From IMG/VR virus record IMGVR_UViG_3300043470_002422: a stretch of DNA of 64,000 bases; one strand, given 5' to 3'. Source of the stretch: a virus. Lineage: Duplodnaviria > Heunggongvirae > Uroviricota > Caudoviricetes. The translations under genes were made by a program, and so were the position numbers. Below are positions 1-64,000 of the stretch, piece after piece (the stretch's first letter is position 1; each line of letters starts with the position of its first letter). The notes beneath the pieces were generated by a model. It ran no database searches. It was not told the DNA's origin and saw nothing but the letters and a program-made list of their open reading frames with translations.

Positions 1-870
1 TCCTTCGGCGACAAAGCTCGTCAGCAACTAATCAATCGTCTTAAGATTGCCAAAGCTGCAAGAGGAACCACTACAGTTTCCTTGGTAGTTTCTCCAGAGA
101 CAAAAACGATTCTCGGGGTTCATAAGTCTGCCAAAGATTTAATTTCAAACGATGCGTTCATCAAATCTGCTTCACAGATTATCGACCGCTACGACCTTCA
201 AGTAAATAACTTCTCGGTTTCTCAAGAAGGTGCCTTGGTCATCAACACTTCGTCACCCAAGAACAACTGGGACATTGCAGGTCTAAAAGACGAGCAATTC
301 TTCGGAGGAGTTTCCTTCGGCAACGACTCCAAAAACGGTTACCAAGTTTCTCCTTACCTTGAGAGGTTGGTCTGCGCAAATGGAATGATTGGCAGAGCAT
401 TTGAGGAAACCATGAAGCTTGAGTCATTCTCAGCCATGGCAATGGAAGCTTTCTTCAACGAAATGGAACAGTTAGCCAAGAGGGGGTTCAAACCTTCAAT
501 GTTTGACGAGAAGGTAAAACGAGCAATCGACACCAGAGCTTCTCTTTTCGAAATGGAAACCATTCACTCAGCAATGAGAGACCTTTCAAAAACAGAATAT
601 AAAGAGTTGGAGGCTTGGGTTCCTCTAGAGTCAACCAGAGCTAAATACCACTTGGCAGGAATTGACACGGTGACAATGTCTAAGGAGCAAAAGAAAAACG
701 CCAAAACTGGAACTTCAGTTTGGGATTTGCTAAACGGGCTAACCCACTTCTCAACTCACGACAACGGCTTTGCCATCAGCGACAACGACCGTAGAAGACT
801 TCAGGTTCAAGCCGGAGGACTTTTGGTAAAAGAATTCGACATGTCCAACTTGGTGACTTCACCATTCTAA
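1..870 (+). CDS. hypothetical protein, 5' partial (reading frame is open to the window start)
   Basis: Frame 1 has no stop from position 1 and ends at TAA 870. No recognisable motif. Confidence 0.5.
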   Translation, partial: SFGDKARQQLINRLKIAKAARGTTTVSLVVSPETKTILGVHKSAKDLISNDAFIKSASQIIDRYDLQVNNFSVSQEGALVINTSSPKNNWDIAGLKDEQFFGGVSFGNDSKNGYQVSPYLERLVCANGMIGRAFEETMKLESFSAMAMEAFFNEMEQLAKRGFKPSMFDEKVKRAIDTRASLFEMETIHSAMRDLSKTEYKELEAWVPLESTRAKYHLAGIDTVTMSKEQKKNAKTGTSVWDLLNGLTHFSTHDNGFAISDNDRRRLQVQAGGLLVKEFDMSNLVTSPF

Positions 871-924
871 ACCTTATAACTTGAAAACCGGGAGGGAGTC
901 TTAGGGCTTCCTCCCTTTTCAGTT

Positions 925-940
925 GAACGTATATTCTAAT
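925..940 (+). promoter_or_regulatory. Class A upstream motif (gAACGTATATTCTAAT) 3 nt before the ATG
   Basis: One of at least 23 near-identical copies of GACCGTATATTCTAAT, each directly upstream of a start codon. Confidence 0.6.
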
Positions 941-943
941 AAT

Positions 944-1282
944 ATGATTAAAAAATTAATACAAACCCTAAAGAGCTACAGCTTCTTTGACTACTTGCTC
1001 TTCCTCTTGGTCTTCTCAGGTCTAATTTTATCCTACTCGGCATTCCGTGAAGGCGACATCGGCAGGGGATTTGATAAGTTGACCATCGCCATCCTATTTG
1101 CGAACATGTTCTTAGCCGGCAGAATGCAAGGACAATCACAATCTCTAATTGAGGATTACCGAACCTTATCCGATTTGAAGTCCGAAATCATCGACGACCA
1201 GGAAAAAGAAATTGAAGCCTTACAGCAAGAGAACGCAAAACTAAAATCAAAACCCTCATTCACCGAAGGTTTGGAGGACTAA
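944..1282 (+). CDS. hypothetical membrane-anchored coiled-coil protein
   Basis: ATG at 944 follows the class A motif, so the TTG at 923 in the ORF track is probably not the real start. N-terminal hydrophobic helix and a C-terminal heptad-like, E/K-rich segment. Confidence 0.55.
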   Translation: MIKKLIQTLKSYSFFDYLLFLLVFSGLILSYSAFREGDIGRGFDKLTIAILFANMFLAGRMQGQSQSLIEDYRTLSDLKSEIIDDQEKEIEALQQENAKLKSKPSFTEGLED

Positions 1283-1339
1283 AAAAATTAAACTAAAACT
1301 ACGACTAAAGGGGAACTCAAAAGGTTCCTCTTTTGCTGC

Positions 1340-1355
1340 GACCGTATATTCTAAT
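1340..1355 (+). promoter_or_regulatory. Class A motif GACCGTATATTCTAAT immediately 5' of ATG 1356
   Basis: Exact consensus copy. Confidence 0.6.
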
Positions 1356-1748
1356 ATGACAGACCAGGAAATTTTCGACCTAGCCAAAGACCTAGATACT
1401 ATTGGCCACCAACAGAAGGAAATCATCAGGTTTATCTTCTTAGAAAAAAGACAATCTCAAGATGATTGGTTAGATTTTATGCGCCACTTCTCAGGTAAGA
1501 GGTTAATCTCTTTGAGCCACAAATCTGTCTACTCCTCCTTTGCACATTGGTCTCCTGAAGACGAAACCGGATGGGCAGAGAGATACTATAAGGGCAGAAC
1601 TTTAGAAGGACCTTGGGCAGCAGTACTAGAGGAAATCCAAACCATCAAAGACACCTTTCCCCATCTAAAATTTATCATCAGAGAAACGGACGAACATATT
1701 TCTTATCATCGAATAGACGATATTCGTTGTCAAATTTGGACTTTGTAA
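1356..1748 (+). CDS. hypothetical protein
   Basis: ORF immediately preceded by the class A motif. Confidence 0.55.
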   Translation: MTDQEIFDLAKDLDTIGHQQKEIIRFIFLEKRQSQDDWLDFMRHFSGKRLISLSHKSVYSSFAHWSPEDETGWAERYYKGRTLEGPWAAVLEEIQTIKDTFPHLKFIIRETDEHISYHRIDDIRCQIWTL

Positions 1749-1781
1749 CTAACACGACCGTATATTCTATCACACAACACC

Positions 1782-2027
1782 ATGAAAAAAATCTTAGTCA
1801 TCGCAATCACAGCAATCGCATTCCTAACATCTTGCACAGACAACGCCAGAGCCCGCAAGTTTGGAGGAACAGAAACCATTGAAATCCCAGCAGGAAGAAT
1901 CCTAGTCAACTGCACCTGGAAAGAATCGGACCTTTGGATTTTAACCAAAGACACAGCTACCGGCGAAATGTTCTTCAATGAGAAGTCTAGCTTTGGTTTA
2001 ATGGAAGGGGAAATCAACTTCAAGTAA
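1782..2027 (+). CDS. small putative lipoprotein
   Basis: Class A motif at 1756-1770. N-terminus MKKILVIAITAIAFLTSC has a signal peptide and a lipobox-like LTSC. Confidence 0.55.
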   Translation: MKKILVIAITAIAFLTSCTDNARARKFGGTETIEIPAGRILVNCTWKESDLWILTKDTATGEMFFNEKSSFGLMEGEINFK

Positions 2028-2060
2028 GACCGTATATTCCCATACATAACAACCAACCAC

Positions 2061-2381
2061 ATGAGAAAATTACTTATCGCATTCCGCCTTTTCAATTCCA
2101 CCTACGGACCACAAGGCAATCCAAAATCTTTATTCGTTAATCTAAAAGAGGACAACACCCTAGGCTACACCTTCATCGGAGGATGGCAGAACTCAGGAAC
2201 TGGCTTTGCCATTTCAAATCTCCAACTGAAGGAGTCCCTACCACTGGGAGCCAGAAACTTTAAAACCGTCGAAGCTCTCCAGAAGAAAATCGCGGCAATT
2301 CTAGCCACAGGCTGCGGCTCAAACGAAATCAAGACTTTCGAAATTCTAAACGACCTTAACACCATATCTTCAACCAAATAA
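2061..2381 (+). CDS. hypothetical protein
   Basis: Class A motif variant at 2028-2040. Confidence 0.5.
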   Translation: MRKLLIAFRLFNSTYGPQGNPKSLFVNLKEDNTLGYTFIGGWQNSGTGFAISNLQLKESLPLGARNFKTVEALQKKIAAILATGCGSNEIKTFEILNDLNTISSTK

Positions 2382-2389
2382 CAACCACA

Positions 2390-2551
2390 ATGAACAAACC
2401 AACAATGAACAAAGCCCAGCTCCAAGCCAGAATCGTAGAAGGAGCAAGAGAGATGATGAAAGACATGAAAAGACAAGGCCAAAGCCTAACCTTCATGGAA
2501 TGCAAAATGGAAATGGCAAAAGTTTTAAAGGAGAACTTCATCATCATCTAA
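2390..2551 (+). CDS. small hypothetical protein (53 aa)
   Basis: ATG-to-TAA ORF filling the gap between neighbouring genes, below the ORF-track size cutoff. MNKPTMNKAQLQARIVEGAREMMKDMKRQGQSLTFMECKMEMAKVLKENFIII. Confidence 0.3.
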   Translation: MNKPTMNKAQLQARIVEGAREMMKDMKRQGQSLTFMECKMEMAKVLKENFIII

Positions 2552-2552
2552 T

Positions 2553-2717
2553 ATGTCTTTATCACTAATCATCTGGTACATCTTCTGCTTCTTCTACGGA
2601 AACAGAGTTGCGGACTACTTCCTCTCAGACAAACCTAAGAACAAACCAAGAACCATTCTCTTTCTTGTTCTGACCGGAGTCTTCTTCGGAGGGCTAATCT
2701 CACTGTTCTTAAATTAG
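2553..2717 (+). CDS. small two-TM membrane protein (54 aa)
   Basis: ATG 2553 to TAG 2717. Hydrophobic segments IIWYIFCFFY and ILFLVLTGVFFGGLISLF. The TAG stop abuts the class A motif at 2717-2732 and is in frame with the next gene. Confidence 0.35.
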   Translation: MSLSLIIWYIFCFFYGNRVADYFLSDKPKNKPRTILFLVLTGVFFGGLISLFLN

Positions 2718-2732
2718 ACCGTATCTTCTAAC

Positions 2733-3173
2733 ATGAACAGCAACACACCACAAATCATCAACACGGAGAAAATCTACGAAGTGGATTTCATCCAAGGCAG
2801 AAAGGGTCTCTACAGAGCAGTAATAAAAGTCCAAGCAGGCTTCATGACAGTAGTGGACGACATCGGAATCGAGAACAACTGGGGAAGACAAGATTGGAAC
2901 AAAGCCATTGATGTCTTCAGAAACTTCAAGAAGGGAGCTCTCCAAACCATCCAGTTCAAAGCAGAAGGTTCTACCCACTGGACTACCGTCTTCGCCAAAA
3001 AAGGCACCAAGATAGTTCTAATGGACACCCAACTCTTCTTAGACATGGAAGTTGGAGACATCAACCAGAACTGGACCAACACCAACCTCTATAGCCAGAA
3101 GAACTACCAAGCAGCAGGAGCTAAGACTTGGGCAGACAAAGCATTCGTCCTTAACCACCCTAAAGCAGCCTAA
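2733..3173 (+). CDS. hypothetical protein
   Basis: Class A variant GACCGTATCTTCTAAC directly upstream. Confidence 0.55.
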   Translation: MNSNTPQIINTEKIYEVDFIQGRKGLYRAVIKVQAGFMTVVDDIGIENNWGRQDWNKAIDVFRNFKKGALQTIQFKAEGSTHWTTVFAKKGTKIVLMDTQLFLDMEVGDINQNWTNTNLYSQKNYQAAGAKTWADKAFVLNHPKAA

Positions 3174-3175
3174 CC

Positions 3176-3388
3176 ATGATAGAACTTCTAGGCTACCTAG
3201 CAATGACCCTCACAATGCTCTCCTTTGCCTTCTCAGACATGAGAACGCTTAGGGGAGTAAATGTATTGGCTTGTTTACTCTGGATTGTCTACGGGCTTCT
3301 TATGAAGTCAAACCCAATCATCTTCACAAACGTGGCGATAGCTTCGGTTCACATCATCTGGTTCATTAGAAACCGCCGCAAATCATAA
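3176..3388 (+). CDS. small three-TM membrane protein
   Basis: 70 aa with three hydrophobic helices. No assignable family. Confidence 0.45.
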   Translation: MIELLGYLAMTLTMLSFAFSDMRTLRGVNVLACLLWIVYGLLMKSNPIIFTNVAIASVHIIWFIRNRRKS

Positions 3389-3418
3389 CCGTATCTTCTA
3401 ACACAACAACACAGCCAA

Positions 3419-3754
3419 ATGATATTCTCAAACACTCAAATCAAAACAAAGACCATCCTAGTTCGCTTCTACTTCTACTCAGACACAGAAAGAGGTTACG
3501 GAGATGCAGGAACAGCCAAATACTTTAAAATGAAACTTGAAGACTTCTCCATGGTGGAGAACTCCAACTACTCAAGAGGCAAGTACTACACTTACAGACT
3601 CACCGATGAAGCCCACGAGAAAATCCAGAAAGTCTTAGGCAAAAGCTGGGGATATGGAATTGGCTATGAAATGAGAACCGGAAAAGAAAGACAGCTGGAG
3701 ATAATTAAGTTGAGAGCTAAATTGGAAGCTGCAGAAGTAGTAGAAGAAATCTAA
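3419..3754 (+). CDS. hypothetical protein
   Basis: Class A variant at 3387-3402. Confidence 0.5.
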   Translation: MIFSNTQIKTKTILVRFYFYSDTERGYGDAGTAKYFKMKLEDFSMVENSNYSRGKYYTYRLTDEAHEKIQKVLGKSWGYGIGYEMRTGKERQLEIIKLRAKLEAAEVVEEI

Positions 3755-3768
3755 CCGTATATTCTAAT

Positions 3769-3933
3769 ATGAACGAAAAAGAATTTTCCGCCCAAGACAT
3801 GATTGATTTCGCTAGATGGTTTGCAGAAGACGTTGACCAAAAAGAACTTGAAGCTTTCCGAGAAGAGCAGAAGAGAAAAGAAGGAGCTGAGTACCAGAGA
3901 TATTTGGAGTTAAAAGCTAAGTACGAAAAGTAA
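3769..3933 (+). CDS. small hypothetical protein (54 aa)
   Basis: Not in the ORF track because it is under 60 aa. The consensus class A motif at 3753-3768 is immediately followed by ATG 3769, and the ORF ends at TAA 3933. Confidence 0.5.
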   Translation: MNEKEFSAQDMIDFARWFAEDVDQKELEAFREEQKRKEGAEYQRYLELKAKYEK

Positions 3934-3941
3934 ATTCCAGT

Positions 3942-4217
3942 ATGACAACAACACACAAACTCAGAAAGGGAAAATACACCCTCCACAACTACTTCAGAGG
4001 ACAATCAGTTCCTCTACCAATCGAAATCGAATCAGTCACCAAAGGGGGAATCGAATACTCTTCAGACTACAACCTAGTAAACAAAGCAGACCAAAATCCG
4101 GTCTTCAAAGGAACTCCACAGGAGGAACTAGGCTATGACCCATTCTCTTCCGACTTCACCATGGACGAGATAGAGAAGATAGAAGGCAGAAACATTTACC
4201 TAAAGACAAGAGTTTAA
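3942..4217 (+). CDS. hypothetical protein
   Basis: ORF only. Confidence 0.45.
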   Translation: MTTTHKLRKGKYTLHNYFRGQSVPLPIEIESVTKGGIEYSSDYNLVNKADQNPVFKGTPQEELGYDPFSSDFTMDEIEKIEGRNIYLKTRV

Positions 4218-4218
4218 C

Positions 4219-4452
4219 ATGAGCAATAAAAAGCAAACCGCAGTAGACTTCCTGGTCGAACAGCTGCTAAAGAAAAGTGATATCCAGTACATCAATGGTT
4301 TTGAAGCTTTAGTCGAACAAGCCAAAGCAATGGAGGAAAATCAGCACCAAATAACTTTTGATATGGGCTACGAAGAGCATATTGTTGAAACCTGGGGAGA
4401 AGAAGACCCTAAAGGATTTAAAGACTATTTTACCGAGACCTATAAGAGCTAA
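4219..4452 (+). CDS. hypothetical protein
   Basis: ORF only, tightly packed after the previous stop. Confidence 0.45.
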   Translation: MSNKKQTAVDFLVEQLLKKSDIQYINGFEALVEQAKAMEENQHQITFDMGYEEHIVETWGEEDPKGFKDYFTETYKS

Positions 4453-4467
4453 CCCGTATATTCTAAT

Positions 4468-4785
4468 ATGAACAAAGAATTTGTCCCTTACGAAGAAGCA
4501 TTAGCCTTAAAAGAATTAGGGTTTGATGAACCTTGTTTTGGTTATTATGAACCTAATAAAGAGTTTGAGTACATAAATTGGGAAACATTCAAAGATTTTC
4601 CATATCTTGCAAAAAATAGTGAATGGCAAGATTTATGTGGAGCACCACTCTACCAACAAGCATTCAGATGGTTATACCAAAAATTAGATATTGAAAAGGG
4701 GGTAATGCCTTTAGATATTGAAGCTCAACAAATGTTACTAAAAGAATTAATACTAAAAGAATTAATTCAAACTCTAAAGAAGTAA
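4468..4785 (+). CDS. hypothetical protein
   Basis: Class A motif at 4451-4467. Confidence 0.55.
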   Translation: MNKEFVPYEEALALKELGFDEPCFGYYEPNKEFEYINWETFKDFPYLAKNSEWQDLCGAPLYQQAFRWLYQKLDIEKGVMPLDIEAQQMLLKELILKELIQTLKK

Positions 4786-4811
4786 CTTCATAATCGACCG
4801 TATATTCTAAT

Positions 4812-5126
4812 ATGAACAACCAAACACCAACTCAAGACACTTACATGGGAAGATCAGTTACCAAGAGAGTAACCATCCCAGCCCAGGAAGGCGACTTCCA
4901 AACCTACCGCATGGCGGAGGACATCCTCGAAGGCCAAGGTCATCGCATCGGCAGCATGTGTTCACCTGAGCCAACCGGCTTTGCTCCAGCAGAGGAGTTC
5001 GAGTACATCGCAAAGATGAGAAACATCTCTCCATCTGAGAGACAACTACTTCACGGGGTCATAGCCAGAAAAGGCGGGGACTTCAGAAACGGCGACCTTG
5101 AAATTATTTACTTCCAAACCAAATAA
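4812..5126 (+). CDS. hypothetical protein
   Basis: Class A motif at 4796-4811. Confidence 0.55.
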   Translation: MNNQTPTQDTYMGRSVTKRVTIPAQEGDFQTYRMAEDILEGQGHRIGSMCSPEPTGFAPAEEFEYIAKMRNISPSERQLLHGVIARKGGDFRNGDLEIIYFQTK

Positions 5127-5135
5127 TTTAAGACC

Positions 5136-5393
5136 ATGAGCAACTCAATTTTAAAAGTCATCTTAGGGGTAACCATCTTCTTCTTCATCTTAGTCGTCTT
5201 CACAGCCTGCGAAAAGCAAGCTCAATCCTCAACCATCAAAGGCCACAACATCGAAGTCGAATTCCTCTTCGAGCAAGACTCAGTCAAGGTCTACAGATTC
5301 TATGATGGTTCATACCACTACTTCACCACCAGAGGCGAGACCATGAGCACAAAGACTACAGGCAAAACCTCCCACCAGGAGAACATCAAATAA
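5136..5393 (+). CDS. small putative lipoprotein / membrane protein
   Basis: N-terminal signal or TM segment ending in FTAC (lipobox-like). Confidence 0.45.
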   Translation: MSNSILKVILGVTIFFFILVVFTACEKQAQSSTIKGHNIEVEFLFEQDSVKVYRFYDGSYHYFTTRGETMSTKTTGKTSHQENIK

Positions 5394-5394
5394 A

Positions 5395-5680
5395 GACATT
5401 GTGTGTGTTGTTAAACTTAGGTCCCTCCGGGGACCTTTGTTGTGGAGTAGGGGCTAGTAAAAGGACCCCTCCAGGGTCTGTGTGTAATAGAGAGGGCCCT
5501 CCAGGGAGTGGAGGGGGACCTAATTAGGGGTCCTATTAGGGGGTTAAGGGCCCCTTATATAAGGGGTACCTTGGAGGGGGTCCTGTAACGCTGAGGGGAC
5601 CCCTACAGGGGAGATTCAAGGGGGGGCCTCACGTAGGGGGTCTGTTGGTGGCAGGTCCAGACGCTCAGCGAAGTCCAATT
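5395..5680. repeat. GC-rich G-tract and palindrome island inside an AT-rich genome
   Basis: More than 15 runs of GGGG or longer. Inverted repeats of the AGGTCCC...GGGACCT type and a perfect 16-bp palindrome CCCCTTATATAAGGGG centred on the class B core. Confidence 0.6.
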
Positions 5681-5773
5681 GGATTTCCAGGTAGTCCACT
5701 TGGGATTCTTCATAGCTTTCCTAGTCTTTCCTGGTCTTTCCTGGTTCTCCACCCTAATCTCCTTCCACAGTAG

Positions 5774-5784
5774 AATATATAGGC
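5774..5784 (+). promoter_or_regulatory. Class B motif (GAATATATAGG) 2 nt before ATG 5787
   Basis: Same GGATATATAAG-type element as upstream of the other MKH-leader genes. Confidence 0.5.
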
Positions 5785-5786
5785 AC

Positions 5787-6587
5787 ATGAAGCACATCCT
5801 AGCCTTTCCCCTATTTGAATCCGTGTCCTTGACTCCAGACCAGAAAGTCTTTCTGGAAATGTGTATGGAGAACACCAATCTCAATTCCAAGTTTGTCCAA
5901 GACCCTGCAACAGGCAAGGTGACAACTCTGGGCAAATTCGATGCCCAGTACTATTACGAATCAAGACCAAACTCCGATAAGCAGAAGATCAGGGATCTGT
6001 TTAACTCCATTCCCTTTGGAGTAGCAGAAGGGAACTTCTCAGTCAGAGGGATGTACTTGGACGCTATGGTCAATTTCCCATCTTCAGTAGAAGGAACTTT
6101 GTCCCTCAGCAGGAACTCCCTGCTAACCTTGGAGGGAATACCTAAGATGATCTATAAGGATTTGAGTCTTGAAGACAATCACCTCATCTCTCTAGAAGGC
6201 ATGGAAGAGACAGAAGTTAGAGGAACCATCTGGTTTGCAGACAACTGGATCAGAGGTCTCTGGTTGAGAGAAGATCTGACCAGAGCCAAAGCCATTGGCA
6301 CTTGGGTTCCAATCTATCTGGACATCCTCTCAGGAGAGACCTCGTTCAGTGGGATTCCAAATCCCAACGAGCAGGAAGAGGCAAAGGCATTCATCATGGA
6401 GAAGAAGACGACAAAGGCTCAGATGGAAGAAGCCATCAGGGTGGCACCAGCAGAGATGACTGTGGCTCTCAGCAGAAAGCGGACTATGCCTCAGGAGATG
6501 CAAGATCTACTTCCGACACTGAATGTTCCTGAAGGATTCTGGGATGCTCCTGATCTCATGGGGGATCTGGAGGGAGTAGGACTGTAG
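5787..6587 (+). CDS. CTS-like-leader family protein with LRR-like 22-aa repeats and a C-terminal DLEGVGL
   Basis: Real start is ATG 5787 (MKHILAFPLFES); the ORF-track start at 5679 is an alternative upstream start. Internal repeats of the form N-x-L-x-x-L-E-G-x-P. Ends GDLEGVGL. Confidence 0.6.
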   Translation: MKHILAFPLFESVSLTPDQKVFLEMCMENTNLNSKFVQDPATGKVTTLGKFDAQYYYESRPNSDKQKIRDLFNSIPFGVAEGNFSVRGMYLDAMVNFPSSVEGTLSLSRNSLLTLEGIPKMIYKDLSLEDNHLISLEGMEETEVRGTIWFADNWIRGLWLREDLTRAKAIGTWVPIYLDILSGETSFSGIPNPNEQEEAKAFIMEKKTTKAQMEEAIRVAPAEMTVALSRKRTMPQEMQDLLPTLNVPEGFWDAPDLMGDLEGVGL

Positions 6588-6605
6588 ATGTTTCCGTACC
6601 AGTGA

Positions 6606-6618
6606 GGGATATATAAAC
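6606..6618 (+). promoter_or_regulatory. Class B motif GGGATATATAAAC
   Basis: Upstream of the ferritin-like gene. Confidence 0.5.
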
Positions 6619-6634
6619 CAAAATTTAACACCCA

Positions 6635-7246
6635 ATGGCAACACTAAAAGAATTCTTAACTATGAGAGAGAACATGGAAATCCAAGCAATTGAGGTTCCT
6701 GGTCTTGAACTGCCTGCTCAGACTTCCGAGCCTGTAGTAGTAGGATCAGGAGTGCCTAAACCAAAGACTCTGTCATCAGAGATCATCTCGGCTTTAGAAG
6801 CAAGACTCAAAGATGAATACACAGCTCACTACACATACCGTAACGCAGCCAACTGGTGCAAGAACATGAACTATAAGGCAGCAGCAGCCTACTTCGAAGG
6901 CGAAGCAGCAGAGGAGTTAGAACACGCAGCTGGACTTCAGGATTACATGACCCAGTGGAACTGTTTACCACAGATCCCACCTGTAACTGTGCCTAACGAG
7001 TTTACCTCTCTTGTGCATATCATAGGACATGCCTACACTATCGAGTATGATCTGCTTCAGAAGTACTCTGCACTTCAAAGGGCCTTTGATGCTGCTCATC
7101 CTGCTACATTCAATTTCATTCAGAAGTATGTAGACATTCAGAATGAGTCTGTTGCTAGCTACTCTGATCTCCTAAATGCTCTTGAGCTCATTAACATTGA
7201 TTCCAAGCTAGACATTCTAATCTTCGAAGGAAGATATTTCGGATAA
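6635..7246 (+). CDS. ferritin-like protein with an N-terminal extension
   Basis: Di-iron ferritin signature spacing EYTAHYTY...AAEELEHAAGLQDY...TIEYDL...IQNESV. Confidence 0.6.
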   Translation: MATLKEFLTMRENMEIQAIEVPGLELPAQTSEPVVVGSGVPKPKTLSSEIISALEARLKDEYTAHYTYRNAANWCKNMNYKAAAAYFEGEAAEELEHAAGLQDYMTQWNCLPQIPPVTVPNEFTSLVHIIGHAYTIEYDLLQKYSALQRAFDAAHPATFNFIQKYVDIQNESVASYSDLLNALELINIDSKLDILIFEGRYFG

Positions 7247-7268
7247 TCTTATAACACAAACACAACAC

Positions 7269-7300
7269 GAAGGTGTCTCTACTAGGGGCACCTTCTTTGT
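7269..7300 (+). terminator. Hairpin (GAAGGTG ... CACCTTC) followed by a T-rich tract
   Basis: 7-bp stem with a 13-nt loop, then TTTGTGTGT. Confidence 0.35.
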
Positions 7301-7458
7301 GTGTCCTAGTCTTATATGTAGAATGGATTGGGGTGCCGCCGGGAGGGGATGTAAACCCAAAATTTGGGCCTGAGCTTGGGAGGCCCTAGGGGGATCGGGA
7401 GCAAAACTCAGGGGCAGGGCCCAGCGCGCTTTAAAGCACATGATTGACATTGCCTGCA

Positions 7459-7470
7459 GGGATATATAAG
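7459..7470 (+). promoter_or_regulatory. Class B motif GGGATATATAAG 3 nt before ATG 7474
   Basis: Consensus copy. Confidence 0.55.
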
Positions 7471-7473
7471 CGA

Positions 7474-8301
7474 ATGAAGCACTTGCAGACATATAGCATC
7501 TTTGAATCCAAGACGGTACTGACTGAAGACCAGGAGACGTTCTTGTCTCTCTTCGTCGAACCTCTTGAGAATTCGAAGGGGATGCCTGGGACTTGGTCCG
7601 TCAACCCAAAAACCGGCTTGGTTGACGTCAATGGAAACTTTGAGTGCCCACAAAGGGGATTGAAGGACTTTAAGGGAATCTCCTTTGGCCATGTGAGTGG
7701 AGCCTTTGACTGCGATCGAAACGAACTTGTCAGCTTGAAGGGTGCACCTCAGTTGGTGAGAGATTTCTCCTGCGATCGAAATGACCTTGTCAGTCTCGAG
7801 GGAGCACCTCAGTTTGTCAGGGGAGGCTTCTACTGCAACACCAATAGGCTGAAGAACTTAAAAGGTGGCCCGGTAGAAGTGGGAGGGGATTTCTCCTGCG
7901 TTGGCAATGACCTCAAGACCTTGGAGGGAAGTCCAAGAACGGTGGGAGGGGATTTCTACTGCTATTCAAATTCAACTTCTCTTATCTCTTTAGCAGGGGC
8001 TCCAGAAACAATCGGTGGGACTTTTCACTGCGACTGGTTTGAACTTTCCAACTGGGGGGTTCCTGGCCTGCTGGAGACCATCAAGAAGGTCAACCCCAAA
8101 GCTCAGAAGATGATTTTGGACCTCCTGACTCCTGAGAAAATACAGCAGACGATTGACAGAGAGCCTGAGAAGATGGCTGTTGAATTAAAGGGGGTTTGGA
8201 AGACCCTGAAGGCGGATCCAAAATATGCAGGGCTAAAATTTCCAGAAGGAATCCAAGGGGATGCAGAGATGCTGTCAGACCTGGACGACGTTGGTCTTTA
8301 A
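7474..8301 (+). CDS. CTS-like-leader family protein with six LRR-like 22-aa repeats and a C-terminal DLDDVGL
   Basis: ATG 7474 (MKHLQTYSIFES). Repeats of the form C-D-R-N-x-L-V-S-L-x-G-A-P-Q-x-V. Ends LSDLDDVGL. Confidence 0.65.
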   Translation: MKHLQTYSIFESKTVLTEDQETFLSLFVEPLENSKGMPGTWSVNPKTGLVDVNGNFECPQRGLKDFKGISFGHVSGAFDCDRNELVSLKGAPQLVRDFSCDRNDLVSLEGAPQFVRGGFYCNTNRLKNLKGGPVEVGGDFSCVGNDLKTLEGSPRTVGGDFYCYSNSTSLISLAGAPETIGGTFHCDWFELSNWGVPGLLETIKKVNPKAQKMILDLLTPEKIQQTIDREPEKMAVELKGVWKTLKADPKYAGLKFPEGIQGDAEMLSDLDDVGL

Positions 8302-8312
8302 GGATATATAAG
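8301..8312 (+). promoter_or_regulatory. Class B motif AGGATATATAAG
   Basis: Immediately 5' of ATG 8315. Confidence 0.55.
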
Positions 8313-8314
8313 AC

Positions 8315-9199
8315 ATGAAGCACCTACAAACTTATCGTCGATTTGAATCTCAGCATGCCCTGAATGAAGGGGATGAATATCGCAAGATGAACATGGACTA
8401 CCTCTTGAACAAATTTACTCGAGTTCCAAACAACGGGAAGTTGTACAACCCTTCGGAGGAAGACTTTGCAGATCTGCCTTGGTATCAAGCCTTGAAGGGG
8501 GCATTTCCAGATTTCAAACTGGAGAGGGTCAGAAAGAAAGGGAATGGCTACTCTTGGTTCTTCCCTGGGCCAAAACCCAAACCTCAGGCTTTCTACGAGG
8601 TTTTCAGAGAAGGTGACAGAGACTCCCCCTCTGAAGAGCCGGCCAAGATTGTATTCAACAACGATTTAATGACTTCATCTCAGACGTTCACAATTTTACT
8701 CAACGATAAAGAGTCTTGGAATGAGCTCTTTAAGCTGCTCTATTTTGCCCAGTTTGAAGGAAAAATATCAGGACCTACTTGGAGGGGATTAAAACACATT
8801 ATGGAACTCTTCTCTTCGGATTTGGAGTCTTTTTACAAGACCGGAAATCTGGGAATAGTTGGAGTGAAAAAGGATTGCAACCCTTATGGAGGACACTACG
8901 AGTCCTCAGTTGATTTTCTGAAGAACCTTCCTTATGGCATCTTTGATGATCTGAAGGCTGGATTTGTCAAGAAGATGAAAGAAGATCCTGCGGAGATTCA
9001 GTATGCAATTTCTCAGTGTCAACTTCCGAAAGGAACAGCAGAGACCGTATTTGGCACAGCTAGACTCTACCCAGAAAATGAGGTGCTGAACTTCTACAAT
9101 CTGATGAAGCAAGAAGGTTATGTTCCACCGGCCGGATTTGACGAAGAAACTGGGGAAATTTCAGATATACACAAATCTCTAGGGGACATCGGTCTGTAG
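8315..9199 (+). CDS. CTS-like-leader family protein, C-terminal LGDIGL
   Basis: MKHLQTYRRFES leader. Ends SLGDIGL at a TAG stop. Confidence 0.6.
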   Translation: MKHLQTYRRFESQHALNEGDEYRKMNMDYLLNKFTRVPNNGKLYNPSEEDFADLPWYQALKGAFPDFKLERVRKKGNGYSWFFPGPKPKPQAFYEVFREGDRDSPSEEPAKIVFNNDLMTSSQTFTILLNDKESWNELFKLLYFAQFEGKISGPTWRGLKHIMELFSSDLESFYKTGNLGIVGVKKDCNPYGGHYESSVDFLKNLPYGIFDDLKAGFVKKMKEDPAEIQYAISQCQLPKGTAETVFGTARLYPENEVLNFYNLMKQEGYVPPAGFDEETGEISDIHKSLGDIGL

Positions 9200-9210
9200 C
9201 ATATAAGGAC

Positions 9211-9252
9211 ATGAAGCACATAAAACTATTTGAAGACTACTCAGACGAAGAT
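9211..9252 (+). repeat. 42-nt exact direct repeat (second copy at 9786-9827)
   Basis: atgaagcacataaaactatttgaagactactcagacgaaga is identical at both positions. Confidence 0.8.
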
Positions 9253-9789
9253 TTAGCAGGACTAATGTCCGATCTAGATGGGGTTGGTCTTATGAATAAA
9301 GTAATTGTTAGCTTCGGGGAAAAAATTCCAATTCCTCAAGAGGTGACCCATCCATCTTGGTGGGCAGAGCCTTGGGGGAAATTTGCCATCGTGGAGATTT
9401 ACACTCCAGAGAAAGGTCCAAAGGCAGAACAACTGGCTTTCGAAAAAATTAAAAAGGGAGACTTCACTCAAGATTTATCGAAATTAGATACTGATGCTTA
9501 CAAGAACAGAATTTCCAACATTCTGAAGTTTTTTAGTTCGGAGAGAATTCAGAAGGAAGCTCAAGAATCTCGGGACGTGGTGGAATTCAAAACTCGAATT
9601 CACGAAAAGTCGGGACAGATCCTATTTAACGAATGGGAAGGTATAGTCGAGAAATATCTCGAAGGAAAATCTGAAGATTATGCGAAAGAATTTTTCAACA
9701 CGCTTTGGAAATCCACCCCCAAATCAGCCAAGCAAGAGATTGCCGGATCCACAGCAATAAAAGTTTTGCAAACCGAAGTAAATAAATGA
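9211..9789 (+). CDS. CTS-like-leader family protein, N-terminal MKHIKLFEDYSDE...SDLDGVGL
   Basis: Leader plus the DLxxVGL motif within the first 27 aa. Paralog of the next gene. Confidence 0.6.
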   Translation: MKHIKLFEDYSDEDLAGLMSDLDGVGLMNKVIVSFGEKIPIPQEVTHPSWWAEPWGKFAIVEIYTPEKGPKAEQLAFEKIKKGDFTQDLSKLDTDAYKNRISNILKFFSSERIQKEAQESRDVVEFKTRIHEKSGQILFNEWEGIVEKYLEGKSEDYAKEFFNTLWKSTPKSAKQEIAGSTAIKVLQTEVNK

Positions 9790-10358
9790 AGCACATAAAA
9801 CTATTTGAAGACTACTCAGACGAAGAAATCAAGTCCCTCATGGGGGACCTTGCCGAGGTTGGTCTGGGAAAGAAATGGAGGGTTGTTGGATCAATATCCA
9901 CAGTTACCCCAGAAGTCAACTACTATAGAAACTGGGAAGAACAAGTCCATGAGGTTTTCATTGTGGAAGTTGCTGCAGATTCAGAGAAGACGGCATATTT
10001 AGAGGCCTTTGAAAAACTTAAATCTGGAGACTTCACTCAGAAACTTTCAGATGAAATGGAAAAATGGAATAACGTTCTGAATAAAATTCCAGAGGTGGGA
10101 AAAATTCTTTCCAAAGACAACATCATCAAAGCTGCTAATGGAAAGGCAAATCAGCAGCCAATGGAGAGGAAGGACATTACAGGAAATCCAATCTATGACG
10201 GAAAAATTAGATGGGTCATGACTGTTGATCTTGTGGGTCCGACTGAAGAGGCAATTCTAAATAAGATAAAGTCCATGACAGGAGGTGTTGTTAGCCCAGA
10301 GATGGAGGAATTTGTTAACGAAAATGTGGGTTGGAACTTAAGAGCAGAAGAAATATGA
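9786..10358 (+). CDS. CTS-like-leader family protein, tandem paralog
   Basis: MKHIKLFEDYSDEEIKSLMGDLAEVGL. Shares AFEKxKxGDFTQ with the upstream gene. The ATGA start and stop overlap. Confidence 0.6.
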   Translation: MKHIKLFEDYSDEEIKSLMGDLAEVGLGKKWRVVGSISTVTPEVNYYRNWEEQVHEVFIVEVAADSEKTAYLEAFEKLKSGDFTQKLSDEMEKWNNVLNKIPEVGKILSKDNIIKAANGKANQQPMERKDITGNPIYDGKIRWVMTVDLVGPTEEAILNKIKSMTGGVVSPEMEEFVNENVGWNLRAEEI

Positions 10359-10426
10359 GACGCTTAAAGTCATATAAAATATTCGAGGCTAATAAGCCTA
10401 CAAGTCTATAACAATCGAAATTTATT

Positions 10427-10442
10427 TACCGTATCTTTCTAT
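10427..10442 (+). promoter_or_regulatory. Class A variant TACCGTATCTTTCTAT
   Basis: Upstream of ATG 10451. Confidence 0.45.
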
Positions 10443-10450
10443 AACATAAT

Positions 10451-11110
10451 ATGGAAGATCAAGAATTGTGGGATCTCATGGGAGACCTTGAAGACGTTGG
10501 GCTTGGAGATAGTATCACCAAGGCTTATTCGATTACGGGATTTTATGAAGATGGGGAAGAGCATCTCGACAACGACATTTTGACTGCTAATATCTTGAAT
10601 GCTTTTATTGAAGTCAATGAATCAGATGGGGCTGATTTATTTCTTGACAAACTAGACGAGCCAAAATCTCCTCATATGGACCCTTTAGTTTCCTCCTGGT
10701 TTGGTGACAACTACCTTATAATCAAAGGAAACTTCACCAGGGTTAGATCAGTCGAAGAAAGGCTAAGAAAAGAGTTTGTAATCGAAAAAGAGGTTGAGCT
10801 TAAAGACTATAAAAAATTAGAGCTTAGTGGAAGTTCCGGATCTTACGGTGCGACTGGAATTTCAGGAACTCCTGGAATTTCAGGAACGACTGGATATGCT
10901 GGAACTACCACGGTTGTATATTCTTCCCCAGGATTGAGCGGGTCTTGGTCCACCTCAGGAGTAACGGTTTCTGTCTCAACTCCAAAGATGATCCAAACTT
11001 CTGTCAAGATCGAAATGCCGATCAGGGAGCTAAAAGATCCACCAGAAGATGAGGTTGAGACCTACGGACATCCTCTTTGGGAAAAGATTAAAGGTAAACT
11101 AGGATTCTAA
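10451..11110 (+). CDS. protein with an N-terminal GDLEDVGL motif and a Gly/Ser/Thr collagen-like low-complexity stretch
   Basis: MEDQELWDLMGDLEDVGLGD, then GATGISGTPGISGTTGYAGTT. Confidence 0.55.
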   Translation: MEDQELWDLMGDLEDVGLGDSITKAYSITGFYEDGEEHLDNDILTANILNAFIEVNESDGADLFLDKLDEPKSPHMDPLVSSWFGDNYLIIKGNFTRVRSVEERLRKEFVIEKEVELKDYKKLELSGSSGSYGATGISGTPGISGTTGYAGTTTVVYSSPGLSGSWSTSGVTVSVSTPKMIQTSVKIEMPIRELKDPPEDEVETYGHPLWEKIKGKLGF

Positions 11111-11125
11111 ACCGTATATTCTAAT
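11111..11125 (+). promoter_or_regulatory. Class A motif ACCGTATATTCTAAT overlapping the start region
   Basis: Consensus copy. Confidence 0.55.
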
Positions 11126-11651
11126 GAATATGACAACTCAAGAATTTATAAAATTTTGCAAACATCAACACGATGTAGAATGCAACCAAAAGTATGGAAA
11201 GATCCATCCTTATTCCTTTCACCTTGATCTAGTAGCTACCCAAGCTAAAAAGTTCGAAGAACTCCTAGGTGATTTTGATCTAGACCTAGATAAAACAATT
11301 ATGGCATCATGCTACGGTCACGATCTGATCGAAGATGCCAGAGTTACCTACAACGATATCAAAGAAATGGTGGGAGAGAAGATCGCAGATATTATCTACT
11401 GTTGCACCGAAGAGAAAGGTAAAAACAGAGATCAAAGACACAGTGAGAAGTATTTTGCCGAACTGAAAGAAAACGAACTTGCAATCTTCGTTAAACTTTG
11501 CGACATCACTGCCAATGTTAAATATTCTCTTTTAACAGACTCTGGAATGTTTAAAAAATACAGAAAAGAATTTCCTAAAGTTAAAGAACATCTTTACGTA
11601 GAGAAATTCAAACCCCTGTTTGACCACCTAGAATCAATCCTTTCAATCTAA
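11124..11651 (+). CDS. HD-domain phosphohydrolase, small dNTPase-like
   Basis: H...HD...D spacing with FHLDLV and CYGHDLIEDARV. 175 aa. Confidence 0.55.
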   Translation: MNMTTQEFIKFCKHQHDVECNQKYGKIHPYSFHLDLVATQAKKFEELLGDFDLDLDKTIMASCYGHDLIEDARVTYNDIKEMVGEKIADIIYCCTEEKGKNRDQRHSEKYFAELKENELAIFVKLCDITANVKYSLLTDSGMFKKYRKEFPKVKEHLYVEKFKPLFDHLESILSI

Positions 11652-11655
11652 TCAT

Positions 11656-12027
11656 ATGAACCAAGAATTTTTATGGCTATTTATTCTGTTGATCCACTTC
11701 TTAGGAGACTTTGGACTTCAGACTCACGATCAAGCAACTAATAAATCCTCTAGTGACAAATGGCTATTTTACCACGTTGGAGTTTACTCTATCATCTGGT
11801 TCCTTGCAACCTGGATTTGGTTCGGAGCTGCAGATAAAGCATTTGCTTTTGCCATCACAACTTTCGTCTTTCACTTTCTAACAGACTTTGCAACCTCTAG
11901 GATAGGTAAGCCTTTCTGGGAGAACAAGGACTTTCACAATGGATTTGTAGTGGTTGGATTCGATCAAATTCTACACTACATTCAGCTTTATTTAACTTTT
12001 TCCCTTATTTCATCTCAAATGATCTAA
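11656..12027 (+). CDS. multi-pass membrane protein
   Basis: Three to four hydrophobic helices. Confidence 0.45.
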   Translation: MNQEFLWLFILLIHFLGDFGLQTHDQATNKSSSDKWLFYHVGVYSIIWFLATWIWFGAADKAFAFAITTFVFHFLTDFATSRIGKPFWENKDFHNGFVVVGFDQILHYIQLYLTFSLISSQMI

Positions 12028-12069
12028 CTCTGACCGTATATTCAATAAAATAACAATTAAAAAAATCAA

Positions 12070-12627
12070 ATGGAAACTAAAAAAATCATCAAGTATGCAG
12101 TAATGGGCATCATCGGACTTTTTGTATTTGGTATCTTTACCAGCATCATTTCAACCTCAAACCAAGAGGTGGATTTGAGAAACAGATTCAAACAAAAGAT
12201 GGACGAGAGAACAGCATTCTACGACAAAATGTGGAAAACTATTTCCCAGAAATCTCAAGTTGCTCTTCGAAATGACAGCTCATTTGCAAACAACGTGAAT
12301 GCAATCATGGCAGGAAGAAAGGACGCACAAGGGCTATTTATGAAATGGGTTCAGGAATCAAATCCGAATGCGAACTATGAAACCGTATCCTCTTTGTATG
12401 CCGATCTAAGCCGAACTATTGAAGGCCAGAGAGATGGATTCTTCATGGAAGAAAAAATGATCCAGTCGATAGTGCTAGAACATGATAACATCATGGGTAA
12501 ATTTCCTTCAGGGGTTATTCTTTCAACCTTCATGGGCAGAACTAAGCTAGTCTACAAACCTATAACTTCAGATGTTACCGACGAGGTCATCAAGACAGGT
12601 AAAGACAACAACACGAAAGTGTTCTAA
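12070..12627 (+). CDS. membrane-anchored hypothetical protein
   Basis: Class A motif at 12032-12046. N-terminal TM segment. Confidence 0.5.
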   Translation: METKKIIKYAVMGIIGLFVFGIFTSIISTSNQEVDLRNRFKQKMDERTAFYDKMWKTISQKSQVALRNDSSFANNVNAIMAGRKDAQGLFMKWVQESNPNANYETVSSLYADLSRTIEGQRDGFFMEEKMIQSIVLEHDNIMGKFPSGVILSTFMGRTKLVYKPITSDVTDEVIKTGKDNNTKVF

Positions 12628-12652
12628 TTCAAGCAAAATTAAAAAAACAGAT

Positions 12653-13480
12653 ATGAAAAAACTATTAGTCGTTTTAATGGCACTATTCACAGTCTTAACA
12701 GCAAGTGCCAAGTGTGATTTTTCTAAAGTTAAAGTTCAACAATGGAATCAAGGAGTCTATTATAAATGGTACACTTCAGGATGGGAAGTAGATTCTTGTA
12801 AATCGATGACCTTTCTTCTATTTGATTACCAAACCCAAAAAACCGATACACTATTTAGCTTCAGGGGTATTGTTGAAATTGCCTTTAATGCACCAGGTTC
12901 TTATAAACTTTACATTAAGCTATCTGACAGATGCAATAAATGTGATACCGCGATTTATCGAATTGTAGAAATTCAAAGATGGTACCCTAAAGCAATGTAT
13001 ACTGATAAGTTTATTACCTGTGATAGCTTAGTCGGCGAAATGGGAATTATATCTAACATTAAAGACACCTGCTACAGCTATTATTACACCATATATAGTG
13101 GAAATGAGTTAGACGAATTGACTAAGAATGATTGGGGAGCTATGAAAGATCGAGATTTGATCGATTATTATTCTTTTTCACTTGATGACATTCGATATTC
13201 TTCTTCCAATTCTAGAAGGATTAATTATAAATTCCCCAACGAAGGAAGATTTTTGATGGTAACCCAGTACTATAATAAATGTAATAACCAAGATACTTTC
13301 TTTCTAAGAAGATATAATATTGACTGCAGTACAACAGGGATTACATCCATCACTAAACAGGAACCTAAACTAATAGGTATGTTTGATGTCTTGGGAAGAC
13401 CGGTTACGTACGTTCGAGAAAATGAACTTGTAATCTACCTCTACAGTGACGGTACATACAAAAAAATAATTAGGAACTAA
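12653..13480 (+). CDS. secreted Cys-rich protein with a T9SS (Por_Secre_tail-like) C-terminal domain
   Basis: Probable start MKKLLVVLMALFTVLTASA (signal peptide). C-terminus ...PVTYVRENELVIYLYSDGTYKKIIRN is typical of the T9SS type A CTD. Confidence 0.5.
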   Translation: MKKLLVVLMALFTVLTASAKCDFSKVKVQQWNQGVYYKWYTSGWEVDSCKSMTFLLFDYQTQKTDTLFSFRGIVEIAFNAPGSYKLYIKLSDRCNKCDTAIYRIVEIQRWYPKAMYTDKFITCDSLVGEMGIISNIKDTCYSYYYTIYSGNELDELTKNDWGAMKDRDLIDYYSFSLDDIRYSSSNSRRINYKFPNEGRFLMVTQYYNKCNNQDTFFLRRYNIDCSTTGITSITKQEPKLIGMFDVLGRPVTYVRENELVIYLYSDGTYKKIIRN

Positions 13481-13499
13481 ATTTAAATTTAAACTTTAA

Positions 13500-13528
13500 A
13501 GGTCGCTAAATTTTAGCGACCTTTTTTG
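13500..13528 (+). terminator. Rho-independent terminator
   Basis: GGTCGCTAAA / TTTAGCGACC 10-bp stem followed by TTTTTTG. Confidence 0.7.
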
Positions 13529-13543
13529 TGTTTATTATTTACT

Positions 13544-13559
13544 GACCGTATATTTACTA
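13544..13559 (+). promoter_or_regulatory. Class A variant GACCGTATATTTACTA
   Basis: Upstream of ATG 13577. Confidence 0.5.
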
Positions 13560-13576
13560 AATAATAAATCAAAAAT

Positions 13577-14785
13577 ATGTTAATCTGGCTTTGTCTACTA
13601 ATTCCTCTCATTGGAGCAATCGTTCTTCTTAAATGGTACAAACACACCCTAGTCTGGTGGGAAGTTCTAGTCCCTCTAGTTTCCTGCTTCTTCTTTATCC
13701 TAATCTTCAAATTCACAGTTGAAAAGATTCAAACCAGCGACACCGAGTATAAAGGTGCTCTCATAGTTGAAGCTAGATACTACGAGTACTGGGAAACTTA
13801 TGTTAGAAAAACCTGTTATAGAACTCATAAAGTAGGGAAGACAACTATTACAACTTCCTATGATTGTTCTTATTGCGATCACAATCCGGAACACTGGACG
13901 ATGATAAATTCTTTGGGACAAGAATTCTCTATTACCAAGGAACACTACGAAAAATTAAGAAAGCTCTGGAATTCTACCCCTCAATTTTTAGAATTGAACC
14001 GTAGTATAAACCACAGCTTCTTTGGATGCGGTAAGGATGGAGATGCATACGTAATCAAATGGAATTTAAATCCTTTGACCTCCAGATCTACCACGGAATC
14101 AAACACCTACGACAATAGGGTTCAAGCTGCACATTCTGCTTTTGATTTCTTAGAAGTATCTGAGGAAGATGTAAAAAGATATAAACTATTCGAATATCCA
14201 GAAATTAAAGGTTACACCCAAGAGAATGTATTAGGTCTAGATTCTATGCCCTATATTCCAAAAAGTAAAATTGACACTTTCAAAATTTTAGCTCATTATT
14301 TGAATGGAAAGCTAGGTCCAGAAAAACACGCCAGAATTTATTTCCTCTTCTTTGAGGCTAAAGATCAGCTAACAGCATCCATGCAAGAGGCTTACTGGGA
14401 CGGAGGTAATGATAACGAATTGGTTATCTGCATAGGAATAGATCCGAAGACTCAGAACCTAAACTGGGTAAAACCCTTCTCCTGGACTCCTAATCGACAA
14501 GTGATACCGGAAATCCGAGAGGAGATTATGGAAGTAGGTAAATTTGATCCGGTAGCAATTTCTAACCGAGTGGAGGGTGTGGTTAGATCCAAATACAAAA
14601 GAAAAGACTTTAGAGAATTCTCTTATCTGACAGTAGATCCTCCAGCTTGGTCTATCTGGGTTACCGCAATTCTTACCGCAATTATTACCTTCTTATTATC
14701 CAGATGGGCGGCAATCAACGATATAGGTAACGATGGAGATATGTCAGGAGACTTTTTTAGCAGAAAGAGAACTTACAGATGGTAA
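13577..14785 (+). CDS. membrane protein (TM helices at both termini)
   Basis: Hydrophobic N- and C-terminal segments. Confidence 0.5.
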   Translation: MLIWLCLLIPLIGAIVLLKWYKHTLVWWEVLVPLVSCFFFILIFKFTVEKIQTSDTEYKGALIVEARYYEYWETYVRKTCYRTHKVGKTTITTSYDCSYCDHNPEHWTMINSLGQEFSITKEHYEKLRKLWNSTPQFLELNRSINHSFFGCGKDGDAYVIKWNLNPLTSRSTTESNTYDNRVQAAHSAFDFLEVSEEDVKRYKLFEYPEIKGYTQENVLGLDSMPYIPKSKIDTFKILAHYLNGKLGPEKHARIYFLFFEAKDQLTASMQEAYWDGGNDNELVICIGIDPKTQNLNWVKPFSWTPNRQVIPEIREEIMEVGKFDPVAISNRVEGVVRSKYKRKDFREFSYLTVDPPAWSIWVTAILTAIITFLLSRWAAINDIGNDGDMSGDFFSRKRTYRW

Positions 14786-14802
14786 TTAGACTATAATAAG
14801 AA

Positions 14803-15393
14803 ATGGCAACAATAAAAGATAAGTGGCACTGGAAATTACAAAGATGGGTTAAACACGATTTACCCTATCTGCATCTAGAATTTGCAAGGGGAATTAAAAA
14901 CCTATGGAGATGGTTTCCTGTCATTTGGAAAGACAGAGATTGGGACGATCACTACATCTTTGAAATCCTGAAGACCAAGTTGAAGAACCAAGCAGAGTAC
15001 ATCGGAACTAGAAACATTCACACTAGAGCAAAGAGAGATTCTGAGATAATGCTTCTTTGTGCTAGATTGACGGAAAAGGTTCAGGAAGAATTTTATTCAA
15101 TGGAATACATGGACTACCACGAGTCAAGATACAATTGGATCGACTCTGAAGATTTTCCAGATTCCAAACAATTAGAAATAGAGGAAATTTCTGAGAACTA
15201 TGACGAGTATCTTGCAAAACACAAATTGGCAGTAAAAAGAGTTATCTCTGATCCTAAGCATCAAATTTTCAAATTGACAGAGGATGACTATAAACAAAGA
15301 CTAGCGATGAACGTCTCCCATTATAATCACAAAAGAGCAAGAAAAATTCTTTTCGAATTAATGGAAAGAAATATTGAGGGCTGGTGGGATTGA
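14803..15393 (+). CDS. hypothetical protein
   Basis: ORF only. Confidence 0.45.
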   Translation: MATIKDKWHWKLQRWVKHDLPYLHLEFARGIKNLWRWFPVIWKDRDWDDHYIFEILKTKLKNQAEYIGTRNIHTRAKRDSEIMLLCARLTEKVQEEFYSMEYMDYHESRYNWIDSEDFPDSKQLEIEEISENYDEYLAKHKLAVKRVISDPKHQIFKLTEDDYKQRLAMNVSHYNHKRARKILFELMERNIEGWWD

Positions 15394-15813
15394 GCAGATT
15401 TCGTACCCTATATATGATATATAAATTGAATAATATTTACATATCAAGCCAAGAAAAAAACATCTACTCATTATATTTAAAAAACAACCTGCACAATTAC
15501 TAAAAAATTTTATATTGGGATTCTTTCTACATCTATTTTGGATGATGGATATTTAGGATCTGGAGTAAAATTAACCAGATCTGTTAAGAAATATGGAAAA
15601 TACAATCACATTAAAGAAATTCTAGAATACTTGAGTGATAGAGAGTCTTTATTATAATAAAAGAATTATTAGTAAACGAAGATCTAATAAATGATCCATT
15701 TTGTATGAATTTAATAGTAGGAGGAAATTTTTCGGGGCTCAATTATCGTAAAGAACACACCGAAAAAACTAAAAATAAAATTTCTTCTAAATAAAGGGAA
15801 AATAGAAAAAATT

Positions 15814-18800
15814 ATGGCTCAAAAGTATTTGAGCAAAGCTTTGGCTTTCGCTTTAACCTTGTTTGCAACACAAGGAAATCTTCATGCAGCATGCGGGAAT
15901 CTCACACCGAGTTTCAGTAATGCATCCAACAAAACCTGTGGTATACCTCAGGTAATTACACTTACCAATACTTCCACTGGAAACAGTCGAAATGTAGCCA
16001 CCTACAAGTGGTATGTGGGTACCACACTGCTGAGCACACAAGTTGGCAAATCCACCCAAAAATACACCATCAACACTGCAGGTAGCTATACCTTCAAGTT
16101 GGTGGCGATAGATACGGGTAAGGTGGGCTGTAAAGACAGCACAAGCACTACCATTACCATTTCGGCATCTGTTCCGAGAATTTTGGATGGCAATAGAGTA
16201 AATACCTATTCTCCCATTTGGGAAAATTGTATAAGTTCATTGGGGGTTCCTGACACCTTTGGTATAAATATCAAACCTCAGGATTCATTGCGAAATTACA
16301 CCATAGTTTGGGGGGATGGCACCGGTAATTCTACTGGCACTTTACTGCTTAGCAGCCAATCCCTCTACCATAAGTATAATTCACTAGGACAATTTACTTT
16401 ATTAATCATCGGAACAAAGGGAAGTTGCACTGATACCCTTCGAGGTGTGGTGTCGAATGAAAGAAATCCTGTGGCTGGAATTGTGGGTCCACCAACAGGA
16501 ACCAATGCAGGTTGTGTGCCCATTCGCATGCGTTTTATCAATAACTCTTCCTTAAGCTCACCTAGCACCACTTTTACCTGGGATTTTGGCAATGGCGAAA
16601 CCATAGTAAGGGGATTCAATACCCACAAAGACACTTTATTTTATACCTATAAGCGCTTTTTGTGTAATGGCATCGTGAAACTTACTCAAACCAATAATTG
16701 TGGTTCGAGTTTTGCCACCTGGAACCCAATCATGGCTTCCTCTAAGGATACTGCCATTATTGCGCCGACCAATCCGACCAACTGCGATCTTGCTGTACCT
16801 TTTACGTTTAACAATACCTCTCAAAATCGTTTTTGTAGCACGCCAAACAATAAGAAATACCTCTGGGTTTGGGGCGACGGAACCAATTCTGGTTGGAGTA
16901 CTTCTTCTGCTTCGCAGTCTAAAACCTACAGCAAGCGCGGTGTGTACCAGGTCTTGCTGATTGATTCAAATGGCTGCGGTAAAGATACTGCAAGGTATAC
17001 CTTGCGTATCGATAGCATGCCTACCATTTCTGCAGGCCCAGCGTCGGCTGCAGGATGCTCACCTTTGGTGGTAAACTTCAGAGACAACAGCATAAATGCA
17101 ACTTCTAGAAATTGGGATTTTGGATATGCAACACCAACAAGCAGTGCGCAAAACCCAACCCATACCTATCAAACAGGTGGTACATATAGAGCAGTGCTGA
17201 CAGTAGCCAACAATTGTGGATCATTAAAAGATACTGTCCTTATTACTGTCAAACAAAAAGTAAAGGCAAACTTCAATACACCGCTTACTGGCTGTGCTCC
17301 ATTAACACAGAAATGGACCAATACATCTGTCAAAGGATTGGCAGGAACCCCTACATATTTCTGGGATTTTGGGGACGGAACAACTTCTACCCAGGTGAAT
17401 CCTCCAGATAAAACTTACTCTACGTTAGGGACATATACCATTACACTCATTGCTACAGACTCATGCGGTAAGGATACCATTAAAAAGACGTTTACCGTCC
17501 GTGGTAAGCCCTCTGCTACAATTACTTTGTTATCTTCAAGCCGGTGTGTGGGCAGCACTTTAGATATTCGCTTTGTAACCTCACCCGTAAATACAGCTTC
17601 AGTTATCTGGGGTGATGGAACCAATGGCAGCAGTTATTTCGGATTGGGTGGTTCAGTTGACCGCACGGTTTCCAGAAAATACGACAGTCTGCGCACCTAC
17701 AGATTTGGGGTAGTTATGGTGGATCCAAGCGGTTGCCGAGACACCAATTACCTAAACATTGCAATGGATCCAAGGCCTACGATGAACTATACCTACACCA
17801 CAACCAATGGTTGTGGTCCTTTGGATGTTACATTTACCAATACCAGTGCGCACAATGGAGGGGGTAACATCAACCAAATGAAGTTCTTATGGAACTTTAG
17901 TAATGGTATATTGGCTTACAGCAAAGATACTGCAGCTAGGTTCTTGCCGTTTAAAACAAGAGACTCTATTTATCCCGTTAAATTAATTGGAACAAACGCC
18001 TTTGGCTGCAGAGATTCCATTACCAAAACGGTTCGAGTTTATCCAAAACCATTGAGTAAATTTAGTATTAGTGAAAAGGATGGTTGTGCACCTTTGGATA
18101 TTACTACTACGAACAATTCTACTCCATATGACACGGGTTCTATAAACATAATGAAGTTTATATGGGACTTTGGCAACGGCAGGAAAGCGTTTGGTAAAGA
18201 TACTGCTGCTCGATTCTTAGCCAGTAAAACAAAAGATACTGTGTATACTGTTAGTCTGATATCTATTTCTGAACATGGTTGCCGAGATACCAGTTCAACC
18301 ACAGTGCGTATTTATCCAAAACCTAAAGCCTTATTTACCAGAAGTAAAACTGAAGGTTGCAAACCACTCGGGGTTACCTATGTCAACCAAAGTGTACCCT
18401 ACGATACCGGCAATATATCAATAATGAGTTTTGCTTGGGATTTAGGAAATAGAATTACCTCATTCGCTACAGAACCTGTGGGTATCTATAATGATGCGAT
18501 AAACAAAGATACTACTTATAAGGTACGTTTGATTGCCACTAGTGAGCACGGATGCAAGGATACTGCAAATTCCACTGTACTGTTACATCCGAATCCGGTG
18601 ATTAAATTTGATATGAGCCGCACCAATGGCTGCGGTCCATTGCCTGTGAGCTTCTCGAACAAGAGCATCAACGGCGATGCATTTACTTGGGAGTTTGGCG
18701 TATATGGAACTGATACCGCAAAGAGTCCTAGTAAGGTATTCTATGGCCGCGATATTTTTGACTCAGTAGTAGTGGTGAAGCTTAGCGCGATGAGCAAATT

Positions 18801-20907
18801 TGGCTGCTTGAGTGATACGCTAAAAGACGAAGTGACGGTTTTTGGATTACCTATTGCCAACTATCTAGTTTCAACAGATACCTTCTGTTTCCCTGACCTG
18901 ACGCAGTTTTTGAACCAAAGTTTGGCTTCCTACAACTACACTTGGGATTTGGGCGATGGCACTGTAACAGGAACTACAAACCCCAAACATTTCTTCAAGA
19001 AAAGCTCAAGTCCATTTAGTGATACTACCTATTTCATCAAACTTGTTGCTACAAGCCCTTACGGATGTAAGGACACCGCAAACGGCAGTATGACCGTATT
19101 GCCTTACCCTATTCCAAAATTCAGTGTTGACAATCCTGCGGGTTGTGCGTCACACACAGTGAAGTTCAACAACCAGTCGGTAAACGTGTTGAATTACCTG
19201 TGGGTATTTGGAGATGGATATACATCAACCGATGTGAACCCTACCCATACCTTTATAAATACCGGTGCGAATGATACGGCGTATCAGGTTGTTCTTTATA
19301 CCTACTCTTTGGATTGTGTAGACTCTACTAGTATTTGGATACCAGTTTACAAGCCCTCGTATTCATTCTTCAGAACGGACCGGGTAAATCCATGTGATGC
19401 TGGATATTTTAAATTCCAGAGCTTTGGCGAAAATGCGCCAATTGTGAAGTACAATTTTGGTGATGGTAGCACATCAACTTTTCCCAACCTAACGCATTTA
19501 TTCCCAACCTCACCTTACACCGATACAAGCTTCATCGTTACACTATACACCACAAGCAATCGCGGTTGCACAGACAGCTTTAAACGCACAGTTACGCTCC
19601 CACAGCGACTTTCTATCGGAATGAAAGACACCAGTTATGCGCTATGTGCTCCGACGGTAATTCAGTTTACAAACTACACAAGGGGTGCACGCACATATAT
19701 TTGGGACTTTGGAGATAATGGAGGAAGTTCTCAGAAGAACCCAATTTATGAATACCAAAAACCGGGCTTATACGCATATAAGTTGTTTGCCTTTGACGCA
19801 AATGGGTGTATTGACAGTCAGGTTTCAAACGGCACTGTTCGTGTGGATGTGAGTCCTAAAGCGGATTTTGACTTTAGTCCTGGTAAAGGCCGCATGCCAA
19901 ATGACAACCGTATTTTCTTTACTGACAAGAGCCGCAGTGTGATACCACTGACCTATTTCTGGGATTTCTCGGATCCAGCGGGTATACCTGCAACGAGTAC
20001 GATTCAAAATGCAACCCACGATTTTAGCGACTCTGGAGACTATAAAATCTGTTTGACGGTAGATAATGGGGGTTGTAAGAATATATTTTGCAATTTTGTA
20101 CGCATCGATCCGGCATTTCCAACCCCAGATTTCTCGGTGGGTGGGGATTCGGGTTGCCCACCTCTTACCGTGCAGTTTACCAACCTTTCTGTGAACTCTG
20201 ACCGCTATATATGGTTCTTTGGTGACGGTGAAAGAAGCGAGGACAAAGACCCAGTCCATACCTATAAGTACAGCGGATATTACGACGTGATTTTGATCGC
20301 AAAAGGTCCAGGGGGTGAGGGTAAAACGGAGAAGAAGCAGTTCATAAAAGTATTGAATGCACCATTCACGTATTTCAATCTCACGCCCTCTATATTGTAC
20401 CTTCCTGATGCCAAATTCACAACTCGAAACCTGACTACTGGAGCTGTAGGATATCAGTGGAATGTGTACAACAGCAGCACTAGAAATCGAGTTGGGAATA
20501 GCCTTTTGGTGAATCCCTATTTCCAAGTAAACGATACGGGGCATTATGATGTGGAATTGATTTCAGTAAGCAGTCAGGTCTGTTATGATACCCTATTGTT
20601 GCCCAAGCCCATCTACGTGAATCCACGTGGCATATTGCATGTACCGGATGCCTTCACACCTACCAATGATGAACGCAACGATGTGTTTAAACCAAGCGCG
20701 ATAAACGTGCAAAAGGATTTCTATCTCTTCCAGATCTATAACAGATGGGGTGAAATCGTATTCGAAACCAAAGACCCCGATGAGGGTTGGGACGGCCGTA
20801 AAAAGGGCAAAATATGCCAAAGTGGAGTCTATGTATATAAAATCAATGCAAGACTCTTCAGCGGGGATGATATTTCAGCGGATGGTGTGGTTCACTTGAT
20901 TCGATAG
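15814..20907 (+). CDS. giant secreted protein (1697 aa) with PKD/Ig-like repeats and a CHU_C-type T9SS (gliding-motility-associated) C-terminal domain
   Basis: Signal peptide MAQKYLSKALAFALTLFATQGNLHAAC. At least 15 repeats of the W-D-F-G-D-G-T type. C-terminus VPDAFTPTNDERNDVFKP...IYNRWGEIVFE...GWDGR...GVYVYKI matches the TIGR04131-type CTD. GC content is higher than the surrounding genes. Confidence 0.75.
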   Translation: MAQKYLSKALAFALTLFATQGNLHAACGNLTPSFSNASNKTCGIPQVITLTNTSTGNSRNVATYKWYVGTTLLSTQVGKSTQKYTINTAGSYTFKLVAIDTGKVGCKDSTSTTITISASVPRILDGNRVNTYSPIWENCISSLGVPDTFGINIKPQDSLRNYTIVWGDGTGNSTGTLLLSSQSLYHKYNSLGQFTLLIIGTKGSCTDTLRGVVSNERNPVAGIVGPPTGTNAGCVPIRMRFINNSSLSSPSTTFTWDFGNGETIVRGFNTHKDTLFYTYKRFLCNGIVKLTQTNNCGSSFATWNPIMASSKDTAIIAPTNPTNCDLAVPFTFNNTSQNRFCSTPNNKKYLWVWGDGTNSGWSTSSASQSKTYSKRGVYQVLLIDSNGCGKDTARYTLRIDSMPTISAGPASAAGCSPLVVNFRDNSINATSRNWDFGYATPTSSAQNPTHTYQTGGTYRAVLTVANNCGSLKDTVLITVKQKVKANFNTPLTGCAPLTQKWTNTSVKGLAGTPTYFWDFGDGTTSTQVNPPDKTYSTLGTYTITLIATDSCGKDTIKKTFTVRGKPSATITLLSSSRCVGSTLDIRFVTSPVNTASVIWGDGTNGSSYFGLGGSVDRTVSRKYDSLRTYRFGVVMVDPSGCRDTNYLNIAMDPRPTMNYTYTTTNGCGPLDVTFTNTSAHNGGGNINQMKFLWNFSNGILAYSKDTAARFLPFKTRDSIYPVKLIGTNAFGCRDSITKTVRVYPKPLSKFSISEKDGCAPLDITTTNNSTPYDTGSINIMKFIWDFGNGRKAFGKDTAARFLASKTKDTVYTVSLISISEHGCRDTSSTTVRIYPKPKALFTRSKTEGCKPLGVTYVNQSVPYDTGNISIMSFAWDLGNRITSFATEPVGIYNDAINKDTTYKVRLIATSEHGCKDTANSTVLLHPNPVIKFDMSRTNGCGPLPVSFSNKSINGDAFTWEFGVYGTDTAKSPSKVFYGRDIFDSVVVVKLSAMSKFGCLSDTLKDEVTVFGLPIANYLVSTDTFCFPDLTQFLNQSLASYNYTWDLGDGTVTGTTNPKHFFKKSSSPFSDTTYFIKLVATSPYGCKDTANGSMTVLPYPIPKFSVDNPAGCASHTVKFNNQSVNVLNYLWVFGDGYTSTDVNPTHTFINTGANDTAYQVVLYTYSLDCVDSTSIWIPVYKPSYSFFRTDRVNPCDAGYFKFQSFGENAPIVKYNFGDGSTSTFPNLTHLFPTSPYTDTSFIVTLYTTSNRGCTDSFKRTVTLPQRLSIGMKDTSYALCAPTVIQFTNYTRGARTYIWDFGDNGGSSQKNPIYEYQKPGLYAYKLFAFDANGCIDSQVSNGTVRVDVSPKADFDFSPGKGRMPNDNRIFFTDKSRSVIPLTYFWDFSDPAGIPATSTIQNATHDFSDSGDYKICLTVDNGGCKNIFCNFVRIDPAFPTPDFSVGGDSGCPPLTVQFTNLSVNSDRYIWFFGDGERSEDKDPVHTYKYSGYYDVILIAKGPGGEGKTEKKQFIKVLNAPFTYFNLTPSILYLPDAKFTTRNLTTGAVGYQWNVYNSSTRNRVGNSLLVNPYFQVNDTGHYDVELISVSSQVCYDTLLLPKPIYVNPRGILHVPDAFTPTNDERNDVFKPSAINVQKDFYLFQIYNRWGEIVFETKDPDEGWDGRKKGKICQSGVYVYKINARLFSGDDISADGVVHLIR

Positions 20908-20956
20908 ACTATCTGTGTAACAAGATGGCATAATGAAAATTGTAATAATAAAAATT

Positions 20957-20970
20957 GACCGTATATTTAT
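20957..20970 (+). promoter_or_regulatory. Class A variant GACCGTATATTTAT
   Basis: 4 nt before ATG 20974. Confidence 0.5.
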
Positions 20971-20973
20971 AAA

Positions 20974-21324
20974 ATGGCAATAAAATACAAAGAGTTTAAA
21001 AAGAAATTACAAAACGAACCCCTAACCGAAGAGGAATTAACCATTATTCAGGAGACAGAAGATTATATTGACTCTGAAATTCTAAACCAATTTCCGAAGA
21101 GCAATTACGGAGAGGTTCTAATTGATTTGACTTATCCGTCTTTTACCTACTCTCATCAAAGAGGTTCTTTGATGGACTCAAATTCATATAGAAGATCCTT
21201 GATGAGATCCGAATTAGAAAAAAGATACAAATCAGCCGGATGGAAGATAGAGGTTAAATTCGACGATGGACTGGATGGACCTAATATGTCCGGTCCAGAT
21301 TATTGGATATTAAAAGGAAAGTAG
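20974..21324 (+). CDS. hypothetical protein
   Basis: ORF ending at a TAG. Confidence 0.5.
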   Translation: MAIKYKEFKKKLQNEPLTEEELTIIQETEDYIDSEILNQFPKSNYGEVLIDLTYPSFTYSHQRGSLMDSNSYRRSLMRSELEKRYKSAGWKIEVKFDDGLDGPNMSGPDYWILKGK

Positions 21325-21338
21325 GACCGTATATTTAT
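21325..21338 (+). promoter_or_regulatory. Class A variant GACCGTATATTTAT
   Basis: Upstream of ATG 21351. Confidence 0.5.
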
Positions 21339-21350
21339 AAAAATAACAAT

Positions 21351-22253
21351 ATGTTACAATTAAATTTAGCAGACTCAGATAAGTCACAGATCAAATTTAA
21401 ACCATCTGCATTTCCAGACGGCCAGCAATCAATCACTTTAGCTCTGTCCACAATCTCAGATCTAGAAATATCTTGCACAATCAAGTCCAGATTAAATTCT
21501 TTCAGGGATTTAGAACTCATAGTCTGCGCAGCAGCTGCATTGAGAGAAGCTGGAATGGAAAGAATTCACCTTTATATTCCATACTGTCTAGGCGGAAGAT
21601 CTGACATCAAATTTGAAGAAGGTGGCTTAAACTACATCAAGAGTGTAATTGCACCTATCATCAATTTACAAAAATTTACTTCTGTTACCGTCATGGATGC
21701 TCACTCGATAGCTCTAGAAAATTGCATTGATAATTTGAAAAAGCTAGACAATTCTTATCTTGCAAAATGGGCAATCAAGGATCTATCTTCAGAAGGAGGA
21801 GATTTCAAATTGGTCTCTCCTGATGCTGGAGCACTAAAGAAAATATTCTCAACAGCTAAATCTATCGGATATAAAGGAGAAATAATAGTTGCTGAAAAAG
21901 TTAGAGATTTATCTACCGGAAAAATTATTCACACCAAGGTACCTATAAACGTTTATGATGCAGATAAAGATTTTATCATTATAGATGATATCTGTGACGG
22001 TGGGAGAACATTCATAGAAATCGCCAAGGCTATAGAAGAAATGAGATCTTTAAGTTCAGTGGTTCATCCAGATAAGCACGGAAAAAATTACCTTATCGTA
22101 ACTCACGGCATCTTCAGCGCAGGATTTGAAGAACTTAGTAAATATTTTGATAGAATTTATACCACCAATTCTATCTCCGAAATAAACGAGTCTGAAAATT
22201 ACAAAGGTGCTGAATTTGATAAACAATTTGTTAAACAACTAAACGTATTCTAA
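21351..22253 (+). CDS. ribose-phosphate pyrophosphokinase (PRPP synthetase) family protein; candidate ADP-ribose diphosphokinase (Adps-like)
   Basis: PRTase motifs VMDAHS..., LVSPDAGALKK and IIIDDICDGGRTF. ATG 21351 follows the motif. Confidence 0.65.
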   Translation: MLQLNLADSDKSQIKFKPSAFPDGQQSITLALSTISDLEISCTIKSRLNSFRDLELIVCAAAALREAGMERIHLYIPYCLGGRSDIKFEEGGLNYIKSVIAPIINLQKFTSVTVMDAHSIALENCIDNLKKLDNSYLAKWAIKDLSSEGGDFKLVSPDAGALKKIFSTAKSIGYKGEIIVAEKVRDLSTGKIIHTKVPINVYDADKDFIIIDDICDGGRTFIEIAKAIEEMRSLSSVVHPDKHGKNYLIVTHGIFSAGFEELSKYFDRIYTTNSISEINESENYKGAEFDKQFVKQLNVF

Positions 22254-22254
22254 A

Positions 22255-22728
22255 ATGAAAGAAACACTAGAATTGAGAATGTATGGATTAGTTCCATATA
22301 ACTTAAGCCCCATCCAGCAAGGGATCCAATTTGGACACGCAGTTGTTGAGTATGGGTTAACCCATTTCGGAGAAAAAAATTACCGGGATTGGGCTAACAA
22401 TCATAAGACCTTTATCATTCTCAATGGAGGGACTACTAATAATTCCATAGATAAAGAAACAGGAAATCCAAAAGGAACTTTAAATCAGCATGCGGTAAAC
22501 CTTAGAGATATGGGGATTCCTTTTTGCACCTTTTATGAGCCTGACTTAGGGGATCAATTAACAGCAGTAGTTTTTCTAGTAGACGAACATGTCTTCAACA
22601 GAGAAAAATATCCGGATCCAAGAGATCCATTTAATCAGGATTGGGCTTGGTCTGAGCATCTTAGCACAGAAGAACTTTCTAGAGTTTTGCAAATGAGAGA
22701 CTTTTTAAAACAATTTAGATTAGCATAA
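22255..22728 (+). CDS. PTH2-like (peptidyl-tRNA hydrolase 2 fold) protein
   Basis: SPIQQGIQFGHAVV resembles the PTH2 GKxAAQCSHAAV motif, and the downstream segment has the matching topology. Confidence 0.4.
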   Translation: MKETLELRMYGLVPYNLSPIQQGIQFGHAVVEYGLTHFGEKNYRDWANNHKTFIILNGGTTNNSIDKETGNPKGTLNQHAVNLRDMGIPFCTFYEPDLGDQLTAVVFLVDEHVFNREKYPDPRDPFNQDWAWSEHLSTEELSRVLQMRDFLKQFRLA

Positions 22729-23249
22729 TGGAATCATACTCAGAAATAGAAGGAGATTTAATCTCATTAGCAAAGCAAGGTAAATTTGAAGTTATCACCC
22801 ATGGATGTAATTGCAGATCCCAAATGGGAGCAGGGATTGCACCACAAATGGCAAAAGCATTTGGATGCGATAAATTCGAAATGGAAACTTGGGGTCCAAC
22901 TATCGAAAAATTAGGCTGCATAGATTATGAAACTGTAGTTCTAGGAGAAAATGCAATCTGGAGTCTTCTGGATGCTAAAAATAACCGAAACGAACCTGAA
23001 TTGGCCGTTGTTAATTCTTACACCCAAAACTACTACGGAAAGAATCACTCAGATGGGGTTTCCAAACCTTTAGACTACGAGGCTTTAACCCTTTGCATGA
23101 GGAAGATCAATTCTACCTTTAGAGGCAAACACATAGGAATGCCAAAAATAGGAGCAGGATTAGCTGGAGGAGATTGGAACAGAATAAAAAAAATCATACA
23201 GACCGAATTAAAAGACTGTAAAGTAACTATAGTAATATACAACAAATAA
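22728..23249 (+). CDS. Macro-domain protein (Poa1-like ADP-ribose processing)
   Basis: ITHGCNCRSQMGAGIA matches the Poa1p HSCNCNGSWGGGIA macro signature. Confidence 0.6.
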   Translation: MESYSEIEGDLISLAKQGKFEVITHGCNCRSQMGAGIAPQMAKAFGCDKFEMETWGPTIEKLGCIDYETVVLGENAIWSLLDAKNNRNEPELAVVNSYTQNYYGKNHSDGVSKPLDYEALTLCMRKINSTFRGKHIGMPKIGAGLAGGDWNRIKKIIQTELKDCKVTIVIYNK

Positions 23250-23269
23250 ATTAAATAAAATAAAATATC

Positions 23270-23629
23270 ATGGACAATCAAATTGATGAAATGACCGGAA
23301 CCTTGGAAGAAATGAAAGGTGCATTCGTAGGCTCTTTAGTGCGTAACAACAAAAAGATCCGCGAAGACAGAGCAATCGCAATCGCAGAAGCTGCTCAAAT
23401 GCTCTACAAAAGAAAAGTTGAGGACACAGAATTAGCTATTAAACAGCTAAAAAGAGAAAGAGAATCTATGTTAGACCTTAGTCCAACAACAGCAGATTCT
23501 TTGGTAATGGCTTCAGATTTTGACGCAGAAGCTTTCATCCAAAAGGATGTAGAGATCGGTCTCAAAATTAGAAATTTAGAGATCACTCTAGAAATTGCAA
23601 GAACTCGTTACAACCACTTATTTGAATAA
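23270..23629 (+). CDS. coiled-coil hypothetical protein
   Basis: ORF with heptad-like repeats. Confidence 0.45.
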   Translation: MDNQIDEMTGTLEEMKGAFVGSLVRNNKKIREDRAIAIAEAAQMLYKRKVEDTELAIKQLKRERESMLDLSPTTADSLVMASDFDAEAFIQKDVEIGLKIRNLEITLEIARTRYNHLFE

Positions 23630-23634
23630 TCCGT

Positions 23635-24516
23635 ATGGGAAATTCAAGTTATTCTACCTATAATAGATCCATCAGATCCGAATCTTTTGGCTATCATAGC
23701 AAATCAAGAAACGAGATCTTTACCCAAAGTAAAGAGGGTAAAGCTCACGAGCAAATGAGACCTAAAGGAATCGTCTACAGAGAATGTAGAGATTCCGAGG
23801 CTCACCCGAATGCTACCCCGATTCAGCTTTATTTGGACGTTACCGGAAGCATGGGACATATTCCCCACGAAATGATTAAAGACGGTTTACCAACTTTAAT
23901 GGGGAATCTAATTCAAAGAGGTGTAGAGGATGCTTCCCTTATGTTTGGAGCTATCGGTGACCACGAATGTGACAAATCACCTCTCCAAGTTGGACAGTTT
24001 GAATCTGGTGACGAAGAATTGGACATGTGGCTTACCAGAACCTGGCTCGAAGGCGGAGGTGGTGGAAACGGCGGAGAAAGCTATCCATTAGCTTGGTATT
24101 TCGCAGGAAATCACGTTGCAACAGATGCTTGGGAGAAGAGAAACCAAAAAGGATTCGTATTCACTATCGGTGATGAGCCTTTCCTTAATTCTCTACCAAT
24201 GTCTGCAGTAAAGGAAATCATGGGGGATTCAGCATCAGGCCAATCTACTTGGGATGCTACAGTTCTTCTAGAACAAGCTCAAAAGACAAATCACGTTTTC
24301 CATATCTTCTTAGAACATGGTTACAGAAAAGTTGATTCGGCTTGGAAAGAATTAATGGGAGATCACCTTATAGTTGCAAAAGACTATAAAGATATCCCGA
24401 AAATTATCTCAGAAACAATTTTAACTATTCAAGGGGAAAGAAAACCTTCTGAGAATGCGACCGTATATTCTAGTAATACTACAGATGAAAAAGACTCTGT
24501 AGATATTATCCTATAA
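23635..24516 (+). CDS. vWA-like (MIDAS DxTGSM) domain protein
   Basis: LYLDVTGSMGHIP and a GGGGGNGG loop. Confidence 0.4.
   Translation: MGNSSYSTYNRSIRSESFGYHSKSRNEIFTQSKEGKAHEQMRPKGIVYRECRDSEAHPNATPIQLYLDVTGSMGHIPHEMIKDGLPTLMGNLIQRGVEDASLMFGAIGDHECDKSPLQVGQFESGDEELDMWLTRTWLEGGGGGNGGESYPLAWYFAGNHVATDAWEKRNQKGFVFTIGDEPFLNSLPMSAVKEIMGDSASGQSTWDATVLLEQAQKTNHVFHIFLEHGYRKVDSAWKELMGDHLIVAKDYKDIPKIISETILTIQGERKPSENATVYSSNTTDEKDSVDIIL
24459..24477 (+). promoter_or_regulatory. Class A motif embedded in the 3' end of the upstream gene
   Basis: GACCGTATATTCTAGTAAT, 40 nt before ATG 24516. Confidence 0.5.
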
Positions 24517-25574
24517 TGAATACGAGCAAAATAGTAATTGGACTAAACTACGGAGACGAAGGAAAGGGGTTAACCACCTCTTTCCTCTGTTCCCAATCTA
24601 AAAATCCCATCGTTGTTAGATTCAACGGGGGTCACCAAGCAGGTCACACAGTATCCTTCAAAGGAAAAAGACATGTGTTTTCTAGCTTTGGATCAGGAAC
24701 ACTTCAAAAAGTTCCAACGTACTGGAGCAAATATTGCACATTCTCTCCGACAGCATTTCTAAATGAATTAAAATTTCTACTGGATAAATCTTTAAAATTC
24801 CCAGGATTTTATCTTGATCCTTTATGTCCAATCACAACACCTTACGATTTATACAGCAACCGAAAAGATTCCCAGAATGTGAGTCATGGAACAGTCGGGG
24901 TAGGATTTGGATCAACTCTTAAAAGACACGAAAACTTTTATAAGCTTTATGCACAGGATATGTTCTATCCAGAAGTCTTCAAAGCAAAATTAGAAAACAT
25001 TGCTAAGTATTACGGAATGGAGGATCTCGAAATCGATAACTTTTTAGAAGACGTAACAATTGTAACTACTATAGTTCAATTGACAAATGAAAAAGTTCTT
25101 TTAAATTATTCAGATGCTATATTTGAAGGGGCTCAAGGGGTTCTTTTAGATATGGATTTTGGATTTTTTCCAAACGTTACCAGATCTAATACAACATCTA
25201 AAAATGCACTGGAAATTTCTCCTCTGCATTCAAACGAAATCTACTACATCACAAGATCTTATTTAACTAGACACGGAGCTGGATTTCTTCCAGGAGAAAA
25301 AGAACTTCCCCTAATTAATAATGAATTGGAGACAAACGTCTCTCATGAATACCAAGGAAATTTTAGAACAGCAGATTTAGATTTGGATCTTCTAAACTAT
25401 TCTTTAAAATGTGACTCTCATTTTTCTGAGGGTCAAACCAAAAATCTAGTAATTACCTGCATGGATCAATATCCAATAGATGTAGAAAAATTGCTAGAAA
25501 AATTAGAAATTAAATTCAATAAAGTGTTCGTCTCTTACGGGGATTCACTTGATAAAATACAACAATTAAAATGA
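24516..25574 (+). CDS. adenylosuccinate synthetase homolog, short archaeal/PurZ-like type (352 aa)
   Basis: P-loop GDEGKG and NGGHQAGHTV motifs. About 80 aa shorter than bacterial PurA, as in phage PurZ. Confidence 0.65.
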   Translation: MNTSKIVIGLNYGDEGKGLTTSFLCSQSKNPIVVRFNGGHQAGHTVSFKGKRHVFSSFGSGTLQKVPTYWSKYCTFSPTAFLNELKFLLDKSLKFPGFYLDPLCPITTPYDLYSNRKDSQNVSHGTVGVGFGSTLKRHENFYKLYAQDMFYPEVFKAKLENIAKYYGMEDLEIDNFLEDVTIVTTIVQLTNEKVLLNYSDAIFEGAQGVLLDMDFGFFPNVTRSNTTSKNALEISPLHSNEIYYITRSYLTRHGAGFLPGEKELPLINNELETNVSHEYQGNFRTADLDLDLLNYSLKCDSHFSEGQTKNLVITCMDQYPIDVEKLLEKLEIKFNKVFVSYGDSLDKIQQLK

Positions 25575-26044
25575 AAATAACAGAAAAATATGTCTTCTTT
25601 TGGAACGGGATTTATTCTCAGTGGCACAAAGCAAAAATGACAATCGACGGTGTTGAGTATAGCTCTTGTGAGCAATATATGATGCATCAAAAAGCTATCG
25701 TCTTCAGCGACTTTTATATTGCATCTCAGATACTTCTGACAGAGAATCCGAAAGAGCAAAAAGCACTCGGAAGACAAATTCAAGGGTTTGATAAAAACAT
25801 TTGGGATTCGGTTTGCTTGAGCATAGTCTATAAAGGAAATCTAGCTAAATTTTCTCAAAATGAGGATCTAAAATCAGATCTTCTTTCCACCGAGAATAGA
25901 ATCCTGGTAGAAGCTTCACCCTTGGATCAAATTTGGGGAATTGGAATGGCAGAGGATCATCCAAATATAGAATCTCCAGAACACTGGAGGGGACTGAACT
26001 TGCTTGGATGGGCGTTAAACTTAGTAAAAAAAGAATTAAATTAA
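25571..26044 (+). CDS. NADAR / YbiA (DUF1768) domain protein
   Basis: FFW...SQW......YSSCEQYMMHQKA...F...NPKEQKALGRQIQGF....W...L..KF.QN..L...LL.T....L.E.SP.D..WGIG. Confidence 0.6.
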   Translation: MKITEKYVFFWNGIYSQWHKAKMTIDGVEYSSCEQYMMHQKAIVFSDFYIASQILLTENPKEQKALGRQIQGFDKNIWDSVCLSIVYKGNLAKFSQNEDLKSDLLSTENRILVEASPLDQIWGIGMAEDHPNIESPEHWRGLNLLGWALNLVKKELN

Positions 26045-26284
26045 ATGAAAAGTACAGAATTTGCATATTGGTTACAAGGGTTCTTCGAACTTAGCGAAAC
26101 TAACACCTTGTCGGAAAGACAGGTCGAAACTATTAAAAATCATTTGAAGCTGGTTTTCTATCATGAGATAGATCCTTCCTATTCTACAGATCCTGTAGTA
26201 CAGGAAACCATGCAAAAAATTCACGACGGAGAACCTCAAAAGAGAACTCCGAGAAATTCTAACCCAAGAACTATAAAATGTTAA
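26045..26284 (+). CDS. small hypothetical protein (tandem paralog A)
   Basis: F..WL.GFFE...T..L.ERQVETIKNHL is shared with the next ORF. Confidence 0.45.
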   Translation: MKSTEFAYWLQGFFELSETNTLSERQVETIKNHLKLVFYHEIDPSYSTDPVVQETMQKIHDGEPQKRTPRNSNPRTIKC

Positions 26285-26547
26285 CCATGGAAGAAACAAG
26301 AAATTTTGTTATCTGGCTTGATGGATTTCTAGAAGCTTGCGGGCCAACTCCAACTAAGGAGCAGGTCGAAAAAATAAAATCCAGGCTGAATGGAATTTTT
26401 GAGCATGTTGCAGAAATCCCAGCTAAGGAGAACGAAAAACCGTCTCTAGAGGAATTAGGACAAGAACATGGATTTAATGTATATCCCGGATTTCCTGGAT
26501 CAGGATTTCCTTTTAGAGATGAAGGTGGTGGTTTATTAAGATGCTAA
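26278..26547 (+). CDS. small hypothetical protein (tandem paralog B)
   Basis: FVIWLDGFLEA...PTKEQVEKIKSRL. Confidence 0.45.
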   Translation: MLTMEETRNFVIWLDGFLEACGPTPTKEQVEKIKSRLNGIFEHVAEIPAKENEKPSLEELGQEHGFNVYPGFPGSGFPFRDEGGGLLRC

Positions 26548-26892
26548 ATGAGTAGAGTAATTTATATAGCTTCTCCTTATTCTAATCCCGACCCTGATGT
26601 TACCGAGGAGAACTTTAAAAAAGTCTCGAGGCTTGCGGCTAAGCTTTGCTCAGAGGGTCAGGTTGCAATTTCCCCTATTACTTATGGTCACACGCTGGTT
26701 GGATTTAAACCAATGCCAATTGACTGGCCATTCTGGGAGAATTTTTGTCTTTCCATTCTCCAGGCTTGTGACGAAATCATAGTTTATAAAATGGAAGGTT
26801 GGGATAGATCGAGAGGTGTTGCAGAAGAGGTCGAATTTGCCAGAAGAAAAGGAATCCAGATCACGTATATGGAATATGATCCTTCTATCTAA
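26548..26892 (+). CDS. nucleoside 2-deoxyribosyltransferase-like superfamily protein
   Basis: IYIASPYS...V.SPI....W...CDEII.....W..S.G...E...A...G matches the Rossmann-like NDT/DNPH1 pattern. Confidence 0.5.
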   Translation: MSRVIYIASPYSNPDPDVTEENFKKVSRLAAKLCSEGQVAISPITYGHTLVGFKPMPIDWPFWENFCLSILQACDEIIVYKMEGWDRSRGVAEEVEFARRKGIQITYMEYDPSI

Positions 26893-26906
26893 CCGTATAT
26901 TTAAAT
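26891..26906 (+). promoter_or_regulatory. Class A variant AACCGTATATTTAAAT
   Basis: Upstream of ATG 26918. Confidence 0.5.
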
Positions 26907-26917
26907 AAAATACCTTT

Positions 26918-27361
26918 ATGGAATTAAGAGAATATTTCGAAACAAATCCGGACTCTATCCCTTATCTAGAAAGACTAGAAAGTGAATGGGAACAGTATGG
27001 AAAGATAATCATCGGATGTGATTATGACGACACAATTTCCCCATGGAAGATGGAGAATTTTAATCCAGAAAGGGTTCTAGAAGTTCTAAAGGTTGCTAGA
27101 GAAACCGGAGCTTACATCGTAATCTTTACTTCTTGTGACAAAGCAAGATATCCAGAAATCGAAGACTATTGTAAAAGCATTGGCCTCACAATCGACTCGA
27201 TCAATAAAAATCCAATCGACTTACCTTACGGTAAAAAAGGTAAAATCTATGCCAACATTTTCCTGGATGACAGAGGTGGAATGAATGAATCCCTAAACAT
27301 TCTAGAAATGGCAACGTATAGAATTAGAGGAAAAAGAAGAGTTTTAGGAATCAACGTATAA
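26918..27361 (+). CDS. HAD-superfamily phosphatase-like protein
   Basis: Motif I CDYDDTI and a late IFLDDR motif. Confidence 0.45.
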   Translation: MELREYFETNPDSIPYLERLESEWEQYGKIIIGCDYDDTISPWKMENFNPERVLEVLKVARETGAYIVIFTSCDKARYPEIEDYCKSIGLTIDSINKNPIDLPYGKKGKIYANIFLDDRGGMNESLNILEMATYRIRGKRRVLGINV

Positions 27362-27541
27362 TTAAGAAAATGAAAATGAACCCAAAAGAAAAAGAATTGG
27401 AAAATATCCAATCCCAACAAAACCCTTCAAAAGAGGTTAATCCAACCGAGTCTGTAATAATAAAACAGATCGAGGATGATTTTGAATATCAAGAATATTA
27501 TTCAGAAAATTCTCCTAATTTCGACGTAGATTAATCAGGAG

Positions 27542-27556
27542 GACCGTATATTCAAT
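27542..27556 (+). promoter_or_regulatory. Class A variant GACCGTATATTCAAT
   Basis: Upstream of ATG 27572. Confidence 0.5.
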
Positions 27557-27571
27557 AAAATAATAAATATT

Positions 27572-29101
27572 ATGTTTAAATGTAATTCACTATTCTACAC
27601 AGACGGCTACAAAATTGGCCACAAAAGAATGCTAGCACCAGGAACAACTCGTTTATACGGAACCTGGATTCCACGAAGTATTAAACACGCTCCAAAAGGA
27701 GTTAAAAAAATCGTATCGTTTGGCCAGCAACTAGCTGTTAAATGGTTACACGATGAATTCGAAGAAAATTTCTTCAAGCTTCCTTTAGAAGAAGCAATGG
27801 AATTCGGAAATGATATGGCAATGTATCTCGGCCTCGAGTATGATGCTTCTCATTTCGAAGCTCTCCACAAATTAGGTTACTTGCCTATCAAAGTTAAATC
27901 TTTACCAGAAGGTATCGAAACTCTTCCAAATGTTCCACACATGACCTTCATTAATACCGTGGATGGATTTGCTTGGTTAACCCTTTATTTGGAAACCATC
28001 ATCTCTTCATTAGCTTGGAAGCCTTCAACATCAGCTACAATCGCTTTACAGTACAAAAGAAACCTGATCGAATGGGTAAGAAAAACAGACCCTAAAAACA
28101 TCTGGTTAGTTCCTTTCCTAGCTCACGACTTCTCGGCTAGAGGTTTGTCTCCTTGGGACATGTTAGCAAGCGGTTTAGGACACGCTACATCATTCAGAGG
28201 TTCAGACACAATAGTTTGTATCCCAGCAGCTCGATACTTCTACAACGAGCCTAAAAACGAGGTCTGCATCAATTCTGTAAACGCTTCAGAACACTCAGTA
28301 TCTACCACCAAAATTTTCACAGTCGGCGAACAACAAATGATAGCAGACTGGTTAAGAGAATTCGACAAAGGTATCCTTTCAATCGTTTCAGACACATTCG
28401 ATTTATGGACACTAATCACCAAATATTTACCTGCCAACAAAGAGGCTATCATGGCCAGAGACGGTAAATTGGTTATCAGACCTGACTCAGGAGACCCAGT
28501 AGATATTATTTGCGGATTAGAAAATAAAGTTCTTGAGGAAGGAGTGGGATATAAAGAAGAATACAAAGAAAGCCCAGAATACAAAGGAGTTATCGAATTA
28601 CTTTGGGACATCTTCGGAGGTACAATCAACGAAGAAGGTTACAAAGTACTTGATCCTCACATCGGAGCAATCTACGGGGACTCTATTACCTTGGACAGAC
28701 AAATCCAAATCTACGAAAGATTAGCAGCTAAAGGATTTGCAACTACCAATATCGTTTTAGGTATCGGTTCTTACACCTACCAAATGAACACCAGAGACAC
28801 CTTAGGCTTCGCAGCTAAAGGAGCATGGTTCGAAGTAGAAGAAAACGGTACTAAAGTAGGCTACGACATCTACAAAGATCCTATCACAGACGATGGAACT
28901 AAGAAATCCTTAAAAGGACTTATTAGAGTCGATGAAGTTTCAGTAACTTCCGAGGAAACTGGAATTACTTATACTAAGTATGAAGTAAAAACCCAATGTA
29001 CCCCAGAACAAGAAGAAGGAGGCATCTTACAAACCATCTACGAAAATGGTAAATTCTACAATCAAACTACATTAACTGAAGTTAGATCAAAATTAAACTA
29101 A
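27572..29101 (+). CDS. nadV: nicotinamide phosphoribosyltransferase (NAMPT/NadV) family; candidate Namat
   Basis: 509 aa with the N-terminus MFKCNSLFYTDGYKIGH, typical of NAMPT. Confidence 0.7.
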   Translation: MFKCNSLFYTDGYKIGHKRMLAPGTTRLYGTWIPRSIKHAPKGVKKIVSFGQQLAVKWLHDEFEENFFKLPLEEAMEFGNDMAMYLGLEYDASHFEALHKLGYLPIKVKSLPEGIETLPNVPHMTFINTVDGFAWLTLYLETIISSLAWKPSTSATIALQYKRNLIEWVRKTDPKNIWLVPFLAHDFSARGLSPWDMLASGLGHATSFRGSDTIVCIPAARYFYNEPKNEVCINSVNASEHSVSTTKIFTVGEQQMIADWLREFDKGILSIVSDTFDLWTLITKYLPANKEAIMARDGKLVIRPDSGDPVDIICGLENKVLEEGVGYKEEYKESPEYKGVIELLWDIFGGTINEEGYKVLDPHIGAIYGDSITLDRQIQIYERLAAKGFATTNIVLGIGSYTYQMNTRDTLGFAAKGAWFEVEENGTKVGYDIYKDPITDDGTKKSLKGLIRVDEVSVTSEETGITYTKYEVKTQCTPEQEEGGILQTIYENGKFYNQTTLTEVRSKLN

Positions 29102-29112
29102 AAAAATCGGTA

Positions 29113-29135
29113 TCACCGGGGGGTTTCCCCGGTGA
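29113..29135 (+). terminator. Strong GC hairpin (TCACCGGGG / CCCCGGTGA) overlapping the next class A motif
   Basis: 9-bp perfect stem after the NAMPT stop. No T-run, and it merges into GACCGTATATCACC. Confidence 0.4.
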
Positions 29136-29176
29136 CCGTATATCACCAAGAACAATTAATCAATAAAAAATAAAAA

Positions 29177-31099
29177 ATGACAATCCAATTAGCTTTAAGC
29201 TACGCATGGGTATTAATCCCGCTCCTAGCAATTGTGTTTTACAAATTCACATTGCGAGTATTCTTCGGTATGATCATCATCCCGGAAGACAAAATCGGTC
29301 TAGTTACAAAGAAATTCGTTCTCTTTGGTTCTAATAGATCTCTACCAGACGGTAAAATTATCGCACTTAATGGAGAAGCAGGTTTCCAAGCAGATCCATT
29401 AGCTCCTGGTTTGTATTGGTTCTACTGGGTATGGCAGTATTCTGTCGATGAAGCTTCATTAACCGTTATCCCACAAGGAAAAATTGGTCTATTATCAGCT
29501 AAAGACGGTAATCCACTTCCAACCGGTTCGATTTTAGCCCGTCACGTAGAATGTGATAATTATCAGGATACCAGATCTTTCTTAACACAAGGTGGACAAA
29601 GAGGTAAACAGGTAGGTTATCTTAACAACGGTGTATATCGTATTAACACTTTCTTATTTGACATCTCAGTTACTGAAATCACTTATATCGAAGATGGAAT
29701 GGTAGGTGTAGTAACAGCTTTAGATGGTATTCCACTAGGTCCAGGTAGCATTGCAGGTAACCAAATCGAAGGTCACAACAACTTCCAGGACTTTGATAAA
29801 TTCTTAGGAGCCGGCGGTCAAAGGGGTTTACAGACTCAAGTTATCCAGGCAGGTTCTTACTCACTTAACCCTTGGGCAGTAGAGATTGAGAAAAAAGAAA
29901 TGACTCAAATTCCTATCGGTCACGTTGGGGTAGTAATCTCATTCGTTGGAGAAGAAGGAGTAGACACAAGTGGAGAGACCTTCAAACATGGTAATATCGT
30001 TAAGAAGGGTCAAAGAGGGGTATGGGCAACACCATTAGATCCAGGTAAATACGCAATCAACCCTTACACTCAAAAAATCGAGATCGTACCAACCACTAAC
30101 TTGGTTCTTAACTGGGCAAATGCTCGTAACGAATCTCACAATCTGGACAAGAACTTAAGTACAATTACAGTTCGTTCCAAAGACGGTTTTCCATTCAATA
30201 TCGATGTATCTCAGATCATCCACATACCAGCAAATGAAGCACCCAAGGTAATCGCAAGATTTGGATCAATGGCTAACCTAGTATCTCAGGTTCTAGAACC
30301 AACGATCGGTAACTACTTCCGTAACTCTGCACAAGACTCAGATGTTATTGCTTTCTTGGCAACTCGTCAGCAACGTCAAAATGCGGCCAAAGACAATATT
30401 TCTAAAGTATTGGATGAATACAACGTTCATGCAGTAGATACACTAATTGGGGATATCGTTCCCCCTGAATCTCTAATGAAAACCCTAACCGATCGTAAGA
30501 TTGCACAGGAAGAAGAGATAACATTCGAAACTCAACGTAAAGCCCAAGACCAACGTAAGACTTTACAGTCAGCTAAAGCTCTAGCAGATATGCAAGGAGA
30601 GATGGTAAAAGCACAACAGTCAGTTGAAATTGCACAACGTGAAGCAGAAGCAGCAGTTAAGAAATCTGAAGGATCTGCTAAAGCGTTAGAATTAACCGCT
30701 GGTGGTAACGCTAAAGCTCTAGAATTAAAAGCTAATGCAGAAGCTAAAGCTAAGAAAGTAATGGCAGAAGCAGAAGCCCAACAAATCAAATTGACCGGTG
30801 AAGCTCAAGCTTTATCTATCGAGGCAATTGGTAAATCAACAGCCGAGTCTTACAGATTACAAGTAGAAGCAATGGGAGGCGACAACTTTGCTAACTTCAA
30901 AATCACTGAAGCAATCGGAGAAAACAAAATCAAAATTATCCCTGAATTCCTAATCGTAGGAGGTAACGGAGAAGCTAACCCAATGTCAGGACTATTAGGC
31001 CTTGAATTACTTAAAAAGTTCCAAGGTAAAGACCAAGACAATTCGGTTAAAACGATCGAGGTTAAATCAGAGGTTAAAGAAGAACCTAAAAAGAAATAA
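29177..31099 (+). CDS. flotillin-like SPFH/Band-7 membrane protein with three N-terminal ~60-aa repeats and an EA-rich coiled coil
   Basis: N-terminal TM. Repeats of the form G.....G..L..G.I.......NFQD...FL..GGQRG.Q. C-terminal AEAEAKAKK-type repeats. Confidence 0.55.
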   Translation: MTIQLALSYAWVLIPLLAIVFYKFTLRVFFGMIIIPEDKIGLVTKKFVLFGSNRSLPDGKIIALNGEAGFQADPLAPGLYWFYWVWQYSVDEASLTVIPQGKIGLLSAKDGNPLPTGSILARHVECDNYQDTRSFLTQGGQRGKQVGYLNNGVYRINTFLFDISVTEITYIEDGMVGVVTALDGIPLGPGSIAGNQIEGHNNFQDFDKFLGAGGQRGLQTQVIQAGSYSLNPWAVEIEKKEMTQIPIGHVGVVISFVGEEGVDTSGETFKHGNIVKKGQRGVWATPLDPGKYAINPYTQKIEIVPTTNLVLNWANARNESHNLDKNLSTITVRSKDGFPFNIDVSQIIHIPANEAPKVIARFGSMANLVSQVLEPTIGNYFRNSAQDSDVIAFLATRQQRQNAAKDNISKVLDEYNVHAVDTLIGDIVPPESLMKTLTDRKIAQEEEITFETQRKAQDQRKTLQSAKALADMQGEMVKAQQSVEIAQREAEAAVKKSEGSAKALELTAGGNAKALELKANAEAKAKKVMAEAEAQQIKLTGEAQALSIEAIGKSTAESYRLQVEAMGGDNFANFKITEAIGENKIKIIPEFLIVGGNGEANPMSGLLGLELLKKFQGKDQDNSVKTIEVKSEVKEEPKKK

Positions 31100-31114
31100 C
31101 CAAAGCTAACTAAT

Positions 31115-31147
31115 AAAAATCCCAGTAGCAATGCTGGGATTTTTTGT
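31115..31147 (+). terminator. Rho-independent terminator
   Basis: AAAAATCCCAG / CTGGGATTTTT stem followed by a T-run. Confidence 0.65.
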
Positions 31148-31203
31148 TGTGAAACATAGGAGGTAAGACAATCTATAATACTTAAACATTATAAATAAAC
31201 ATT

Positions 31204-31683
31204 ATGGCAAAAGTAATCAAACCAACAGACTCAGATCAAGAAGTAGAATTTTATCCGGCAGTATTTTTAGCAGGATCCATCGAAATGGGAAAAGCTGAAG
31301 ACTGGCAAAAAACAGTTGAGAAAGAATTAGAAAAATTAGACGTTACAATTTTTAATCCTAGAAGAGATGACTGGGATAGCTCATGGACTCAAGAGCAATC
31401 TAATCCACAATTTAATCATCAGGTTAATTGGGAGTTGAACAAATTGGAAAGATGTGATGCCATCTTCATGTACTTCTCTCCAGAAACACAATCTCCAATA
31501 TCTCTACTAGAACTAGGAAGATATTCCACATACGGAAAAATGATTGTTTGTTGTCCTAAAGGATTCTGGAGAAAAGGAAACGTAGATATCCTTTGCACCA
31601 GAGAAAATATTCCAGTATTTGAGGATCTACAATCTGCTATCGGGGCTTTGAAAACTAGAATCAACCAACAAATAATAGATTAA
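31204..31683 (+). CDS. nucleoside 2-deoxyribosyltransferase-like (Nuc_deoxyri_tr2-type) protein
   Basis: VFLAGSIEMG...FNPRRDDW...CDAIFMYF...S.ISLLELG. An AGGAGG Shine-Dalgarno-like sequence lies upstream. Confidence 0.5.
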   Translation: MAKVIKPTDSDQEVEFYPAVFLAGSIEMGKAEDWQKTVEKELEKLDVTIFNPRRDDWDSSWTQEQSNPQFNHQVNWELNKLERCDAIFMYFSPETQSPISLLELGRYSTYGKMIVCCPKGFWRKGNVDILCTRENIPVFEDLQSAIGALKTRINQQIID

Positions 31684-31724
31684 TAGAATTAAATAATCCT
31701 CCTTTGTAAGATCTATTCATTATC

Positions 31725-31739
31725 GACCGTATATTTAAT
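31725..31739 (+). promoter_or_regulatory. Class A variant GACCGTATATTTAAT
   Basis: Upstream of ATG 31753. Confidence 0.5.
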
Positions 31740-31752
31740 AAACAAGAAATAA

Positions 31753-32202
31753 ATGGCAGTAATCGGAATTAATTACGAGGGGGGAAATTACCACGACGAG
31801 GAAGACAATTTAGTTGAAGATGAGATTATTTACGAATTTGTTTATCTTCACACCTCGGAAAAAGAAATGATTTTTAACAGTGGAAATTTTCCCAAGGACT
31901 GGTATGATGCTAAGAAAGCTTTCATAACTTTACAGGAAGAAAATCCAAATGACCCTAATTATTTTCATTTATCTGGATCCTCTACATGCGATCATTTTAT
32001 CATGGATGGTGCAAAATTTGACTCGGCTTACCTGCACGTGGAGGGAGAAACCCCCGTTCTAAAATACTGTATTCCGTATGAGCATCCACCTTCAATCGAG
32101 ACGATGGTCGAAAACAGATCAATTTATGAAGGAGGTTGGGAATTCTTTGTTCCAGAAGGAACTAAACCAACCTGGGAAGAATTAAAAGAATCATTTAAAT
32201 AA
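31753..32202 (+). CDS. hypothetical protein
   Basis: ORF after the motif. Confidence 0.5.
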   Translation: MAVIGINYEGGNYHDEEDNLVEDEIIYEFVYLHTSEKEMIFNSGNFPKDWYDAKKAFITLQEENPNDPNYFHLSGSSTCDHFIMDGAKFDSAYLHVEGETPVLKYCIPYEHPPSIETMVENRSIYEGGWEFFVPEGTKPTWEELKESFK

Positions 32203-32211
32203 AAAATCAGC

Positions 32212-32943
32212 ATGTTTAAATTTTATGAAGTTGGAGGAAAAATAAGAGACGAAATTTTAGAATTATCTTCTAAAGATGTTGATTATGTAGCAGTTCCGAA
32301 AGAAGAATTACTAGATACAGTTGAGAAGGCAGAAGATATGTTCAGCATGTTAGAATCTTTTCTAAGAGTAGAAAAATTTGAGATCTTCTTGGTAACCCCA
32401 GACTGTTTTACAATTAGAGCAAAATTCCCAGCAGGACACAAATACTCAGGGGTTGCAGACTTTGTAATGGCCAGAAAGGAAATTGGTTATATTCCAGGAA
32501 CTAGAACCCCAATTGTTAAGCCGGGAACCCTATTTGACGATCTTCAGAGAAGAGATTTTACCCTAAACGCTTTAGCAAAAGACGAGGACGGAACCATAAT
32601 CGATTTCTTTGGAGGAATAGAGGATCTAAAGAAAAACCGTTTAAAAACTCCACTAGACTGCAAAATAACTTTTGATGACGATCCGCTTAGAATTCTTAGG
32701 GCCATCAGATTTTGTATAACTAAAGGGTTTTGGATTGGACCCTATATGGACGGGGTAATTCAGGATTACGACTACGAAGGAAAAATGGGGGTAGTTTCTA
32801 TGGAGAGAATAAGAGAAGAATTGTTCAAATGTTTCAAACACGATACATTAAAAACCCTCAAAACACTTCACGAATACCCAGCCCTAAGAAACTACATTTT
32901 TGAAAAAAATACACTTTGGTTAAAACCCACAATGGAGCAATAA
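32212..32943 (+). CDS. tRNA nucleotidyltransferase / poly(A) polymerase family head domain (CCA-adding enzyme-like, lacks a C-terminal HD)
   Basis: FYEVGGKIRDEILELSSKDVDYV and RRDFTLNALA are class II nucleotidyltransferase head motifs. Confidence 0.6.
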   Translation: MFKFYEVGGKIRDEILELSSKDVDYVAVPKEELLDTVEKAEDMFSMLESFLRVEKFEIFLVTPDCFTIRAKFPAGHKYSGVADFVMARKEIGYIPGTRTPIVKPGTLFDDLQRRDFTLNALAKDEDGTIIDFFGGIEDLKKNRLKTPLDCKITFDDDPLRILRAIRFCITKGFWIGPYMDGVIQDYDYEGKMGVVSMERIREELFKCFKHDTLKTLKTLHEYPALRNYIFEKNTLWLKPTMEQ

Positions 32944-32948
32944 AATAT

Positions 32949-33635
32949 ATGATTTACGTATCAATAGACATCGAAACTACAGGACTAAATCCTGAAACTT
33001 GCCAAATCCTTTCTATAGGAGCAGTTATAGAGGACACTCAAAAACAATTGGCTTTCGAGGAAATTCCGAAATTCCATTGCGCAATACTGAAAAATGAAAG
33101 GGATATAATCTCCGGTGAGATTTATGCTTTGAATATGAATAGGGATTTGATAGAAAGCATCACCTACTATTCTACAGCTAAAGATCAAGATGAAAAGAAT
33201 GATCTAGTTCATTTTACAGGAATGCAGTTTGTTAGAGAAGAAGATATTGCAGAACATTTTTTCCAATTCCTTTATCGGAACGGATTCAAGCCAAACGAGT
33301 CTGATCTACCCCTGAATAAAAAAATTAAAATAATAAATGGAATATCTTATCCTGTTTTGGATTCTTCTGTAAAGCCAATCACCATAAATGTAGCTGGGAA
33401 AAATTTCTCTGGATTTGATAGAAAATTTCTAGATTTACTTCCTAGATGGAAGCAACTAATCAGAACAAGAAGTAGAGTTATAGATCCAGGTGTATTGTTT
33501 GTAGACTGGGAAAATGATGACGCAGTTCCTTCTTTAGATTCCTGCAAAAAAAGAGCACTAATAGAAGGAGTGGTTACCCATAATGCTTTAGAGGATGCTT
33601 GGGATGTTATTCAAGTCTTAAGAACAAAATACTAA
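32949..33635 (+). CDS. DEDD-family 3'-5' exonuclease (DnaQ/RNase T-like)
   Basis: Exo I motif SIDIETTGL and Exo III motif HNALEDAWD. ATG 32949 is the likely start. Confidence 0.6.
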   Translation: MIYVSIDIETTGLNPETCQILSIGAVIEDTQKQLAFEEIPKFHCAILKNERDIISGEIYALNMNRDLIESITYYSTAKDQDEKNDLVHFTGMQFVREEDIAEHFFQFLYRNGFKPNESDLPLNKKIKIINGISYPVLDSSVKPITINVAGKNFSGFDRKFLDLLPRWKQLIRTRSRVIDPGVLFVDWENDDAVPSLDSCKKRALIEGVVTHNALEDAWDVIQVLRTKY

Positions 33636-34219
33636 TGAAAATAATCTATTTAGACATAGACGGAGTTCTTAATTGTGAAAAAGCATACCGAGATGGATTT
33701 TGCAAATATCAAGAATGGCCAGATACCAAAAGGGAGGATGGTAAAAATTACCACCAGACTTTTTATCCCCCGGCTAAGGACCTTCTAAATAAGCTTATTC
33801 TAGAAACAGGTGCTAAGGTTGTTGTCTCTTCTACCTGGAGACATTCGGGTTTAGAATTTATTAAAAACGTTTGGACTCAAGAGAAAATGGAAGGAGAAAT
33901 CATAGGGATAACCCCTTCCTTTAGAGGAGACATTGAAGGGTATACAATTCCTAGAGGATGTGAGATTGAATATCACCTTGAAAAAGAATTAGGATTTCAT
34001 CACATCAATTGGGACAAAGACACTCAGCAAGAATATATTGACAAATCTAACGTCGATAATTACATTATCATAGACGACGATTCAGATATGTTGTACACGC
34101 AAAGAAATCATTTTGTTCATGTCTTACCTTCTCCTAGGAACAAAGAGGGATTTAACGAAAAATATTTTGAAGAAGCACTAAAAAAATTATCAAAAACAGT
34201 TATAGATTTGAACTACTGA
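33635..34219 (+). CDS. HAD-superfamily phosphatase
   Basis: Motif I YLDIDGVLN, then VVSSTWR and IIIDDDSDM. The TAATG start and stop overlap. Confidence 0.5.
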   Translation: MKIIYLDIDGVLNCEKAYRDGFCKYQEWPDTKREDGKNYHQTFYPPAKDLLNKLILETGAKVVVSSTWRHSGLEFIKNVWTQEKMEGEIIGITPSFRGDIEGYTIPRGCEIEYHLEKELGFHHINWDKDTQQEYIDKSNVDNYIIIDDDSDMLYTQRNHFVHVLPSPRNKEGFNEKYFEEALKKLSKTVIDLNY

Positions 34220-34233
34220 CCGTATATTTAAAT
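34218..34233 (+). promoter_or_regulatory. Class A motif GACCGTATATTTAAAT 15 nt upstream of the tRNA-like gene
   Basis: The same element that precedes protein-coding genes here precedes an RNA gene. Confidence 0.5.
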
Positions 34234-34248
34234 GTAACAAAAACAAAT

Positions 34249-34332
34249 GCTCTGAGAAATTAATTTGACATTGGTAGTCAAGCCAGCTTCTAAACCTGGT
34301 TTTTAGGGGTTCGATACCTCTTCAGAGCACCA
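34249..34332 (+). tRNA. tRNA-like gene with a CUA (amber-reading) anticodon, encoded 3'-CCA and a non-canonical extended acceptor-to-D linker
   Basis: Perfect 7-bp acceptor stem GCUCUGA/UCAGAGC. T-arm AGGGG-UUCGAUA-CCUCU. Anticodon arm CCAGC-UUCUAAA-CCUGG, so the anticodon is CUA. Discriminator A then CCA. There are 9 nt where 2 nt are expected between the acceptor and D stems. Confidence 0.5.
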
Positions 34333-34373
34333 AAGATGAAACTTTTAAAACAAAAAGATATATAATAAACAAT

Positions 34374-34736
34374 ATGAAATAGATTAACAAATTTCAAGAA
34401 ACAAAACTGGTAACTATTACCAGATCCGATATCCATCCAGGATATCAAATTCCTCAAACTGCTCACTCTATCGCAGATTTTGCATACGAGCATCCGGAAG
34501 CATTTAAAGAATGGAAAGAGACATCAAACTCTGTCATCTGCTTATCCGTACCATCAGAGGAAAAACTACTCGACCTTTATTCAAAATTATCAGGACAAAC
34601 TCCGACGACCAAGTTCTTCGAGCCTGACATCAACCAATGGACTTCTATCTGTTTATACGGAAGCCCCGAGGTTAGGAAAAAACTTTCACATTTACCATTA
34701 GCACTTAAAAAAATCGAAGACTATGTTATAGATTAA
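34374..34736 (+). CDS. pth2: peptidyl-tRNA hydrolase PTH2 with an in-frame TAG at codon 3 (needs amber suppression or a non-canonical start)
   Basis: ATG-AAA-TAG, then an open frame to TAA 34736. The translation KLVTITRSDIHPGYQIPQTAHSIADF...PEAFKEW...ICLSVPSEEKLLDLYSKL aligns with human PTRH2 [26 protein letters not shown]...PEMLKQW...VVVKAPDEETLIALLAHA. There is no ATG, GTG or TTG after the TAG. Confidence 0.5.
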
Positions 34737-34755
34737 TAACAAGAAAGAACTACTT

Positions 34756-35307
34756 GTGGCCATGAAATCTTGTCCACAAACAGAAACCCAATCTGTTCTA
34801 GATCACGGATTTTCTGTTAAGAATTACCTATTCGATCTTCTGGATCATTTAGAAAAAGGAACCCCTTTGAAGTTCGAATGGAAACTTCCAGAATGGATCT
34901 ACGAGGAGAAAGAATTTATTCTTAAGACCTTACCCTCAAGACAAACTTTAAAGATATACACGGTGTTTCACGACTGTGGTAAGCCTCAGTGTTTAACCAT
35001 CGACGAGGAGGGCAAAAGACACTTCCCTAATCACGCAGAGGCTTCGTACAATACTTTCATCAATCTCTTTGATGATAATGCAGCAGCGGACTTAATACGC
35101 AGAGATATGGACATTCATTTACTTAAGTCCGAAGGTGTATCTGACTTCTGTAAAAATCCCAATGCAATAGCATCTTTAATTACTGGACTTGCAGAGATTC
35201 ACTCTAACGCTGAAATGTTTGGAGGGATCGAGAGCACTAGCTTTAAGATTAAGTGGAAGTGCATCTCCAAGAGAGGAAAACAAATTATTCAAACCATAAA
35301 AAAATAA
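34756..35307 (+). CDS. HD-domain protein (CCA-enzyme-type HD phosphohydrolase-like)
   Basis: VLDHGFSV...FHDCGKP...FPNHAE. Confidence 0.5.
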   Translation: MAMKSCPQTETQSVLDHGFSVKNYLFDLLDHLEKGTPLKFEWKLPEWIYEEKEFILKTLPSRQTLKIYTVFHDCGKPQCLTIDEEGKRHFPNHAEASYNTFINLFDDNAAADLIRRDMDIHLLKSEGVSDFCKNPNAIASLITGLAEIHSNAEMFGGIESTSFKIKWKCISKRGKQIIQTIKK

Positions 35308-35311
35308 AAAA

Positions 35312-35941
35312 ATGACAACAAAAGAATTTATCAAAATGCTCCAAGATGCAGATCCTACAGGGGAATCACACATCAGAATGGAAGGAGGGATCCCGATGTA
35401 CGCAGAAAGAAAACCAGGTTACTGGGATGGACCTTACAGTTACTTCGACGAGGAGGGAAACTGGGTGTATAGCACAGGGGCATCTAAAGTAGACATCTAC
35501 TGCGTAGACAGATATGACTATGTGTCTGATATGTTCAGCACTTATAATATTCCTACTTGGGAAGAAGTCCTTTCTAAGTTTAAATTTAGCCTGGGGTATT
35601 CTATTGAATCTCAAAGAAAAGAAAGAGAAGAGGGTAGTCTGAAGGATGCCAAAGAATCTTATGAACACTCGGTTGAGATGCATCAAAGATTTAGAAAAGA
35701 AGGAGAAGAACTGGCATTATCTAGATCGGAAAAGGGATGGACTTGGTTTCAGAATAAGTTGGTAGACGACACTTCTCTTAGACCAAACATGCACCACTAC
35801 TATACCTGGATAGCTCTGGACGAGAATGGAAAGGATCAGGGATCTAATCTTCATAACGTCGAAGCAGTTTATAAGTCAGGTCTATTTGAAAAACACGACA
35901 ATGGAGTCAAAAAAGGCTATTACCAATGGATAAAAAAATAA
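35312..35941 (+). CDS. hypothetical protein
   Basis: ORF only. Confidence 0.45.
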   Translation: MTTKEFIKMLQDADPTGESHIRMEGGIPMYAERKPGYWDGPYSYFDEEGNWVYSTGASKVDIYCVDRYDYVSDMFSTYNIPTWEEVLSKFKFSLGYSIESQRKEREEGSLKDAKESYEHSVEMHQRFRKEGEELALSRSEKGWTWFQNKLVDDTSLRPNMHHYYTWIALDENGKDQGSNLHNVEAVYKSGLFEKHDNGVKKGYYQWIKK

Positions 35942-35968
35942 CAATAAAAAAAATAACAATAAAAAATC

Positions 35969-36298
35969 ATGAAAACAATCGAACAAAAAAGAGAAGATGC
36001 TATAAAGTATCTAAGACAAACTTCAAAACACTTATTTATGGATAAGAAAGAAACCCTAGTAAGAGTAGTTGAAATCGGACCAGAGGAATTTGAAAGAGTT
36101 ACCTTGACTAAAGAGGGAAAAGAAGACAAGAGAAAAATTGGACTCGAACATTTCTTTAAGTACTATCCAAATGATCCAAAGAACATTTGCAAAGTAAACC
36201 TATTTCCAAAGGATCACGGACTAAAATCAGTCAAGATGAAGCTGCTAAAAAAATACCAGCAGATGGAAACAATTCCAGATGCTGACCGTATAATTTAA
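35969..36298 (+). CDS. hypothetical protein
   Basis: ORF only. Confidence 0.45.
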   Translation: MKTIEQKREDAIKYLRQTSKHLFMDKKETLVRVVEIGPEEFERVTLTKEGKEDKRKIGLEHFFKYYPNDPKNICKVNLFPKDHGLKSVKMKLLKKYQQMETIPDADRII

Positions 36299-36299
36299 T
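36284..36299 (+). promoter_or_regulatory. Class A variant GACCGTATAATTTAAT
   Basis: Upstream of ATG 36315. Confidence 0.45.
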
Positions 36300-36314
36300 A
36301 AGAAAAAAAACTTA

Positions 36315-37256
36315 ATGGCAAAAAAATCAGATAGCGTTTACCAAAACGAAATTACCCCAACAGAAATTCTAACCACAAGATCAGCCATTCCGGCAGACTA
36401 TCACACGGATGATTTCACAGAAAATTTTCTAGGAGAAATCTTTGATCTAAAGAGTGGAAAGTACTACAGTCAGAATGCTAGATCTAGATACTACCCAAAG
36501 CAAGAGGACAAGCATCTTTGTCCAGGTCACTGGCAAGGCTACAGATGGGCAATTCAGAATTTGACTGAACCTGGAGATTGGGTTTTTGATCCAACTTGCG
36601 GAACTGGAACCACTCTAGTTGAGGCTTATAATCACGGTAGAAATTCAGCAGGAGTTGAATTAGAATTTCCTAAAATCGCTAGGGCAAACATAGATCACCA
36701 AAGAGCTAGAACAGATGTATCTGCAAATCTAATGCAAGGTGATGCTAGAGAAACTGCTAAGAATTTGGATTCATTGGGAATTAAAAAAGGTCAACTAAGT
36801 CTGGTTATTAACGGAACACCATATCCAAAAATCAGTGGTAAATCTTCGGATGCTCCGGAAAGAAAGAAACTTGTTAAGAAAGTAGAAGGTGAGGAAGAAG
36901 CTCCAGAAATGGTTGATAACACTTTTGATTATCAAAATCCTAACAACATCGGTTTAACAAAAGGAACTGAATATTGGGGATTGGTTAATTCGATGTATAC
37001 CCAAGCCATTGAGTATTTAAAACCAGGTGGATATTTCGTTATCTTAATTAAGGACATGATTCAGAACAAGAAGCCATACCTTTTAAGCAGCATGATTGCC
37101 AACGAAGTTCTAGAGAACAATCCTGATGTTGAATACCACGGTTTGTATCTTCACAGACACATTCCAGAAACAATGTTTATGAGAACTTACCCTAAAATGT
37201 ATCCGGGTGTTCCAGTTCCTTCTTACCAAGCAGGAATAGTTCTAAGAAAAAAATAA
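36315..37256 (+). CDS. putative SAM-dependent DNA (N6-adenine / N4-cytosine type) methyltransferase
   Basis: Motif I FDPTCGTGTTLVEA and a downstream NGTPYP, a degenerate (D/N)PPY. Confidence 0.45.
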   Translation: MAKKSDSVYQNEITPTEILTTRSAIPADYHTDDFTENFLGEIFDLKSGKYYSQNARSRYYPKQEDKHLCPGHWQGYRWAIQNLTEPGDWVFDPTCGTGTTLVEAYNHGRNSAGVELEFPKIARANIDHQRARTDVSANLMQGDARETAKNLDSLGIKKGQLSLVINGTPYPKISGKSSDAPERKKLVKKVEGEEEAPEMVDNTFDYQNPNNIGLTKGTEYWGLVNSMYTQAIEYLKPGGYFVILIKDMIQNKKPYLLSSMIANEVLENNPDVEYHGLYLHRHIPETMFMRTYPKMYPGVPVPSYQAGIVLRKK

Positions 37257-37276
37257 TTTAAAACTAAAACTATGAA

Positions 37277-37305
37277 GCTCTAGATTTTCGGATCTAGAGT
37301 TTTTT
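37277..37305 (+). terminator. Rho-independent terminator
   Basis: CTCTAGAT / ATCTAGAG stem with a TTTCGG loop, followed by TTTTTTT. Confidence 0.7.
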
Positions 37306-37342
37306 TGTGAAATATAAATTCGGATTTAATCTATAACGGGTA

Positions 37343-38302
37343 GTGAAAATTACCGAGCACATTAAGAAAGGAAAAGAGAATAAAAAGACCCTGTTCTCTT
37401 TTGAAATACTTCCCCCTGTAAAAGGACAAGATATAAATTCAATCTACAATGCAATAGATGGACTTTTGGAATTTAACCCATCATTTATAGATGTTACTTA
37501 TCATAGGGAAGAATATGCTTTCAGAAAGAATCCCGATGGATCTCTAGTTAAATATTCAACCAAGAAGAGACCAGGAACAGTTGCTATCTGCTCGGCAATC
37601 CAAAACAAATACAATATAGATTCTGTTCCACATTTGATCTGTGGGGGATTTACTAAAGAGGAAACTGAAAATGCCCTTATAGATTTAAATTTTTTAGGAA
37701 TTGATAATATTCTAGCTCTCCGTGGGGATTCTATTAAAGGGGAATCTTCTTACTTGGCAAATCCAGAAGGAAATAAAAATTCAGTCGAGCTAATGTCTCA
37801 GATAAGGGATCTCAATGGAGGAAAATATCTCCTCGATGGATTTGAAGGGGACAAGTCCGATTTCTGCTACGGCGGAGCTTGCTACCCGGAAAAATATTCA
37901 GAATCTCCAAATATGGAATTTGATATAGAATGGATGAAGAAAAAAGTGGAATTAGGGTCAGAATACTTCGTTACTCAGATGTTCTTCGATAATAAAGTCT
38001 ACTGGAAATTTGTTCAAAAGTGCAGAGAGAATGGAATAGACGTTCCAATTATCCCAGGAATAAAACCAATCACAGCACAGAGTCAAATTTGGGGTTTACC
38101 CAAGATCTTTGGAATTCATCTTCCTTACGAGTTATCAAATGATCTAAGAAAAACCGGAACTAATTCCGAAGCTGCTGAGATTGGAATCAAATGGGCTGTT
38201 GAGCAGTGCAAAGATCTAATTAGAGGGGGAGCTCCAGTTCTTCATTTCTACACGATGTCAAAATCCAAATCAACTGCAGCTATCTGCAAGAAGATTTTCT
38301 AA
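37343..38302 (+). CDS. metF: 5,10-methylenetetrahydrofolate reductase (MetF family)
   Basis: Collinear matches to E. coli MetF: FSFEILPP, FIDVTYH, VPHLICGG, ILALRGD, YFVTQMFFD, GIDVPIIPGIKP, HFYTMSK. The start appears to be GTG. Confidence 0.75.
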   Translation: MKITEHIKKGKENKKTLFSFEILPPVKGQDINSIYNAIDGLLEFNPSFIDVTYHREEYAFRKNPDGSLVKYSTKKRPGTVAICSAIQNKYNIDSVPHLICGGFTKEETENALIDLNFLGIDNILALRGDSIKGESSYLANPEGNKNSVELMSQIRDLNGGKYLLDGFEGDKSDFCYGGACYPEKYSESPNMEFDIEWMKKKVELGSEYFVTQMFFDNKVYWKFVQKCRENGIDVPIIPGIKPITAQSQIWGLPKIFGIHLPYELSNDLRKTGTNSEAAEIGIKWAVEQCKDLIRGGAPVLHFYTMSKSKSTAAICKKIF

Positions 38303-38308
38303 TTCGTT

Positions 38309-38321
38309 GGATATATAGGGG
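38309..38321 (+). promoter_or_regulatory. Class B motif GGATATATAGGGG
   Basis: Upstream of ATG 38341. Confidence 0.5.
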
Positions 38322-38340
38322 ATAAAAATTACTCCCTTAA

Positions 38341-39453
38341 ATGGCTAAAACGTTATTACCCTTTGCTCTCTATGAAGAGCTTGAAAAGATAGAATCTTTA
38401 AATCCAGATGAAATGAGAAATTTCTTGTCTTCTCTTCAGAAGTATTGTGAATCTACAGGAAAAGATTTTACTAAAGTTTGTACTGACATTGGACTTGAAG
38501 CTCCTTCCTGGGCAGGAAAATTGACCCACAAACAGAATGTATTACTAAACTCCCTTATCTCAAGGGATTATTACAGTGAAGAAGATGAAGGAACCTCTTG
38601 GTCAATAAATCCCGAAACCGAAAGACTTGATGTAATTGGGAAATTTAAAATATCATCTTACAATAAAGAGAAATGGGGGGAATTAATAGAAATGGGGATA
38701 AAAATTGGTAAGGTAAAAGGTTATTTCGACGTTTCCGATTGTGGCATTGATTCATCAGAGGGATTCCCTACTGAAGTAACTGGGGATTTTAATATCAGTG
38801 GTAATAAATTAACCAATCTAGTTGGATGTCCCGTAAAAGTAGGGGGTAAATACAAATGTGATAGAAATAAATTAACCTCTTTAGAAGGAGCACCAGAACT
38901 ATCAGACAATTTTGATTGCAGCGACAATAGTGGTCTAAGAAACTTAAAAGGAGGACCTAAGGAAGTAACCTCTATTTATTATGCTAATAGATGTAATCTG
39001 GATTCTCTAGAAGGGTTTCCTAGTATAATAAGTCCTTCTATATCCATTTATGTAGACAGTAATAATCTTTATACACTAGAGGGTATTCCTCTAAGCCCTG
39101 CAATTTCTCCTTATAGAATCAGATGCAACAAGAACCCATTAAAAAGTTCAGTTTTAACAAATGCTTACAAAGAAGCAGCTAGAACTGGAAGCTGGGCAGT
39201 TGGATATCTAAGTATGTTTACCGATCCTGAATTCATCAAAACCGGAAAAGCTCCAAAGGATCCAATTAGAGAAAAATTATCTCCTGCGAATTTAAAGAAA
39301 GAAATTGAAACCAACGGGGAAGCTTTTGTAGTTGGTCTTAAATCAATCTGGAAGGATTTCAGGGTTCAAAAAATTCTAAAAGGAATTGAAATCCCAGAGG
39401 ACACCAAAGCAGACGCAGAATTGCTAGCAGATTTAGATGACGTTGGACTTTAA
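38341..39453 (+). CDS. LRR-like 22-aa repeat protein with a C-terminal DLDDVGL (same family as 7474-8301)
   Basis: Repeats of the form C-D-R-N-K-L-T-S-L-E-G-A-P. Ends ELLADLDDVGL. Confidence 0.6.
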   Translation: MAKTLLPFALYEELEKIESLNPDEMRNFLSSLQKYCESTGKDFTKVCTDIGLEAPSWAGKLTHKQNVLLNSLISRDYYSEEDEGTSWSINPETERLDVIGKFKISSYNKEKWGELIEMGIKIGKVKGYFDVSDCGIDSSEGFPTEVTGDFNISGNKLTNLVGCPVKVGGKYKCDRNKLTSLEGAPELSDNFDCSDNSGLRNLKGGPKEVTSIYYANRCNLDSLEGFPSIISPSISIYVDSNNLYTLEGIPLSPAISPYRIRCNKNPLKSSVLTNAYKEAARTGSWAVGYLSMFTDPEFIKTGKAPKDPIREKLSPANLKKEIETNGEAFVVGLKSIWKDFRVQKILKGIEIPEDTKADAELLADLDDVGL

Positions 39454-39460
39454 TTAATAA

Positions 39461-39991
39461 ATGAAGTATCTAGAACTATTCGAAGCATTTAATCCCTCCG
39501 GGGATAAATTGGGATTTGGAAAACAAATTCAATCCCATATACAACAATTAGTTGGGAAGAATTTCGGAACCCCTTATGTGGTTACTTCAGCAGAGGTAAC
39601 AAGAGCTGAAAGTGAAGGGTTTGCAGATCAAAGCGGACAAGGGGATTTAGTTCTAACTTTCAAAAAAGAATCTCCGGATGAGCTGGACGAACTTATTTCT
39701 GATTTAACCTCTGTAGGATTATCAGAAGAAAGGAAGATAGAATTTGGGTGGGACGTTATTGCTACGATGGAAACAGAATCTTCTCCAGACGGAGACCCTC
39801 TTTGGGATTTAACCTATAACATCTATACAGACTCCCCCGTAGTTTTTCTACAGTTCCCTGAAATATTCAGGGGTGAAGTAAAACACCTCTACGACATGTC
39901 TTATGGAGTTGGCAGCGTAATCAAAGGGTTAATAGAGAAAACAATAAATCGTTTAGTATACGAATCTAAAATGGGTAATAAGAACAAGTAA
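39461..39991 (+). CDS. CTS-like-leader family protein (MKYLELFEAF) with an internal DLTSVGL
   Basis: Leader and motif as in the 9211 and 9786 paralogs. Confidence 0.55.
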   Translation: MKYLELFEAFNPSGDKLGFGKQIQSHIQQLVGKNFGTPYVVTSAEVTRAESEGFADQSGQGDLVLTFKKESPDELDELISDLTSVGLSEERKIEFGWDVIATMETESSPDGDPLWDLTYNIYTDSPVVFLQFPEIFRGEVKHLYDMSYGVGSVIKGLIEKTINRLVYESKMGNKNK

Positions 39992-39996
39992 TACCT

Positions 39997-40332
39997 ATGA
40001 ATCAAACAGTAAACCTACTTAAGACCGGATCCGAATATATTTTAGCTCTTCCGAGAGGGAAAAGACTAGAAAAAGGAGATTTTGCAATAGGGGTGTCCAA
40101 CTCTTATTCAAAGGTTTCTTCTGTTAAAGAAGGGGATTATTTTGATGCTAGAATTTACTATCTTGAAGATGGTAGCTGTCTAGTAAACCCAATTAAAATT
40201 GTGGGATTTGAATCCGATATAGATCCAGAGGTTCTAACAAAAATAAAGGAACTTAAAGAAGTTCCTTTGTATATCGAGATCGTAGAAAACCAGATCGTTC
40301 GTGAATCTGGTAAGATTAAAGTTATTTATTAA
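39997..40332 (+). CDS. hypothetical protein
   Basis: ORF whose stop is convergent with the minus-strand operon. Confidence 0.45.
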   Translation: MNQTVNLLKTGSEYILALPRGKRLEKGDFAIGVSNSYSKVSSVKEGDYFDARIYYLEDGSCLVNPIKIVGFESDIDPEVLTKIKELKEVPLYIEIVENQIVRESGKIKVIY

Positions 40333-41291
40333 ACAAAGTTTCCTTTGCTGTCCATCGGAACGTGAATGTATTTACCAAATGGAGGTACGTTGAAATTCTT
40401 TCCTTTTTCGCAAATAAACCAGAAAACTCTCTTTACGTAATTGTTAATTCCATAGGAGGATTTATCAGGATATTCGGCAAATGAATCTGTCAAGTAAATT
40501 ACTACAGATGGATTAATTTTCTGCTTCTGAATCCAAGCAAACGGTGGAATAAATCCTTTAGCATTACCTCCAGTAGAAGCAATCTTTCCAAAGTCTGGTT
40601 TACCACCTTTTTTAACAATATCAATAGAATCTATATCGTCTGAACAGTAGATGATATAGGTTGTGTCTATATCCATCTTTGTGGAAAGATAAAGAACTTC
40701 AGAGATAAAGGTTTTGATTTGTTCCTTAGAAATAGATCCCGAGGTATCTACAGGAAGAACTAAAGTTCTAAGAGTATCTTTACCTGCTCTCTTTCTTCCG
40801 TATAAAATATCACCAGATCCTAAAAATCTTCTATTTGGTAGTGTTTCTTCCCATTTATTCAAGGCACTATCCATGAACTTTTTAAGTTCTTTTTTCCAGT
40901 CAATCTTTGGCTTGGTTGTTCTTAAATCTATCAATAGTCTTCTTCCTTTTTCAGAAAGAGATGCTCCTGCAGAAGACATAGCTGCTCTTGTTGCATTTTC
41001 CCACATCGCGGAAACTTTTGATTTGCTTCCGCCCGATCCCATAGCTTGCTTAGAGGTATAGGACTTGGTAGATGTTTTGGGTCCCTGTGATGGATTTCTC
41101 TCGTAACCTGGACCTGTTTTTGCATTTGGATCTAATTTAGGGGTTTCCACGTCTTCAGGAGCTTTTTCTAATTCCTGTGGTGAACTTGTTCCTTCTTTTT
41201 TATCCCCAGCTTGAGGTTTCTGTTGCCCTGGTTCTACAGTGTCAACATCTACTATAACGAATTCTCCTTTTTTAACTTGCATTTTATTCAA
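40329..41291 (-). CDS. vWA (MIDAS) domain protein, third gene of the MoxR-peptidase-vWA operon
   Basis: VLPVDTSGSI is a DxSGS MIDAS motif. Low-complexity N-terminal half. Confidence 0.6.
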   Translation of the reverse strand: MNKMQVKKGEFVIVDVDTVEPGQQKPQAGDKKEGTSSPQELEKAPEDVETPKLDPNAKTGPGYERNPSQGPKTSTKSYTSKQAMGSGGSKSKVSAMWENATRAAMSSAGASLSEKGRRLLIDLRTTKPKIDWKKELKKFMDSALNKWEETLPNRRFLGSGDILYGRKRAGKDTLRTLVLPVDTSGSISKEQIKTFISEVLYLSTKMDIDTTYIIYCSDDIDSIDIVKKGGKPDFGKIASTGGNAKGFIPPFAWIQKQKINPSVVIYLTDSFAEYPDKSSYGINNYVKRVFWFICEKGKNFNVPPFGKYIHVPMDSKGNFV

Positions 41292-42309
41292 CTATTATAT
41301 CTCCGTTAGGAAGAACACTTTTTACTACCCCTATTTTACCTGCGTTGGGACCTACCGTAATTCTAACTCTTTTACCAACTATGCTCTGCTCTCCTTCTCC
41401 TGGTTTGTCTCCTTCTCCTGGTTTGTCTCCCGGTTTTCCCTTCCCCTCTTCTTCACCTGGCATATCCCCTGGTTTATCTCCTGGCATATCCCCTGGTTTA
41501 TCTCCTGGCATATCCCCCGGTTTATCTCCTGGTTTATCTCCTCCTTCTCCCATTTCTTTTTCTTCTTCTGCCTGATCGTCTCTAACGTCCTGAACTACAG
41601 AATTTTCTGAATCCGGTTCTGATAAATCTTCATCAGAATCAATAACGTGGGTTCCAGATTCCTCGGATTCACCAGAATCCTCAGTTGCTTTTTTCTGCTG
41701 TTCTCTGTCTTCTTTTAGAAGATCGTAAATATCTTCAGCTCTCATACCGACATATTTCTCTTCGAACAATCCCATTCTGCTTCCATCTGGTTGTTTTGGC
41801 CACTCGAATTGTCCAGGAACTACTTCTTCATTTAAGATTGGATTGATTGCGTAATCTGCTGCATAGTTCCAAAGTAAAGGATTTCTATTTCCTCTTCTGG
41901 TCATGTGATCACCTACACAATGTAGAATCTCGTGGCATAAAACAAATCTGATAGCTGCGTCCGATTGGCTTAAAACGAAATCCGGATGATATTGAATGTT
42001 TAGACCGTTAGTACACATAGTTGTGTATCTTGGATCAGAACTTCCGTAGATGTTTAATTTTGCTAGTAGCTGAGCGAAGAATCCTTTCTTAGAATTGATC
42101 CATAAAAGATTTCTATTTACTTTTACTCTTGCTTGATTTTCTTTATCAGCATCTCCCTCAAAAAGTTCGTAACTGTTTTTCTCGACCACATATTGGCCAA
42201 ATTTTTCAATTACTTTAATTCCTTTAGTAGAATTTCTGTTTGATTCTAGGGTAACATGAAACTTAGCAAACGAGTCTATGATATCGGTATGTATTTTCTT
42301 AAATTCCAT
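41284..42309 (-). CDS. HExxH zinc metallopeptidase-like protein (DUF2201_N-type) with a C-terminal PGDKPGDM tandem repeat and a KOW-like tail
   Basis: VLCHEILHCVGDH. Repeat GDKPGDMPGDKPGDM... C-terminal GKRVRITVGPNAGKIGVV. Confidence 0.6.
   Translation of the reverse strand: MEFKKIHTDIIDSFAKFHVTLESNRNSTKGIKVIEKFGQYVVEKNSYELFEGDADKENQARVKVNRNLLWINSKKGFFAQLLAKLNIYGSSDPRYTTMCTNGLNIQYHPDFVLSQSDAAIRFVLCHEILHCVGDHMTRRGNRNPLLWNYAADYAINPILNEEVVPGQFEWPKQPDGSRMGLFEEKYVGMRAEDIYDLLKEDREQQKKATEDSGESEESGTHVIDSDEDLSEPDSENSVVQDVRDDQAEEEKEMGEGGDKPGDKPGDMPGDKPGDMPGDKPGDMPGEEEGKGKPGDKPGEGDKPGEGEQSIVGKRVRITVGPNAGKIGVVKSVLPNGDIIVE
41400..41555 (-). repeat. In-frame 24-nt tandem repeats encoding (PGDKPGDM)n
   Basis: catatcccctggtttatctcctgg is repeated three times in tandem and is flanked by degenerate copies. 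Confidence 0.7.
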
Positions 42310-42319
42310 TAGCTAGAAA

Positions 42320-43873
42320 TTATACTAAACCTTTATCTTTCATTCCACCTTTTACCATCATTGCTGCTTCAATTCTAAGCTTTCCTTCCGGTGTATCTTT
42401 AATTTTTAGTGTTTCTTCGTTTACTCCAAATTCAGGATATTTTTCTTTGATTCTAGCATAAACCCATGATAGGATTTCAAGATTGCTTAAACCTTGGTAG
42501 TATTTCATGATATTGAATAGATCCTGATCTGTTGCTTTTCCTCCTGACATTTCTTCAGCTTTTCTTAAAGCCATTTCAAATACTCCATAAGCTACTGAAG
42601 AGAAATCTGCTCCTTTTGAAAGTGGTTTAGCTTTTTCTGGATTCTTAACAATATCTTCCAAATCTCTATCTGAAATTCTTCTAATAACATCAAGATAAGC
42701 TTTTAATTTACCTGCCGCTGATGGACCGATAGCATCTGAGTAGATGTTGTAGATCGTATCTGTTGGTAGGTCTCTCCAATTTGTAGCTCCCTCGTCTTCC
42801 ATTTCATCCTTAAGAGATGCTGCTGCATCTGTCCAAGATCTAGGGGTTGGGAATTTAAGAGTTGCTTTTTCTGTATCTAAGTAGTGGAATAATTCTGGAT
42901 TTCTTTCTACGAATCCAACAATTTCTGGTTCGAAATCCCCTGGTTTTGATTTAGCCCATTTAGACCAAGATTCAACGTCAGGAACAAAGTTAACGATATT
43001 GAATCTGTCTGCCATAGCAAAGTCAAATTCTGCAACTTCTCCAGATCCGCTAACGTCTTCTGGTCTGTTACCAGCTGCTACGATAACCCATTTATCAGGT
43101 AATTGATAAGTTCCAACTCTACCCATTTGAACGAACTGCATGATAGCATTCAAAATATATTTGTTTGCTCTGTTCATCTCGTCCATGAATATAAATCCAC
43201 CTTTACCTTCTGGTCCATTGTCCGTAGGTAAAACGATAGGAGGATTTGATCTTGTTATTCCTTTACCTGCAGAAATTAATCTTCCTTCTTCTCCATATTT
43301 AGGTTCTTCAATATCAACAACTTTAGGTATTCCTAAAAAGTCTTCCGGTGACATAAATTGCAAGTCTAAGTTAAGCATAGGAACTCCGGCTGCTTGAGCT
43401 GCTTGACCAACGATTTGGGTTTTTCCTATACCTGGAGCTCCGTAGATGAAGATAGGTTTTGCTCTACCTCCTCTTTGTTTAGATCTGTAAAGTTTACCTA
43501 ACATGCTCTTAAGTTCAGTAGCGTCCACGTTTCTAACTGTTTGATCTTCTCCTGTATATTCCAGAGGAACTTGAGCTTCATCTAGGTCAGATATTAAAGA
43601 CTCATTGACAGGATTCATCTTTGCAAATTCTGTTCCTTTATATAGATTATTAATCTGAGAAACTATATTTCCGTTTGCTGGGTCAAAATAAGTAACTGAA
43701 GGTGTTCCTTTTTTTGGACCTGCAGGAATCATTTTGATAATACCATCTTTGATAGCCTTTGCGATTCTAGCTATCCATCCACCGGCTTTAGAGAGAAAAT
43801 CTCCAAATCTTGATTCGTTTGTTGTGCTTCTGTTGTTTACATAATCATCGAAGCTAAATACTCTTTTTCCCAT
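42320..43873 (-). CDS. MoxR-like AAA+ ATPase (AAA_5)
   Basis: Walker A GAPGIGKT and Walker B IFMDEMNRA. First gene of the minus-strand operon. Confidence 0.7.
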   Translation of the reverse strand: MGKRVFSFDDYVNNRSTTNESRFGDFLSKAGGWIARIAKAIKDGIIKMIPAGPKKGTPSVTYFDPANGNIVSQINNLYKGTEFAKMNPVNESLISDLDEAQVPLEYTGEDQTVRNVDATELKSMLGKLYRSKQRGGRAKPIFIYGAPGIGKTQIVGQAAQAAGVPMLNLDLQFMSPEDFLGIPKVVDIEEPKYGEEGRLISAGKGITRSNPPIVLPTDNGPEGKGGFIFMDEMNRANKYILNAIMQFVQMGRVGTYQLPDKWVIVAAGNRPEDVSGSGEVAEFDFAMADRFNIVNFVPDVESWSKWAKSKPGDFEPEIVGFVERNPELFHYLDTEKATLKFPTPRSWTDAAASLKDEMEDEGATNWRDLPTDTIYNIYSDAIGPSAAGKLKAYLDVIRRISDRDLEDIVKNPEKAKPLSKGADFSSVAYGVFEMALRKAEEMSGGKATDQDLFNIMKYYQGLSNLEILSWVYARIKEKYPEFGVNEETLKIKDTPEGKLRIEAAMMVKGGMKDKGLV

Positions 43874-43905
43874 TTTGGTTTTATTGATTTTTTAATTTTT
43901 AATTT

Positions 43906-43917
43906 GGGATATATATC
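43906..43917. promoter_or_regulatory. Palindromic class B motif GGGATATATATC in a divergent intergenic region (bidirectional promoter candidate)
   Basis: Reads as the class B motif on both strands, between minus gene 42320-43873 and plus gene 43936. Confidence 0.5.
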
Positions 43918-43935
43918 AACAAACAAAAACGAATT

Positions 43936-44328
43936 ATGAAAAACATTAAATTTTTTGAGGACTTTAATTCCGAAGTTCCATCCCAAGAAATCCACGAAGG
44001 ACACGGAGAAATGCAGAACTACATGTTCTTTCAAAATCTTCACACGCTTAAAAATGCAATTGAAGAATTGATTGAATTAGATCCTGTTAAAGTCGATGGT
44101 ATTCTTGCAGACGGTCACGGATGGGCTTTAGATCACATTGCTACATCAGTAGATGACGTTGAGGAGGTTTATCACTTCTTATCTAACTCTATTGAAATGG
44201 GACATGAAGGGGAAGAACACGGGGAAGACCACGAAGAAGGTCACGAAGAAATGGGGATGGAAATCCAAGTTTCACCAGACGAGGTAGAAGTTGAAACTGA
44301 AGACGAAGACGAAGAAGACGAAGACTAA
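43936..44328 (+). CDS. acidic His/Glu-rich protein with a CTS-like leader (MKNIKFFEDF)
   Basis: Leader matches the family. C-terminal HEGEEHGEDHEEGHEE and poly-acidic tail. Confidence 0.55.
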   Translation: MKNIKFFEDFNSEVPSQEIHEGHGEMQNYMFFQNLHTLKNAIEELIELDPVKVDGILADGHGWALDHIATSVDDVEEVYHFLSNSIEMGHEGEEHGEDHEEGHEEMGMEIQVSPDEVEVETEDEDEEDED

Positions 44329-44334
44329 TTAAAA

Positions 44335-45219
44335 ATGCCAGATCAGCCAAGCATACTAGGGGATGGAAACATCCAAGTTAAATATGGTCCTGAGATGGAA
44401 AATATTTACCCCTTTCTTACCACATTATCTGGTGAGAAAAGGGTTCTCTTTATTACCACTAGCAATCGTGGTGAATACATTTCAAGCAAGGGAGAAAAAC
44501 CAAAATCGACTAGACTCGCAGAGCACTTAGCAGATCTTCTAAAAGAAAAAGGAGTAGAGGTAGTAACAATGGATGCTGCCAAACTTAAAATCTACAATTG
44601 TCTTGGATGTGTTAGTGAGCTGAAGGGGAATATGTGTGGATCTCCTAAATCTAAATTAAAGGATCCTGAAAAAAATCCCCATGGTCATTTGAAATGCTGG
44701 GCCTCTCTGGATCATAAAGACGACGAATTATGGAAAATAGCAAATGAATTGTATAACTCTGATGCTGTTATATTCTTTGCTTCCAACAGATGGGGAAATC
44801 CAAATGCAATTTATCAAAAATTAATCGAAAGACTTGACTGGATAGAAAGCTCTTATACAACATATAATGGCCAAAATACAGTTAAAAATAAAAAAGCAGG
44901 AATGGTTCTGCTAGGCCAAAATTGGAGAGTTCAAGAATCTTTAGAGGTTCAGTATCACGTTTTGAATTTCTTCGGATTTGAAACACCCGAAGAACTATTT
45001 ATGGGATGGCAATTCACTAGAGATACAGACGACGAAGAACAAAGATCGTACCAGGAATCTTCAAGTTCTTTTGAACAATCTTGGGGGATGGAAATTCCAA
45101 ACAAAGAAGAAACCATTAAAAAAGAAGGTGGTTTGGTTAAAGAATCCACCGAGAGTAAATTTACTAACGTCAAGGTTTCAGACTTTAGCAGTTTTATATC
45201 TAAATTAAACTGGAAATAA
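44335..45219 (+). CDS. flavodoxin-like NAD(P)H-dependent FMN reductase / iron-sulfur-flavoprotein-like protein
   Basis: RVLFITTSNRGEY and CLGC...C motifs. Confidence 0.5.
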   Translation: MPDQPSILGDGNIQVKYGPEMENIYPFLTTLSGEKRVLFITTSNRGEYISSKGEKPKSTRLAEHLADLLKEKGVEVVTMDAAKLKIYNCLGCVSELKGNMCGSPKSKLKDPEKNPHGHLKCWASLDHKDDELWKIANELYNSDAVIFFASNRWGNPNAIYQKLIERLDWIESSYTTYNGQNTVKNKKAGMVLLGQNWRVQESLEVQYHVLNFFGFETPEELFMGWQFTRDTDDEEQRSYQESSSSFEQSWGMEIPNKEETIKKEGGLVKESTESKFTNVKVSDFSSFISKLNWK

Positions 45220-45420
45220 ATGATCAGAAAAGATACTCATATCTTTAAGGTCAAAGTCGACGGAAGTGAGGATCCTCACATCATCAAAGACATTTATATT
45301 ACTGAACCTGGGCATATTCTAGTTTCAGTTTACAACGAAAAAAAGAAGGTGTGTACTAATTACACCGTGTCTAAAATTCAGGAAGTTCTTCCTGACAAAA
45401 TCAAAATTATTAAGAATTAA
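45220..45420 (+). CDS. small hypothetical protein
   Basis: ORF only. Confidence 0.4.
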   Translation: MIRKDTHIFKVKVDGSEDPHIIKDIYITEPGHILVSVYNEKKKVCTNYTVSKIQEVLPDKIKIIKN

Positions 45421-46175
45421 AGATCTGGTAAACCACCAATCTTTTTAGCTCTATTCTTATAGAGAGTGTAGATTTCTTGTTTCTTGTTAGCAGGAACAAT
45501 TCCTTTAGCTATTCTATCATTTAAGAATTTGATGATCATTTCTTGAAAAGGTCTTTTTCTAGTTTTTGCCTCTGCATAGATTCCATGTAGATTAGCATCA
45601 ACCTCATCTTTTAGTTTATAGTACTTATAATAGTTTTCTGGATTTGATTGGATTTTAATCCTCTGAGCATAATTTCTCTTCATTGCCTTAGCAGGAATAG
45701 TATTCCATCCTCTCTGGGTTAAATGCTCTATCTCATGTCTGATTAAATTTCTCAACTCTGGTGCAAGTTCTACATAACATTGAGGTTCAGTAGCAGGATT
45801 TACAGTAAGTTCAATATAGAGAATTGCTGGGTCCTCGTCTGCATTACCGTCCAGAATAAAAGATTCGGTGTATGTAGGAGCTTCGTCCCTTACGATAACC
45901 AATTTAACAAAGACGTCAAGATTTGTACCCGGATCTAAATAGTTTCCAACGTCCAAGAATTGCATGTCGTCTATTAGAGTTTCAAAACTTGGAACATCGT
46001 CTTTTTCGGTGTACCTAATTTTTACTCCTTCATATTCACCATTTGGTGTATTACTATCTTTTATGAGTTTCATAGCATCGGCTGAAATTTGACCAACTAA
46101 TCTGTCATACTTTCCTTCGAAAAGAAAACCCTCAGATTCGGAAATAAAATCAGCAAAAGACTTAGTGAAACTCAT
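45417..46175 (-). CDS. hypothetical protein
   Basis: Minus-strand ORF in an operon with the next two genes. Confidence 0.5.
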   Translation of the reverse strand: MSFTKSFADFISESEGFLFEGKYDRLVGQISADAMKLIKDSNTPNGEYEGVKIRYTEKDDVPSFETLIDDMQFLDVGNYLDPGTNLDVFVKLVIVRDEAPTYTESFILDGNADEDPAILYIELTVNPATEPQCYVELAPELRNLIRHEIEHLTQRGWNTIPAKAMKRNYAQRIKIQSNPENYYKYYKLKDEVDANLHGIYAEAKTRKRPFQEMIIKFLNDRIAKGIVPANKKQEIYTLYKNRAKKIGGLPDL

Positions 46176-46587
46176 CCAATTTTTTAATTTTAAAAATTAA
46201 AGATTCCATGGCTCCCGGATATTTTCCGTTGTCGCTAGATCTCTCTGGATATTCGGTTAAATAAGGATCTTCTAATTTCACTTTCTTACCTTTATGATTA
46301 GAAACGGTTTTATCCTCGTAGTAAAGAAGATCTAAATCCATTAGGGATCCAAGCATTTTATCAACTTCAAAATCTTCTTCTTCTAAACCGGTTAGATTTA
46401 TAAACATTTCTATGGCATATTTCGGATCTATCCAACCCATCCCAGAAGTAACTATATCAATGATATTATCTGTAGCGGATTTAGGATCCATAGATTCGTT
46501 CAAAAACTCACCATATTCTTTAATATTGATTCCCATTTTTATAAAAGTTTTTTTGCTTCTTCGAAATCTTCTGCAGTTAAATTCCAT
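46162..46587 (-). CDS. hypothetical protein
   Basis: Overlaps its neighbours by a few codons. Confidence 0.5.
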   Translation of the reverse strand: MEFNCRRFRRSKKTFIKMGINIKEYGEFLNESMDPKSATDNIIDIVTSGMGWIDPKYAIEMFINLTGLEEEDFEVDKMLGSLMDLDLLYYEDKTVSNHKGKKVKLEDPYLTEYPERSSDNGKYPGAMESLIFKIKKLDEFH

Positions 46588-47285
46588 CCAGCTATTTTTT
46601 CTTTGATGAATTTCTTAGCTTCTGGATATGTTGCGTCAGTGTTATCTTTTAAATATGCTAACAATTTTTCTCTAATCGCCGGATGAATTCCTTCAGATTC
46701 TAAAATTTCTTCCGGAAACTCAAATTCTAAGCTTTCGGTTGTCAATTTAATTTCTGATAAAATCTTTTTCAATTCCTCCTGGACTTTTATTTTATCTCTT
46801 CTAGATGCTCCTCCTTGACCGATGAAAACATTAAATTCTTCGATCATATCATCGGTTAATTCCTCATCCAGTTCAACTAATGGTTTTTCTGAATTTTCCC
46901 AATCGTCTGTTCCAAATCCTATTTCCATCACCGGAACGTCGTTAGCAGCAGCTTCTATTCCCATTGAATCTGGATCTTGGTATTCTTGAGCATCTTCGTC
47001 CCAAATCTTGTAATTTTCCTCGAACTCCGGAGAGGTTGAATCAAAATAGAAAATGTAGTTTTTACCTGTTTTTTGATCTTTTAATGTTGCAAACTCAAGA
47101 AAATCTGTAGATGTTAATTTTAAGTTGTGCTTGGAGGGATTGATTCCTCTAAGATCCTCAACTTCTCTATAATCATCTTCTCTGTACCCGGGAGGGAGGT
47201 TTCCGGATGGAGAGGTAGTTACACCAAATAAGTCTGCCTCGTTATTTTTTAGATGAAATTCATCGAAAGATAAAATTTTTGCCAT
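46539..47285 (-). CDS. hypothetical acidic protein
   Basis: Class B motif on the minus strand (47302-47314) upstream of its ATG. Confidence 0.5.
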   Translation of the reverse strand: MAKILSFDEFHLKNNEADLFGVTTSPSGNLPPGYREDDYREVEDLRGINPSKHNLKLTSTDFLEFATLKDQKTGKNYIFYFDSTSPEFEENYKIWDEDAQEYQDPDSMGIEAAANDVPVMEIGFGTDDWENSEKPLVELDEELTDDMIEEFNVFIGQGGASRRDKIKVQEELKKILSEIKLTTESLEFEFPEEILESEGIHPAIREKLLAYLKDNTDATYPEAKKFIKEKIAGWNLTAEDFEEAKKLL

Positions 47286-47301
47286 TGATTTAAATTAATT
47301 T

Positions 47302-47314
47302 GTTTATATATCCC
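47302..47314 (-). promoter_or_regulatory. Class B motif (GGGATATATAAAC on the minus strand)
   Basis: Reverse complement of GTTTATATATCCC. Confidence 0.5.
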
Positions 47315-47454
47315 AGTCACATCAAAATCTTTTGTTTGAAATATTTCAATTATTTTTTAATTTTAAGAAACTTTTCTATAAAAACCATCTAAAAGAATTA
47401 CTTATATTCCCTGGAGAAGTATCTATTATTATCTAGGAGCCGCCGTTAAGGTCT

Positions 47455-47487
47455 CAACAAAAAACCCAAACTCGAAAGTCTGGGTTT
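47455..47487 (-). terminator. Rho-independent terminator on the minus strand
   Basis: Minus strand reads AAACCCAGACT-TTCG-AGTTTGGGTTT followed by TTTTTTG. Confidence 0.6.
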
Positions 47488-47505
47488 ACATAAGGTCTAT
47501 TCTTC

Positions 47506-48081
47506 TTATTTTAAACTTAGAAGGTATTTAGTTTGATCTATCAGACTCAAAATTTCCTGAATTATATTAAAGATTTCCGGATCTTTATTTTCATCGAATG
47601 CAGAGATACATTCTTCTCTGTAACAAACATCTAAATGAGCTATGAATCTAGGAAGTCCGTCTGGGGATTCTGGAGAATCGTAGTTATCTAATTTTAATGT
47701 TCTTTCCGAATCATTAAAAACGGGTCTACCATATTTTCCCATGATTGATTCTATCAAAGTATCTGAGATTTCAATAAACTCTTCAAAGAAATTATCTAAA
47801 GCTTTGTGCTCGGAATATGAATTGGTCTGCCAATGCAAAAGTTTTGCTTGAGTCATATTTTGAAGAACCCTACTTGCAACCTGGCTTGTTTTAGAGCTAG
47901 GGGTTTGGGTCTTATCTGGAGCTGCACTAGGAGTTTTGGGAATACTAATAGGTTTTAGAGGGATAATTTCCGCATCAGTCTCTACCTCCGGACCTTTGGG
48001 TTGTTCTGGGTTATATTTTCTTTTACCTGCAGGTTCTATAATTTCACCAAAGGCACTTAGATTTAATACGTTGTCCGCCAT
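47506..48081 (-). CDS. hypothetical protein
   Basis: Likely ATG start at 48081 (MADNVLNL); the ORF track extends to a TTG at 48111. Class B-like GATATATAAC sits upstream on the minus strand. Confidence 0.5.
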   Translation of the reverse strand: MADNVLNLSAFGEIIEPAGKRKYNPEQPKGPEVETDAEIIPLKPISIPKTPSAAPDKTQTPSSKTSQVASRVLQNMTQAKLLHWQTNSYSEHKALDNFFEEFIEISDTLIESIMGKYGRPVFNDSERTLKLDNYDSPESPDGLPRFIAHLDVCYREECISAFDENKDPEIFNIIQEILSLIDQTKYLLSLK

Positions 48082-48127
48082 ATATTTTTTTTCTTTTTTG
48101 TTATATATCAAGTACGACCGAAATTTT

Positions 48128-48141
48128 TTTAAAAATGCCGT
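48128..48141 (+). promoter_or_regulatory. Class A variant GCCGTATATTAAAT in a divergent promoter region
   Basis: Upstream of ATG 48155. The minus-strand class B-like motif at 48101-48113 is adjacent. Confidence 0.45.
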
Positions 48142-48154
48142 ATATTAAATAGAA

Positions 48155-48622
48155 ATGGAACAGATGTTTGACGAATGGAGAAGTCTAGGTGATCGTAAGA
48201 AAATTGATCCTATGAAACACCTAGCAGAATGGACTTTAGTAAATCCTGACTACAAGATTTACATTGGTTGTGACTCAAGTAATATGGGTGACAAGACCAC
48301 GTATGCTACCGTAATTGTTCTACACAAGGAGAATAAAGGTGGACACGTTATCTACAGCAGAAAGTCGGAGCCCAGAATTAAATCCAGATATGAGAGATTA
48401 TGGAAAGAAGTTGAACTCAGTGTTTCTGCTGCTCATCTGTTAGAAATGTGGGGATTCGGAAAACCGGACTTCATTGATATTGATTTAAACCCAGATCCTA
48501 GATACCAATCTAATACTTTACTAGCTTCTGCAGTTGGTATGGTGGAATCACTTGGAATCAAGGCTAGATGGAAATCTAAATCACCTTGGGCAATTTCTAT
48601 TGCTGACTCAATTTGCAGATAG
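48155..48622 (+). CDS. RNase H-like fold protein (YkuK/DUF458-like)
   Basis: IYIGCDSS...TYATVIVL pattern. Confidence 0.35.
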   Translation: MEQMFDEWRSLGDRKKIDPMKHLAEWTLVNPDYKIYIGCDSSNMGDKTTYATVIVLHKENKGGHVIYSRKSEPRIKSRYERLWKEVELSVSAAHLLEMWGFGKPDFIDIDLNPDPRYQSNTLLASAVGMVESLGIKARWKSKSPWAISIADSICR

Positions 48623-48654
48623 GGGAATATATAGTTTAAATCCATTAAAAAACT

Positions 48655-48915
48655 ATGGAATTAAACAAACCAGATCTTGATTTTTCCAATCCGCAAGAAG
48701 TCTTTAATACTACAGATAGAATAATCACAAATATAAAATCTCTAGAAAAGGAATTAGAAGCTATCCAATCTGCTTGTCCTCATCCAGACTACACGGTTAA
48801 AAATTTTAACATCCATGGAAATAATAATTTTTCTGTGAAGAAAGTTTGTGATCTGTGTCAAGCAGATATTGGATACCCAACCCAAGAGGAAGTAAATTCC
48901 TGGATTAGATCCTAA
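48655..48915 (+). CDS. small Zn-ribbon-like protein
   Basis: C..H spacing and CDLC. Confidence 0.4.
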   Translation: MELNKPDLDFSNPQEVFNTTDRIITNIKSLEKELEAIQSACPHPDYTVKNFNIHGNNNFSVKKVCDLCQADIGYPTQEEVNSWIRS

Positions 48916-48964
48916 TAAAATGAATCATTATGGATCATCTGATCTATAATAAAGAAATATAATT

Positions 48965-51094
48965 ATGACTGAAAACAATATAATTGGAGAGAACTTATTG
49001 GGAGATATCTTATACACTCCTCCTAAAATTTCAATGGGACCTATCGATGACGATGATATTGATGATGTTCCAAGCTACAAATCTAATCCAACCTCTTCAA
49101 CCACTCCTGCCCTAGATTCTTTTAGCAGGGATTTAACAGCTCTAGCTGCAAAGGGAGAACTTGATCCAATTGTAGGAAGAGATTCTGAGATCGAAAGAGT
49201 TTCTCAAATTCTAGGTCGTAGGAAAAAGAACAATCCAGTTCTAATAGGGGAACCCGGGGTTGGTAAATCAGCAATTGCCGAAGGACTAGCACTTAGAATT
49301 TTCCAAAGAAAGGTTTCTAGAAATCTACTAAATAAGAGAGTAGTTAGTTTGGATATGGGTCTAATTGTTGCCGGAACTAAATACAGGGGTCAGTTTGAAG
49401 AGAGAATGAAGTCCATTATGGATGAGCTAAGAAAAAATCCAGATGTAATTATTTTCATCGATGAATTGCACACTCTAGTTGGTGCCGGTGGTTCATCAGG
49501 ATCTTTGGATGCTTCTAACATGGTAAAACCTGCACTAGCAAGAGGGGAATTTCAATGTGTTGGAGCAACAACTCTAAATGAATATAGACAGTATATCGAG
49601 AAAGACGGAGCACTAGAAAGAAGATTTCAAAAAGTTATCATTGAAGCTCCAACTGCAGACGAGACAATTATAATTCTAAACAATATCAAGGCTAAGTACG
49701 AGGATCATCATAATGTTCAATACACTGACGATGCTATCATCAATTGTGTTAAGTTAACAGAAAGATACATTACCGACAGAAACTTCCCAGACAAAGCTCT
49801 AGATGCTTTAGACGAAGCGGGTAGCAGATCTCAATTAACCCAAGTTAAGGTTCCTGATGCATTGGTTAATTTAGAGAAGAATCTAGAGAAAACTACAGAG
49901 GAGAAAAAGAAGTGTGTTACCAAACAGGACTATGAAGGAGCTGCCAAATATAGAGATCTGGAAAGAAAGATTAAAGCTGGCATCGAATCGGAAACTAAAG
50001 CCTGGGAGCAAAAGCTAAAAGAGAAGAAGAAAATCGTAGACGGTGAAAAAGTTGCTGAAGTAGTTTCTTTGATGACTGGGATTCCTCTACAAAAGATCAG
50101 TCAGGACGAAAACGAAAGACTTGCTAAAATGGCTGAAGCTTTAAGAGATAGAGTTATTGGACAAAATGAAGCAGTTGAAAAAATATCAAAGGCAATTTTA
50201 AGAAATAGAATCGGTTTAAAAGACCCAAATCGTCCAATCGGATCATTTGTTTTTCTAGGACCTACCGGAGTTGGTAAAACCCAATTGGCTAAGGAATTGG
50301 CTAAAATGGTATTCGGTGATGCCGATGCAATGATTAGAGTTGATATGTCCGAGTACATGGAGAAATTCAATTCAACCAAATTGATTGGAGCTCCTCCAGG
50401 ATATGTTGGACACGAAGATGGTGGTCAATTAACAGAGAAAGTTAGAAGAAAGCCATATTCAGTAGTTCTATTTGACGAGATTGAAAAGGCCCATCCGGAT
50501 ATTTTCAACTCTCTATTACAAATTCTAGACGAGGGTATGATTACCGATGGATTAGGAAGAAAGATTAATTTTAAAAATTGTTTAATCATCTTGACTTCTA
50601 ACGTTGGTCAAAGAAAGGCTGCCGAATTTGGAGGAGGTGTAGGATTCAAATCTTTAGATAAGAGCAATGTGGAAAAAGAATCAAAGATCACGATCAGAAA
50701 AGAATTGGAAAAAACTTTCTCTCCGGAATTTCTAAACAGAATAGATGAAATTATAAACTTTAATTCTCTAACTCAAGATGATCTAATTAAGATTATAGAC
50801 GTTGAAATTAAAAAGATGACTCCGAGATTTGAAGATCTAGGGTTTAAATTAGTCATCTCTAAGGATCTAAAAGAAAAGATAGCAGAAAGAGGATATGACC
50901 CCAAATTTGGAGCAAGACCTCTGAAAAGACTTCTTCAAAAATATATCGAAGACACTATTGCAGAGCTCTTTATCCAAAAGAAAGTTGAATCAGGTTCTAA
51001 GATTACTCTATCCCTAGATTCTTCCAAAGATGCTGAGATCGAACCCCCAGTAAAGGTAAGAATCACAAATCCAAAAAAGGGCTCAGAAGAGTAA
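48965..51094 (+). CDS. ClpC/ClpA-family double-AAA+ unfoldase with a UVR-like insertion and no N-terminal Clp_N domain
   Basis: D1 Walker A GEPGVGKS and D2 Walker A GPTGVGKT. A UVR-like KKCVTKQDYEGAAKYRDLERKIK lies between them. Confidence 0.7.
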   Translation: MTENNIIGENLLGDILYTPPKISMGPIDDDDIDDVPSYKSNPTSSTTPALDSFSRDLTALAAKGELDPIVGRDSEIERVSQILGRRKKNNPVLIGEPGVGKSAIAEGLALRIFQRKVSRNLLNKRVVSLDMGLIVAGTKYRGQFEERMKSIMDELRKNPDVIIFIDELHTLVGAGGSSGSLDASNMVKPALARGEFQCVGATTLNEYRQYIEKDGALERRFQKVIIEAPTADETIIILNNIKAKYEDHHNVQYTDDAIINCVKLTERYITDRNFPDKALDALDEAGSRSQLTQVKVPDALVNLEKNLEKTTEEKKKCVTKQDYEGAAKYRDLERKIKAGIESETKAWEQKLKEKKKIVDGEKVAEVVSLMTGIPLQKISQDENERLAKMAEALRDRVIGQNEAVEKISKAILRNRIGLKDPNRPIGSFVFLGPTGVGKTQLAKELAKMVFGDADAMIRVDMSEYMEKFNSTKLIGAPPGYVGHEDGGQLTEKVRRKPYSVVLFDEIEKAHPDIFNSLLQILDEGMITDGLGRKINFKNCLIILTSNVGQRKAAEFGGGVGFKSLDKSNVEKESKITIRKELEKTFSPEFLNRIDEIINFNSLTQDDLIKIIDVEIKKMTPRFEDLGFKLVISKDLKEKIAERGYDPKFGARPLKRLLQKYIEDTIAELFIQKKVESGSKITLSLDSSKDAEIEPPVKVRITNPKKGSEE

Positions 51095-51104
51095 TATATA
51101 GAGC

Positions 51105-51299
51105 ATGATTTTTATAGATTTAAAGAAGGAGAAATCTCTGGATTCAGCTTTAAAGAAGCTAAAAAATAAATTTTCTGAACGTAAGACAAAAGACGAACTT
51201 AACGAGAGAAGAGAATTCACCAAACCATCTGTGAGAAGAAGAAATCAAATAAGAGACGCAAAGTATAGGCAATCTATCCGTACGTCCGAGATAAATTAA
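51105..51299 (+). CDS. rpsU: phage-encoded ribosomal protein bS21 homolog
   Basis: LDSALKKLKNKFSERKTKDELNERREFTKPSVRRRNQIRDA compares to E. coli bS21 [41 protein letters not shown]. Confidence 0.6.
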   Translation: MIFIDLKKEKSLDSALKKLKNKFSERKTKDELNERREFTKPSVRRRNQIRDAKYRQSIRTSEIN

Positions 51300-51301
51300 A
51301 T

Positions 51302-52168
51302 TTGAAAAATATAATTCTATATGAGGAATTTTCCGACGGATTGAACCGTTTGAGATCGATTTTCGAATCTCTAGAATCAAATCCTATTGCTAACATAGAG
51401 GTTTATAACCGAAATATGGAAGCATCCTATCCGGATAAATTATTCTTTTTAGATATTATAAATCCGGATGTTATCGTAGATTTTGGGTGTGCAGACGGAA
51501 CGATCCTTTCCAAGATGAAGGAGAAAAATCCAGATGTTAAATTGATAGGATACGATCTTAGTAAAGCTATGCTTGCTAAAGCAAGAGCTAAACTAGGACC
51601 AGACGTTTTATTAACCGATTCTTGGAGTGAGGTTCAATCTGAATTGGAATCTTATGATAAACCAGCTCTTGTATTATCTTCGGTAATTCACGAAGTTTAT
51701 TCTTATTCTCATCCTAAAGAAGTTAAAAAATTCTGGGAGGATAGAGTATTTGGTGGAGACTTTAAATGGATAGTAATCAGAGACATGATTCCTTCTGTTG
51801 AAATGAGTAGAAAAGAAGCATCCGAATTCCAGGACGATGTTGACAAAGTTAAATCTGCGGCAGATCCAAAATACTTAAAGTCTTACGAAGAAAAGTGGGA
51901 TGATATTGGAAGCAGCTATAAATTCTTAGCTCACTTTTTACTAAAATATAAATTCACAGATAACTGGACTAGAGAAGTAGCAGAAAACTATCTTCCTCTT
52001 TCTCTTGAAACTCTATACAAGAAAATACCTCCGGGATATGAAATTATTTTTGAAGATAATTTTGTTCTTCCCTATCTAAAAAAAGAAGTCAAAAAGGACT
52101 TCGATGTAGACATTAAGCACACTACACATGCTAAAATGATTATAGAAAATAAAAATTTTGAAAAATGA
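51302..52168 (+). CDS. class I SAM-dependent methyltransferase with a CTS-like leader (MKNIILYEEF)
   Basis: Motif I VVDFGCADGT. Confidence 0.5.
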   Translation: MKNIILYEEFSDGLNRLRSIFESLESNPIANIEVYNRNMEASYPDKLFFLDIINPDVIVDFGCADGTILSKMKEKNPDVKLIGYDLSKAMLAKARAKLGPDVLLTDSWSEVQSELESYDKPALVLSSVIHEVYSYSHPKEVKKFWEDRVFGGDFKWIVIRDMIPSVEMSRKEASEFQDDVDKVKSAADPKYLKSYEEKWDDIGSSYKFLAHFLLKYKFTDNWTREVAENYLPLSLETLYKKIPPGYEIIFEDNFVLPYLKKEVKKDFDVDIKHTTHAKMIIENKNFEK

Positions 52169-52464
52169 AAAATCTAGCACTCTATGAATCTTTCACCGAA
52201 TCTTTAAACGAATCAAGAACAAGAAAGAATCTAATGCACGAACTTCTTAACATTCCAGAAGATAAAAAAATCTCTGACATTTATAAGAGCGGTAAGAAAT
52301 TAGCAGAAGAATTGGTTGCAGCAATCAAGAAGAGCAACATAGTTCCAGAAAAAGAGGTTCAGAAAAAAGCTACCTCGATGCTAGCCTTTGTTGGTAACTG
52401 GCCTAATGATCCTAAGAATTCCGTTTTTGATGTTGCTCTGAGACACGTCAAATCTCTCTTTTAA
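52165..52464 (+). CDS. small protein with a CTS-like leader (MKNLALYESF)
   Basis: Leader only. Confidence 0.45.
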   Translation: MKNLALYESFTESLNESRTRKNLMHELLNIPEDKKISDIYKSGKKLAEELVAAIKKSNIVPEKEVQKKATSMLAFVGNWPNDPKNSVFDVALRHVKSLF

Positions 52465-52499
52465 GAAACTTATCTTTCTTTTCCTGGTATAAATCAAAT

Positions 52500-53255
52500 A
52501 TGATCAAAGATTCAGACATAGTTTTTGTTACCCCTTCTTTATCCACTAAATGGATAAATTATCAACAGAGTATATTAAAATCAAATTTTCCTGAAAGTTC
52601 CTTCATTGTCGTCGACGGAAGAGGGGGATGGCCAAAGTCCTGGTTTCTTTGGATAAATGAGGTTAAGAAAACAAATCAAAAATGGTATATCCATATCGAT
52701 GAAGATTGCTTCATCGAAAATAAATCTGAAGTAATTAAACTCCTTGAAAAAATGGAAATGGAAGATATTGGGATTTCTGCTATTTCTGAAGCATATTGTC
52801 ATTTCAGAGGAAACAATCCAGTAGCTTTCAACTCTTTCTTTTTGGCTGGTAGGGTTGAAGATTTGCAGCATGTCAATTTAGATATTAAAAATATCGATTT
52901 CAAATACGATGGACAAAATTGGAAGAATTCTTTAGGAATTCATTTTAAGAAAGAATATTTGGATGATTTCATATATCCTCACGATAAAATCTGGCCTCAT
53001 GATAATATAGAATCTGAATGCGAACCTTTTTATCTTTTCTGCTGGCTGATGAAGGAGAACAAAATAAAAATTCATTATCTTTACCCTTACTTTGATTCCA
53101 GATTTAAGTCAACCAATCCAAGGATTGAGAAAGATTCTCCTGACATAGCAATTCACATGTGGTACACTAGATTGTGCGACAGTCCTATGGACGTACACGG
53201 TCTTCCTAATAATGAAAGATATCGTAGATTGGAAGATTACCTTAATTCTAAATAA
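52500..53255 (+). CDS. hypothetical protein at the start of the glycosylation cluster
   Basis: ORF only. Confidence 0.45.
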   Translation: MIKDSDIVFVTPSLSTKWINYQQSILKSNFPESSFIVVDGRGGWPKSWFLWINEVKKTNQKWYIHIDEDCFIENKSEVIKLLEKMEMEDIGISAISEAYCHFRGNNPVAFNSFFLAGRVEDLQHVNLDIKNIDFKYDGQNWKNSLGIHFKKEYLDDFIYPHDKIWPHDNIESECEPFYLFCWLMKENKIKIHYLYPYFDSRFKSTNPRIEKDSPDIAIHMWYTRLCDSPMDVHGLPNNERYRRLEDYLNSK

Positions 53256-53292
53256 ATTCTAAATAAATTTGGATCTTTGATACATATTTTAT

Positions 53293-53514
53293 ATGCCAAA
53301 GAAAAAAATTAAGGAGGGGGAACTTTCTAGAAGAGAGCAAATGCTCATGAAAGAAAATGCTATCATCAAAGGAAAATTAGGATTTGCCCTTGGTGTATTG
53401 GAAACTGTTCAAATCTTAACTAGAAACGTAAGTCCTGAAATACTAGAGAAAAATCTGGAGCATCTGAGATTGACAATCCCGAGATCTCTAGAGGACCTTA
53501 GATCTGGTCTTTAA
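53293..53514 (+). CDS. small hypothetical protein
   Basis: ORF only. Confidence 0.4.
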   Translation: MPKKKIKEGELSRREQMLMKENAIIKGKLGFALGVLETVQILTRNVSPEILEKNLEHLRLTIPRSLEDLRSGL

Positions 53515-54068
53515 TCAACTTTAATCAGTTTAATTGTAGCACCTTTATATCCCTCTGCTTCTTTAGCAAGAGTTAAATTTTCTTGGCTATCATCAAAGAA
53601 AGTCAAATGCTTAAATCCTAAATCAATTAAATCTTTTATTGCTTCCTTTTTTCTATCTGCAATGGTTCCTTTATAACCATACTGAGGATCACTTATAGCA
53701 ATTACAAGTTGTGGATGTATGTCAATCCCATTTTCTAAAAAGAAGTCCCTCACGAGCTTGCTAGAGCTTCTAGCAGTCACAATAGCAACAGGGATTCCTC
53801 TCTTATAGTAGCTTTTGAGCTTGTTAAATATCTCATGGATAAATCTTCCCTGTCTTAGAATTTCAGGGTTTAGAAAATCCCCAAAATCCAGAACGTGCTT
53901 AGATGGTTTAGATTCGAATGTGTTGAATTCCTGAGGGGTTAAGGACTTGATAATTTTCCCGGTTTTTCTGTCTACAATTTTTATCTTTGCATCAGTTCTG
54001 ACAATAGTATCATCTAAATCAAAAATAACTAATCTGTTACCGGTATCTATTCCTTTAATTTCTATCAC
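53511..54068 (-). CDS. HAD-superfamily phosphatase
   Basis: Motif I FDLDDTIV, motif II VTARS, motif IV FFDDS. Confidence 0.55.
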   Translation of the reverse strand: MIEIKGIDTGNRLVIFDLDDTIVRTDAKIKIVDRKTGKIIKSLTPQEFNTFESKPSKHVLDFGDFLNPEILRQGRFIHEIFNKLKSYYKRGIPVAIVTARSSSKLVRDFFLENGIDIHPQLVIAISDPQYGYKGTIADRKKEAIKDLIDLGFKHLTFFDDSQENLTLAKEAEGYKGATIKLIKVD

Positions 54069-54096
54069 TCTTTGGGATAATTTCCCTTATATATTT

Positions 54097-54765
54097 TTAA
54101 ATTTTAACTTTTACGATTCTAGTTTTATCTGAGATCTTCCTTTCTTCTAAGATTTCATATTTTAGAGTTGTTAATCCATCCGAATTTATTTTTTCCATCG
54201 CATTTTTTTGCCCTTCAGGGGAGCTAAATGAGAAATATTTTTTAAGATTCTCGTCATATAAATCTTTGACAATATTTCTTTCGTGAGCTAACGATCTATA
54301 TCTTCCATTTTTCCTAGATGTTGGGATCCCATTTAAAATGCATCTCAACATAACGTCGTCATCCTCTGCTCCCCACCCCCAGTAATCGTTAGAATATCCA
54401 TTTGCCTTGATAAAGGAATGCTTATCGAAAATGGTAACCCCTCCGAAATACTTATGGTAAGGGAGTTTGTATCCAAATTGCTCCGCTTCAGCTGCTAAAT
54501 GGGTTGGATTCGGGGTATAAGTATAATCCGATGTTATTGGTAACATATCAACGTCATGGAAACAATAGTAATCTGCAGAAGGTGATTCAAGTGCTCCGAC
54601 GTTTAATAATTTTCCTCTGTTGAAAGGTTTATCGTCCTGTTCAACAATTACAATCTCGTAATCCAAATCCCTTAAGAATTCTGAATTCTCCATATGGGGA
54701 ACAAATTTTTTTAAATGTTCTTCTCTGTCCCTATATGGAACTATGATAGATAATTTTTTAGACAT
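54097..54765 (-). CDS. beta-1,4-galactosyltransferase-like (GT7 / GT-A) glycosyltransferase
   Basis: FNRGKLLNVG, HDVDMLP and WGWGAEDDD are hallmarks of the beta4GalT family. Confidence 0.6.
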   Translation of the reverse strand: MSKKLSIIVPYRDREEHLKKFVPHMENSEFLRDLDYEIVIVEQDDKPFNRGKLLNVGALESPSADYYCFHDVDMLPITSDYTYTPNPTHLAAEAEQFGYKLPYHKYFGGVTIFDKHSFIKANGYSNDYWGWGAEDDDVMLRCILNGIPTSRKNGRYRSLAHERNIVKDLYDENLKKYFSFSSPEGQKNAMEKINSDGLTTLKYEILEERKISDKTRIVKVKI

Positions 54766-54842
54766 CAGATATTTTAGTTCATACTTTTGTTAAAGTTTCC
54801 GAAACATTATTCTTCTTCCCCGGTATAATTTTAAATTATTCT

Positions 54843-55691
54843 ATGATTTATTTTAGAAGCATCGGCTACATGGGAAGGCTTGGAAATCAGATGTTCCAGC
54901 TTGCTTCAACAGTAGGAATAGCAAAAGAAAGAGGATTTGGTGCCGGAATTCCTATTGAGAATTGCACCAGAAAAATTGGAAGCGGACCAATTGACGTTAA
55001 AACCGGATTACAGACGAATGTTAAGTGCGATCTTTTAGATTGTTTCAATATCCCGTCAAAATATTTAATTCCGTTCAGTGAGGTAAAACCTCAGTACATT
55101 TACTACGAGGGGGATTTTAAATTCAATCCTCAGGTTCTATCTTTGGAACCATATACAGATTTATCTGGATACTTTCAAACCGAGGAATATTTTAAAAAAT
55201 ATAGGGAAGAAATTCTAGAAATCTTTACTTTTAAAAAAGAAGATGAAGAAGAAGCAAGAAATTTTCTATTAGAGAAGGTTCATTCTCTATCATCAAATAA
55301 GAATGTAATTTCTATTCACGTAAGAAGGGGGGATTATACGCTATATCCAAACCATCATCCGGTTTGTTCCGATGACTATTATAAATCTGCAATTGAAAAA
55401 TTCGATCTAAAAAATTCTGTGTTTCTAGTTTTTTCTGACGATATCGAATGGTGCAAGAAAAAATTTGAAGGAGACAGTTTTATATTTTCAGAAACTAACA
55501 ATCCATATGTGGATCTTGCAATTATGACAATGTGTGACCATCACATTATTGCAAACTCTTCTTTTAGCTGGTGGGGTGCCTGGTTAAATAGATCTAAGGA
55601 CAAGAGAGTTATAGCTCCTTCCAGATGGTTTGGTCCTTCTTTACCTAAAGACACGAGTGACATATATTGCGAGGGATGGGAAATAATATGA
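54843..55691 (+). CDS. alpha-1,2-fucosyltransferase (GT11)
   Basis: N-terminal GRLGNQMFQLA and C-terminal HHIIANSSFSWWGAWL motifs. Confidence 0.65.
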   Translation: MIYFRSIGYMGRLGNQMFQLASTVGIAKERGFGAGIPIENCTRKIGSGPIDVKTGLQTNVKCDLLDCFNIPSKYLIPFSEVKPQYIYYEGDFKFNPQVLSLEPYTDLSGYFQTEEYFKKYREEILEIFTFKKEDEEEARNFLLEKVHSLSSNKNVISIHVRRGDYTLYPNHHPVCSDDYYKSAIEKFDLKNSVFLVFSDDIEWCKKKFEGDSFIFSETNNPYVDLAIMTMCDHHIIANSSFSWWGAWLNRSKDKRVIAPSRWFGPSLPKDTSDIYCEGWEII

Positions 55692-56446
55692 GCAACAACT
55701 TCTTTTCCATAACGATAAACACCTTTAATCACGAGAATTGGATAGAGGGATGTCTATACAGCTGTTTAAACCAGGATTATGATAACTTTGAAGTTATCGT
55801 TATAGACGACATTTCAACCGATAAGACTTTTGAGATATGCTCCAGGATACAAAAAGAATTTCCAGGAAAATTAAGAGCTATAAGAAATGAGAATAAAATA
55901 TTCTCGCAGGTCCGAAATATTCTAGAGCTCACTCTTCTTTCTAAGGAAAATTCTATAGTGGTTTCTGTCGATGGGGATGATTGTTTAAAAAACAACCAGG
56001 TTCTAAAAAAACTAAATGAGGTCTATAATTCCGGAGAAGTCTGGATGACCTATGGAAGATATGAAGAATATCCTTATAACGACGTTTCTGGAAGTTATTA
56101 TGCTTACCCAGATCATATAATACAAGGAAATTTATTTAGGGAATACAGATGGATGGCTTCTCATCTAAGAACTTATAGAAGAGAATTGTTTTTGAAAATC
56201 AAGGAAGAGGACTTTAAATTACCCGATGGTGAATGGCTTGACGTAACAGGGGATCAGGCATTTATGCTTCCAATGTTGGAGATGTCAAAAGAGAGAAGCA
56301 GATTTATTCCTGATATTCTTTATGTTTATAACGTAGCTAATCCCACAAGGGACGGAGCAACTAAAGTTCATAGACAAGAAGAGGTAGCAAGATACATTAG
56401 ATCAAAAGAAAAATACACCAGATTAGAAACATTAAATGAAAGATAA
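55688..56446 (+). CDS. GT2-family glycosyltransferase
   Basis: FSITINTFNHE...VIVIDDISTD...VSVDGDD, a GT-A fold with DxD. The ATGA start and stop overlap. Confidence 0.55.
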   Translation: MSNNFFSITINTFNHENWIEGCLYSCLNQDYDNFEVIVIDDISTDKTFEICSRIQKEFPGKLRAIRNENKIFSQVRNILELTLLSKENSIVVSVDGDDCLKNNQVLKKLNEVYNSGEVWMTYGRYEEYPYNDVSGSYYAYPDHIIQGNLFREYRWMASHLRTYRRELFLKIKEEDFKLPDGEWLDVTGDQAFMLPMLEMSKERSRFIPDILYVYNVANPTRDGATKVHRQEEVARYIRSKEKYTRLETLNER

Positions 56447-57131
56447 ATTTTTTATGGCTATTCTTTCTCATAAGGGAAGTAAGCACAGGGATGAACAAAA
56501 AAAACATCTCCTAGAAACAAACAACGGTGATATTATATTCTATTATTTTATAGGAGATTTAAATCTAGACTCGGAATATAAAGTAGACGAAGAGAACAAA
56601 ATAGTCTATCTAAAAGTTCCTGATAACTACGAATCTCTTCCCTTAAAAACACAAGCAGCTGTTTCTTTTGTGAATGAAAATTATTCCGACTCGATTAAAG
56701 GAATGATAAAAACAGACGATGATATAGAACTGGATATCGAAAAGATTTATTCTTGCCTTTCTATTCACGGAGATAAAGATTATTTTGGAATAGTTACACA
56801 GATAACTAACCCTGAAAACGTATCGACCTGGCACATGGGAAAATGTGAATCCGCAGAGATGAATAGAACCCCAGTAAGAGTTCCTCTTTGTACCTATTGT
56901 GGTGGTGGAGGATATTACTTAAGTAAAGAATCTATCTCTAAAATTTCCCAATCAAAGGAAAAATATTCCACCATGGTATTTGAAGACGCAGCTACCGGAT
57001 ACGTTTTAAATTCATTTGGAATCTATCCAACGTTTATTCACATGGGACAGAATGGATTCGATTGGCCTAATATGGTACCTCCTTCTCCTCCAGAATCTAA
57101 GGTTCAAGTCAATCCAATGTTAATAAGATAA
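56436..57131 (+). CDS. Fringe-like / GT31 beta-1,3-glycosyltransferase-like protein
   Basis: KTDDDIELD and CTYCGGGGYYLSKE. Confidence 0.5.
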   Translation: MKDKFFMAILSHKGSKHRDEQKKHLLETNNGDIIFYYFIGDLNLDSEYKVDEENKIVYLKVPDNYESLPLKTQAAVSFVNENYSDSIKGMIKTDDDIELDIEKIYSCLSIHGDKDYFGIVTQITNPENVSTWHMGKCESAEMNRTPVRVPLCTYCGGGGYYLSKESISKISQSKEKYSTMVFEDAATGYVLNSFGIYPTFIHMGQNGFDWPNMVPPSPPESKVQVNPMLIR

Positions 57132-57132
57132 G

Positions 57133-57816
57133 ATGATATCAATTTGTATACCTTGTTACGAGATGCACGGGAGAGGAAAGGATTTTCTAGACTTTAATTT
57201 GGAAAAAATTAAAGAACAGACCTATCAAGACTTTGAAGTTGTAATTTCAGACCACAGCCAAAACGAGGAGATTAAATCTGTATGCGAGAAATATTCATCA
57301 TTGGGTATGGATGTTAAATATTTTAAAAACGAAAATAATAGGGGGAATTCCTCTAGTAATATTAATAATGCAATTTCTAATTCTACTGGTGAAATAATTA
57401 AAATTATTTTCCAGGACGATTTTCTATATCACATTAATTCTCTAAAAGAAATAAGAGATTCTTTTTCTTCTAATGATATAGACTGGCTGGTAACAGCTTC
57501 TTGTCACACTACAGATGGAATTAACTTCGAGAGATTTTATTATCCAAGATATACAGAAGACATTATGACGGGGAATAATTTAATAAGCTCTCCGAGTGTT
57601 TTAAGTTTTAAAAATACCGGAGATGTTTGGTTTGACTCAAATTTAATCTGGCTAATGGACTGCGATATGTACAAAAGACTCTATATGAGATATGGGGATC
57701 CTTTCTATTTAAATCGAATTAATGTTGTTAACAGAACTTGGGAAGGTCAGTATAATAATCACATCCCTTGGGAAAGAAAAAAATGGGAAATAGAATACGG
57801 GAGACATAAATACTAA
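57133..57816 (+). CDS. GT2-family glycosyltransferase
   Basis: ISICIPCYE...EVVISDHSQ...IFQDDF. Confidence 0.5.
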   Translation: MISICIPCYEMHGRGKDFLDFNLEKIKEQTYQDFEVVISDHSQNEEIKSVCEKYSSLGMDVKYFKNENNRGNSSSNINNAISNSTGEIIKIIFQDDFLYHINSLKEIRDSFSSNDIDWLVTASCHTTDGINFERFYYPRYTEDIMTGNNLISSPSVLSFKNTGDVWFDSNLIWLMDCDMYKRLYMRYGDPFYLNRINVVNRTWEGQYNNHIPWERKKWEIEYGRHKY

Positions 57817-57832
57817 TAATATATAAAATAAA

Positions 57833-58396
57833 ATGAATAATTTAGAACAAATTTACCTTAATAAATGCGCTACTGCATTAGACATCAACGAGCATTTACC
57901 TACTTTAAGGAGATACACAGAAGAATGCGACGTTGTTATCGAAATGGGGGTTAGAAGCATAGTTTCAACCTGGGCTTTTTTACTAGGGCAGCCAAAAAAA
58001 TTAATCTCTGTGGACATCGTTCATCCTAAAACTTATATCAATCATGACCCGTCTGGATGCAATTTAGATTTGGTTTATGAAATTGCAGAAGAGAGAGAAA
58101 TTGAATTTGAATTTATAGAGTCAGATACCTTAAAAATGGATCCCATTGAATGTGATTTTTTATTCATCGATACCCTTCATGATTACGATCAACTAAAGGA
58201 AGAATTAAGAATCCATTCGCCTTCTGTTAAAAAATACATAGGCCTTCACGATACAGAAACTTTTGCAATCAAAGGAGAAACCCCAGGAAAAGAAGGAATC
58301 TGGAGAGCAGTGGAGGAATTCCTATCTGAAGGAGAATGGAGAATTGGAGAAAGGTTTACAAACAATAACGGACTTACTATTCTATCTAGGATTTAA
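57833..58396 (+). CDS. class I SAM-dependent methyltransferase (Methyltransf_24-like)
   Basis: VIEMGVRSIVSTWAFL...FIDTLHDYD. Confidence 0.45.
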   Translation: MNNLEQIYLNKCATALDINEHLPTLRRYTEECDVVIEMGVRSIVSTWAFLLGQPKKLISVDIVHPKTYINHDPSGCNLDLVYEIAEEREIEFEFIESDTLKMDPIECDFLFIDTLHDYDQLKEELRIHSPSVKKYIGLHDTETFAIKGETPGKEGIWRAVEEFLSEGEWRIGERFTNNNGLTILSRI

Positions 58397-58418
58397 TGAA
58401 CAACCCCCGAAATAAGAT

Positions 58419-59084
58419 ATGCTTAAACTAGAAAACGTAACTCTCATAGCTTTAACAAGCGTTAGAATCCCTCAGACAATAAAAGCTCTGGAATATAGTT
58501 GCAGGGGAATCCAATTTGGAGATGTTAAATTAGCTTCCGATATAAAACCAGAAAATTTACCTGCTTTCATAAAACATGAGTATACCGAAAGAAGTTCAAA
58601 TATTGATGAGTGGAATTATAATATAATTTATAATCTATCCAAACATATAGAAACAGATTATGCAATTCTCATTCACGATGATGGTTTTATAGTAAATCCG
58701 GAATCTTGGAGGAATGAATTTTTAGAATATGATTACATAGGAGCTCCTTGGGCTTTACCTTCAGATGATTATTCGTACCGTGATATAAATGGAGAAATCG
58801 TTCGCCAGGGAAATAGTGTTTCTCTAAGAAGTAAAAAATTAATAGATATTCCAAATAAATTAAATCTGGAATGGAAGTCTTTCTATGGATTTACAAATGA
58901 AGACGGATTTATATGTGCGCATTATAGGCATAGGTATATAGAAGAAGGATGTAAATTTGCAGACATTGATGTTGCCAAATACTTCTCACACGAAACAATG
59001 ATACCAGAAATAGAAGGAATAAAACCATTTGCATTTCATAGACACTTTGGTACCAATTCGATTTACCCTAATTATGGAAGATAA
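58419..59084 (+). CDS. hypothetical protein (putative glycosyltransferase-associated)
   Basis: ORF within the cluster. Confidence 0.4.
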   Translation: MLKLENVTLIALTSVRIPQTIKALEYSCRGIQFGDVKLASDIKPENLPAFIKHEYTERSSNIDEWNYNIIYNLSKHIETDYAILIHDDGFIVNPESWRNEFLEYDYIGAPWALPSDDYSYRDINGEIVRQGNSVSLRSKKLIDIPNKLNLEWKSFYGFTNEDGFICAHYRHRYIEEGCKFADIDVAKYFSHETMIPEIEGIKPFAFHRHFGTNSIYPNYGR

Positions 59085-59763
59085 AGAATTGGTGATATCC
59101 GCTTATGATAAACCAATCGATTGGTTGTCGTTAATTGATGATAATGTTAAAAAAACAATTTATCGAAAGGGAAATGCACTCCCATTGTCTAGTGGTGAAA
59201 TTTTAATTGAACCAAATATTGGCAGATGCGTACATAGTTTTTTCAATCATATTAAAAATAATTATTACAATTTATCCGATTATACATTTTTTGCTCAGGA
59301 TTACCCATTTGATCATTGGGAAGATTTAATCTATGTTGTTAATGGTAATATTGAAACCTTTATAAATCGTTCAGCATTGAATATTGGTGGGTATTATGGA
59401 TATCACTTTAATACTATTAAGGTTCCCTCAGAAAGAGGGGGGGTAATGCACACGATGCATCCGTCACAGCATCACGGGAAAGGTAATGTAATCTCCTGTT
59501 ATAGCAACGGGATGCCTCATGACCACAATCCAAATATCAACGTTGATGTGTACTGGGATTTATTATTTGATGAACCCAGGCCAAATATGTATGAATTCAT
59601 ACCAGGGGGTCATTTCGGAATATCCAAAGAACATGTTCATTTAAGATCCCTTGATTTTTATATAAAAGTGACTTCTTTATTGGAAGAAAACGAAACAGCC
59701 CCGTGGTTAATTGAAAGACTTGAATGCTACATATTTAATTCAAAATACAAGACAAAATTATGA
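59074..59763 (+). CDS. hypothetical protein
   Basis: Likely ATG at 59074 (MEDKELVISAYD). The ORF track starts at an upstream alternative codon. Confidence 0.4.
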   Translation: MEDKELVISAYDKPIDWLSLIDDNVKKTIYRKGNALPLSSGEILIEPNIGRCVHSFFNHIKNNYYNLSDYTFFAQDYPFDHWEDLIYVVNGNIETFINRSALNIGGYYGYHFNTIKVPSERGGVMHTMHPSQHHGKGNVISCYSNGMPHDHNPNINVDVYWDLLFDEPRPNMYEFIPGGHFGISKEHVHLRSLDFYIKVTSLLEENETAPWLIERLECYIFNSKYKTKL

Positions 59764-60620
59764 GTAAAGTACAAATAATTTCTATTTTTGATAAACATGA
59801 AGATTTTATTAAATTACAATATGAGAGTATTGTAAATCACGTTGAAGGAGATTATGAATACATTATTTTTAATAATGCTTCTGATGAATTGCAAGCAATT
59901 CAAAATAAAAAAATGTGTGAAGAATTAGATATCAAATGTATTAGAATTCAAGTTAACTACAACTTAGACCCATCAAATATTGCTGGGGCTGCTCTTAACG
60001 AAGCTTTTAGTTATTTTTCAGAAGAATCAGTTTTTAAAATTGATTCTGATATGTTTTTTATTTCAAATATTAACCTGACTGAACTTTTTGAATCTTCAGA
60101 CCTGATATACATACCAAATTATGTTCTGGGCTTGGAAATCATGTGGAGTGGTGTTTTTGGGATAAATATGAAAAAAATTGATATCTCATTAAATTTTAAG
60201 CCAAGCGTTATACCACAAACAGACACGTTTGACCAGTCATCATTATTGACAAAAAATAACAAATATATTAAAAAAATATTTAAACTATATTCTATTCAAA
60301 ATATAACGGATAATGTTGTTATTTCTTCTTTAAATAATGATTGTGGAATCTATATAAAGGACAATGAAATAATATTCAACGAAAAGCCAGAATATTATTC
60401 AGATAAAGAAACCTTGGTAAATTTAAATGATAAAATTTTGGGGATTTTAAATATTATGAAATTATATGAATTTCCAGTACCATACAATGTAGATATGATT
60501 GAAATTAACGGGGTTAATTTCATGTTTCATTTTAAATCCTCTAATTGGTGTCCCTGGTATACAGACCAATATGTTACACTAAAAAAAGACTCCTTAATAA
60601 AATACTTAAAAAATAATTAA
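59760..60620 (+). CDS. hypothetical protein (putative glycosyltransferase)
   Basis: The ATGA start and stop overlap. Confidence 0.4.
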   Translation: MSKVQIISIFDKHEDFIKLQYESIVNHVEGDYEYIIFNNASDELQAIQNKKMCEELDIKCIRIQVNYNLDPSNIAGAALNEAFSYFSEESVFKIDSDMFFISNINLTELFESSDLIYIPNYVLGLEIMWSGVFGINMKKIDISLNFKPSVIPQTDTFDQSSLLTKNNKYIKKIFKLYSIQNITDNVVISSLNNDCGIYIKDNEIIFNEKPEYYSDKETLVNLNDKILGILNIMKLYEFPVPYNVDMIEINGVNFMFHFKSSNWCPWYTDQYVTLKKDSLIKYLKNN

Positions 60621-61436
60621 ATGAAGAAAAAAATAGCATTGGTGACAATGGCAAAAGATGAAGACTTGTATATTCAAGAGTGGATCGATTATCATTTGAA
60701 ATTAGGATTTGATAGTATATTCATCTATCAAAACAATTGGAGATTTAATAGTGAAGACTTGGATGAAAGAGTTCATCTTTTAGAGTGGGATATAGATTCC
60801 CCAGGTGATATGGATAACACCCCATGGTTATCAAATAGAATTGCTATGGCTTACACTCATTTTGGAAAAACATATCACGATCAATTTGAATGGGCTGCTT
60901 TTATTGATGTCGACGGGTTTCTGGTATTGAAGCAAACGAACGATGTCAAAGAGTTTATTGCTAAATTTGACAACGTTCCCCAAAGACAAGTTGTAATCAA
61001 TCTAGCACAATTTGGTGATAATGGTCATACCGAGTTTGATCCGAACAACGCAAGTGTATTGGAAAGATTTACTAAAAGATGGGGTAAACCTTATACTCAC
61101 ACCTACTATCATGTTGGACCAATATGCAAATTACACGAAAACTTTGATAAGCATGGGGTTCATATGGTACACGATGAAGAATGGATTGATGTAGATGGTG
61201 TAGTAGGCATAGGTACTTCAACTATTTTGAATTGCTCAAGAAAGGTATCATACGATACAGCACAACTAAACCACTATTATACAAAGACTCTACCAGAATG
61301 GCTTAATAAATGTAATAGAACTCGTCCAGAGGGTGATCAGTATAGGAGTACGATTGAAGGTTTTTTTGAACACAACCACAACGATGTAGAAGACTTTCAT
61401 GCTTTAAACTTTTTTAGAAATCAACAAACTTTGTAG
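60621..61436 (+). CDS. GT-A-fold glycosyltransferase (GT92/DUF23-like)
   Basis: VTMAKDEDLYIQEWIDYHLKLGFDSIFIYQNN and FIDVDGF. Confidence 0.45.
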   Translation: MKKKIALVTMAKDEDLYIQEWIDYHLKLGFDSIFIYQNNWRFNSEDLDERVHLLEWDIDSPGDMDNTPWLSNRIAMAYTHFGKTYHDQFEWAAFIDVDGFLVLKQTNDVKEFIAKFDNVPQRQVVINLAQFGDNGHTEFDPNNASVLERFTKRWGKPYTHTYYHVGPICKLHENFDKHGVHMVHDEEWIDVDGVVGIGTSTILNCSRKVSYDTAQLNHYYTKTLPEWLNKCNRTRPEGDQYRSTIEGFFEHNHNDVEDFHALNFFRNQQTL

Positions 61437-61439
61437 ATT

Positions 61440-62180
61440 ATGGATATTATAAATACAAATTTGAATGTGCAAAAGATTAGTGATCCGTATGATATATGGA
61501 TTATTGATAATTTTTTAAAAGAACATACTTTGAAAGGTATTAAAGATGCATGGCCATCTTATGAAAATGATGCTTGGTATGTTGGACACCCTGAAATAGA
61601 CGGTAAAAAGAATATATTAGAACAGGGTATGCTAGGAATTAGTAAAGTAGGGGAAATGCCTGAATTCATTAGCAATGTTATGAGTTATATCCACACAAAA
61701 GAGTTTACAGAAAGGATATCTAACCTTTTAAATTTACAAAACCTATTTCCAGATGAGCATATGAGATGGTCAGGTATGAGAACAATGCTTCCAAATTCAT
61801 TCCAATTGATTCATAGTGATGCTAGAAAATCACCTAATTCAGGAATGCGTAAAGAGGTAACTTGTTTATTGTATCTGAATGAGAACTATAATAAAGAAAA
61901 TGATGGCGGTTGTTTAGAAGTCTGGTCCGATGATATGTCAACTTGTATGCATGAAATTGAACCTATCTCAAATAGGTTTGTTGCTTTTTTAAACAGCGAT
62001 ACTTCCTACCATGGTGTACCAACTGTAAAATCAGAAAGAAAGTTAATTACATTCTCTATTTTAGCAAATGATAGTTCTACCGATCGATATAAAGCTCTAT
62101 TCGTTGCAAGACCTACCGATTCTGTTGAAGTTGGAATCGAAGGTGTTAAAAGGTCACAAATAAAAGATATTAAAAAATAA
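61440..62180 (+). CDS. 2-oxoglutarate/Fe(II)-dependent oxygenase (prolyl-4-hydroxylase-like)
   Basis: HSD...YHGV facial triad spacing. Confidence 0.5.
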   Translation: MDIINTNLNVQKISDPYDIWIIDNFLKEHTLKGIKDAWPSYENDAWYVGHPEIDGKKNILEQGMLGISKVGEMPEFISNVMSYIHTKEFTERISNLLNLQNLFPDEHMRWSGMRTMLPNSFQLIHSDARKSPNSGMRKEVTCLLYLNENYNKENDGGCLEVWSDDMSTCMHEIEPISNRFVAFLNSDTSYHGVPTVKSERKLITFSILANDSSTDRYKALFVARPTDSVEVGIEGVKRSQIKDIKK

Positions 62181-62184
62181 AAAT

Positions 62185-63330
62185 ATGGAAGTAAAAAATT
62201 ATCCTATATTCAAGGTTCATGTCGATGTAGATGGAGCTTTAGAAAATTTAAAAACGGTATTAACTAGTGGTTTTTTGAATGAAGGTGAGTGCGTAACACA
62301 ATTTACCGATTTTTTAAATAATTATCTAAACCATAAAAATGTAGTTTTATTAAATAGCTGTACATCAGCACTTACGTTAGCATTAAAATTGGCTGGGGTT
62401 TCTCCTAATGATGAAGTTATTACGACGTCGATGACGTGTGTTGCTACTGTCACCCCAATATCTAATTTAGCAGCAAAAGTAGTTTGGTGTGATATTGATT
62501 ACAAAACAGGAAACATAGACCCGTTGAAGATAGAGTCATTAATCACCAAAAAAACCAAAGCTATTCTGTGTGTGAATTGGGCTGGTATTCCGTGTGATTT
62601 GGAAATGCTACAAGCAATCTGCAAAAAACATGGCATCAAACTTATACAAGATGCAGCACATTCCTTTGGCGCAAAGTATAATGGAGAGTCCATATGCCAC
62701 TATGCAGACTATACTTGTTTTAGTTTTCAAGCTATTAAGCATATAACTACCGGGGATGGAGGAGCTTTGATCTGCAAATCTGAACAGGATTTTGAAAGGG
62801 CTAAAAAATTAAAATGGTTTGGTATTGATAGAGATGCTACTAAAAATGAAAAGGGTGAGTGGAAAGGTCAGAGATGGGAAGTAAATATATTGGAAGCTGG
62901 ATATAAGTTTCATATGAATAACGTATCGGCTGCTATTGGATTGTCCCAAATTCCCCATATTGATAACATAATACAATCTCACATCGATAATGCAAATATT
63001 TATGATAATTTATTTAAAGACAATCCACACATAAAACCTTTAAAAATTAATAAAAATACACAACCGACATATTGGGTATACACTGTAATACTGGATGAAA
63101 GTATTAATCGTAATGATGTTTTAGAAAAAATGAACAAACAAGGCATAGCTGCAGGGTTAGTACATATTCCATGTGATGGATATCAGTGTTTTGAAGATAG
63201 TAAAACAGACCTACCACATACAAAGTATTTTTACGAGCATCAGCTATCTCTTCCGTGTGGGTGGTGGTTAAATTCAGAAGATATTAATTTCATAACCAAT
63301 ACACTAATTAAAATTCTACACAATGAATAA
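62185..63330 (+). CDS. DegT/DnrJ/EryC1-family PLP-dependent sugar aminotransferase
   Basis: NSCTSALTLAL and QDAAHSFGAKY. Confidence 0.65.
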   Translation: MEVKNYPIFKVHVDVDGALENLKTVLTSGFLNEGECVTQFTDFLNNYLNHKNVVLLNSCTSALTLALKLAGVSPNDEVITTSMTCVATVTPISNLAAKVVWCDIDYKTGNIDPLKIESLITKKTKAILCVNWAGIPCDLEMLQAICKKHGIKLIQDAAHSFGAKYNGESICHYADYTCFSFQAIKHITTGDGGALICKSEQDFERAKKLKWFGIDRDATKNEKGEWKGQRWEVNILEAGYKFHMNNVSAAIGLSQIPHIDNIIQSHIDNANIYDNLFKDNPHIKPLKINKNTQPTYWVYTVILDESINRNDVLEKMNKQGIAAGLVHIPCDGYQCFEDSKTDLPHTKYFYEHQLSLPCGWWLNSEDINFITNTLIKILHNE

Positions 63331-64000
63331 CATTCACAGTACTTCATTCATAGATCCATATATTCAGCTCGGAAAATTTAATCACGTTGGGAAAAATGTA
63401 CAAATCAAGTACCTTGACGAAAATAACAAGCCATCCGTTGTAATCGGAGATAATAACATTATCAACGATAATACAAGAATCTTAATAGGGGAAAATCCAC
63501 TGAGTATAGGAGATTGGAATGTTTTTCATAACGACATGCTAGTTATGGTTGGTAAAAAGATTGACATTGGTCATAATTGTTGGTTCGGTCAAAATACAAT
63601 TTTAGATGGATCCGGAGGACTTTCTATAGCTAACGGGGTTAGAGTTGGAATGTATTCTCAAATATGGACACACGTTGCTAGCGGTGAATTAATAGAGGGA
63701 TGCTTATTGTTTGGAGACAGTAAGACAAACATCGAAGACGATGTTTGGTTAGTTGGAAGCTGTACAGTTTCTCCAGGGGTTTGTTTAAGAAAAAAATCAG
63801 TTTTTTTAATAGGATCCATAGTAACAAAGGACTCGGAAATCGAAAAGGTATACTCAGGAACACCAGCCACTATTAATGATAAAATAAAAGCTTGGAAAGA
63901 GATCTATCCTGTTGATAAATTAAAAATGCTACTTGAATGGAGTGAGATTTTTTGTATCGGTAAAAAATACGAAATTGACAATCAAATCGAATCGGGATAC
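63323..64000 (+). CDS. left-handed beta-helix (hexapeptide-repeat) acetyltransferase, 3' partial
   Basis: Not in the ORF track because it runs off the window. ATG 63323 overlaps the DegT stop. Repeats include VVIGDNNII, ILIGENPLSIGD and ANGVRVGMYSQI. Confidence 0.55.
   Translation, partial: MNNIHSTSFIDPYIQLGKFNHVGKNVQIKYLDENNKPSVVIGDNNIINDNTRILIGENPLSIGDWNVFHNDMLVMVGKKIDIGHNCWFGQNTILDGSGGLSIANGVRVGMYSQIWTHVASGELIEGCLLFGDSKTNIEDDVWLVGSCTVSPGVCLRKKSVFLIGSIVTKDSEIEKVYSGTPATINDKIKAWKEIYPVDKLKMLLEWSEIFCIGKKYEIDNQIESGY

Follow-up and report, generated by a model that had tools for sequence, protein, structure and literature searches.

This stretch of DNA, from a large uncultured Bacteroidota phage and analyzed over its whole length of 64 kb (the window), carries two recurrent motifs, class A and class B, close to start codons, and the question is whether they are promoters and what reads them. 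We find two short, highly conserved promoter-like motifs, new in consensus within a mode of phage gene control that is already known. Both are most likely "-10 region only" promoters, served by the host core RNA polymerase with a sigma-family factor (probability about 0.75).

The class A motif is real. The window has 24 copies of its consensus, tRACCGTATATT(C/T)wAwt, exclusively on the + strand, and 15 further copies are seen in the 8.6 kb 5' of the window. Matches to GACCGTATATTCTAAT with at most 3 mismatches number 17, against 0.65 expected from shuffles, and none of 100 shuffles reaches 17, which bears out the class A motif of the preliminary description. The site list was made with the core CGTAT[AC][TA][TC], which yields the 24 + strand sites; at least 23 copies had been claimed, and these coordinates are recovered together with a few others. 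All 24 sites point the same way as the next gene, and 22 lie within non-coding DNA (6.8% of the window). The sites, with predicted start points (+1) and leaders, are as follows.

925-941, +: class A, GAACGTATATTCTAAT; predicted +1 A941; ATG 944, 3-nt leader; terminator hairpin 890-915 directly 5'
1340-1356, +: class A consensus; +1 predicted at the first base (A) of ATG 1356, leaderless; hairpin and T-run at ~1311-1334 5'
1756-1772, +: class A; predicted +1 A1772; ATG 1782, 10-nt leader
2028-2044, +: class A; predicted +1 A2044; ATG 2061, 17-nt leader; downstream gene missing from strain L016
2717-2733, +: class A, TATCTT variant; ATG 2733, predicted leaderless
3387-3403, +: class A, TATCTT variant; ATG 3419, 16-nt leader; a 1-kb two-gene insertion in strain L016 has its junction here
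3753-3769, +: class A; ATG 3769, predicted leaderless
4452-4468, +: class A; ATG 4468, predicted leaderless
4796-4812, +: class A consensus; ATG 4812, predicted leaderless
10427-10443, +: class A variant TACCGTATCTT; ATG 10451, 8-nt leader
11110-11126, +: class A; predicted +1 G11126; implied start ATG 11130 rather than 11124
12032-12048, +: class A, CAATA tail; ATG 12070, 22-nt leader; its gene hits a PHROG with the annotation virion structural protein
13544-13560, +: class A; ATG 13577, 17-nt leader; terminator 13498-13524 5'
20957-20973, +: class A, TATAA tail; ATG 20974, 1-nt leader
21325-21341, +: class A; ATG 21351 (PRPP synthetase), 10-nt leader
24459-24475, +: class A within the 3' end of gene 23635-24516; adenylosuccinate synthetase start 24516, 41 nt on
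26891-26907, +: class A, TAAAT tail; ATG 26918, 11-nt leader
27352-27368, +: weak class A variant CAACGTATAATT; ATG 27370, 2-nt leader
27542-27558, +: class A; ATG 27572 (NAMPT), 14-nt leader
29134-29150, +: class A variant TATATC, adjoining palindromic hairpin 29112-29136; ATG 29177 (SPFH protein)
31725-31741, +: class A; ATG 31753, 12-nt leader
34218-34234, +: class A; predicted +1 G34234; 14 nt 5' of a tRNA-like element (non-coding target)
34248-34331, +: tRNA-like cloverleaf; class A copy 34218 is its predicted promoter
36284-36300, +: class A variant TATAAT; ATG 36315, 15-nt leader
48136-48152, +: class A variant TGCCGTATATT; ATG 48155, 3-nt leader; facing away from class B 48108(-)

Two further claims hold on this list: the tail variants (TAAAT, CAATA, TATAA) cluster at 12-36 kb, and class A precedes the NAD-island and tRNA-like genes (PRPP synthetase, NAMPT and the cloverleaf). 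The label "early" for class A is not clean, because gene 12070 matches the virion-structural PHROG.

The logo of 39 aligned class A copies shows information limited to ~17 bp and no signal at -35/-33. A purine lies 6 nt 3' of TATATT in all 39 copies (35 A, 4 G), whatever the distance to the ATG. It is the A of the ATG (0-nt leader) in 11 of 38 copies, and the leader is 1-4 nt in 5 more; no ATG precedes the purine in any of the 38, apart from the alternative upstream ATG 11124 (the sole negative value). Since +1 would be G11126 here, the gene is predicted to start at ATG 11130. Class A has, judging by its sequence, the geometry of a -10-only promoter, expected often to yield leaderless mRNA; the earlier suggestion of leaderless or short-leadered mRNAs is supported by the conserved fixed-distance purine with ATGs piled up exactly there.

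Class B had been described by the 12-mer GGGATATATAAG, which at up to 2 mismatches gives 12 matches against 7.6 expected, with 8 of 100 shuffles reaching 12, and is not significant. The coordinates given for it are right, whereas the definition is too narrow: the core (g)gR-ATATATA-R is strong, with 15 sites on both strands, placed at a tight, bimodal spacing of 3-6 or 18-22 nt 5' of starts. ATATATA occurs 18 times in the window, counting both strands; in sense and at most 40 nt from a start, it is found in 12 upstream regions against 0.43 expected. ATATATA[AG] opens an ORF within 25 nt in 10 of 16 cases in the window and in 6 of 8 in the related locus L022, against 16% for composition-matched 8-mers. 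The logo is RATATATAR-N3-AA with no upstream element; the flanks show a conserved G-rich 5' side and a conserved A at +11/+12. The core adds 48627, 51094, 54094(-), 57819, 34358, and 15417 to the copies listed before.

5775-5787, +: class B gaATATATAG; ATG 5787 at predicted +1; MKH-family gene
6609-6621, +: class B gggATATATAA; ATG 6635 (ferritin-like), 14-nt leader
7462-7474, +: class B gggATATATAA; ATG 7474 at predicted +1 (MKH family); terminator 7269-7295 5'
8304-8316, +: class B aggATATATAA; ATG 8315 (MKH family)
9199-9211, +: degenerate class B copy GCATATAAGG / GCATATAAGGAC; ATG 9211 (MKH family)
15417-15429, +: orphan class B core in a long non-coding stretch, 385 nt 5' of a giant PKD/T9SS gene
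34358-34370, +: class B core; ATG 34374; PTH2-like ORF with TAG at codon 3
38311-38323, +: class B tggATATATAG; ATG 38341, 18-nt leader
43904-43921, no strand assigned: class B palindrome GGGATATATATC in a 62-bp divergent spacer; ATG 43936 (+), 15-nt leader; possibly 43873 (-), 31-nt leader
47299-47311, -: class B gggATATATAA; start 47285, 14-nt leader; terminator 47462-47487(-) 5'
48096-48108, -: class B ttgATATATAA; start 48081 (DUF5856 protein), 15-nt leader
48627-48639, +: class B ggaATATATAG; ATG 48655, 16-nt leader
51094-51106, +: class B gtaATATATAG; ATG 51105
54082-54094, -: class B aaaATATATAA; GTG start 54068, 14-nt leader
57819-57831, +: class B ataATATATAA; ATG 57833, 2-nt leader

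The preliminary description saw class B as palindromic and bidirectional. This is upheld at a single site and not as a general rule: palindromy is confined to 43906-43917, the only copy to carry GATATATATC, the others having GATATATAA/G, which is not self-complementary; bidirectional use at 48101-48141 is not upheld, 48096-48152 being two motifs back to back, class B (-) and class A (+).

Both motifs behave as promoters, as had been supposed: the purine is at a fixed distance, one target is non-coding, terminators precede motifs, and the motifs are kept in unrelated contigs. Strong intrinsic terminators lie directly 5' of motifs at 890-915, 7269-7295, 13498-13524, and 47462-47487(-). Contigs of unrelated metagenomic phages that do not resemble the window at the nucleotide level contain 2-5 same-strand class A copies with identical geometry, and in one relative class A stands directly 3' of tRNA ends. 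The class B core is found 3-5 nt 5' of ATGs in distant huge-phage relatives, again with no nucleotide similarity; its targets in sister loci include endolysin-like (L022), peptidoglycan-binding (L011), and homing endonuclease (L015) genes. In the one 40-kb stretch of Tenacibaculum phage pT24 that was examined, starts have no class B pattern nearby.

At the protein level, the relatives of the window phage are LR745206, Lak phages, pT24, and GAP32-type phages. Lak and pT24 are assigned to jumbo-phage group 2/2.2, and group 2.2, which includes Bacteroidetes phages, has no polymerase of its own and encodes sigma factors (PMC7824862). The Bacteroidota sigma-A promoter consists of -33 TTG and -7 TAnnTTTG, with the box at -12 to -5 (PMC9723704). 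The corresponding pattern, TTG-N19-TAnnTTTG, scanned as TTG-N17-21-TAnnTTTG, is not enriched in the window (0 on the + strand and 5 on the - strand, vs 6.3 in shuffles); it is enriched in pT24 (19 vs 5.8), as it is in relatives free of class A (7 vs 3.0, 7 vs 2.5, 10 vs 5.5). The majority of genes in the window are on the + strand.

A sigma factor or an RNA polymerase-modifying gene had been suggested as the reader of the two classes; among ~75 window proteins scanned with Pfam and PHROGs, none matched a sigma factor, an RNA polymerase, or a known modifier of RNA polymerase. With neither a sigma factor nor a polymerase gene turning up in the window, the factor that reads the motifs is inferred, as is their timing. 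Two temporal regulons served by a phage sigma factor or a modified polymerase would be plausible, and three results speak for them indirectly: the + strand is free of canonical host promoters, the exact class A motif is no commoner in cellular genomes than chance predicts, and the jumbo-phage group of the protein-level relatives encodes sigma factors while having no polymerase. In class A, a TATATT hexamer would be fused to a lineage-specific RACCG extension that substitutes for the -35/-33 element; in class B, the 8-bp TATA box ATATATA(A/G), often G-rich on its 5' side, would fill this role, as in T4 late promoters. Initiation would occur at the purine 5-6 nt 3' of the hexamer. Since genes are packed as stop codon, promoter, start codon, this purine would often be the A of the ATG, which would leave ~30% of class A transcripts leaderless, together with those that class B starts at MKH-family genes; the remainder would have A-rich leaders of 1-27 nt, which would fit a host phylum in which Shine-Dalgarno sequences are not used. 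Class A would drive unidirectional blocks of small early-type genes, genes related to nucleotides, NAD, and tRNA, and a single tRNA-like RNA. Class B would act on both strands, on MKH paralogues and, in sister loci, on lysis-type and endonuclease genes; given these targets, it is probably the later of the two, the support being thin. Repeated class A copies may double as homology patches for gain and loss of gene cassettes.

A possible, somewhat doubtful alternative is that the host's own sigma-A reads class A as an ordinary promoter, strong and phage-flavored like T4 early promoters, with no phage factor needed. The overlap between TATATTYW and the Bacteroidota -7 box takes in the first six positions of the box (PMC9723704), relatives have TATATTTG in this place, and early genes require a polymerase already there at infection; however, the G of TTTG is missing in 39/39 copies, no -33 TTG is seen, the strongly conserved ACCG is outside the host consensus, and the exact 18-mer occurs about as often as chance predicts in 596 Gb of cellular genomes, and not at all in Bacteroidota. 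This last result, together with the + strand free of host-type promoters, would also suit reading by a phage-encoded RNA polymerase, virion-delivered or early-made (phiKZ/AR9- or N4-type), in place of host core plus sigma. Class A is indeed long, nearly invariant, devoid of -35, and keeps a constant distance of 5-6 nt to its start purine, a layout shared with AR9 early promoters, AAATATATATTAT-(6N)-G+1, and phiKZ-type virion-polymerase promoters (PMC5312081). Such a polymerase is nevertheless unlikely, as the ~75 scanned proteins include no polymerase subunit, Lak and pT24 belong to a group described as having no RNA polymerase of its own (PMC7824862), and the core hexamer is of the usual TATAAT-like kind, at the usual distance from the start.

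That the motifs are RNA-level signals (processing or translation) or primarily recombination sites is highly improbable. Their position directly 5' of start codons and the class A copies at borders of cassette indels agree with it; against it, the distance to the ATG varies (0-41 nt) whereas that to the purine is constant, many tightly coupled genes have no such motif yet need translation, one target is the tRNA-like gene, a motif ending at the ATG would be absent from the RNA, and class A has neither hairpin nor dyad symmetry and motifs often follow terminators. For class B, there is little likelihood that it is mere AT-rich, TATA-like intergenic sequence plus copies inherited with tandem MKH paralogues. 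The 12-mer is not enriched, leaders are A-rich, pT24 has no such pattern in its 40-kb stretch, and copies 7462, 8304, and 9199 lie where tandem paralogues meet and may have been inherited by descent; but the excess of ORF openings over matched 8-mers, the bimodal spacing, the conserved flanks, and the occurrence before non-paralogous genes and in dissimilar relatives speak against this reading. G+C across the window is 31-47%, which is also in keeping with AT-rich sequence.

Read as -10-only promoters, the motifs have several known counterparts. In sequence, class B resembles the T4-type late TATA-box promoter. T4 late promoters (TATAAATA; gp55, gp33, and sliding clamp) have an 8-bp TATA box at -10, no -35, and serve either strand, early and middle transcripts being of one polarity (PMC2988020). 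Class B shares the box, the missing -35, A/T-rich downstream sequence, and either-strand use (PMC2988020); it differs in having ATATATA(A/G), G-rich on its 5' side, instead of TATAAATA, and in its many copies near the ATG, predicted to be leaderless, while its lateness is a presumption. No gp55/gp33-like protein or clamp gene was seen in the 64-kb window, unlike in the T4 system.

Rak2/GAP32/CBB-type jumbo phages have predicted RpoD-like early promoters, promoters with a divergent -35, and late ATAAATA promoters, and CBB encodes sigma factors (PMC5259590). Common features are promoter classes split over genome blocks, a TATA-type late motif, and early-type promoters concentrated among short hypothetical ORFs; class A and B differ by lacking -35/-33, by consensus, and by adjoining start codons. 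With phiKZ/AR9-type early promoters, read by virion RNA polymerase, class A shares the long near-invariant TATATT motif, the missing -35 (PMC5312081), and the conserved start purine ~6 nt downstream; differences are the G+C-containing 5' part (ACCG), leaders of 0-27 nt compared with 26-491 nt in AR9, and no multisubunit phage polymerase found, with relatives in a polymerase-less group (PMC7824862). With Bacteroidota sigma-A promoters, class A shares TA-nn-TT at about -11 to -6, the host phylum, and short leaders without Shine-Dalgarno (PMC9723704), but it lacks the box-final G and the -33 element and adds ACCG.

PeSL cassettes of T4-type phages combine an early promoter with a stem-loop and undergo modular shuffling (PMC2839356, PMC4122927). 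Similarly, class A is a repeated early-type promoter before nearly all small genes of a hyperplastic region, and strain indel junctions fall exactly within the repeated motif: in strain L016, a two-gene insertion is exactly flanked by two class A copies. Unlike in PeSL, a sigma-70 promoter and terminator composite, a terminator hairpin adjoins only ~4-6 of the 24 class A copies, and the class A unit is a 16-17 bp predicted -10-only promoter.

The preliminary description had reported a repeated motif close to start codons, class A, and this observation stands: a 16-mer searched with up to three mismatches yields 17 matches, against 0.65 expected, and the core CGTAT[AC][TA][TC] occurs at 24 sites in the window, all on the + strand, each co-oriented with the next gene, and 22 intergenic. 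Another 15 copies are present in the 8.6 kb directly upstream of the window. The logo of 39 copies reads t-R-A-C-C-G-T-A-T-A-T-T-(C/T)-w-A-w-t. All 39 have a purine 6 nt after TATATT (35 A, 4 G), independent of the distance to the ATG; at each position 5' of -4 relative to the motif the information is below 0.2 bit, and the logo shows no conservation at the place of a -35/-33 element. Counted from this purine, leaders are 0 nt long in 11 of 38 copies, 1–4 nt in 5, and mostly 8–27 nt otherwise; none is negative, save with the alternative upstream ATG at 11124, which is rejected for ATG 11130, since leaders are otherwise never negative under this start model. A fixed purine with ATGs stacked on it, and never before it, looks like a transcription start site. 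As the ATG falls exactly at the purine in these 11 copies and never upstream of it, we infer that the transcripts would have their 5' end at the A of the ATG, i.e., would be leaderless mRNAs. The sequences standing for promoter plus start codon are GACCGTATATTCTAAT-ATG for class A and GGGATATATAAGCGA-ATG for class B, the second motif class.

Strong intrinsic terminators lie just 5' of two class A copies (890–915, before 925; 13498–13524, before 13544), and a hairpin with a T-run is found directly upstream of the copies at 925, 1340, 13544, and 29134 only. The copy at 34218 precedes a non-coding tRNA-like cloverleaf instead of an ORF, and in a related IMG/VR contig class A copies stand immediately after tRNA 3' ends within an 11-tRNA array. 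Genes translationally coupled to their upstream neighbour have no class A, which argues that translation does not depend on the motif; where a transcript is leaderless, the motif itself would lie outside the RNA. The earlier proposal that the motifs are promoters and the mRNAs leaderless is thus well supported by the sequence evidence, given the fixed purine, the pile-up of ATGs, and the terminators upstream. At 2803–2923 of the contig L015, about 5.8 kb before the window begins, a pair of class A copies is spaced 120 nt apart, the interval being free of ORFs; the first copy may drive a small non-coding RNA.

The element behind the copy at 34218 and the ORF directly downstream of it are as follows.

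34248–34331, + strand: tRNA-like cloverleaf, 16.9 bits on the tRNA model (Rfam gathering score 29), with an encoded ACCA 3' end, 9–10 nt inserted between the acceptor arm and the D arm, and an anticodon loop of 9 nt, CUUCUAAAC

34374–34736, + strand: PTH2-like peptidyl-tRNA hydrolase ORF (Pfam 24 bits, cutoff 23), opening with ATG AAA TAG ATT AAC, i.e., with an in-frame TAG as codon 3

ARAGORN and Rfam at the gathering threshold found no non-coding RNA in the window. The inner 7 nt of the loop would give a CUA (amber suppressor) anticodon. The opening of the ORF is kept as ATG AAG TAG ATT AAC in a 507-kb IMG/VR relative (L021, about 9575–9950), and could reflect TAG read-through or a 2-codon mini-ORF with re-initiation at ATT. 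Genome-wide TAG recoding is not supported, TAG being the stop codon of 7 of 89 genes.

The window is gene-dense (about 90 genes, 6.8% non-coding) and contains no Shine-Dalgarno sequences. Their lack, together with a 1697-aa protein (15814–20907, + strand) that combines about 10 PKD domains with a CHU_C sorting signal for type IX secretion (T9SS), indicates a Bacteroidota host; given the sorting signal, this protein would presumably be exported through the host T9SS. Among the other genes are those for PRPP synthetase, NAMPT, adenylosuccinate synthetase, and MTHFR, and for a CCA-adding enzyme and a ClpB-like ATPase; there is also a glycosyltransferase island. Megablast gave no DNA-level match among phage records. 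The distant protein-level relatives are all jumbo or huge phages: LR745206 (634 kb), Lak phages, RsoM2USA, XacN1, GAP32-type phages, and Tenacibaculum phage pT24; the first of these is a member of the Mahaphage clade, which infects Bacteroidetes (PMC7162821). Near-identical strain contigs from freshwater metagenomes add 10 kb on either side of the window.

In canonical Bacteroidota promoters, the box TAnnTTTG lies at -12 to -5 (PMC9723704). Relative to this -7 box of sigma-A, class A has kept TAnnTT (as TAtaTT), lost the final G (the last two positions are C/T and T/A/C, with G in 0 of 39 copies) and the -33 TTG about 19 nt 5' of the box, and gained ACCG. Neither TAnnTTTG nor TTG-N17-21-TAnnTTTG is associated with gene starts in the window; the latter is missing from the + strand, on which most of the genes lie, and has 5 matches on the - strand (6.3 in shuffled sequence); relatives with class A likewise have few copies. 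In pT24 the pattern is enriched (19 versus 5.8), as it is in huge-phage relatives free of class A (7 versus 3.0, 7 versus 2.5, and 10 versus 5.5), where the usual -7 box is TATATTTG. As the host-type pattern is absent from the + strand here but enriched in class A-free relatives, class A looks like a replacement for host-type promoters in this lineage. Leaderless transcripts make up only about 5% of host mRNAs in the phylum (PMC9723704). Sigma-70 consensus promoters stay at chance level in three 20-kb blocks covering 1–60000 (42 versus 39.5, 57 versus 57.1, and 59 versus 70.5). Hexamers [CG]TATAA[TA] are seen 5–24 nt before starts without class A or B at 14791, 31173, 42325 (- strand), 48944, 52487, and 54823; a start is no more than 30 nt away from 10 of 56 copies (about 1 expected), and the hexamers may form a weaker third set of -10-only promoters.

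For class B, the 12-mer of the preliminary description is not enriched, whereas its core, ATATATA, is: it occurs in sense within 40 nt of the start in 12 upstream regions, against 0.43 expected. There are 18 copies of the core on both strands of the window. ATATATA[AG] opens an ORF within 25 nt in 10 of 16 copies (16% for composition-matched 8-mers), and in 6 of 8 in the relative L022. Class B comprises 15 sites (11 on the + strand, 4 on the - strand, 6 of them missed earlier) and one degenerate copy at 9199. Its logo is (g)(g)R-ATATATA-R-N3-A-A, with nothing conserved upstream beyond the 3-nt G-rich flank abutting the core; the distance from the 8-mer to the start codon is bimodal, 3–6 nt or 18–22 nt, and the geometry TATATA-N4/5-A equals that of class A. 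Class B had been described as palindromic, but this is true only of the copy at 43906–43917 (GATATATATC), in a divergent spacer; the supposed palindromic divergent site at 48.1 kb resolves into a class B copy on the - strand and, back to back with it, a class A copy on the + strand. TAGATTA, considered as a third motif, was dropped, as it is not enriched and mostly represents gene ends of the form ...GAT TAA.

Conservation extends further for class B than for class A, the former being present in the class A-free relatives L019, L021, and L022 as well as in class A-bearing contigs. In relatives, it stands 3–5 nt before genes with products starting MK[HY]L..F..F.ES (the MKH family). Neither class A nor the start-proximal class B pattern is present in the one 40-kb stretch of pT24 examined. 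Most class B genes in the window are of unknown function; in the other contigs, class B precedes the following genes, among others.

L022: endolysin-like gene

L011 9851–9936: three class B copies, before a 702-aa peptidoglycan-binding gene just downstream of the window

L015 3453–4141, - strand: NUMOD3 homing-endonuclease-like gene, with class B 3 nt before the ATG

The NUMOD3 gene is the only opposite-strand gene of the upstream early block, and with its own class B copy it recalls the T4 homing endonucleases expressed from late promoters. The MKH family itself consists of five tandem genes (5787–10358) and one distant copy (39461–39991), with a common N-terminus, MK[HY][IL]..[FY]..F.(E)S, and a common internal motif, SD(E/D)(E/D)L..L..DL..VGL; two members have BspA-like leucine-rich repeats, and the family has no Pfam or PHROGs matches. 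The N-terminal signature follows class B in the distant relatives L019, L022, and L030. Three class B copies at junctions of the tandem paralogues may be inherited by descent.

T4 late promoters have an 8-bp TATA box at -10, lack a -35 element, and are used on either strand, other transcripts being of one polarity (PMC2988020). Class B similarly has RATATATAR, followed by a conserved A at +11/+12, without a -35 element, and is used on both strands, whereas class A is confined to one. The consensus differs, being TATAAATA in T4 and ATATATA(A/G) here; a similar ATAAATA motif has been predicted in GAP32/CBB-type jumbo phages (PMC5259590). By this analogy of box, missing -35 element, and strand use, class B would be the late-type class, with predicted late timing. 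No gp55-type sigma factor, gp33, or sliding clamp was found among the window proteins.

The exact 18-mer ACCGTATATTCTAATATG has 3 matches in 596 Gb of reference genomes, none of them in Bacteroidota; it is present in 24 metagenome contigs as well as in several from IMG/VR. Many such contigs have no nucleotide similarity to the window, yet carry 2–5 further same-strand copies with the same purine geometry. Compared with the window, the strain contig L016 has a 1-kb insertion of two genes (8646–9664) exactly between two copies of AACCGTATCTT, each inserted gene having its own class A copy, and it lacks the gene behind the window copy at 2028. As in the PeSL mobile regulatory cassettes of T4-type phages (PMC2839356; PMC4122927), the indel junctions thus fall in a repeated promoter sequence; the PeSL unit is a composite of terminator stem-loop and promoter, and a hairpin with a T-run stands directly upstream of four class A copies only.

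Among about 75 window proteins (Pfam, PHROGs), and among 9 proteins of a class A-bearing relative, there is no sigma factor, RNA polymerase, or known polymerase modifier. Extended -10 promoters of the sigma-70 type have a hexamer close to TATAAT 5–8 nt before the start, and TG one base upstream of the hexamer. Class A TATATT agrees with TATAAT at 5 of 6 positions and is followed by the purine, the predicted start, 6 nt on; the TG is missing, the extension being RACCG, which abuts TATATT directly. Reading of class A by host sigma-A, on an unusual extended -10 of this kind, was weighed along with reading by a phage RpoD-like sigma factor. A phage polymerase is less likely: the layout of class A resembles that of the AR9/phiKZ early promoters (PMC5312081), but no multisubunit RNA polymerase was found among the window proteins, which come from an incomplete genome, and the related jumbo-phage group 2.2 (which includes Lak and Tenacibaculum phages) is reported to lack its own RNA polymerase and to encode sigma factors (PMC7824862). 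Affiliation with this group favours the host core polymerase with phage sigma factors as the most likely reader, at least for class B. The earlier suggestion of temporal regulons involving a sigma factor is plausible.

The most far-reaching reading, to which we give roughly one chance in four, is that a lineage of Bacteroidota jumbo phages has dropped host sigma-A promoters altogether. Here, two -10-only promoter types of the lineage's own would serve the whole programme; factors supplied by the phage, either a sigma factor, delivered in the virion or made early, or a polymerase, would read them, leaderless mRNAs would be produced on a large scale, and class A would double as the recombination joint of promoter-plus-gene cassettes common to otherwise unrelated environmental phages.

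Neither temporal promoter classes, known from large T4-related phages, nor promoter-bounded cassettes are new in kind. The class A consensus appears to be new, the literature search for the motif strings having returned only unrelated primer and probe matches; the missing -35/-33 element in both classes, the apparent replacement of host-type promoters, and the systematic packing of stop, promoter, and ATG, from which leaderless mRNAs on a large scale are predicted, also appear new. To our knowledge, the transcription signals of Bacteroidota phages, chiefly of the uncultured large ones, are almost unknown, and gene callers and expression tools presuppose Shine-Dalgarno sites or host-type promoters. 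A compact, portable 17-bp promoter with transcription starting at the ATG would give exact gene starts, e.g., at 11130; class A would further delimit transcription units in phage genomes from metagenomes, and probable temporal classes within them, serve as a sequence tag for contigs of this lineage, and supply orthogonal promoter parts for the genetics of Flavobacteria and Bacteroides. Beyond the T4-like phages of enterobacteria and cyanobacteria, too, cassette turnover would be driven by promoter repeats, and, should the phage encode the reading factor, this would be a sigma factor or polymerase of new specificity.

Several regions stand apart by composition or content.

15394–15813: unusually long non-coding stretch (420 bp) upstream of the 1697-aa gene, containing only an orphan class B core

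53511–63330, continuing at L011 3881–9607: large glycan-biosynthesis island with the families Glyco_transf_7N/7C, Galactosyl_T, Glyco_transf_11, Glyco_transf_17, DUF5672, and DUF3431, commoner in eukaryotes and giant viruses, and with a 2OG-Fe(II) oxygenase, DegT aminotransferases, and epimerases

1–10000: small-gene block with G+C of 42–47%, against about 35% elsewhere; in its first 6 kb the coding strand is C- and A-rich (GC skew down to -0.11, AT skew up to +0.26)

5394–5786: non-coding G+C-rich block (393 bp) crowded with short hairpins and repeats, i.e., CCCTCCAGGG (three copies), GGGGACC..GGGGTCC units, and CTTTCCTGGT (three copies)

The higher G+C and the skewed coding strand suggest that the small-gene block is a compositionally distinct module. 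The block at 5394–5786 stands between the class A small-gene block and the class B MKH block, and the minimum of the cumulative GC skew falls on it, the flanking genes being on the same strand on both sides; a terminator cluster, a replication origin, and a genome landmark are possible readings of the block.

Follow-up and report, generated by a model that had tools for sequence, protein, structure and literature searches.

What does a short GC-rich island, crowded with G-runs and palindromes, do in an otherwise AT-rich phage genome? One such island lies at 5395-5680 of a 64,000-nucleotide DNA of the Caudoviricetes (IMG/VR record IMGVR_UViG_3300043470_002422), the whole length of which is hereafter called the window. 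A sequence-only reading had offered several roles for it: a G-quadruplex (G4) or iteron-type regulatory or origin region, a pac site or recombination hotspot, and the scar of a horizontally acquired higher-GC module. By its protein content, in particular a PKD/CHU_C protein and a DUF4884 gene, the window derives from a huge Bacteroidota phage. In the PKD/CHU_C protein (1,697 aa, 15814-20907) some ten PKD domains are combined with a C-terminal type IX secretion signal (CHU_C), which speaks for a Bacteroidota host and for secretion or surface display of this phage protein; the DUF4884 gene, which is lipoprotein-like, precedes the island. A Lon-like protease encoded in the window shares 62% identity with proteins from 634-642-kb 'uncultured phage' genomes, and no DNA-level match was found among deposited phages, whether the region or the island alone served as the query. 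Between -8.6 kb and +40 kb, almost every gene has the + orientation.

The GC content of 5395-5680 is 56.6%, against 37.5% for the window as a whole. Its + strand holds 11 G-runs of at least four and 15 of at least three, along with three C-runs; more than 15 runs of four or more had been claimed, which is too many, but the cluster is nonetheless the densest in the window. Runs of four or more average 0.7 per 286 nt, and the next best stretch of that length has only 5; the cluster lies far outside chance expectation (Poisson tail about 1e-7 after correction for the number of stretches compared). Seven of the nine copies of GGGGWCC/GGWCCCC in 64 kb fall within the island, and G outnumbers C by 89 to 41 over 5440-5660. 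The two inverted repeats quoted earlier, AGGTCCC-TCCG-GGGACCT (5419-5436) and GGGGACCCC (5595-5603), are present, as is the perfect 16-bp palindrome CCCCTTATATAAGGGG at 5551-5566, but the TATATAA core around which the latter is built is not conserved, with CCCCTTATACAGGGGG in two of five relatives. A second, weaker island had been reported at 7300-7440. Its GC content (56.7%) bears this out, but its run count alone (5) is insignificant (p ~0.17). Both islands lie directly 5' of MKH genes, as had been noted, with starts ATGAAGCAC at 5787 and 7474.

The coding sequence downstream (5787-8301) is GC-rich at 47.4%, against 36.2% for 11-64 kb, again in keeping with the earlier description, but the raised GC spreads well beyond 5.4-8.3 kb: it is 42% over 1-5393 and 41% over 8.3-11.1 kb, and GC3 is 0.46 from -8.6 to +11 kb. 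Over this left 20 kb (upstream sequence L011 1-8645 and window 1-11110) GC3 thus differs from the 0.26-0.34 found elsewhere (window 11111-64000). A 12-kb block of small orphan genes shows a strong preference for C- and A-ending codons. The left 20 kb is compositionally distinct, perhaps reflecting expression class or ancestry. Near window ~3390-3420 the orphan-gene block is hyperplastic among near-identical and related strains, extra small genes (82 aa, 250 aa) being inserted there in L012 (8651-9666) and L032 (2586-4160). Two homing endonuclease genes were also seen, both on the minus strand: a NUMOD3-type gene (L011 3453-4130), the sole minus-strand gene of the upstream block, and an HNH-type gene (window 41284-42309). 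Further downstream, the protein at 24516-25574 matches PHROG 1211 (E = 1e-55), is adenylosuccinate-synthetase-like and is annotated as '2-aminooxy adenylosuccinate synthetase', which we tentatively take to be a PurZ-type enzyme; if so, the phage might make 2-aminoadenine DNA.

Island 1 proper takes up the whole 393 nt that separate the upstream gene (stop codon, 5393) from the start codon, ATG, of the MKH gene at 5787. Its parts, and those of island 2, are collected in Table 1.

Table 1. Features of the two islands, in window positions.
Feature	Position	Strand	Remark
GT-rich leader AGACATTGTGTGTGTTGTTAAAC	5394..5416	+	begins right behind the preceding stop codon
Intrinsic terminator of the upstream gene: hairpin AGGTCCC-TCCG-GGGACCT and T/G-rich tail TTTGTTGTGG	5419..5446	+	terminator scan
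Conserved G-rich core, ~225 nt	5447..5671	+	alignable in five diverged relatives
Most conserved block: CCCTCCA-N5-TGGAGGG (5497-5515), GGACCTAATTAGGGGTCC (5516-5533), left part of palindrome 5551-5566	5486..5561
Right-hand module: AACGCTGAG, GGGGACCCC, GGGGGGGCCTCACGTAGGGGGTC, ACGCTCAGCG	5587..5670	+	paralogous copy upstream
Fast-evolving short tandem repeats	5672..5769	+	2 x 21 nt AGTCCAMTTGG.ATTC and 3 x 10 nt CTTTCCTRGT, within 5672-5745; pyrimidine-rich strand
Promoter-like motif GTAGAATATATAGGCAC	5770..5786	+	abuts the ATG of the MKH gene; nearly invariant in relatives
MKH-family gene, 266 aa	5787..6587	+	orthologue behind island 1 in every relative; 57-88% aa identity
Island 2 CA-rich leader and terminator hairpin GAAGGTG...CACCTTC of the ferritin gene	7253..7295	+	hairpin 7269-7295; terminator scan
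Island 2 G-rich core (7326-7454, ~120 nt), then GCGCGCTTTAAAGCAC, GATTGACATTGCC, promoter motif GGATATATAAG (7460-7470)	7326..7470	+	

Within the leader, TGTGTGTTGTTA is invariant in all five aligned sequences, regardless of which gene lies upstream. A GC-rich hairpin with a T-rich tail directly past a gene, as expected of an intrinsic terminator, was found by the terminator scan at 5419-5446 and at 7269-7305, and for the first of these the stem (5419-5436) is compensated among relatives: GGTCCC/GGGACC, GGTTCC/GGAACC and GACTCC/GGAGTC all occur. The core contains 10 of the 11 runs of four or more G. The tandem repeats differ from one relative to another: L030 has three GGGTTCTCAATT and four AGCTCTTAAT, L017 has three AATAGGTTCCC, and L027 and L033 have units of the TCCAATAGGTTTCC type. 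The right-hand module has a single paralogous copy, detected by nhmmer at L011 1769-1860, 12.2 kb upstream of island 1 and outside the window, and the motifs of the module occur at these two sites only in 72 kb. That copy occupies a short, G-rich stretch between genes, with a second promoter-like motif, CGTATATTTAAG, behind it, and its location matches the far end of the 12-kb gene block whose third codon positions are C-rich.

The motif that abuts the MKH start codon, GTAGAATATATAGGCAC, belongs to a class, ...ATATATA[AG]G, that is shared by sites before other genes of the window. Copies of the form (G)GGATATATAA(G/A) or AATATATAGG precede genes at 5775, 6606, 7460, 8302, 9199 and 38311, and on the minus strand at 47313, 48109 and 54094. 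The distance from motif to start codon is either 4-5 nt or 18-30 nt. Since the motif recurs before genes at both spacings, it is read as a promoter rather than as a translation signal, and probably represents a phage promoter class; the short spacing in turn implies that MKH mRNAs would be leaderless or nearly so. The MKH genes form a paralogous family at 5787-11110 (starts at 5787, 7474, 8315, 9211 and 9786, with a related gene at 10451), and a further member lies at ~38.4-39.5 kb. Members share the N-terminus MKH(I/L)..F and a motif DL.D(V/I)GL, which is C-terminal or near-N-terminal and could be a processing, packaging or docking signal; those at 5787 and 7474 have leucine-rich-type repeats.

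Exact-protein look-ups first gave near-identical strains only (99.4-100% identity). Diverged relatives were reached via the ferritin and MKH proteins (L017, L022, L027, L028, L029, L030/L031 and L032), and L033 was added by a second metagenome pattern scan, the first having come back empty. Island 1 lies at the same place in five diverged lineages and in all near-identical strains. Over 5440-5670 the five diverged relatives are 76-85% identical to the window, and in the block 5486-5561 identity to each of them rises to 92-93%, compared with 61-87% at the four-fold sites of flanking genes (binomial p ~1e-8 to 1e-9 for the two most distant relatives). Because this block is better conserved than four-fold sites, island 1 is under purifying selection. 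Within the core, 75% of G-run positions, 100% of C-run positions and 56% of the others are invariant; substitutions in G-runs are present in two relatives. No reading frame stays open across the core, which also shows 1-nt indels among relatives, and coding potential was rejected on account of stops and frame-breaking indels.

Searches beyond these relatives were negative. IMG/VR yielded no relative to a pair of flanking proteins, to an alignment of 13 MKH sequences or to three patterns of island or promoter; one IMG/VR match, L023, was a chance hit to an unrelated phage. No GTDB genome matched an island 20-mer, and a 17-mer, GGGGCCTCACGTAGGGG, gave 14 matches, about the number expected by chance, and was dropped. 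Ten of these 14 lie in a repeated intergenic element (..CCCCCTTTGACAAGGGGGCCTCACGTAGGGGCG..) of rabbit-gut Clostridia MAGs (L034, L036, L038-L041 and L043-L046), a resemblance that is probably fortuitous, the flanks being dissimilar. Nor were G-run islands seen in the sampled regions of more distant huge phages (LR756502, LR756501 and the clade with ferritin beside DNA polymerase B), which suggests that the element is specific to the present clade.

Island 2 follows the same plan as island 1, namely terminator, core and promoter motif, the tandem repeats being found in island 1 only; the two islands cannot be aligned with each other. In six relatives the core of island 2 and GATTGACATTGCC-N6-GGATATATAA are kept despite different neighbours. 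The gene downstream is of the 7474 type in L022 and L030, of the 8315 type in L029 and a 144-aa MKH gene in L017, whereas in L028 the island leads, via a 30-nt AT-rich leader, into a 687-aa non-MKH gene; the L027 contig breaks off after the first ~90 nt of a gene with a 7474-like start. L030 has retained the core behind other upstream genes and another terminator hairpin. Genes upstream of island 1 vary as well, being DUF4884 alone, DUF4884 with a 74-80-aa gene, or a 97-aa and an 81-aa gene, and gene content differs on both sides of both islands among relatives. The ferritin-like gene upstream of island 2 (6635-7246) has 734 metagenomic homologues at E <= 1e-10. Its neighbours in more distant huge phages are HSP70, DNA glycosylase, DNA polymerase B and ribonucleotide reductase genes; here it stands between two MKH genes, a slot that lacks ferritin in L030.

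Among the roles first proposed, a regulatory region is the one that these data favour, as the islands are conserved, under purifying selection and tied to a downstream promoter motif though their neighbours differ. Our leading explanation, put forward tentatively, is that each island is a control cassette, non-coding, conserved and close to a promoter, in a clade of Bacteroidota huge phages, with its core acting as a DNA-level upstream control element. The terminator would close the upstream gene, and the promoter motif would act from its position a few bases before the start codon. Between them, the core may work as double-stranded DNA, a platform of sequence-specific sites, for which the GGGG-W-CCT units and the short palindromes of C-run, AT and G-run are candidates; the putative binder would be a transcription factor, of phage or host origin, with control over the adjacent promoter. 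A contribution may also come from extruded hairpins or from long-looped G4 structures on the non-template strand. Because the cassette stays constant while the genes on either side are exchanged, it probably has a second role as a homology patch for the recombinational shuffling of gene cassettes. We infer all three activities, protein binding, an effect on transcription and a part in recombination, from comparative data. The partial duplicate of island 1 supports the cassette, since it too lies in an intergenic region 5' of a promoter-like motif.

Judged from the alignment, the constraint on the core appears to be on sequence and not on pairing. The terminator stem serves here as a positive control, as its covariation in the same sequences means that they have diverged enough to reveal real stems; unlike it, the predicted stems of the core are either invariant or broken. 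An apparent covariation of GGGGTCC/GGACCCC to GGGGACC/GGTCCCC between the window and L027 did not survive a larger set of sequences, in which the two W positions vary independently. A/T toggles account for nine of the 63 two-state columns, which is not unusually frequent. Three features sit uneasily with the cassette. The palindromes in the core are unlike one another and would need several proteins, or would favour a nucleic-acid structure over a single repeated operator; a duplex binding platform would not call for the strong excess of G over C, which all three G-rich regions show on one and the same strand; and islands 1 and 2 do not align. Conserved non-coding DNA directly 5' of a promoter, constrained in sequence and adjoined by phased short repeats, is reminiscent of phage upstream activating and operator regions, in which binding sites of a regulator form arrays, but the motifs of the island are heterogeneous and strand-biased, and the length and G-richness of the whole are unusual for a bacterial-type promoter.

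The nearest known counterparts are the PeSLs of T4-type phages, composite promoter-terminator motifs described as 'mobile regulatory cassettes' (PMC2839356, PMC4122927). In RB49 and phi1 the PeSL stem consists of a G-run, a loop and a C-run (PMC2839356, PMC4122927). PeSLs are located at points of gene insertion, deletion and replacement between close relatives, and so combine a regulatory unit with a recombination patch (PMC2839356, PMC4122927). The islands resemble them in being intergenic in a large AT-rich phage, in joining a stem-loop terminator and a promoter in one intergenic unit, and in lying where genes have been gained, lost or replaced among relatives, which holds for either side of island 2 and for the upstream side of island 1. 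By our reading PeSLs are short, however, with little beyond a promoter and one stem-loop, whereas the islands carry a conserved G-skewed core of 120-225 nt between terminator and promoter. Moreover, PeSLs occur in many copies per genome with sigma-70-type early promoters; the islands use a different, phage-specific promoter motif, and there are only two or three such regions in 72 kb, island 1 having one partial paralogue and islands 1 and 2 being unalignable. By analogy, then, the islands would be PeSL-like in function but much larger and G-rich.

A more unusual possibility, which we regard as unlikely though worth keeping in sight, is that the islands are a strand-asymmetric G-run cis element of a new class, in which a non-B DNA or RNA structure (a long-looped G4, an R-loop or hairpins) would switch on the promoter of a leaderless mRNA or start recombination that diversifies the MKH genes; equally, the core might be a new, phage-specific family of structured RNA. 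The suggestion of a G-quadruplex is only partly borne out. No canonical G4 motif (at least four runs of three or more G, loops of 1-7 nt) was found on either strand of the whole window, but relaxed motifs with loops of 8-14 nt are predicted. Allowing loops of up to 12 nt yields four motifs across the 64 kb: island 1 holds three of them and island 2 the fourth. Six G4Hunter peaks reach at least 1.5, and four of these are inside the two islands.

An RNA gene is, in our judgement, rather improbable. The core would then encode one or more small non-coding RNAs, either a G-rich leader RNA from the plus strand or a C-rich RNA from the minus strand, the latter of ~90 nt, starting at the palindromic TATATAA element and ending at the hairpin 5478-5464 with CUUUU. 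The location of the block 5486-5561, exactly between an invariant minus-strand promoter-like motif (TATAAGGGGCCC) and this terminator-like hairpin, fits such a gene; the hairpin is weak, however, with only a 4-bp stem retained in L029 and L030, and island 2 has no conserved internal promoter motif among relatives. Both arms of CCCTCCA-N5-TGGAGGG are invariant and three of the five loop positions vary, and several unlike small hairpins suit an RNA more than protein operators. Against this, substitutions at 5540 and 5542 break predicted pairs, and folding is barely better than that of shuffled sequences on both strands (z -0.2 to -3.5). RNAalifold predicts 58 pairs in island 1, one of them compensatory, with an unfavourable covariation term of +2, which is weak evidence as it comes from six lineages only; in island 2 four of 30 pairs are compensatory and the term is -0.18. 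Over the 6-7 sequences aligned, most stems are invariant. Rfam gave no match to the core even at E up to 5; Rfam 15 gave none at gathering scores in the whole window, with one chance-level match elsewhere within 5300-7550 (E = 1.1), and no tRNA or tmRNA genes were found. Finally, the island moves with the downstream promoter, which an independent RNA gene would not need to do.

The confinement of relaxed G4 motifs to the two islands, out of 64 kb, also bears on recombination. A hotspot is compatible with the data, insofar as relatives differ in gene content to either side of the islands. The stronger version, that a G4 or R-loop in the island triggers gene conversion or cassette exchange among MKH paralogues, has a precedent in the pilE G4 of Neisseria, and the islands do precede a paralogous family, with variable gene content at their borders. 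We nevertheless think it improbable, as loops of 8-14 nt and competing nearby C-runs make folding doubtful, and two relatives have substitutions inside a G-run.

A replication origin is a comparably poor candidate. It could be of iteron type, built on the repeats at 5672-5745, or primed by an R-loop or G4 through the G-rich non-template strand, as at ColE1, at the T4 origins oriF and oriG and at mitochondrial CSBII. Like pilE, the G-stretch of ColE1 RNA II and the T4 R-loop origins, the islands cluster non-template G-runs beside a promoter and 5' of a variable gene family; they differ in lacking a canonical G4 and an unwinding element, and read-through from a promoter into the core is hypothetical. 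The G-clusters are confined to one strand, direct repeats of 10- and 21-nt period adjoin the core, and a gene for a RecA/DnaB-superfamily ATPase, whose family matches are weak, lies ~7.5 kb upstream of the island. There is in addition a local minimum of cumulative GC skew at ~5.0-5.8 kb, which was first taken as a sign of an origin and was dropped after codon-position analysis, since GC3 skew goes from -0.34 over the 12-kb upstream block to +0.04 within the MKH block, then to -0.18 for the following 29 kb and to ~0 beyond; the minimum therefore reflects the third-position codon usage of gene blocks. The skew is positive again 6.8 kb upstream of the window, so that there is no replication-type V. 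Repeat unit and copy number differ in every relative, and the highest A+T per 30 nt within 5394-5786 is 63%, about the genome median, so an AT-rich unwinding element is absent; on these grounds the iteron-type origin of the sequence-only reading is not supported. Initiator, primase and polymerase genes were not found nearby among ~40 proteins scanned in the window and upstream, and an origin leaves island 2 and the portability of the islands unexplained. The other long intergenic regions of the window are AT-rich, unlike the islands. The most AT-rich long gap, 15394-15813 (420 nt, 25% GC, just 5' of the PKD/CHU_C gene), would suit an unwinding element better than the G-rich island does.

Cohesive ends are marked by GC-rich islands in many AT-rich phages, and a conserved, repeat-dense, GC-rich non-coding region in an AT-rich genome could in principle be a packaging or terminus signal, pac or cos. 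This is very unlikely here: there are two or three such regions rather than one, contig ends are not piled up at the island (a single break lies inside a tandem repeat), and neither terminase nor structural genes were found among the ~40 scanned proteins, a subset of the ORFs of the window and upstream sequence. The pac site once proposed accordingly finds no support.

Least credible of all is the scar of a higher-GC module, or a functionless selfish GC-cluster or REP-like mobile element of the kind that supplies mobile GC-rich palindromic clusters to some AT-rich genomes, despite the raised GC3 of the left 20 kb: conservation, it appears, largely refutes it, as the region is shared at the same place by all relatives, an outcome that the sequence-only reading itself had named as refuting, the rate of change in the central block is far below that at synonymous sites, the 72 kb contain just one additional, partial copy, and conserved flanking inverted repeats or target duplications are absent among relatives. 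Yeast mitochondrial GC clusters and bacterial REP/BIME elements are likewise GC-rich, palindromic, intergenic and placed directly past gene ends in AT-rich genomes, but they are short, highly repeated and polymorphic in presence, whereas the island is long, nearly single-copy and fixed in position.

Island 1 is thus most likely, on comparative grounds, a junction of transcription control and gene shuffling rather than an origin, a packaging site or a scar of foreign DNA. To our knowledge, the organisation of transcription and the turnover of orphan-gene blocks in huge phages of Bacteroidota are almost unstudied. The islands represent a non-coding element that is better conserved than the surrounding proteins, tied to a specific promoter motif and located at junctions of gene exchange. 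If the G-runs work via a G4 or an R-loop, they would provide a rare, conserved and testable case in a phage. The islands may offer a handle on a regulator, on a transcription programme and on cassette-driven modular shuffling outside the T4-type phages.

Follow-up and report, generated by a model that had tools for sequence, protein, structure and literature searches.

A shared N-terminal leader on unrelated proteins of a giant freshwater phage: a possible cleavable capsid-targeting propeptide

Organization of the leader genes

The window, i.e. the whole stretch of 64,000 nucleotides analysed here, derives from a giant uncultured freshwater phage and belongs to a ~400-kb Bacteroidota-type megaphage lineage. 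Nine of its protein N-termini read MK[HNY][IL]xx[FY]E or the longer MKHLQTYx[LI]FE[SA], and a variant is present on 38341 (genes are named by their first position); in all, 9-10 of ~90 ORFs carry this leader. A second common motif is an acidic helix, (L/M)xDLxx(V/I)GL, referred to as the tail. The genes concerned are listed below.

1356..1748, + strand: N-terminal tail-like motif MTDQEIFDLAKDLDTIG
5787..6587, + strand: LRR-type protein, leader MKHILAFPLFES, C-terminal tail DLMGDLEGVGL
6635..7246, + strand: ferritin-like protein within the cluster (Pfam Ferritin, E=6.7e-21)
7474..8301, + strand: LRR-type protein, leader MKHLQTYSIFES, tail MLSDLDDVGL
8315..9199, + strand: 294-aa protein unrelated to the others, leader MKHLQTYRRFES, tail KSLGDIGL
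9211..9789, + strand: small alpha/beta protein, N-terminal leader MKHIKLFEDYSDE, leader and tail joined as MKHIKLFEDYSDEDLAGLMSDLDGVGL
9786..10358, + strand: paralogue of 9211, leader MKHIKLFEDYSDE, identical leader-plus-tail module
10451..11110, + strand: tail motif alone at the N-terminus, MEDQELWDLMGDLEDVGL; Gly/Ser/Thr-rich collagen-like stretch
38341..39453, + strand: LRR-type paralogue, variant leader MAKTLLPFALYEE, tail LLADLDDVGL
39461..39991, + strand: leader MKYLELFEAF, internal tail-like helix ELISDLTSVGL at residue 80
43936..44328, + strand: acidic His-rich 130-aa protein, leader MKNIKFFEDF
46539..47285, - strand: variant leader MAKILSFDEF
48965-51094: ClpC/ClpB-type double AAA+ protein
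51302..52168, + strand: SAM-dependent methyltransferase (Methyltransf_12, E=3.5e-8), leader (L)KNIILYEEF
52165..52464, + strand: 99-aa protein, leader MKNLALYESF

All the leader N-termini listed in an earlier sequence-only reading of this DNA were found, that of 51302 only from a TTG start (its first ATG is at 51416). Gene 10451, which had been counted as a related member, does have the reported sequence, but it begins with the tail motif and has no leader. The family is larger than had been reported, and the acidic helix had been only half noticed; the variant leader of 38341-39453 and the motif (L/M)xDLxx(V/I)GL are additions to the earlier list. The cargo types named there were all recovered: LRR-like proteins (an AF2 model and weak Foldseek LRR matches), the acidic His-rich protein and the methyltransferase. 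The ferritin-like protein lacks the tail motif, and its 50-aa N-terminal extension begins MATLKEFLTMRE, which is similar to T4 MKTYQEFIAE.

Conservation and distribution of the leader

In all-vs-all BLASTP comparisons of the members, 5787, 7474 and 38341 (LRR type) proved to be paralogues, as did 9211 and 9786, and between the other groups similarity was limited to residues 1-13 and the final 11 residues. The leader stands at true N-termini of at least three unrelated folds (LRR solenoid, alpha/beta domain and Rossmann methyltransferase), and its codons vary by member (AAG/AAA, CAC/AAC/AAT/TAT, TTG/CTA/ATA/ATC/ATT, TTT/TTC/TAT and GAA/GAG); because the codons differ, the conservation lies at the protein level, as had been proposed. 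A logo of 97 LRR homologues reads M [KR] H [LI] [QK] [TSP] [FY] x [LIV] [FY] E [SAT].

In AF2 models of 7474 and 9211, the leader is predicted to be disordered (pLDDT <50 in both). The model of 7474 has a mean pLDDT of 93, with 49 for leader residues 1-10 and 83-93 for the tail helix (261-272). For 9211 the values are 48-61 for residues 1-30, mostly 84-98 for the core, 75 for residues 161-170 and 56 for the last residues.

At capsid-gene loci picked irrespective of the leader, it was found at 12 of 870 ORF starts vs 1 of 4,772 internal Met positions, and it is absent from all 311 ORFs of PTm1, the nearest cultured relative that has MS-based structural annotation. Because of these counts and that in the window, the leader is regarded as lineage-specific and restricted to N-termini; its absence from PTm1 also counts against the packaging interpretation given below. 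In a complete 635-kb relative, 44 of the 923 ORFs are leader genes, and 443 homologues of 7474 were found in metagenomes. The leader-plus-helix pattern matched in 25 IMG/VR contigs vs none of 185,579 bacterial and archaeal genomes, a distribution limited to viruses. As a contiguous 27-aa module it is N-terminal in 75 representative clusters comprising at least 14 BLAST-unrelated cargo groups, and one locus (L106) has eight module genes in tandem. In LR745206.1, many leader proteins extend as leader, spacer, acidic helix, xDxG[FY] and then a strand.

The acidic helix

The position of the acidic helix varies. The proteins 5787, 7474, 8315 (as SLGDIGL) and 38341 end in it; in 9211 and 9786 it directly follows the leader, 10451 begins with it, and 39461 has it internally. 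Orthologues of 5787 in L023 and L024 retain both leader and tail, and three further small proteins ending in the tail motif are encoded just upstream of the window (L005). The helix variant is genome-specific: the window lineage has DLxDVGL, L009 has GFDELGLF and L084 has KLGL[LM]. This genome dependence suggests a binding partner that is probably phage-encoded. A clamp-binding role was ruled out for the tail, as it has no Q and LR745206.1 encodes a separate small protein ending KLDFLFD, like the T4 clamp-binding tails.

A candidate late promoter

The element ATATATA, which resembles a late promoter, was found upstream of the leader genes at the following positions.

5775..5781, + strand: ATATATA, late-promoter-like, 12 nt ahead of the 5787 ATG
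7462..7468, + strand: ATATATA, 12 nt ahead of the 7474 ATG
8304..8310, + strand: ATATATA, 11 nt ahead of the 8315 ATG
9200..9206, + strand: variant CATATAA, 11 nt ahead of the 9211 ATG
38311..38317, + strand: ATATATA, 30 nt upstream of 38341, at the head of the unit 38341-39461-39997
43909..43915, no strand: palindromic GATATATATC, between the divergent 43936 (+) and 43873 (-, MoxR-like)
51094..51100, + strand: ATATATA, 11 nt ahead of 51105; the unit includes leader genes 51302 and 52165

ATATATA also lies 26 nt upstream of 6635, 27 nt upstream of 43936 and 26 nt upstream of 46539, an ATATATA-type element precedes the AAA+ gene, and 9786 is translationally coupled, without a promoter of its own. 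All leader genes of the window are in ATATATA-headed units (Fisher p=0.0025), and the association is also seen in LR745206.1 (odds ratio 3.6, p=1e-4). Among related phages, the element is located 28-51 nt upstream of the MCP gene in 45 of 67 unique IMG/VR loci, vs 3% of control windows, and in ~40 of 55 metagenome loci; the portal and protease genes of the clade are likewise preceded by it. As it stands before the capsid, portal and protease genes alike, ATATATA is probably the late promoter. Its distances to the ATG peak sharply at -11/-12, about one third of cases starting 11-12 nt before the ATG, and this geometry suggests that such mRNAs would be leaderless.

Head genes and cleavage triplets of the clade

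The head genes of related phages are of the T4 type: Portal_T4, a gp21-family S77 protease fused to the scaffold, and a gp23-family MCP. The PTm1 MCP belongs to PF07068 and PTm1 gp300 matches Peptidase_S77 with 43.6 bits; the L047 portal matches Portal_T4 (E=7e-59), and the L047 protease can be aligned to T4 gp21 over GELNHP/GEFDHP (E=2e-4). The sequence-only reading had proposed a search for a gp21-like prohead protease; neither a protease nor any other head gene was found in the window or in the contigs retrieved for it, and the head genes are known from the relatives and LR745206.1.

In the MCP of the clade, INE|N occurs near residue 45 in 48 of 56 sequences, and the protease-scaffold begins MKPVLIVE|N, the same template as the leader. 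The corresponding T4 sites are LTE-65 (gp23) and LIE-9 (gp21). Of the 97 LRR homologues, all of which keep the Glu, 95 have L/I/V at P3. Some members break the (I/L)-x-E rule that had been read into the leader, with RFE in 8315 and FFE in 43936.

Interpretation of the leader

Our best explanation, which we hold tentatively, is by analogy that the leader may be a cleavable capsid-targeting propeptide of the T4 capsid-targeting sequence (CTS) type. Many unrelated proteins share flexible first 8-12 residues of the form M-K-x-(I/L)-x-x-(F/Y)-...-(L/I/V)-(F/Y)-E. The ATATATA promoters would be read by late transcription machinery of the T4 kind in the late phase of infection, many of the mRNAs being leaderless to judge from the promoter geometry. 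During prohead assembly, the hydrophobic residues 4 and 7 would dock the proteins on the scaffolding core, i.e. the protease-scaffold fusion; the gp21-family protease would then cut after Glu and free the mature cargo inside the head, and the cargo would be ejected together with the DNA. Likely cargo would be the tandem-array LRR binders, the small alpha/beta proteins, the ferritin-like protein, the methyltransferase and the acidic His-rich protein. If this is true, the analogy with T4 Ip1-3 suggests that they are pre-made anti-defence or takeover effectors.

The T4 CTS analogy put forward in the sequence-only reading is partly supported, having withstood all the indirect tests applied. In its favour are the presence of the leader on unrelated folds, at N-termini only and in viruses only, its predicted disorder, its CTS-like layout (hydrophobic residues at 4 and 7, then (L/I/V)-x-E), the T4-type head genes of the clade, (I/L)-x-E at the MCP and protease positions homologous to the T4 gp23 and gp21 cleavage sites, and the promoter element that leader genes share with MCP, portal and protease genes. 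Besides the members that break the P3 rule and the origin of the head genes from relatives and LR745206.1, several points count against it. With 44 leader genes in one genome and at least 10 in the 64-kb window, the repertoire exceeds all known CTS repertoires roughly tenfold. No (L/I)-x-E site precedes the tail helix, and the helix is without counterpart in the T4 model; we regard it as a separate, position-independent docking element that would stay on the mature protein, and this is the weakest part of the model. The identity with the T4 CTS, being short, could be convergent or coincidental.

The number of tagged genes would suit a non-prohead hub better than a capsid, and leader and acidic helix might together be a portable docking tag to such a hub, without cleavage or packaging. 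Candidate hubs are a ClpC/ClpB-like unfoldase, a MoxR-VWA pair, the late transcription/replication machinery and a host protein, and ClpC-like and MoxR genes of the window lie behind the same promoter element. The breadth of cargo joined to the 27-aa module, its tandem genes in L106, the freedom of the tail to be C-terminal, N-terminal or internal, its genome-specific variants and the flexible appendage formed by residues 1-30 of the B-type protein all fit such a tag. Still, no partner was found, the tail is neither a clamp-binding motif nor spaced like the encapsulin LxVGSL peptides, and the invariant Glu after L/I/V, with its match to MCP and protease sites, is left unexplained; we consider this explanation unlikely, though of some weight. 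It is very improbable that leader and/or tail are degrons by which the phage ClpC-like ATPase, together with a host protease, would time the breakdown of late accessory proteins. The AAA+ gene has the shared promoter element, and the tags are flexible, hydrophobic-acidic and located at the termini, but tails also occur internally, neither ClpP nor an adaptor was seen in the window, and the match with the capsid and protease cleavage triplets would be left unexplained.

Descent could instead account for the pattern if all members formed one huge, fast-diverging paralogous family, with a structural or regulatory N-terminus, odd cargos acquired by domain swaps and no signal in the leader. The longer common pattern in LR745206.1, the tandem arrays, which point to duplication, and the confidently packed tail helix of the LRR model agree with this; it is rather improbable, however, given that the leader is predicted to lie outside any fold, that it occurs on solenoid, alpha/beta, Rossmann and low-complexity acidic proteins alike, and that in the LRR homologue of a Vibrio phage the repeats come with neither leader nor tail. 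Finally, the -11/-12 peak puts the transcription start at or beside the ATG, a geometry seen in most leader genes having their own promoter, and the leader residues often come from AT-rich codons. The conserved start might thus reflect a nucleic-acid constraint on leaderless late mRNAs (initially transcribed sequence, 5'-terminal ribosome loading) and not peptide function. This is quite improbable, because the residues are conserved in spite of free variation at synonymous positions, coupled operon-internal genes retain the leader (9786, 39461, 52165 and 7 of the 8 L106 genes), and other genes with the -11/-12 spacing have no leader (51105, MIFIDL; L025, MKKDRK).

Comparison with known systems

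Encapsulin cargo-loading peptides are short, terminal, hydrophobic and Gly-containing, occur at either end of unrelated cargos, including ferritin-like ones, and bind the inner face of the HK97-fold shell. Their consensus is spaced L-x-[VI]-G-S-L, whereas the tail reads DL-x-x-[VI]-G-L, and no gene for an encapsulin shell was seen. The T4 late promoter TATAAATA, which depends on gp55, gp33 and gp45, likewise resembles a -10, consists of A and T only, lacks a -35 and stands before capsid, portal and protease genes; the element here differs in being ATATATA and in lying 11-12 nt from the ATG in about one third of cases.

In P1, an N-terminal peptide of DarB is enough for a heterologous protein to be packaged in the capsid (PMC9024508), but that signal has 30 residues, belongs to one protein, is no multigene leader and has no known cleavage motif. 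The head and ejection propeptides of phiKZ, 201phi2-1 and SPN3US also come from giant phages with many packaged proteins, cleavage occurs after Glu, and the diverged ejection paralogues gp53 and gp54 of SPN3US share an identical 15-residue N-terminus that includes the cleavage motif (PMC5694885). Their gp21-like protease cuts (S/A/G)-x-E, with a small P3 in place of the aliphatic L/I/V seen here, and the propeptides, from another phage lineage, are long and family-specific, in contrast to one universal decapeptide.

The T4 system differs from the present one in the leader itself (MKT[YF][QK]EF vs MKH[IL]K.[FY]E or MKHLQTYxLFES), in the number of genes (3-10 ip genes vs tens of members per genome) and in the Shine-Dalgarno 5'UTR of its ip genes, whereas the late promoter here abuts the ATG. 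The cargo here is larger, with LRR solenoids and enzymes among proteins of 100-370 aa, an acidic-helix motif is added, and the system is known from sequence alone. The claimed likeness to the T4 leaders (MKTYQEFIAE|A, MKTFKEF...ITE|A) stands for the layout, but residue identity is limited to M1, K2, hydrophobic 4, K/Q 5 and aromatic 7. In the T4 CTS, residues 4 and 7 serve targeting and residues 8 and 10 processing (PMC9026906). Propeptides at both termini have a precedent in T4 Alt (ITE-6 and LTE-619). As in IpI, IpII, IpIII and the polymorphic T-even ip loci, a leader of ~10 residues is the sole common part (PMC12373910; PMC3012670) of proteins that in T4 are unrelated, non-essential and rapidly varying and are encoded in variable clusters. 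Both leaders begin with M-K, have a hydrophobic or aromatic residue at each of positions 4 and 7 and end in (L/I)-x-E, and both occur in phage clades with gp20-, gp21- and gp23-type head genes.

An N-terminal leader shared by unrelated proteins

All the N-termini quoted in the sequence-only reading were recovered, at the positions given there, by ORF listing and translation, and two forms of the leader can be distinguished among them (genes of the window are named here by their start coordinate). The short leader, M-K-[HNY]-[IL]-x-x-[FY]-E, begins the products of genes 9211, 9786, 39461, 43936, 51302 and 52165, and the long leader, MKH[IL]xx[FY]x(x)[LIR]FES, begins those of genes 5787, 7474 and 8315; MKHIKLFEDF and MKHLQTYRLFES are examples. 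Gene 51302 needs a TTG start, because its first ATG lies 38 codons downstream. A variant leader was also found:

38341-39453, gene with the variant leader MAKTLLPFALYEE

An all-vs-all BLASTP comparison of the window members yielded an LRR-type paralogue group (5787, 7474 and 38341), a pair (9211 and 9786) and the singletons 8315, 39461, 43936, 51302, 52165 and 10451, and similarity between groups was restricted to residues 1-13 and the last 11 residues. The cargo folds are unrelated to each other (AF2, Pfam), the short N-terminal leader being their sole similarity, and at nearly every synonymous site of the leader the codons vary between members. A methyltransferase domain in 51302 was the sole match among the family members in Pfam, PHROGs and NCBIfam, where no family was found for any other member.

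The LRR-type protein has 443 homologues, every one of them metagenomic. In the best 120 of these the long leader was observed in 97 and the short one in 7. Position 4 is always L or I and position 7 always F or Y (97 of 97 LRR homologues each), and L/I/V-[FY]-E followed by a small residue was found in 95 of the 97. An ending of the (L/I)-x-E type, scored here as a motif at which cleavage would take place, is also present in most window members, the exceptions being RFE (8315) and FFE (43936).

The cargo domain of 5787, 7474 and 38341 is an LRR solenoid of LxxLxLxxN-type repeats. In the AF2 model of 7474 (mean pLDDT 93) this solenoid is followed by a helical bundle, and the leader is predicted to be disordered (pLDDT 49). 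Only weak, generic LRR matches were obtained with this model by Foldseek against the PDB (E>=0.026), and PF12799 is precomputed on some of the LRR homologues. The model of 9211 (mean pLDDT 85.5) has a well-defined alpha/beta core.

A second shared motif, an acidic helix

MEDQELWDLMGDLEDVGL, which had been listed as a relative of the leader, turned out to be a separate element, namely an acidic amphipathic helix with a (V/I)GL end and the consensus (L/M)xDLxx(V/I)GL, referred to here as the tail. It forms the extreme C-terminus of 5787, 7474, 8315 (SLGDIGL) and 38341, immediately follows the leader in 9211 and 9786 (MKHIKLFEDYSDEDLAGLMSDLDGVGL), stands at the N-terminus of 10451 and, in a weaker form, of 1356, and is internal in 39461. 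It also closes three small proteins that lack the leader and are encoded a short way upstream of the window (L005). In the model of 7474 the tail is a confident terminal helix. In 9211, leader and tail together (residues 1-30) have a pLDDT of 48-61 and are therefore predicted to be a flexible appendage. In 10451-11110 the N-terminal tail is followed by a Gly/Ser/Thr-rich, collagen-like stretch (GSSGSYGATGISGTPGISGTTGYAGTT), which is kept in the two ~400-kb relatives, L023 and L024.

The form of the tail depends on the genome. The lineage of the window has DLxDVGL, a 231-kb phage contig (L009) has GFDELGLF or GFEELGI in about 12 proteins, the related locus L084 has KLGL[LM], and further metagenomic LRR homologues have DLERAGIF or DLQDLRDLGI. 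About 95 of the best 120 LRR homologues carry a tail.

Sliding-clamp-binding tails have the consensus QL[SD]LF, with LDFLF in T4. A clamp-binding function of the tail was rejected, since DLxx[VI]GL, GFDELGLF and KLGLL carry neither Q nor LDFLF and the tail also occurs internally. Encapsulin cargo-loading peptides are of the LxVGSL type, and their cargo genes lie beside the gene of the encapsulin shell. This function was rejected as well, because the spacing differs and a ferritin-like protein of the leader cluster has no tail; no encapsulin shell domain was found among the proteins scanned with Pfam. No (L/I)-x-E site was consistently present before the C-terminal tail across members.

Extent of the family and lineage specificity

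A profile of the 32-residue contiguous module, that is, leader plus tail, matched 75 representative clusters, nearly all of them at residues 1-26 or nearby, and the cargos of the module fall into at least 14 groups unrelated by BLAST. The back-translated module pattern gave 25 matches in IMG/VR, one of them an operon with eight tandem module genes, and none in 185,579 species genomes of bacteria and archaea. In capsid-gene loci that had been picked independently of the leader, the leader starts 12 of 870 ORFs versus 1 of 4,772 internal Met positions. The complete relative LR745206.1 (634,780 bp), whose major capsid protein (MCP) is 71% identical to that of a clade member, has 44 leader-initiated ORFs out of 923, scattered round the genome.

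None of the 311 ORFs of the cultured relative PTm1 starts with the leader, and a scan of its whole genome revealed no leader or tail protein annotated as a virion protein; therefore no proteomic evidence can be borrowed from PTm1. An LRR homologue from a Vibrio phage consists of pure repeats, with neither leader nor tail, and an IMG/VR search with the LRR protein matched only leaderless LRR-domain relatives. Megablast and tblastn searches of GenBank phages with the cluster and with the 31-aa module found nothing, and neither the leader nor the leader-plus-helix module is described in the family models, GenBank phages or literature searched.

In the 231-kb contig, about 12 tandem LRR-type paralogues (L009:7698-14079 and 18798-20816) each have their own ATATATA 11-12 nt before the ATG. 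They adjoin a divergent sigma-70-like gene (L009:3091-3975).

A putative late promoter upstream of leader genes

The family genes are preceded by GG(A/G)ATATATA(A/G)G. Occurrences of ATATATA were surveyed in the window, in two sets of related loci (L025-L105 and L146-L225) and in LR745206.1. The elements of the window are:

5775-5781, ATATATA element
6609-6615, ATATATA element
7462-7468, ATATATA element
8304-8310, ATATATA element
38311-38317, ATATATA element
43909-43915, ATATATA element
47305-47311, minus strand, ATATATA element
48627-48633, ATATATA element
51094-51100, ATATATA element

ATATATA lies 25-50 nt upstream of the MCP gene in about 40 of 55 unique metagenome loci, and similarly in 45 of 67 unique IMG/VR MCP loci, compared with 3% of control windows. 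Because it precedes the MCP, portal and protease-scaffold genes, we read it as the late promoter of the clade, a putative counterpart of T4 TATAAATA; leader genes would then be transcribed late, at the time of head assembly. The distance between element and ATG is bimodal, peaking sharply at -11/-12 and broadly from -24 to -36; the sharp peak suggests that many late mRNAs of the clade are probably leaderless.

Within the window, the element immediately precedes five of the strict leader genes, and the remaining four lie further down in units headed by it (Fisher p=0.0025). In LR745206.1 it stands before 52% of leader genes and 23% of the remaining ones (odds ratio 3.6, p=1e-4). The promoter geometry does not account for the leader, which operon-internal genes retain and other genes of the -11/-12 class lack. 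A recombination cassette, with the tail-promoter-leader junction as crossover site, found no support, because neighbouring genes differ in the DNA of this junction.

A 133-aa protein of LR745206.1 (261501-261902, minus strand) ends in KLDFLFD, which resembles the clamp-binding tails of T4 gp33, gp55 and gp43; we regard the protein as a candidate co-activator of late transcription in these phages.

Three further window loci have the putative late element upstream:

6635-7246, ferritin/Dps-like protein in the leader cluster, start MATLKEFLTMRE
40329-43873, minus strand, operon of MoxR-like AAA+, DUF2201 metallopeptidase-like and VWA-like genes
48965-51094, plus strand, ClpC/ClpB-type double AAA+ protein with UVR motif

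The ferritin/Dps-like protein has a conserved N-terminal extension of 50 residues and is kept in both ~400-kb relatives. The MoxR protein starts with MGKRVFSFDDY, which resembles the leader.

Head genes and putative cleavage sites in the clade

PTm1 encodes a gp23-family MCP (PF07068), a prohead core scaffolding protein and protease (43.6 bits against Peptidase_S77) and a portal. In a related locus (L047) the portal matches Portal_T4 (E=7e-59), and a 690-aa protein encoded upstream aligns with T4 gp21 over GELNHP/GEFDHP (E=2e-4). A 146-aa protein encoded near the capsid gene of this locus (L047:17873-18313) ends in FDFDDDLPF, like the acidic tip of bacterial SSB.

The N-termini of the clade MCPs are homologous to the T4 gp23 delta region (KQKALKKWSPVLE vs KAELLNKWKPLLE) and carry H-x-I-N-E/N near residue 45 (slashes mark actual or putative cleavage positions), with INE in 48 of 56. 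The protease-scaffold protein of the clade (for example L047:7851-9923) begins with MKPVLIVE/N, the same template as the leader. The corresponding T4 sites are LTE-65 (gp23), LIE-9 (gp21) and IAE-9 (gp22) (PMC9026906 and our alignment). From these triplets we infer that the clade protease, like that of T4, would have (I/L)-x-E specificity.

It is important to mention that the T4-type protease, scaffold and gp23-type MCP were seen in the clade (PTm1, L047 and LR745206.1) and do not come from the window's own ~400-kb genome; the 231-kb and 400-kb contigs were not among the homologues of the PTm1 MCP. Because the head genes of the window genome were not recovered, the link between leader and head genes rests on the shared motifs and on LR745206.1, where the clade MCP and the 44 leader genes occur in one genome.

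Genome context of the window

The window derives from a ~400-kb megaphage, probably of a Bacteroidota host, the size being suggested by synteny of its 5-20 kb region with two contigs, one 399,968 bp and the other 391,244 bp long, and the host by type IX secretion (T9SS) domains and by the relatives. Two features are of note here:

15814-20907, 1,697-aa protein with a type IX secretion sorting domain (CHU_C) at its C-terminus and eight PKD domains
24516-25574, PurZ-like adenylosuccinate-synthetase homologue, matching a PHROG annotated as PurZ-type (2-aminoadenine pathway)

The presence of a T9SS substrate in a phage speaks for a host among the Bacteroidota; a Por_Secre_tail protein is also encoded in L024. 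Homologues of 13577-14785 occur in Tenacibaculum phages PTm1, PTm5 and pT24, in Lak megaphages and in Bacillus phage G, and freshwater metagenome contigs hold genes identical to those of the window. The phage DNA may contain Z base, as the PurZ-like gene hints; in L023 this gene is kept beside that of a NADAR protein.

The window also codes for NAMPT and many glycosyltransferases. The region 53511-63330, together with its continuation past the window end in L001, holds genes for glycosyltransferases, sugar aminotransferases, epimerases and a 2OG-Fe(II) oxygenase, which suggests phage glycan synthesis or modification.

GC3 is 0.47-0.65 for genes 2733, 4812, 5136, 5787, 7474 and 8315 versus 0.25-0.35 for most of the window, so that 2733-9199 appears as a compositional island; the LRR paralogue 38341 has the genome-typical value of 0.25. 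Part of the leader cluster may have been recently acquired from a GC-richer relative. In the gap that separates 5136-5393 from the first family gene, a perfect 16-bp palindrome, CCCCTTATATAAGGGG, at 5551-5566, may serve as a terminator stem or an operator.

Possible functions of the leader

The best-supported mechanism, whose probability we place somewhat short of even, is that the leader serves late-made cargo as a capsid-targeting propeptide that is then cleaved. Leader genes would be expressed late, from leaderless transcripts; the leader would dock the cargo to the scaffold and would be cleaved, and the cargo would be packaged and later ejected. The phi-x-E triplets of leader and head proteins match. 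Against this mechanism stand the very large number of tagged genes, the acidic helix, for which it does not account, and the origin of the head genes from relatives. Its strongest rival takes leader and helix together as a docking tag for another hub, which we consider possible but doubtful.

Other explanations appear less probable still. We regard as improbable a paralogue family that diverges fast but keeps its N-terminal segment. Nucleic-acid constraints on leaderless mRNAs, to which the -11/-12 geometry might point, are more improbable again; an explanation of the leader at the RNA or DNA level was rejected on its synonymous variation and its operon-internal members. A degron function of leader or tail seems very improbable indeed.

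A broader form of the capsid-targeting mechanism, a speculative one that we think unlikely to hold as a whole, is a two-part code in which a cleavable MK-phi-xx-phi-...phi-x-E leader and a genome-specific helix would load dozens of pre-made effectors into the capsid. The leader would bring the proteins in and the helix would serve docking inside the head or ordered ejection; the effectors would comprise arrays of LRR binders, ferritin-like proteins and methyltransferases, made from leaderless late mRNAs. Up to ~5% of genes (44 in LR745206.1) would then be devoted to an arsenal ten times that of any studied phage.

Should the leader prove to be a capsid-targeting propeptide, sequence alone would suffice to list the proteins that uncultured jumbo phages and megaphages inject. 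Such phages would then be equipped with very large stores of pre-made effectors, likely serving anti-defence and takeover; the tandem LRR arrays would be candidate binders of host immunity components, and the leader would offer a compact tag for putting foreign proteins into large capsids. Whether or not the leader is a targeting signal, the putative ATATATA late promoter and the leaderless geometry should aid temporal annotation of this uncultured clade.

Comparison with T4 and other known leaders

In the T4 record, ipII and ipIII begin with MKTYQEFIAE/A and ipI with MKTFKEFTST...ITE/A. The first 10 residues of this capsid targeting sequence (CTS) are enough for encapsidation, residues 4 and 7 acting in targeting and residues 8 and 10 in processing (PMC9026906). 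The leader is the sole common feature of T4 Ip1-3, which are injected inhibitors of GmrSD enzymes (PMC12373910, PMC3012670). T4 Alt is trimmed at both ends, and the 15-residue N-termini of SPN3US gp53 and gp54 are identical (PMC5694885).

The leader of the present family starts with M1 and K2, is aliphatic at position 4, K or Q at 5 and aromatic at 7, and a phi-x-E triplet comes next. Compared with MKT[YF][QK]EF[IT], the main leader agrees at positions 1, 2, 4 (residue class), 5 and 7 only, in sequences too short for statistics; the ferritin-like protein (MATLKEFL) and MKSFTEF in L009 are closer to the T4 CTS. If the capsid-targeting reading holds, the CTS principle would reach far beyond the T-even phages, where it is known for only a few small proteins, and the present family would represent CTS-directed internal proteins on a far larger scale, in a different clade and with a second motif added.
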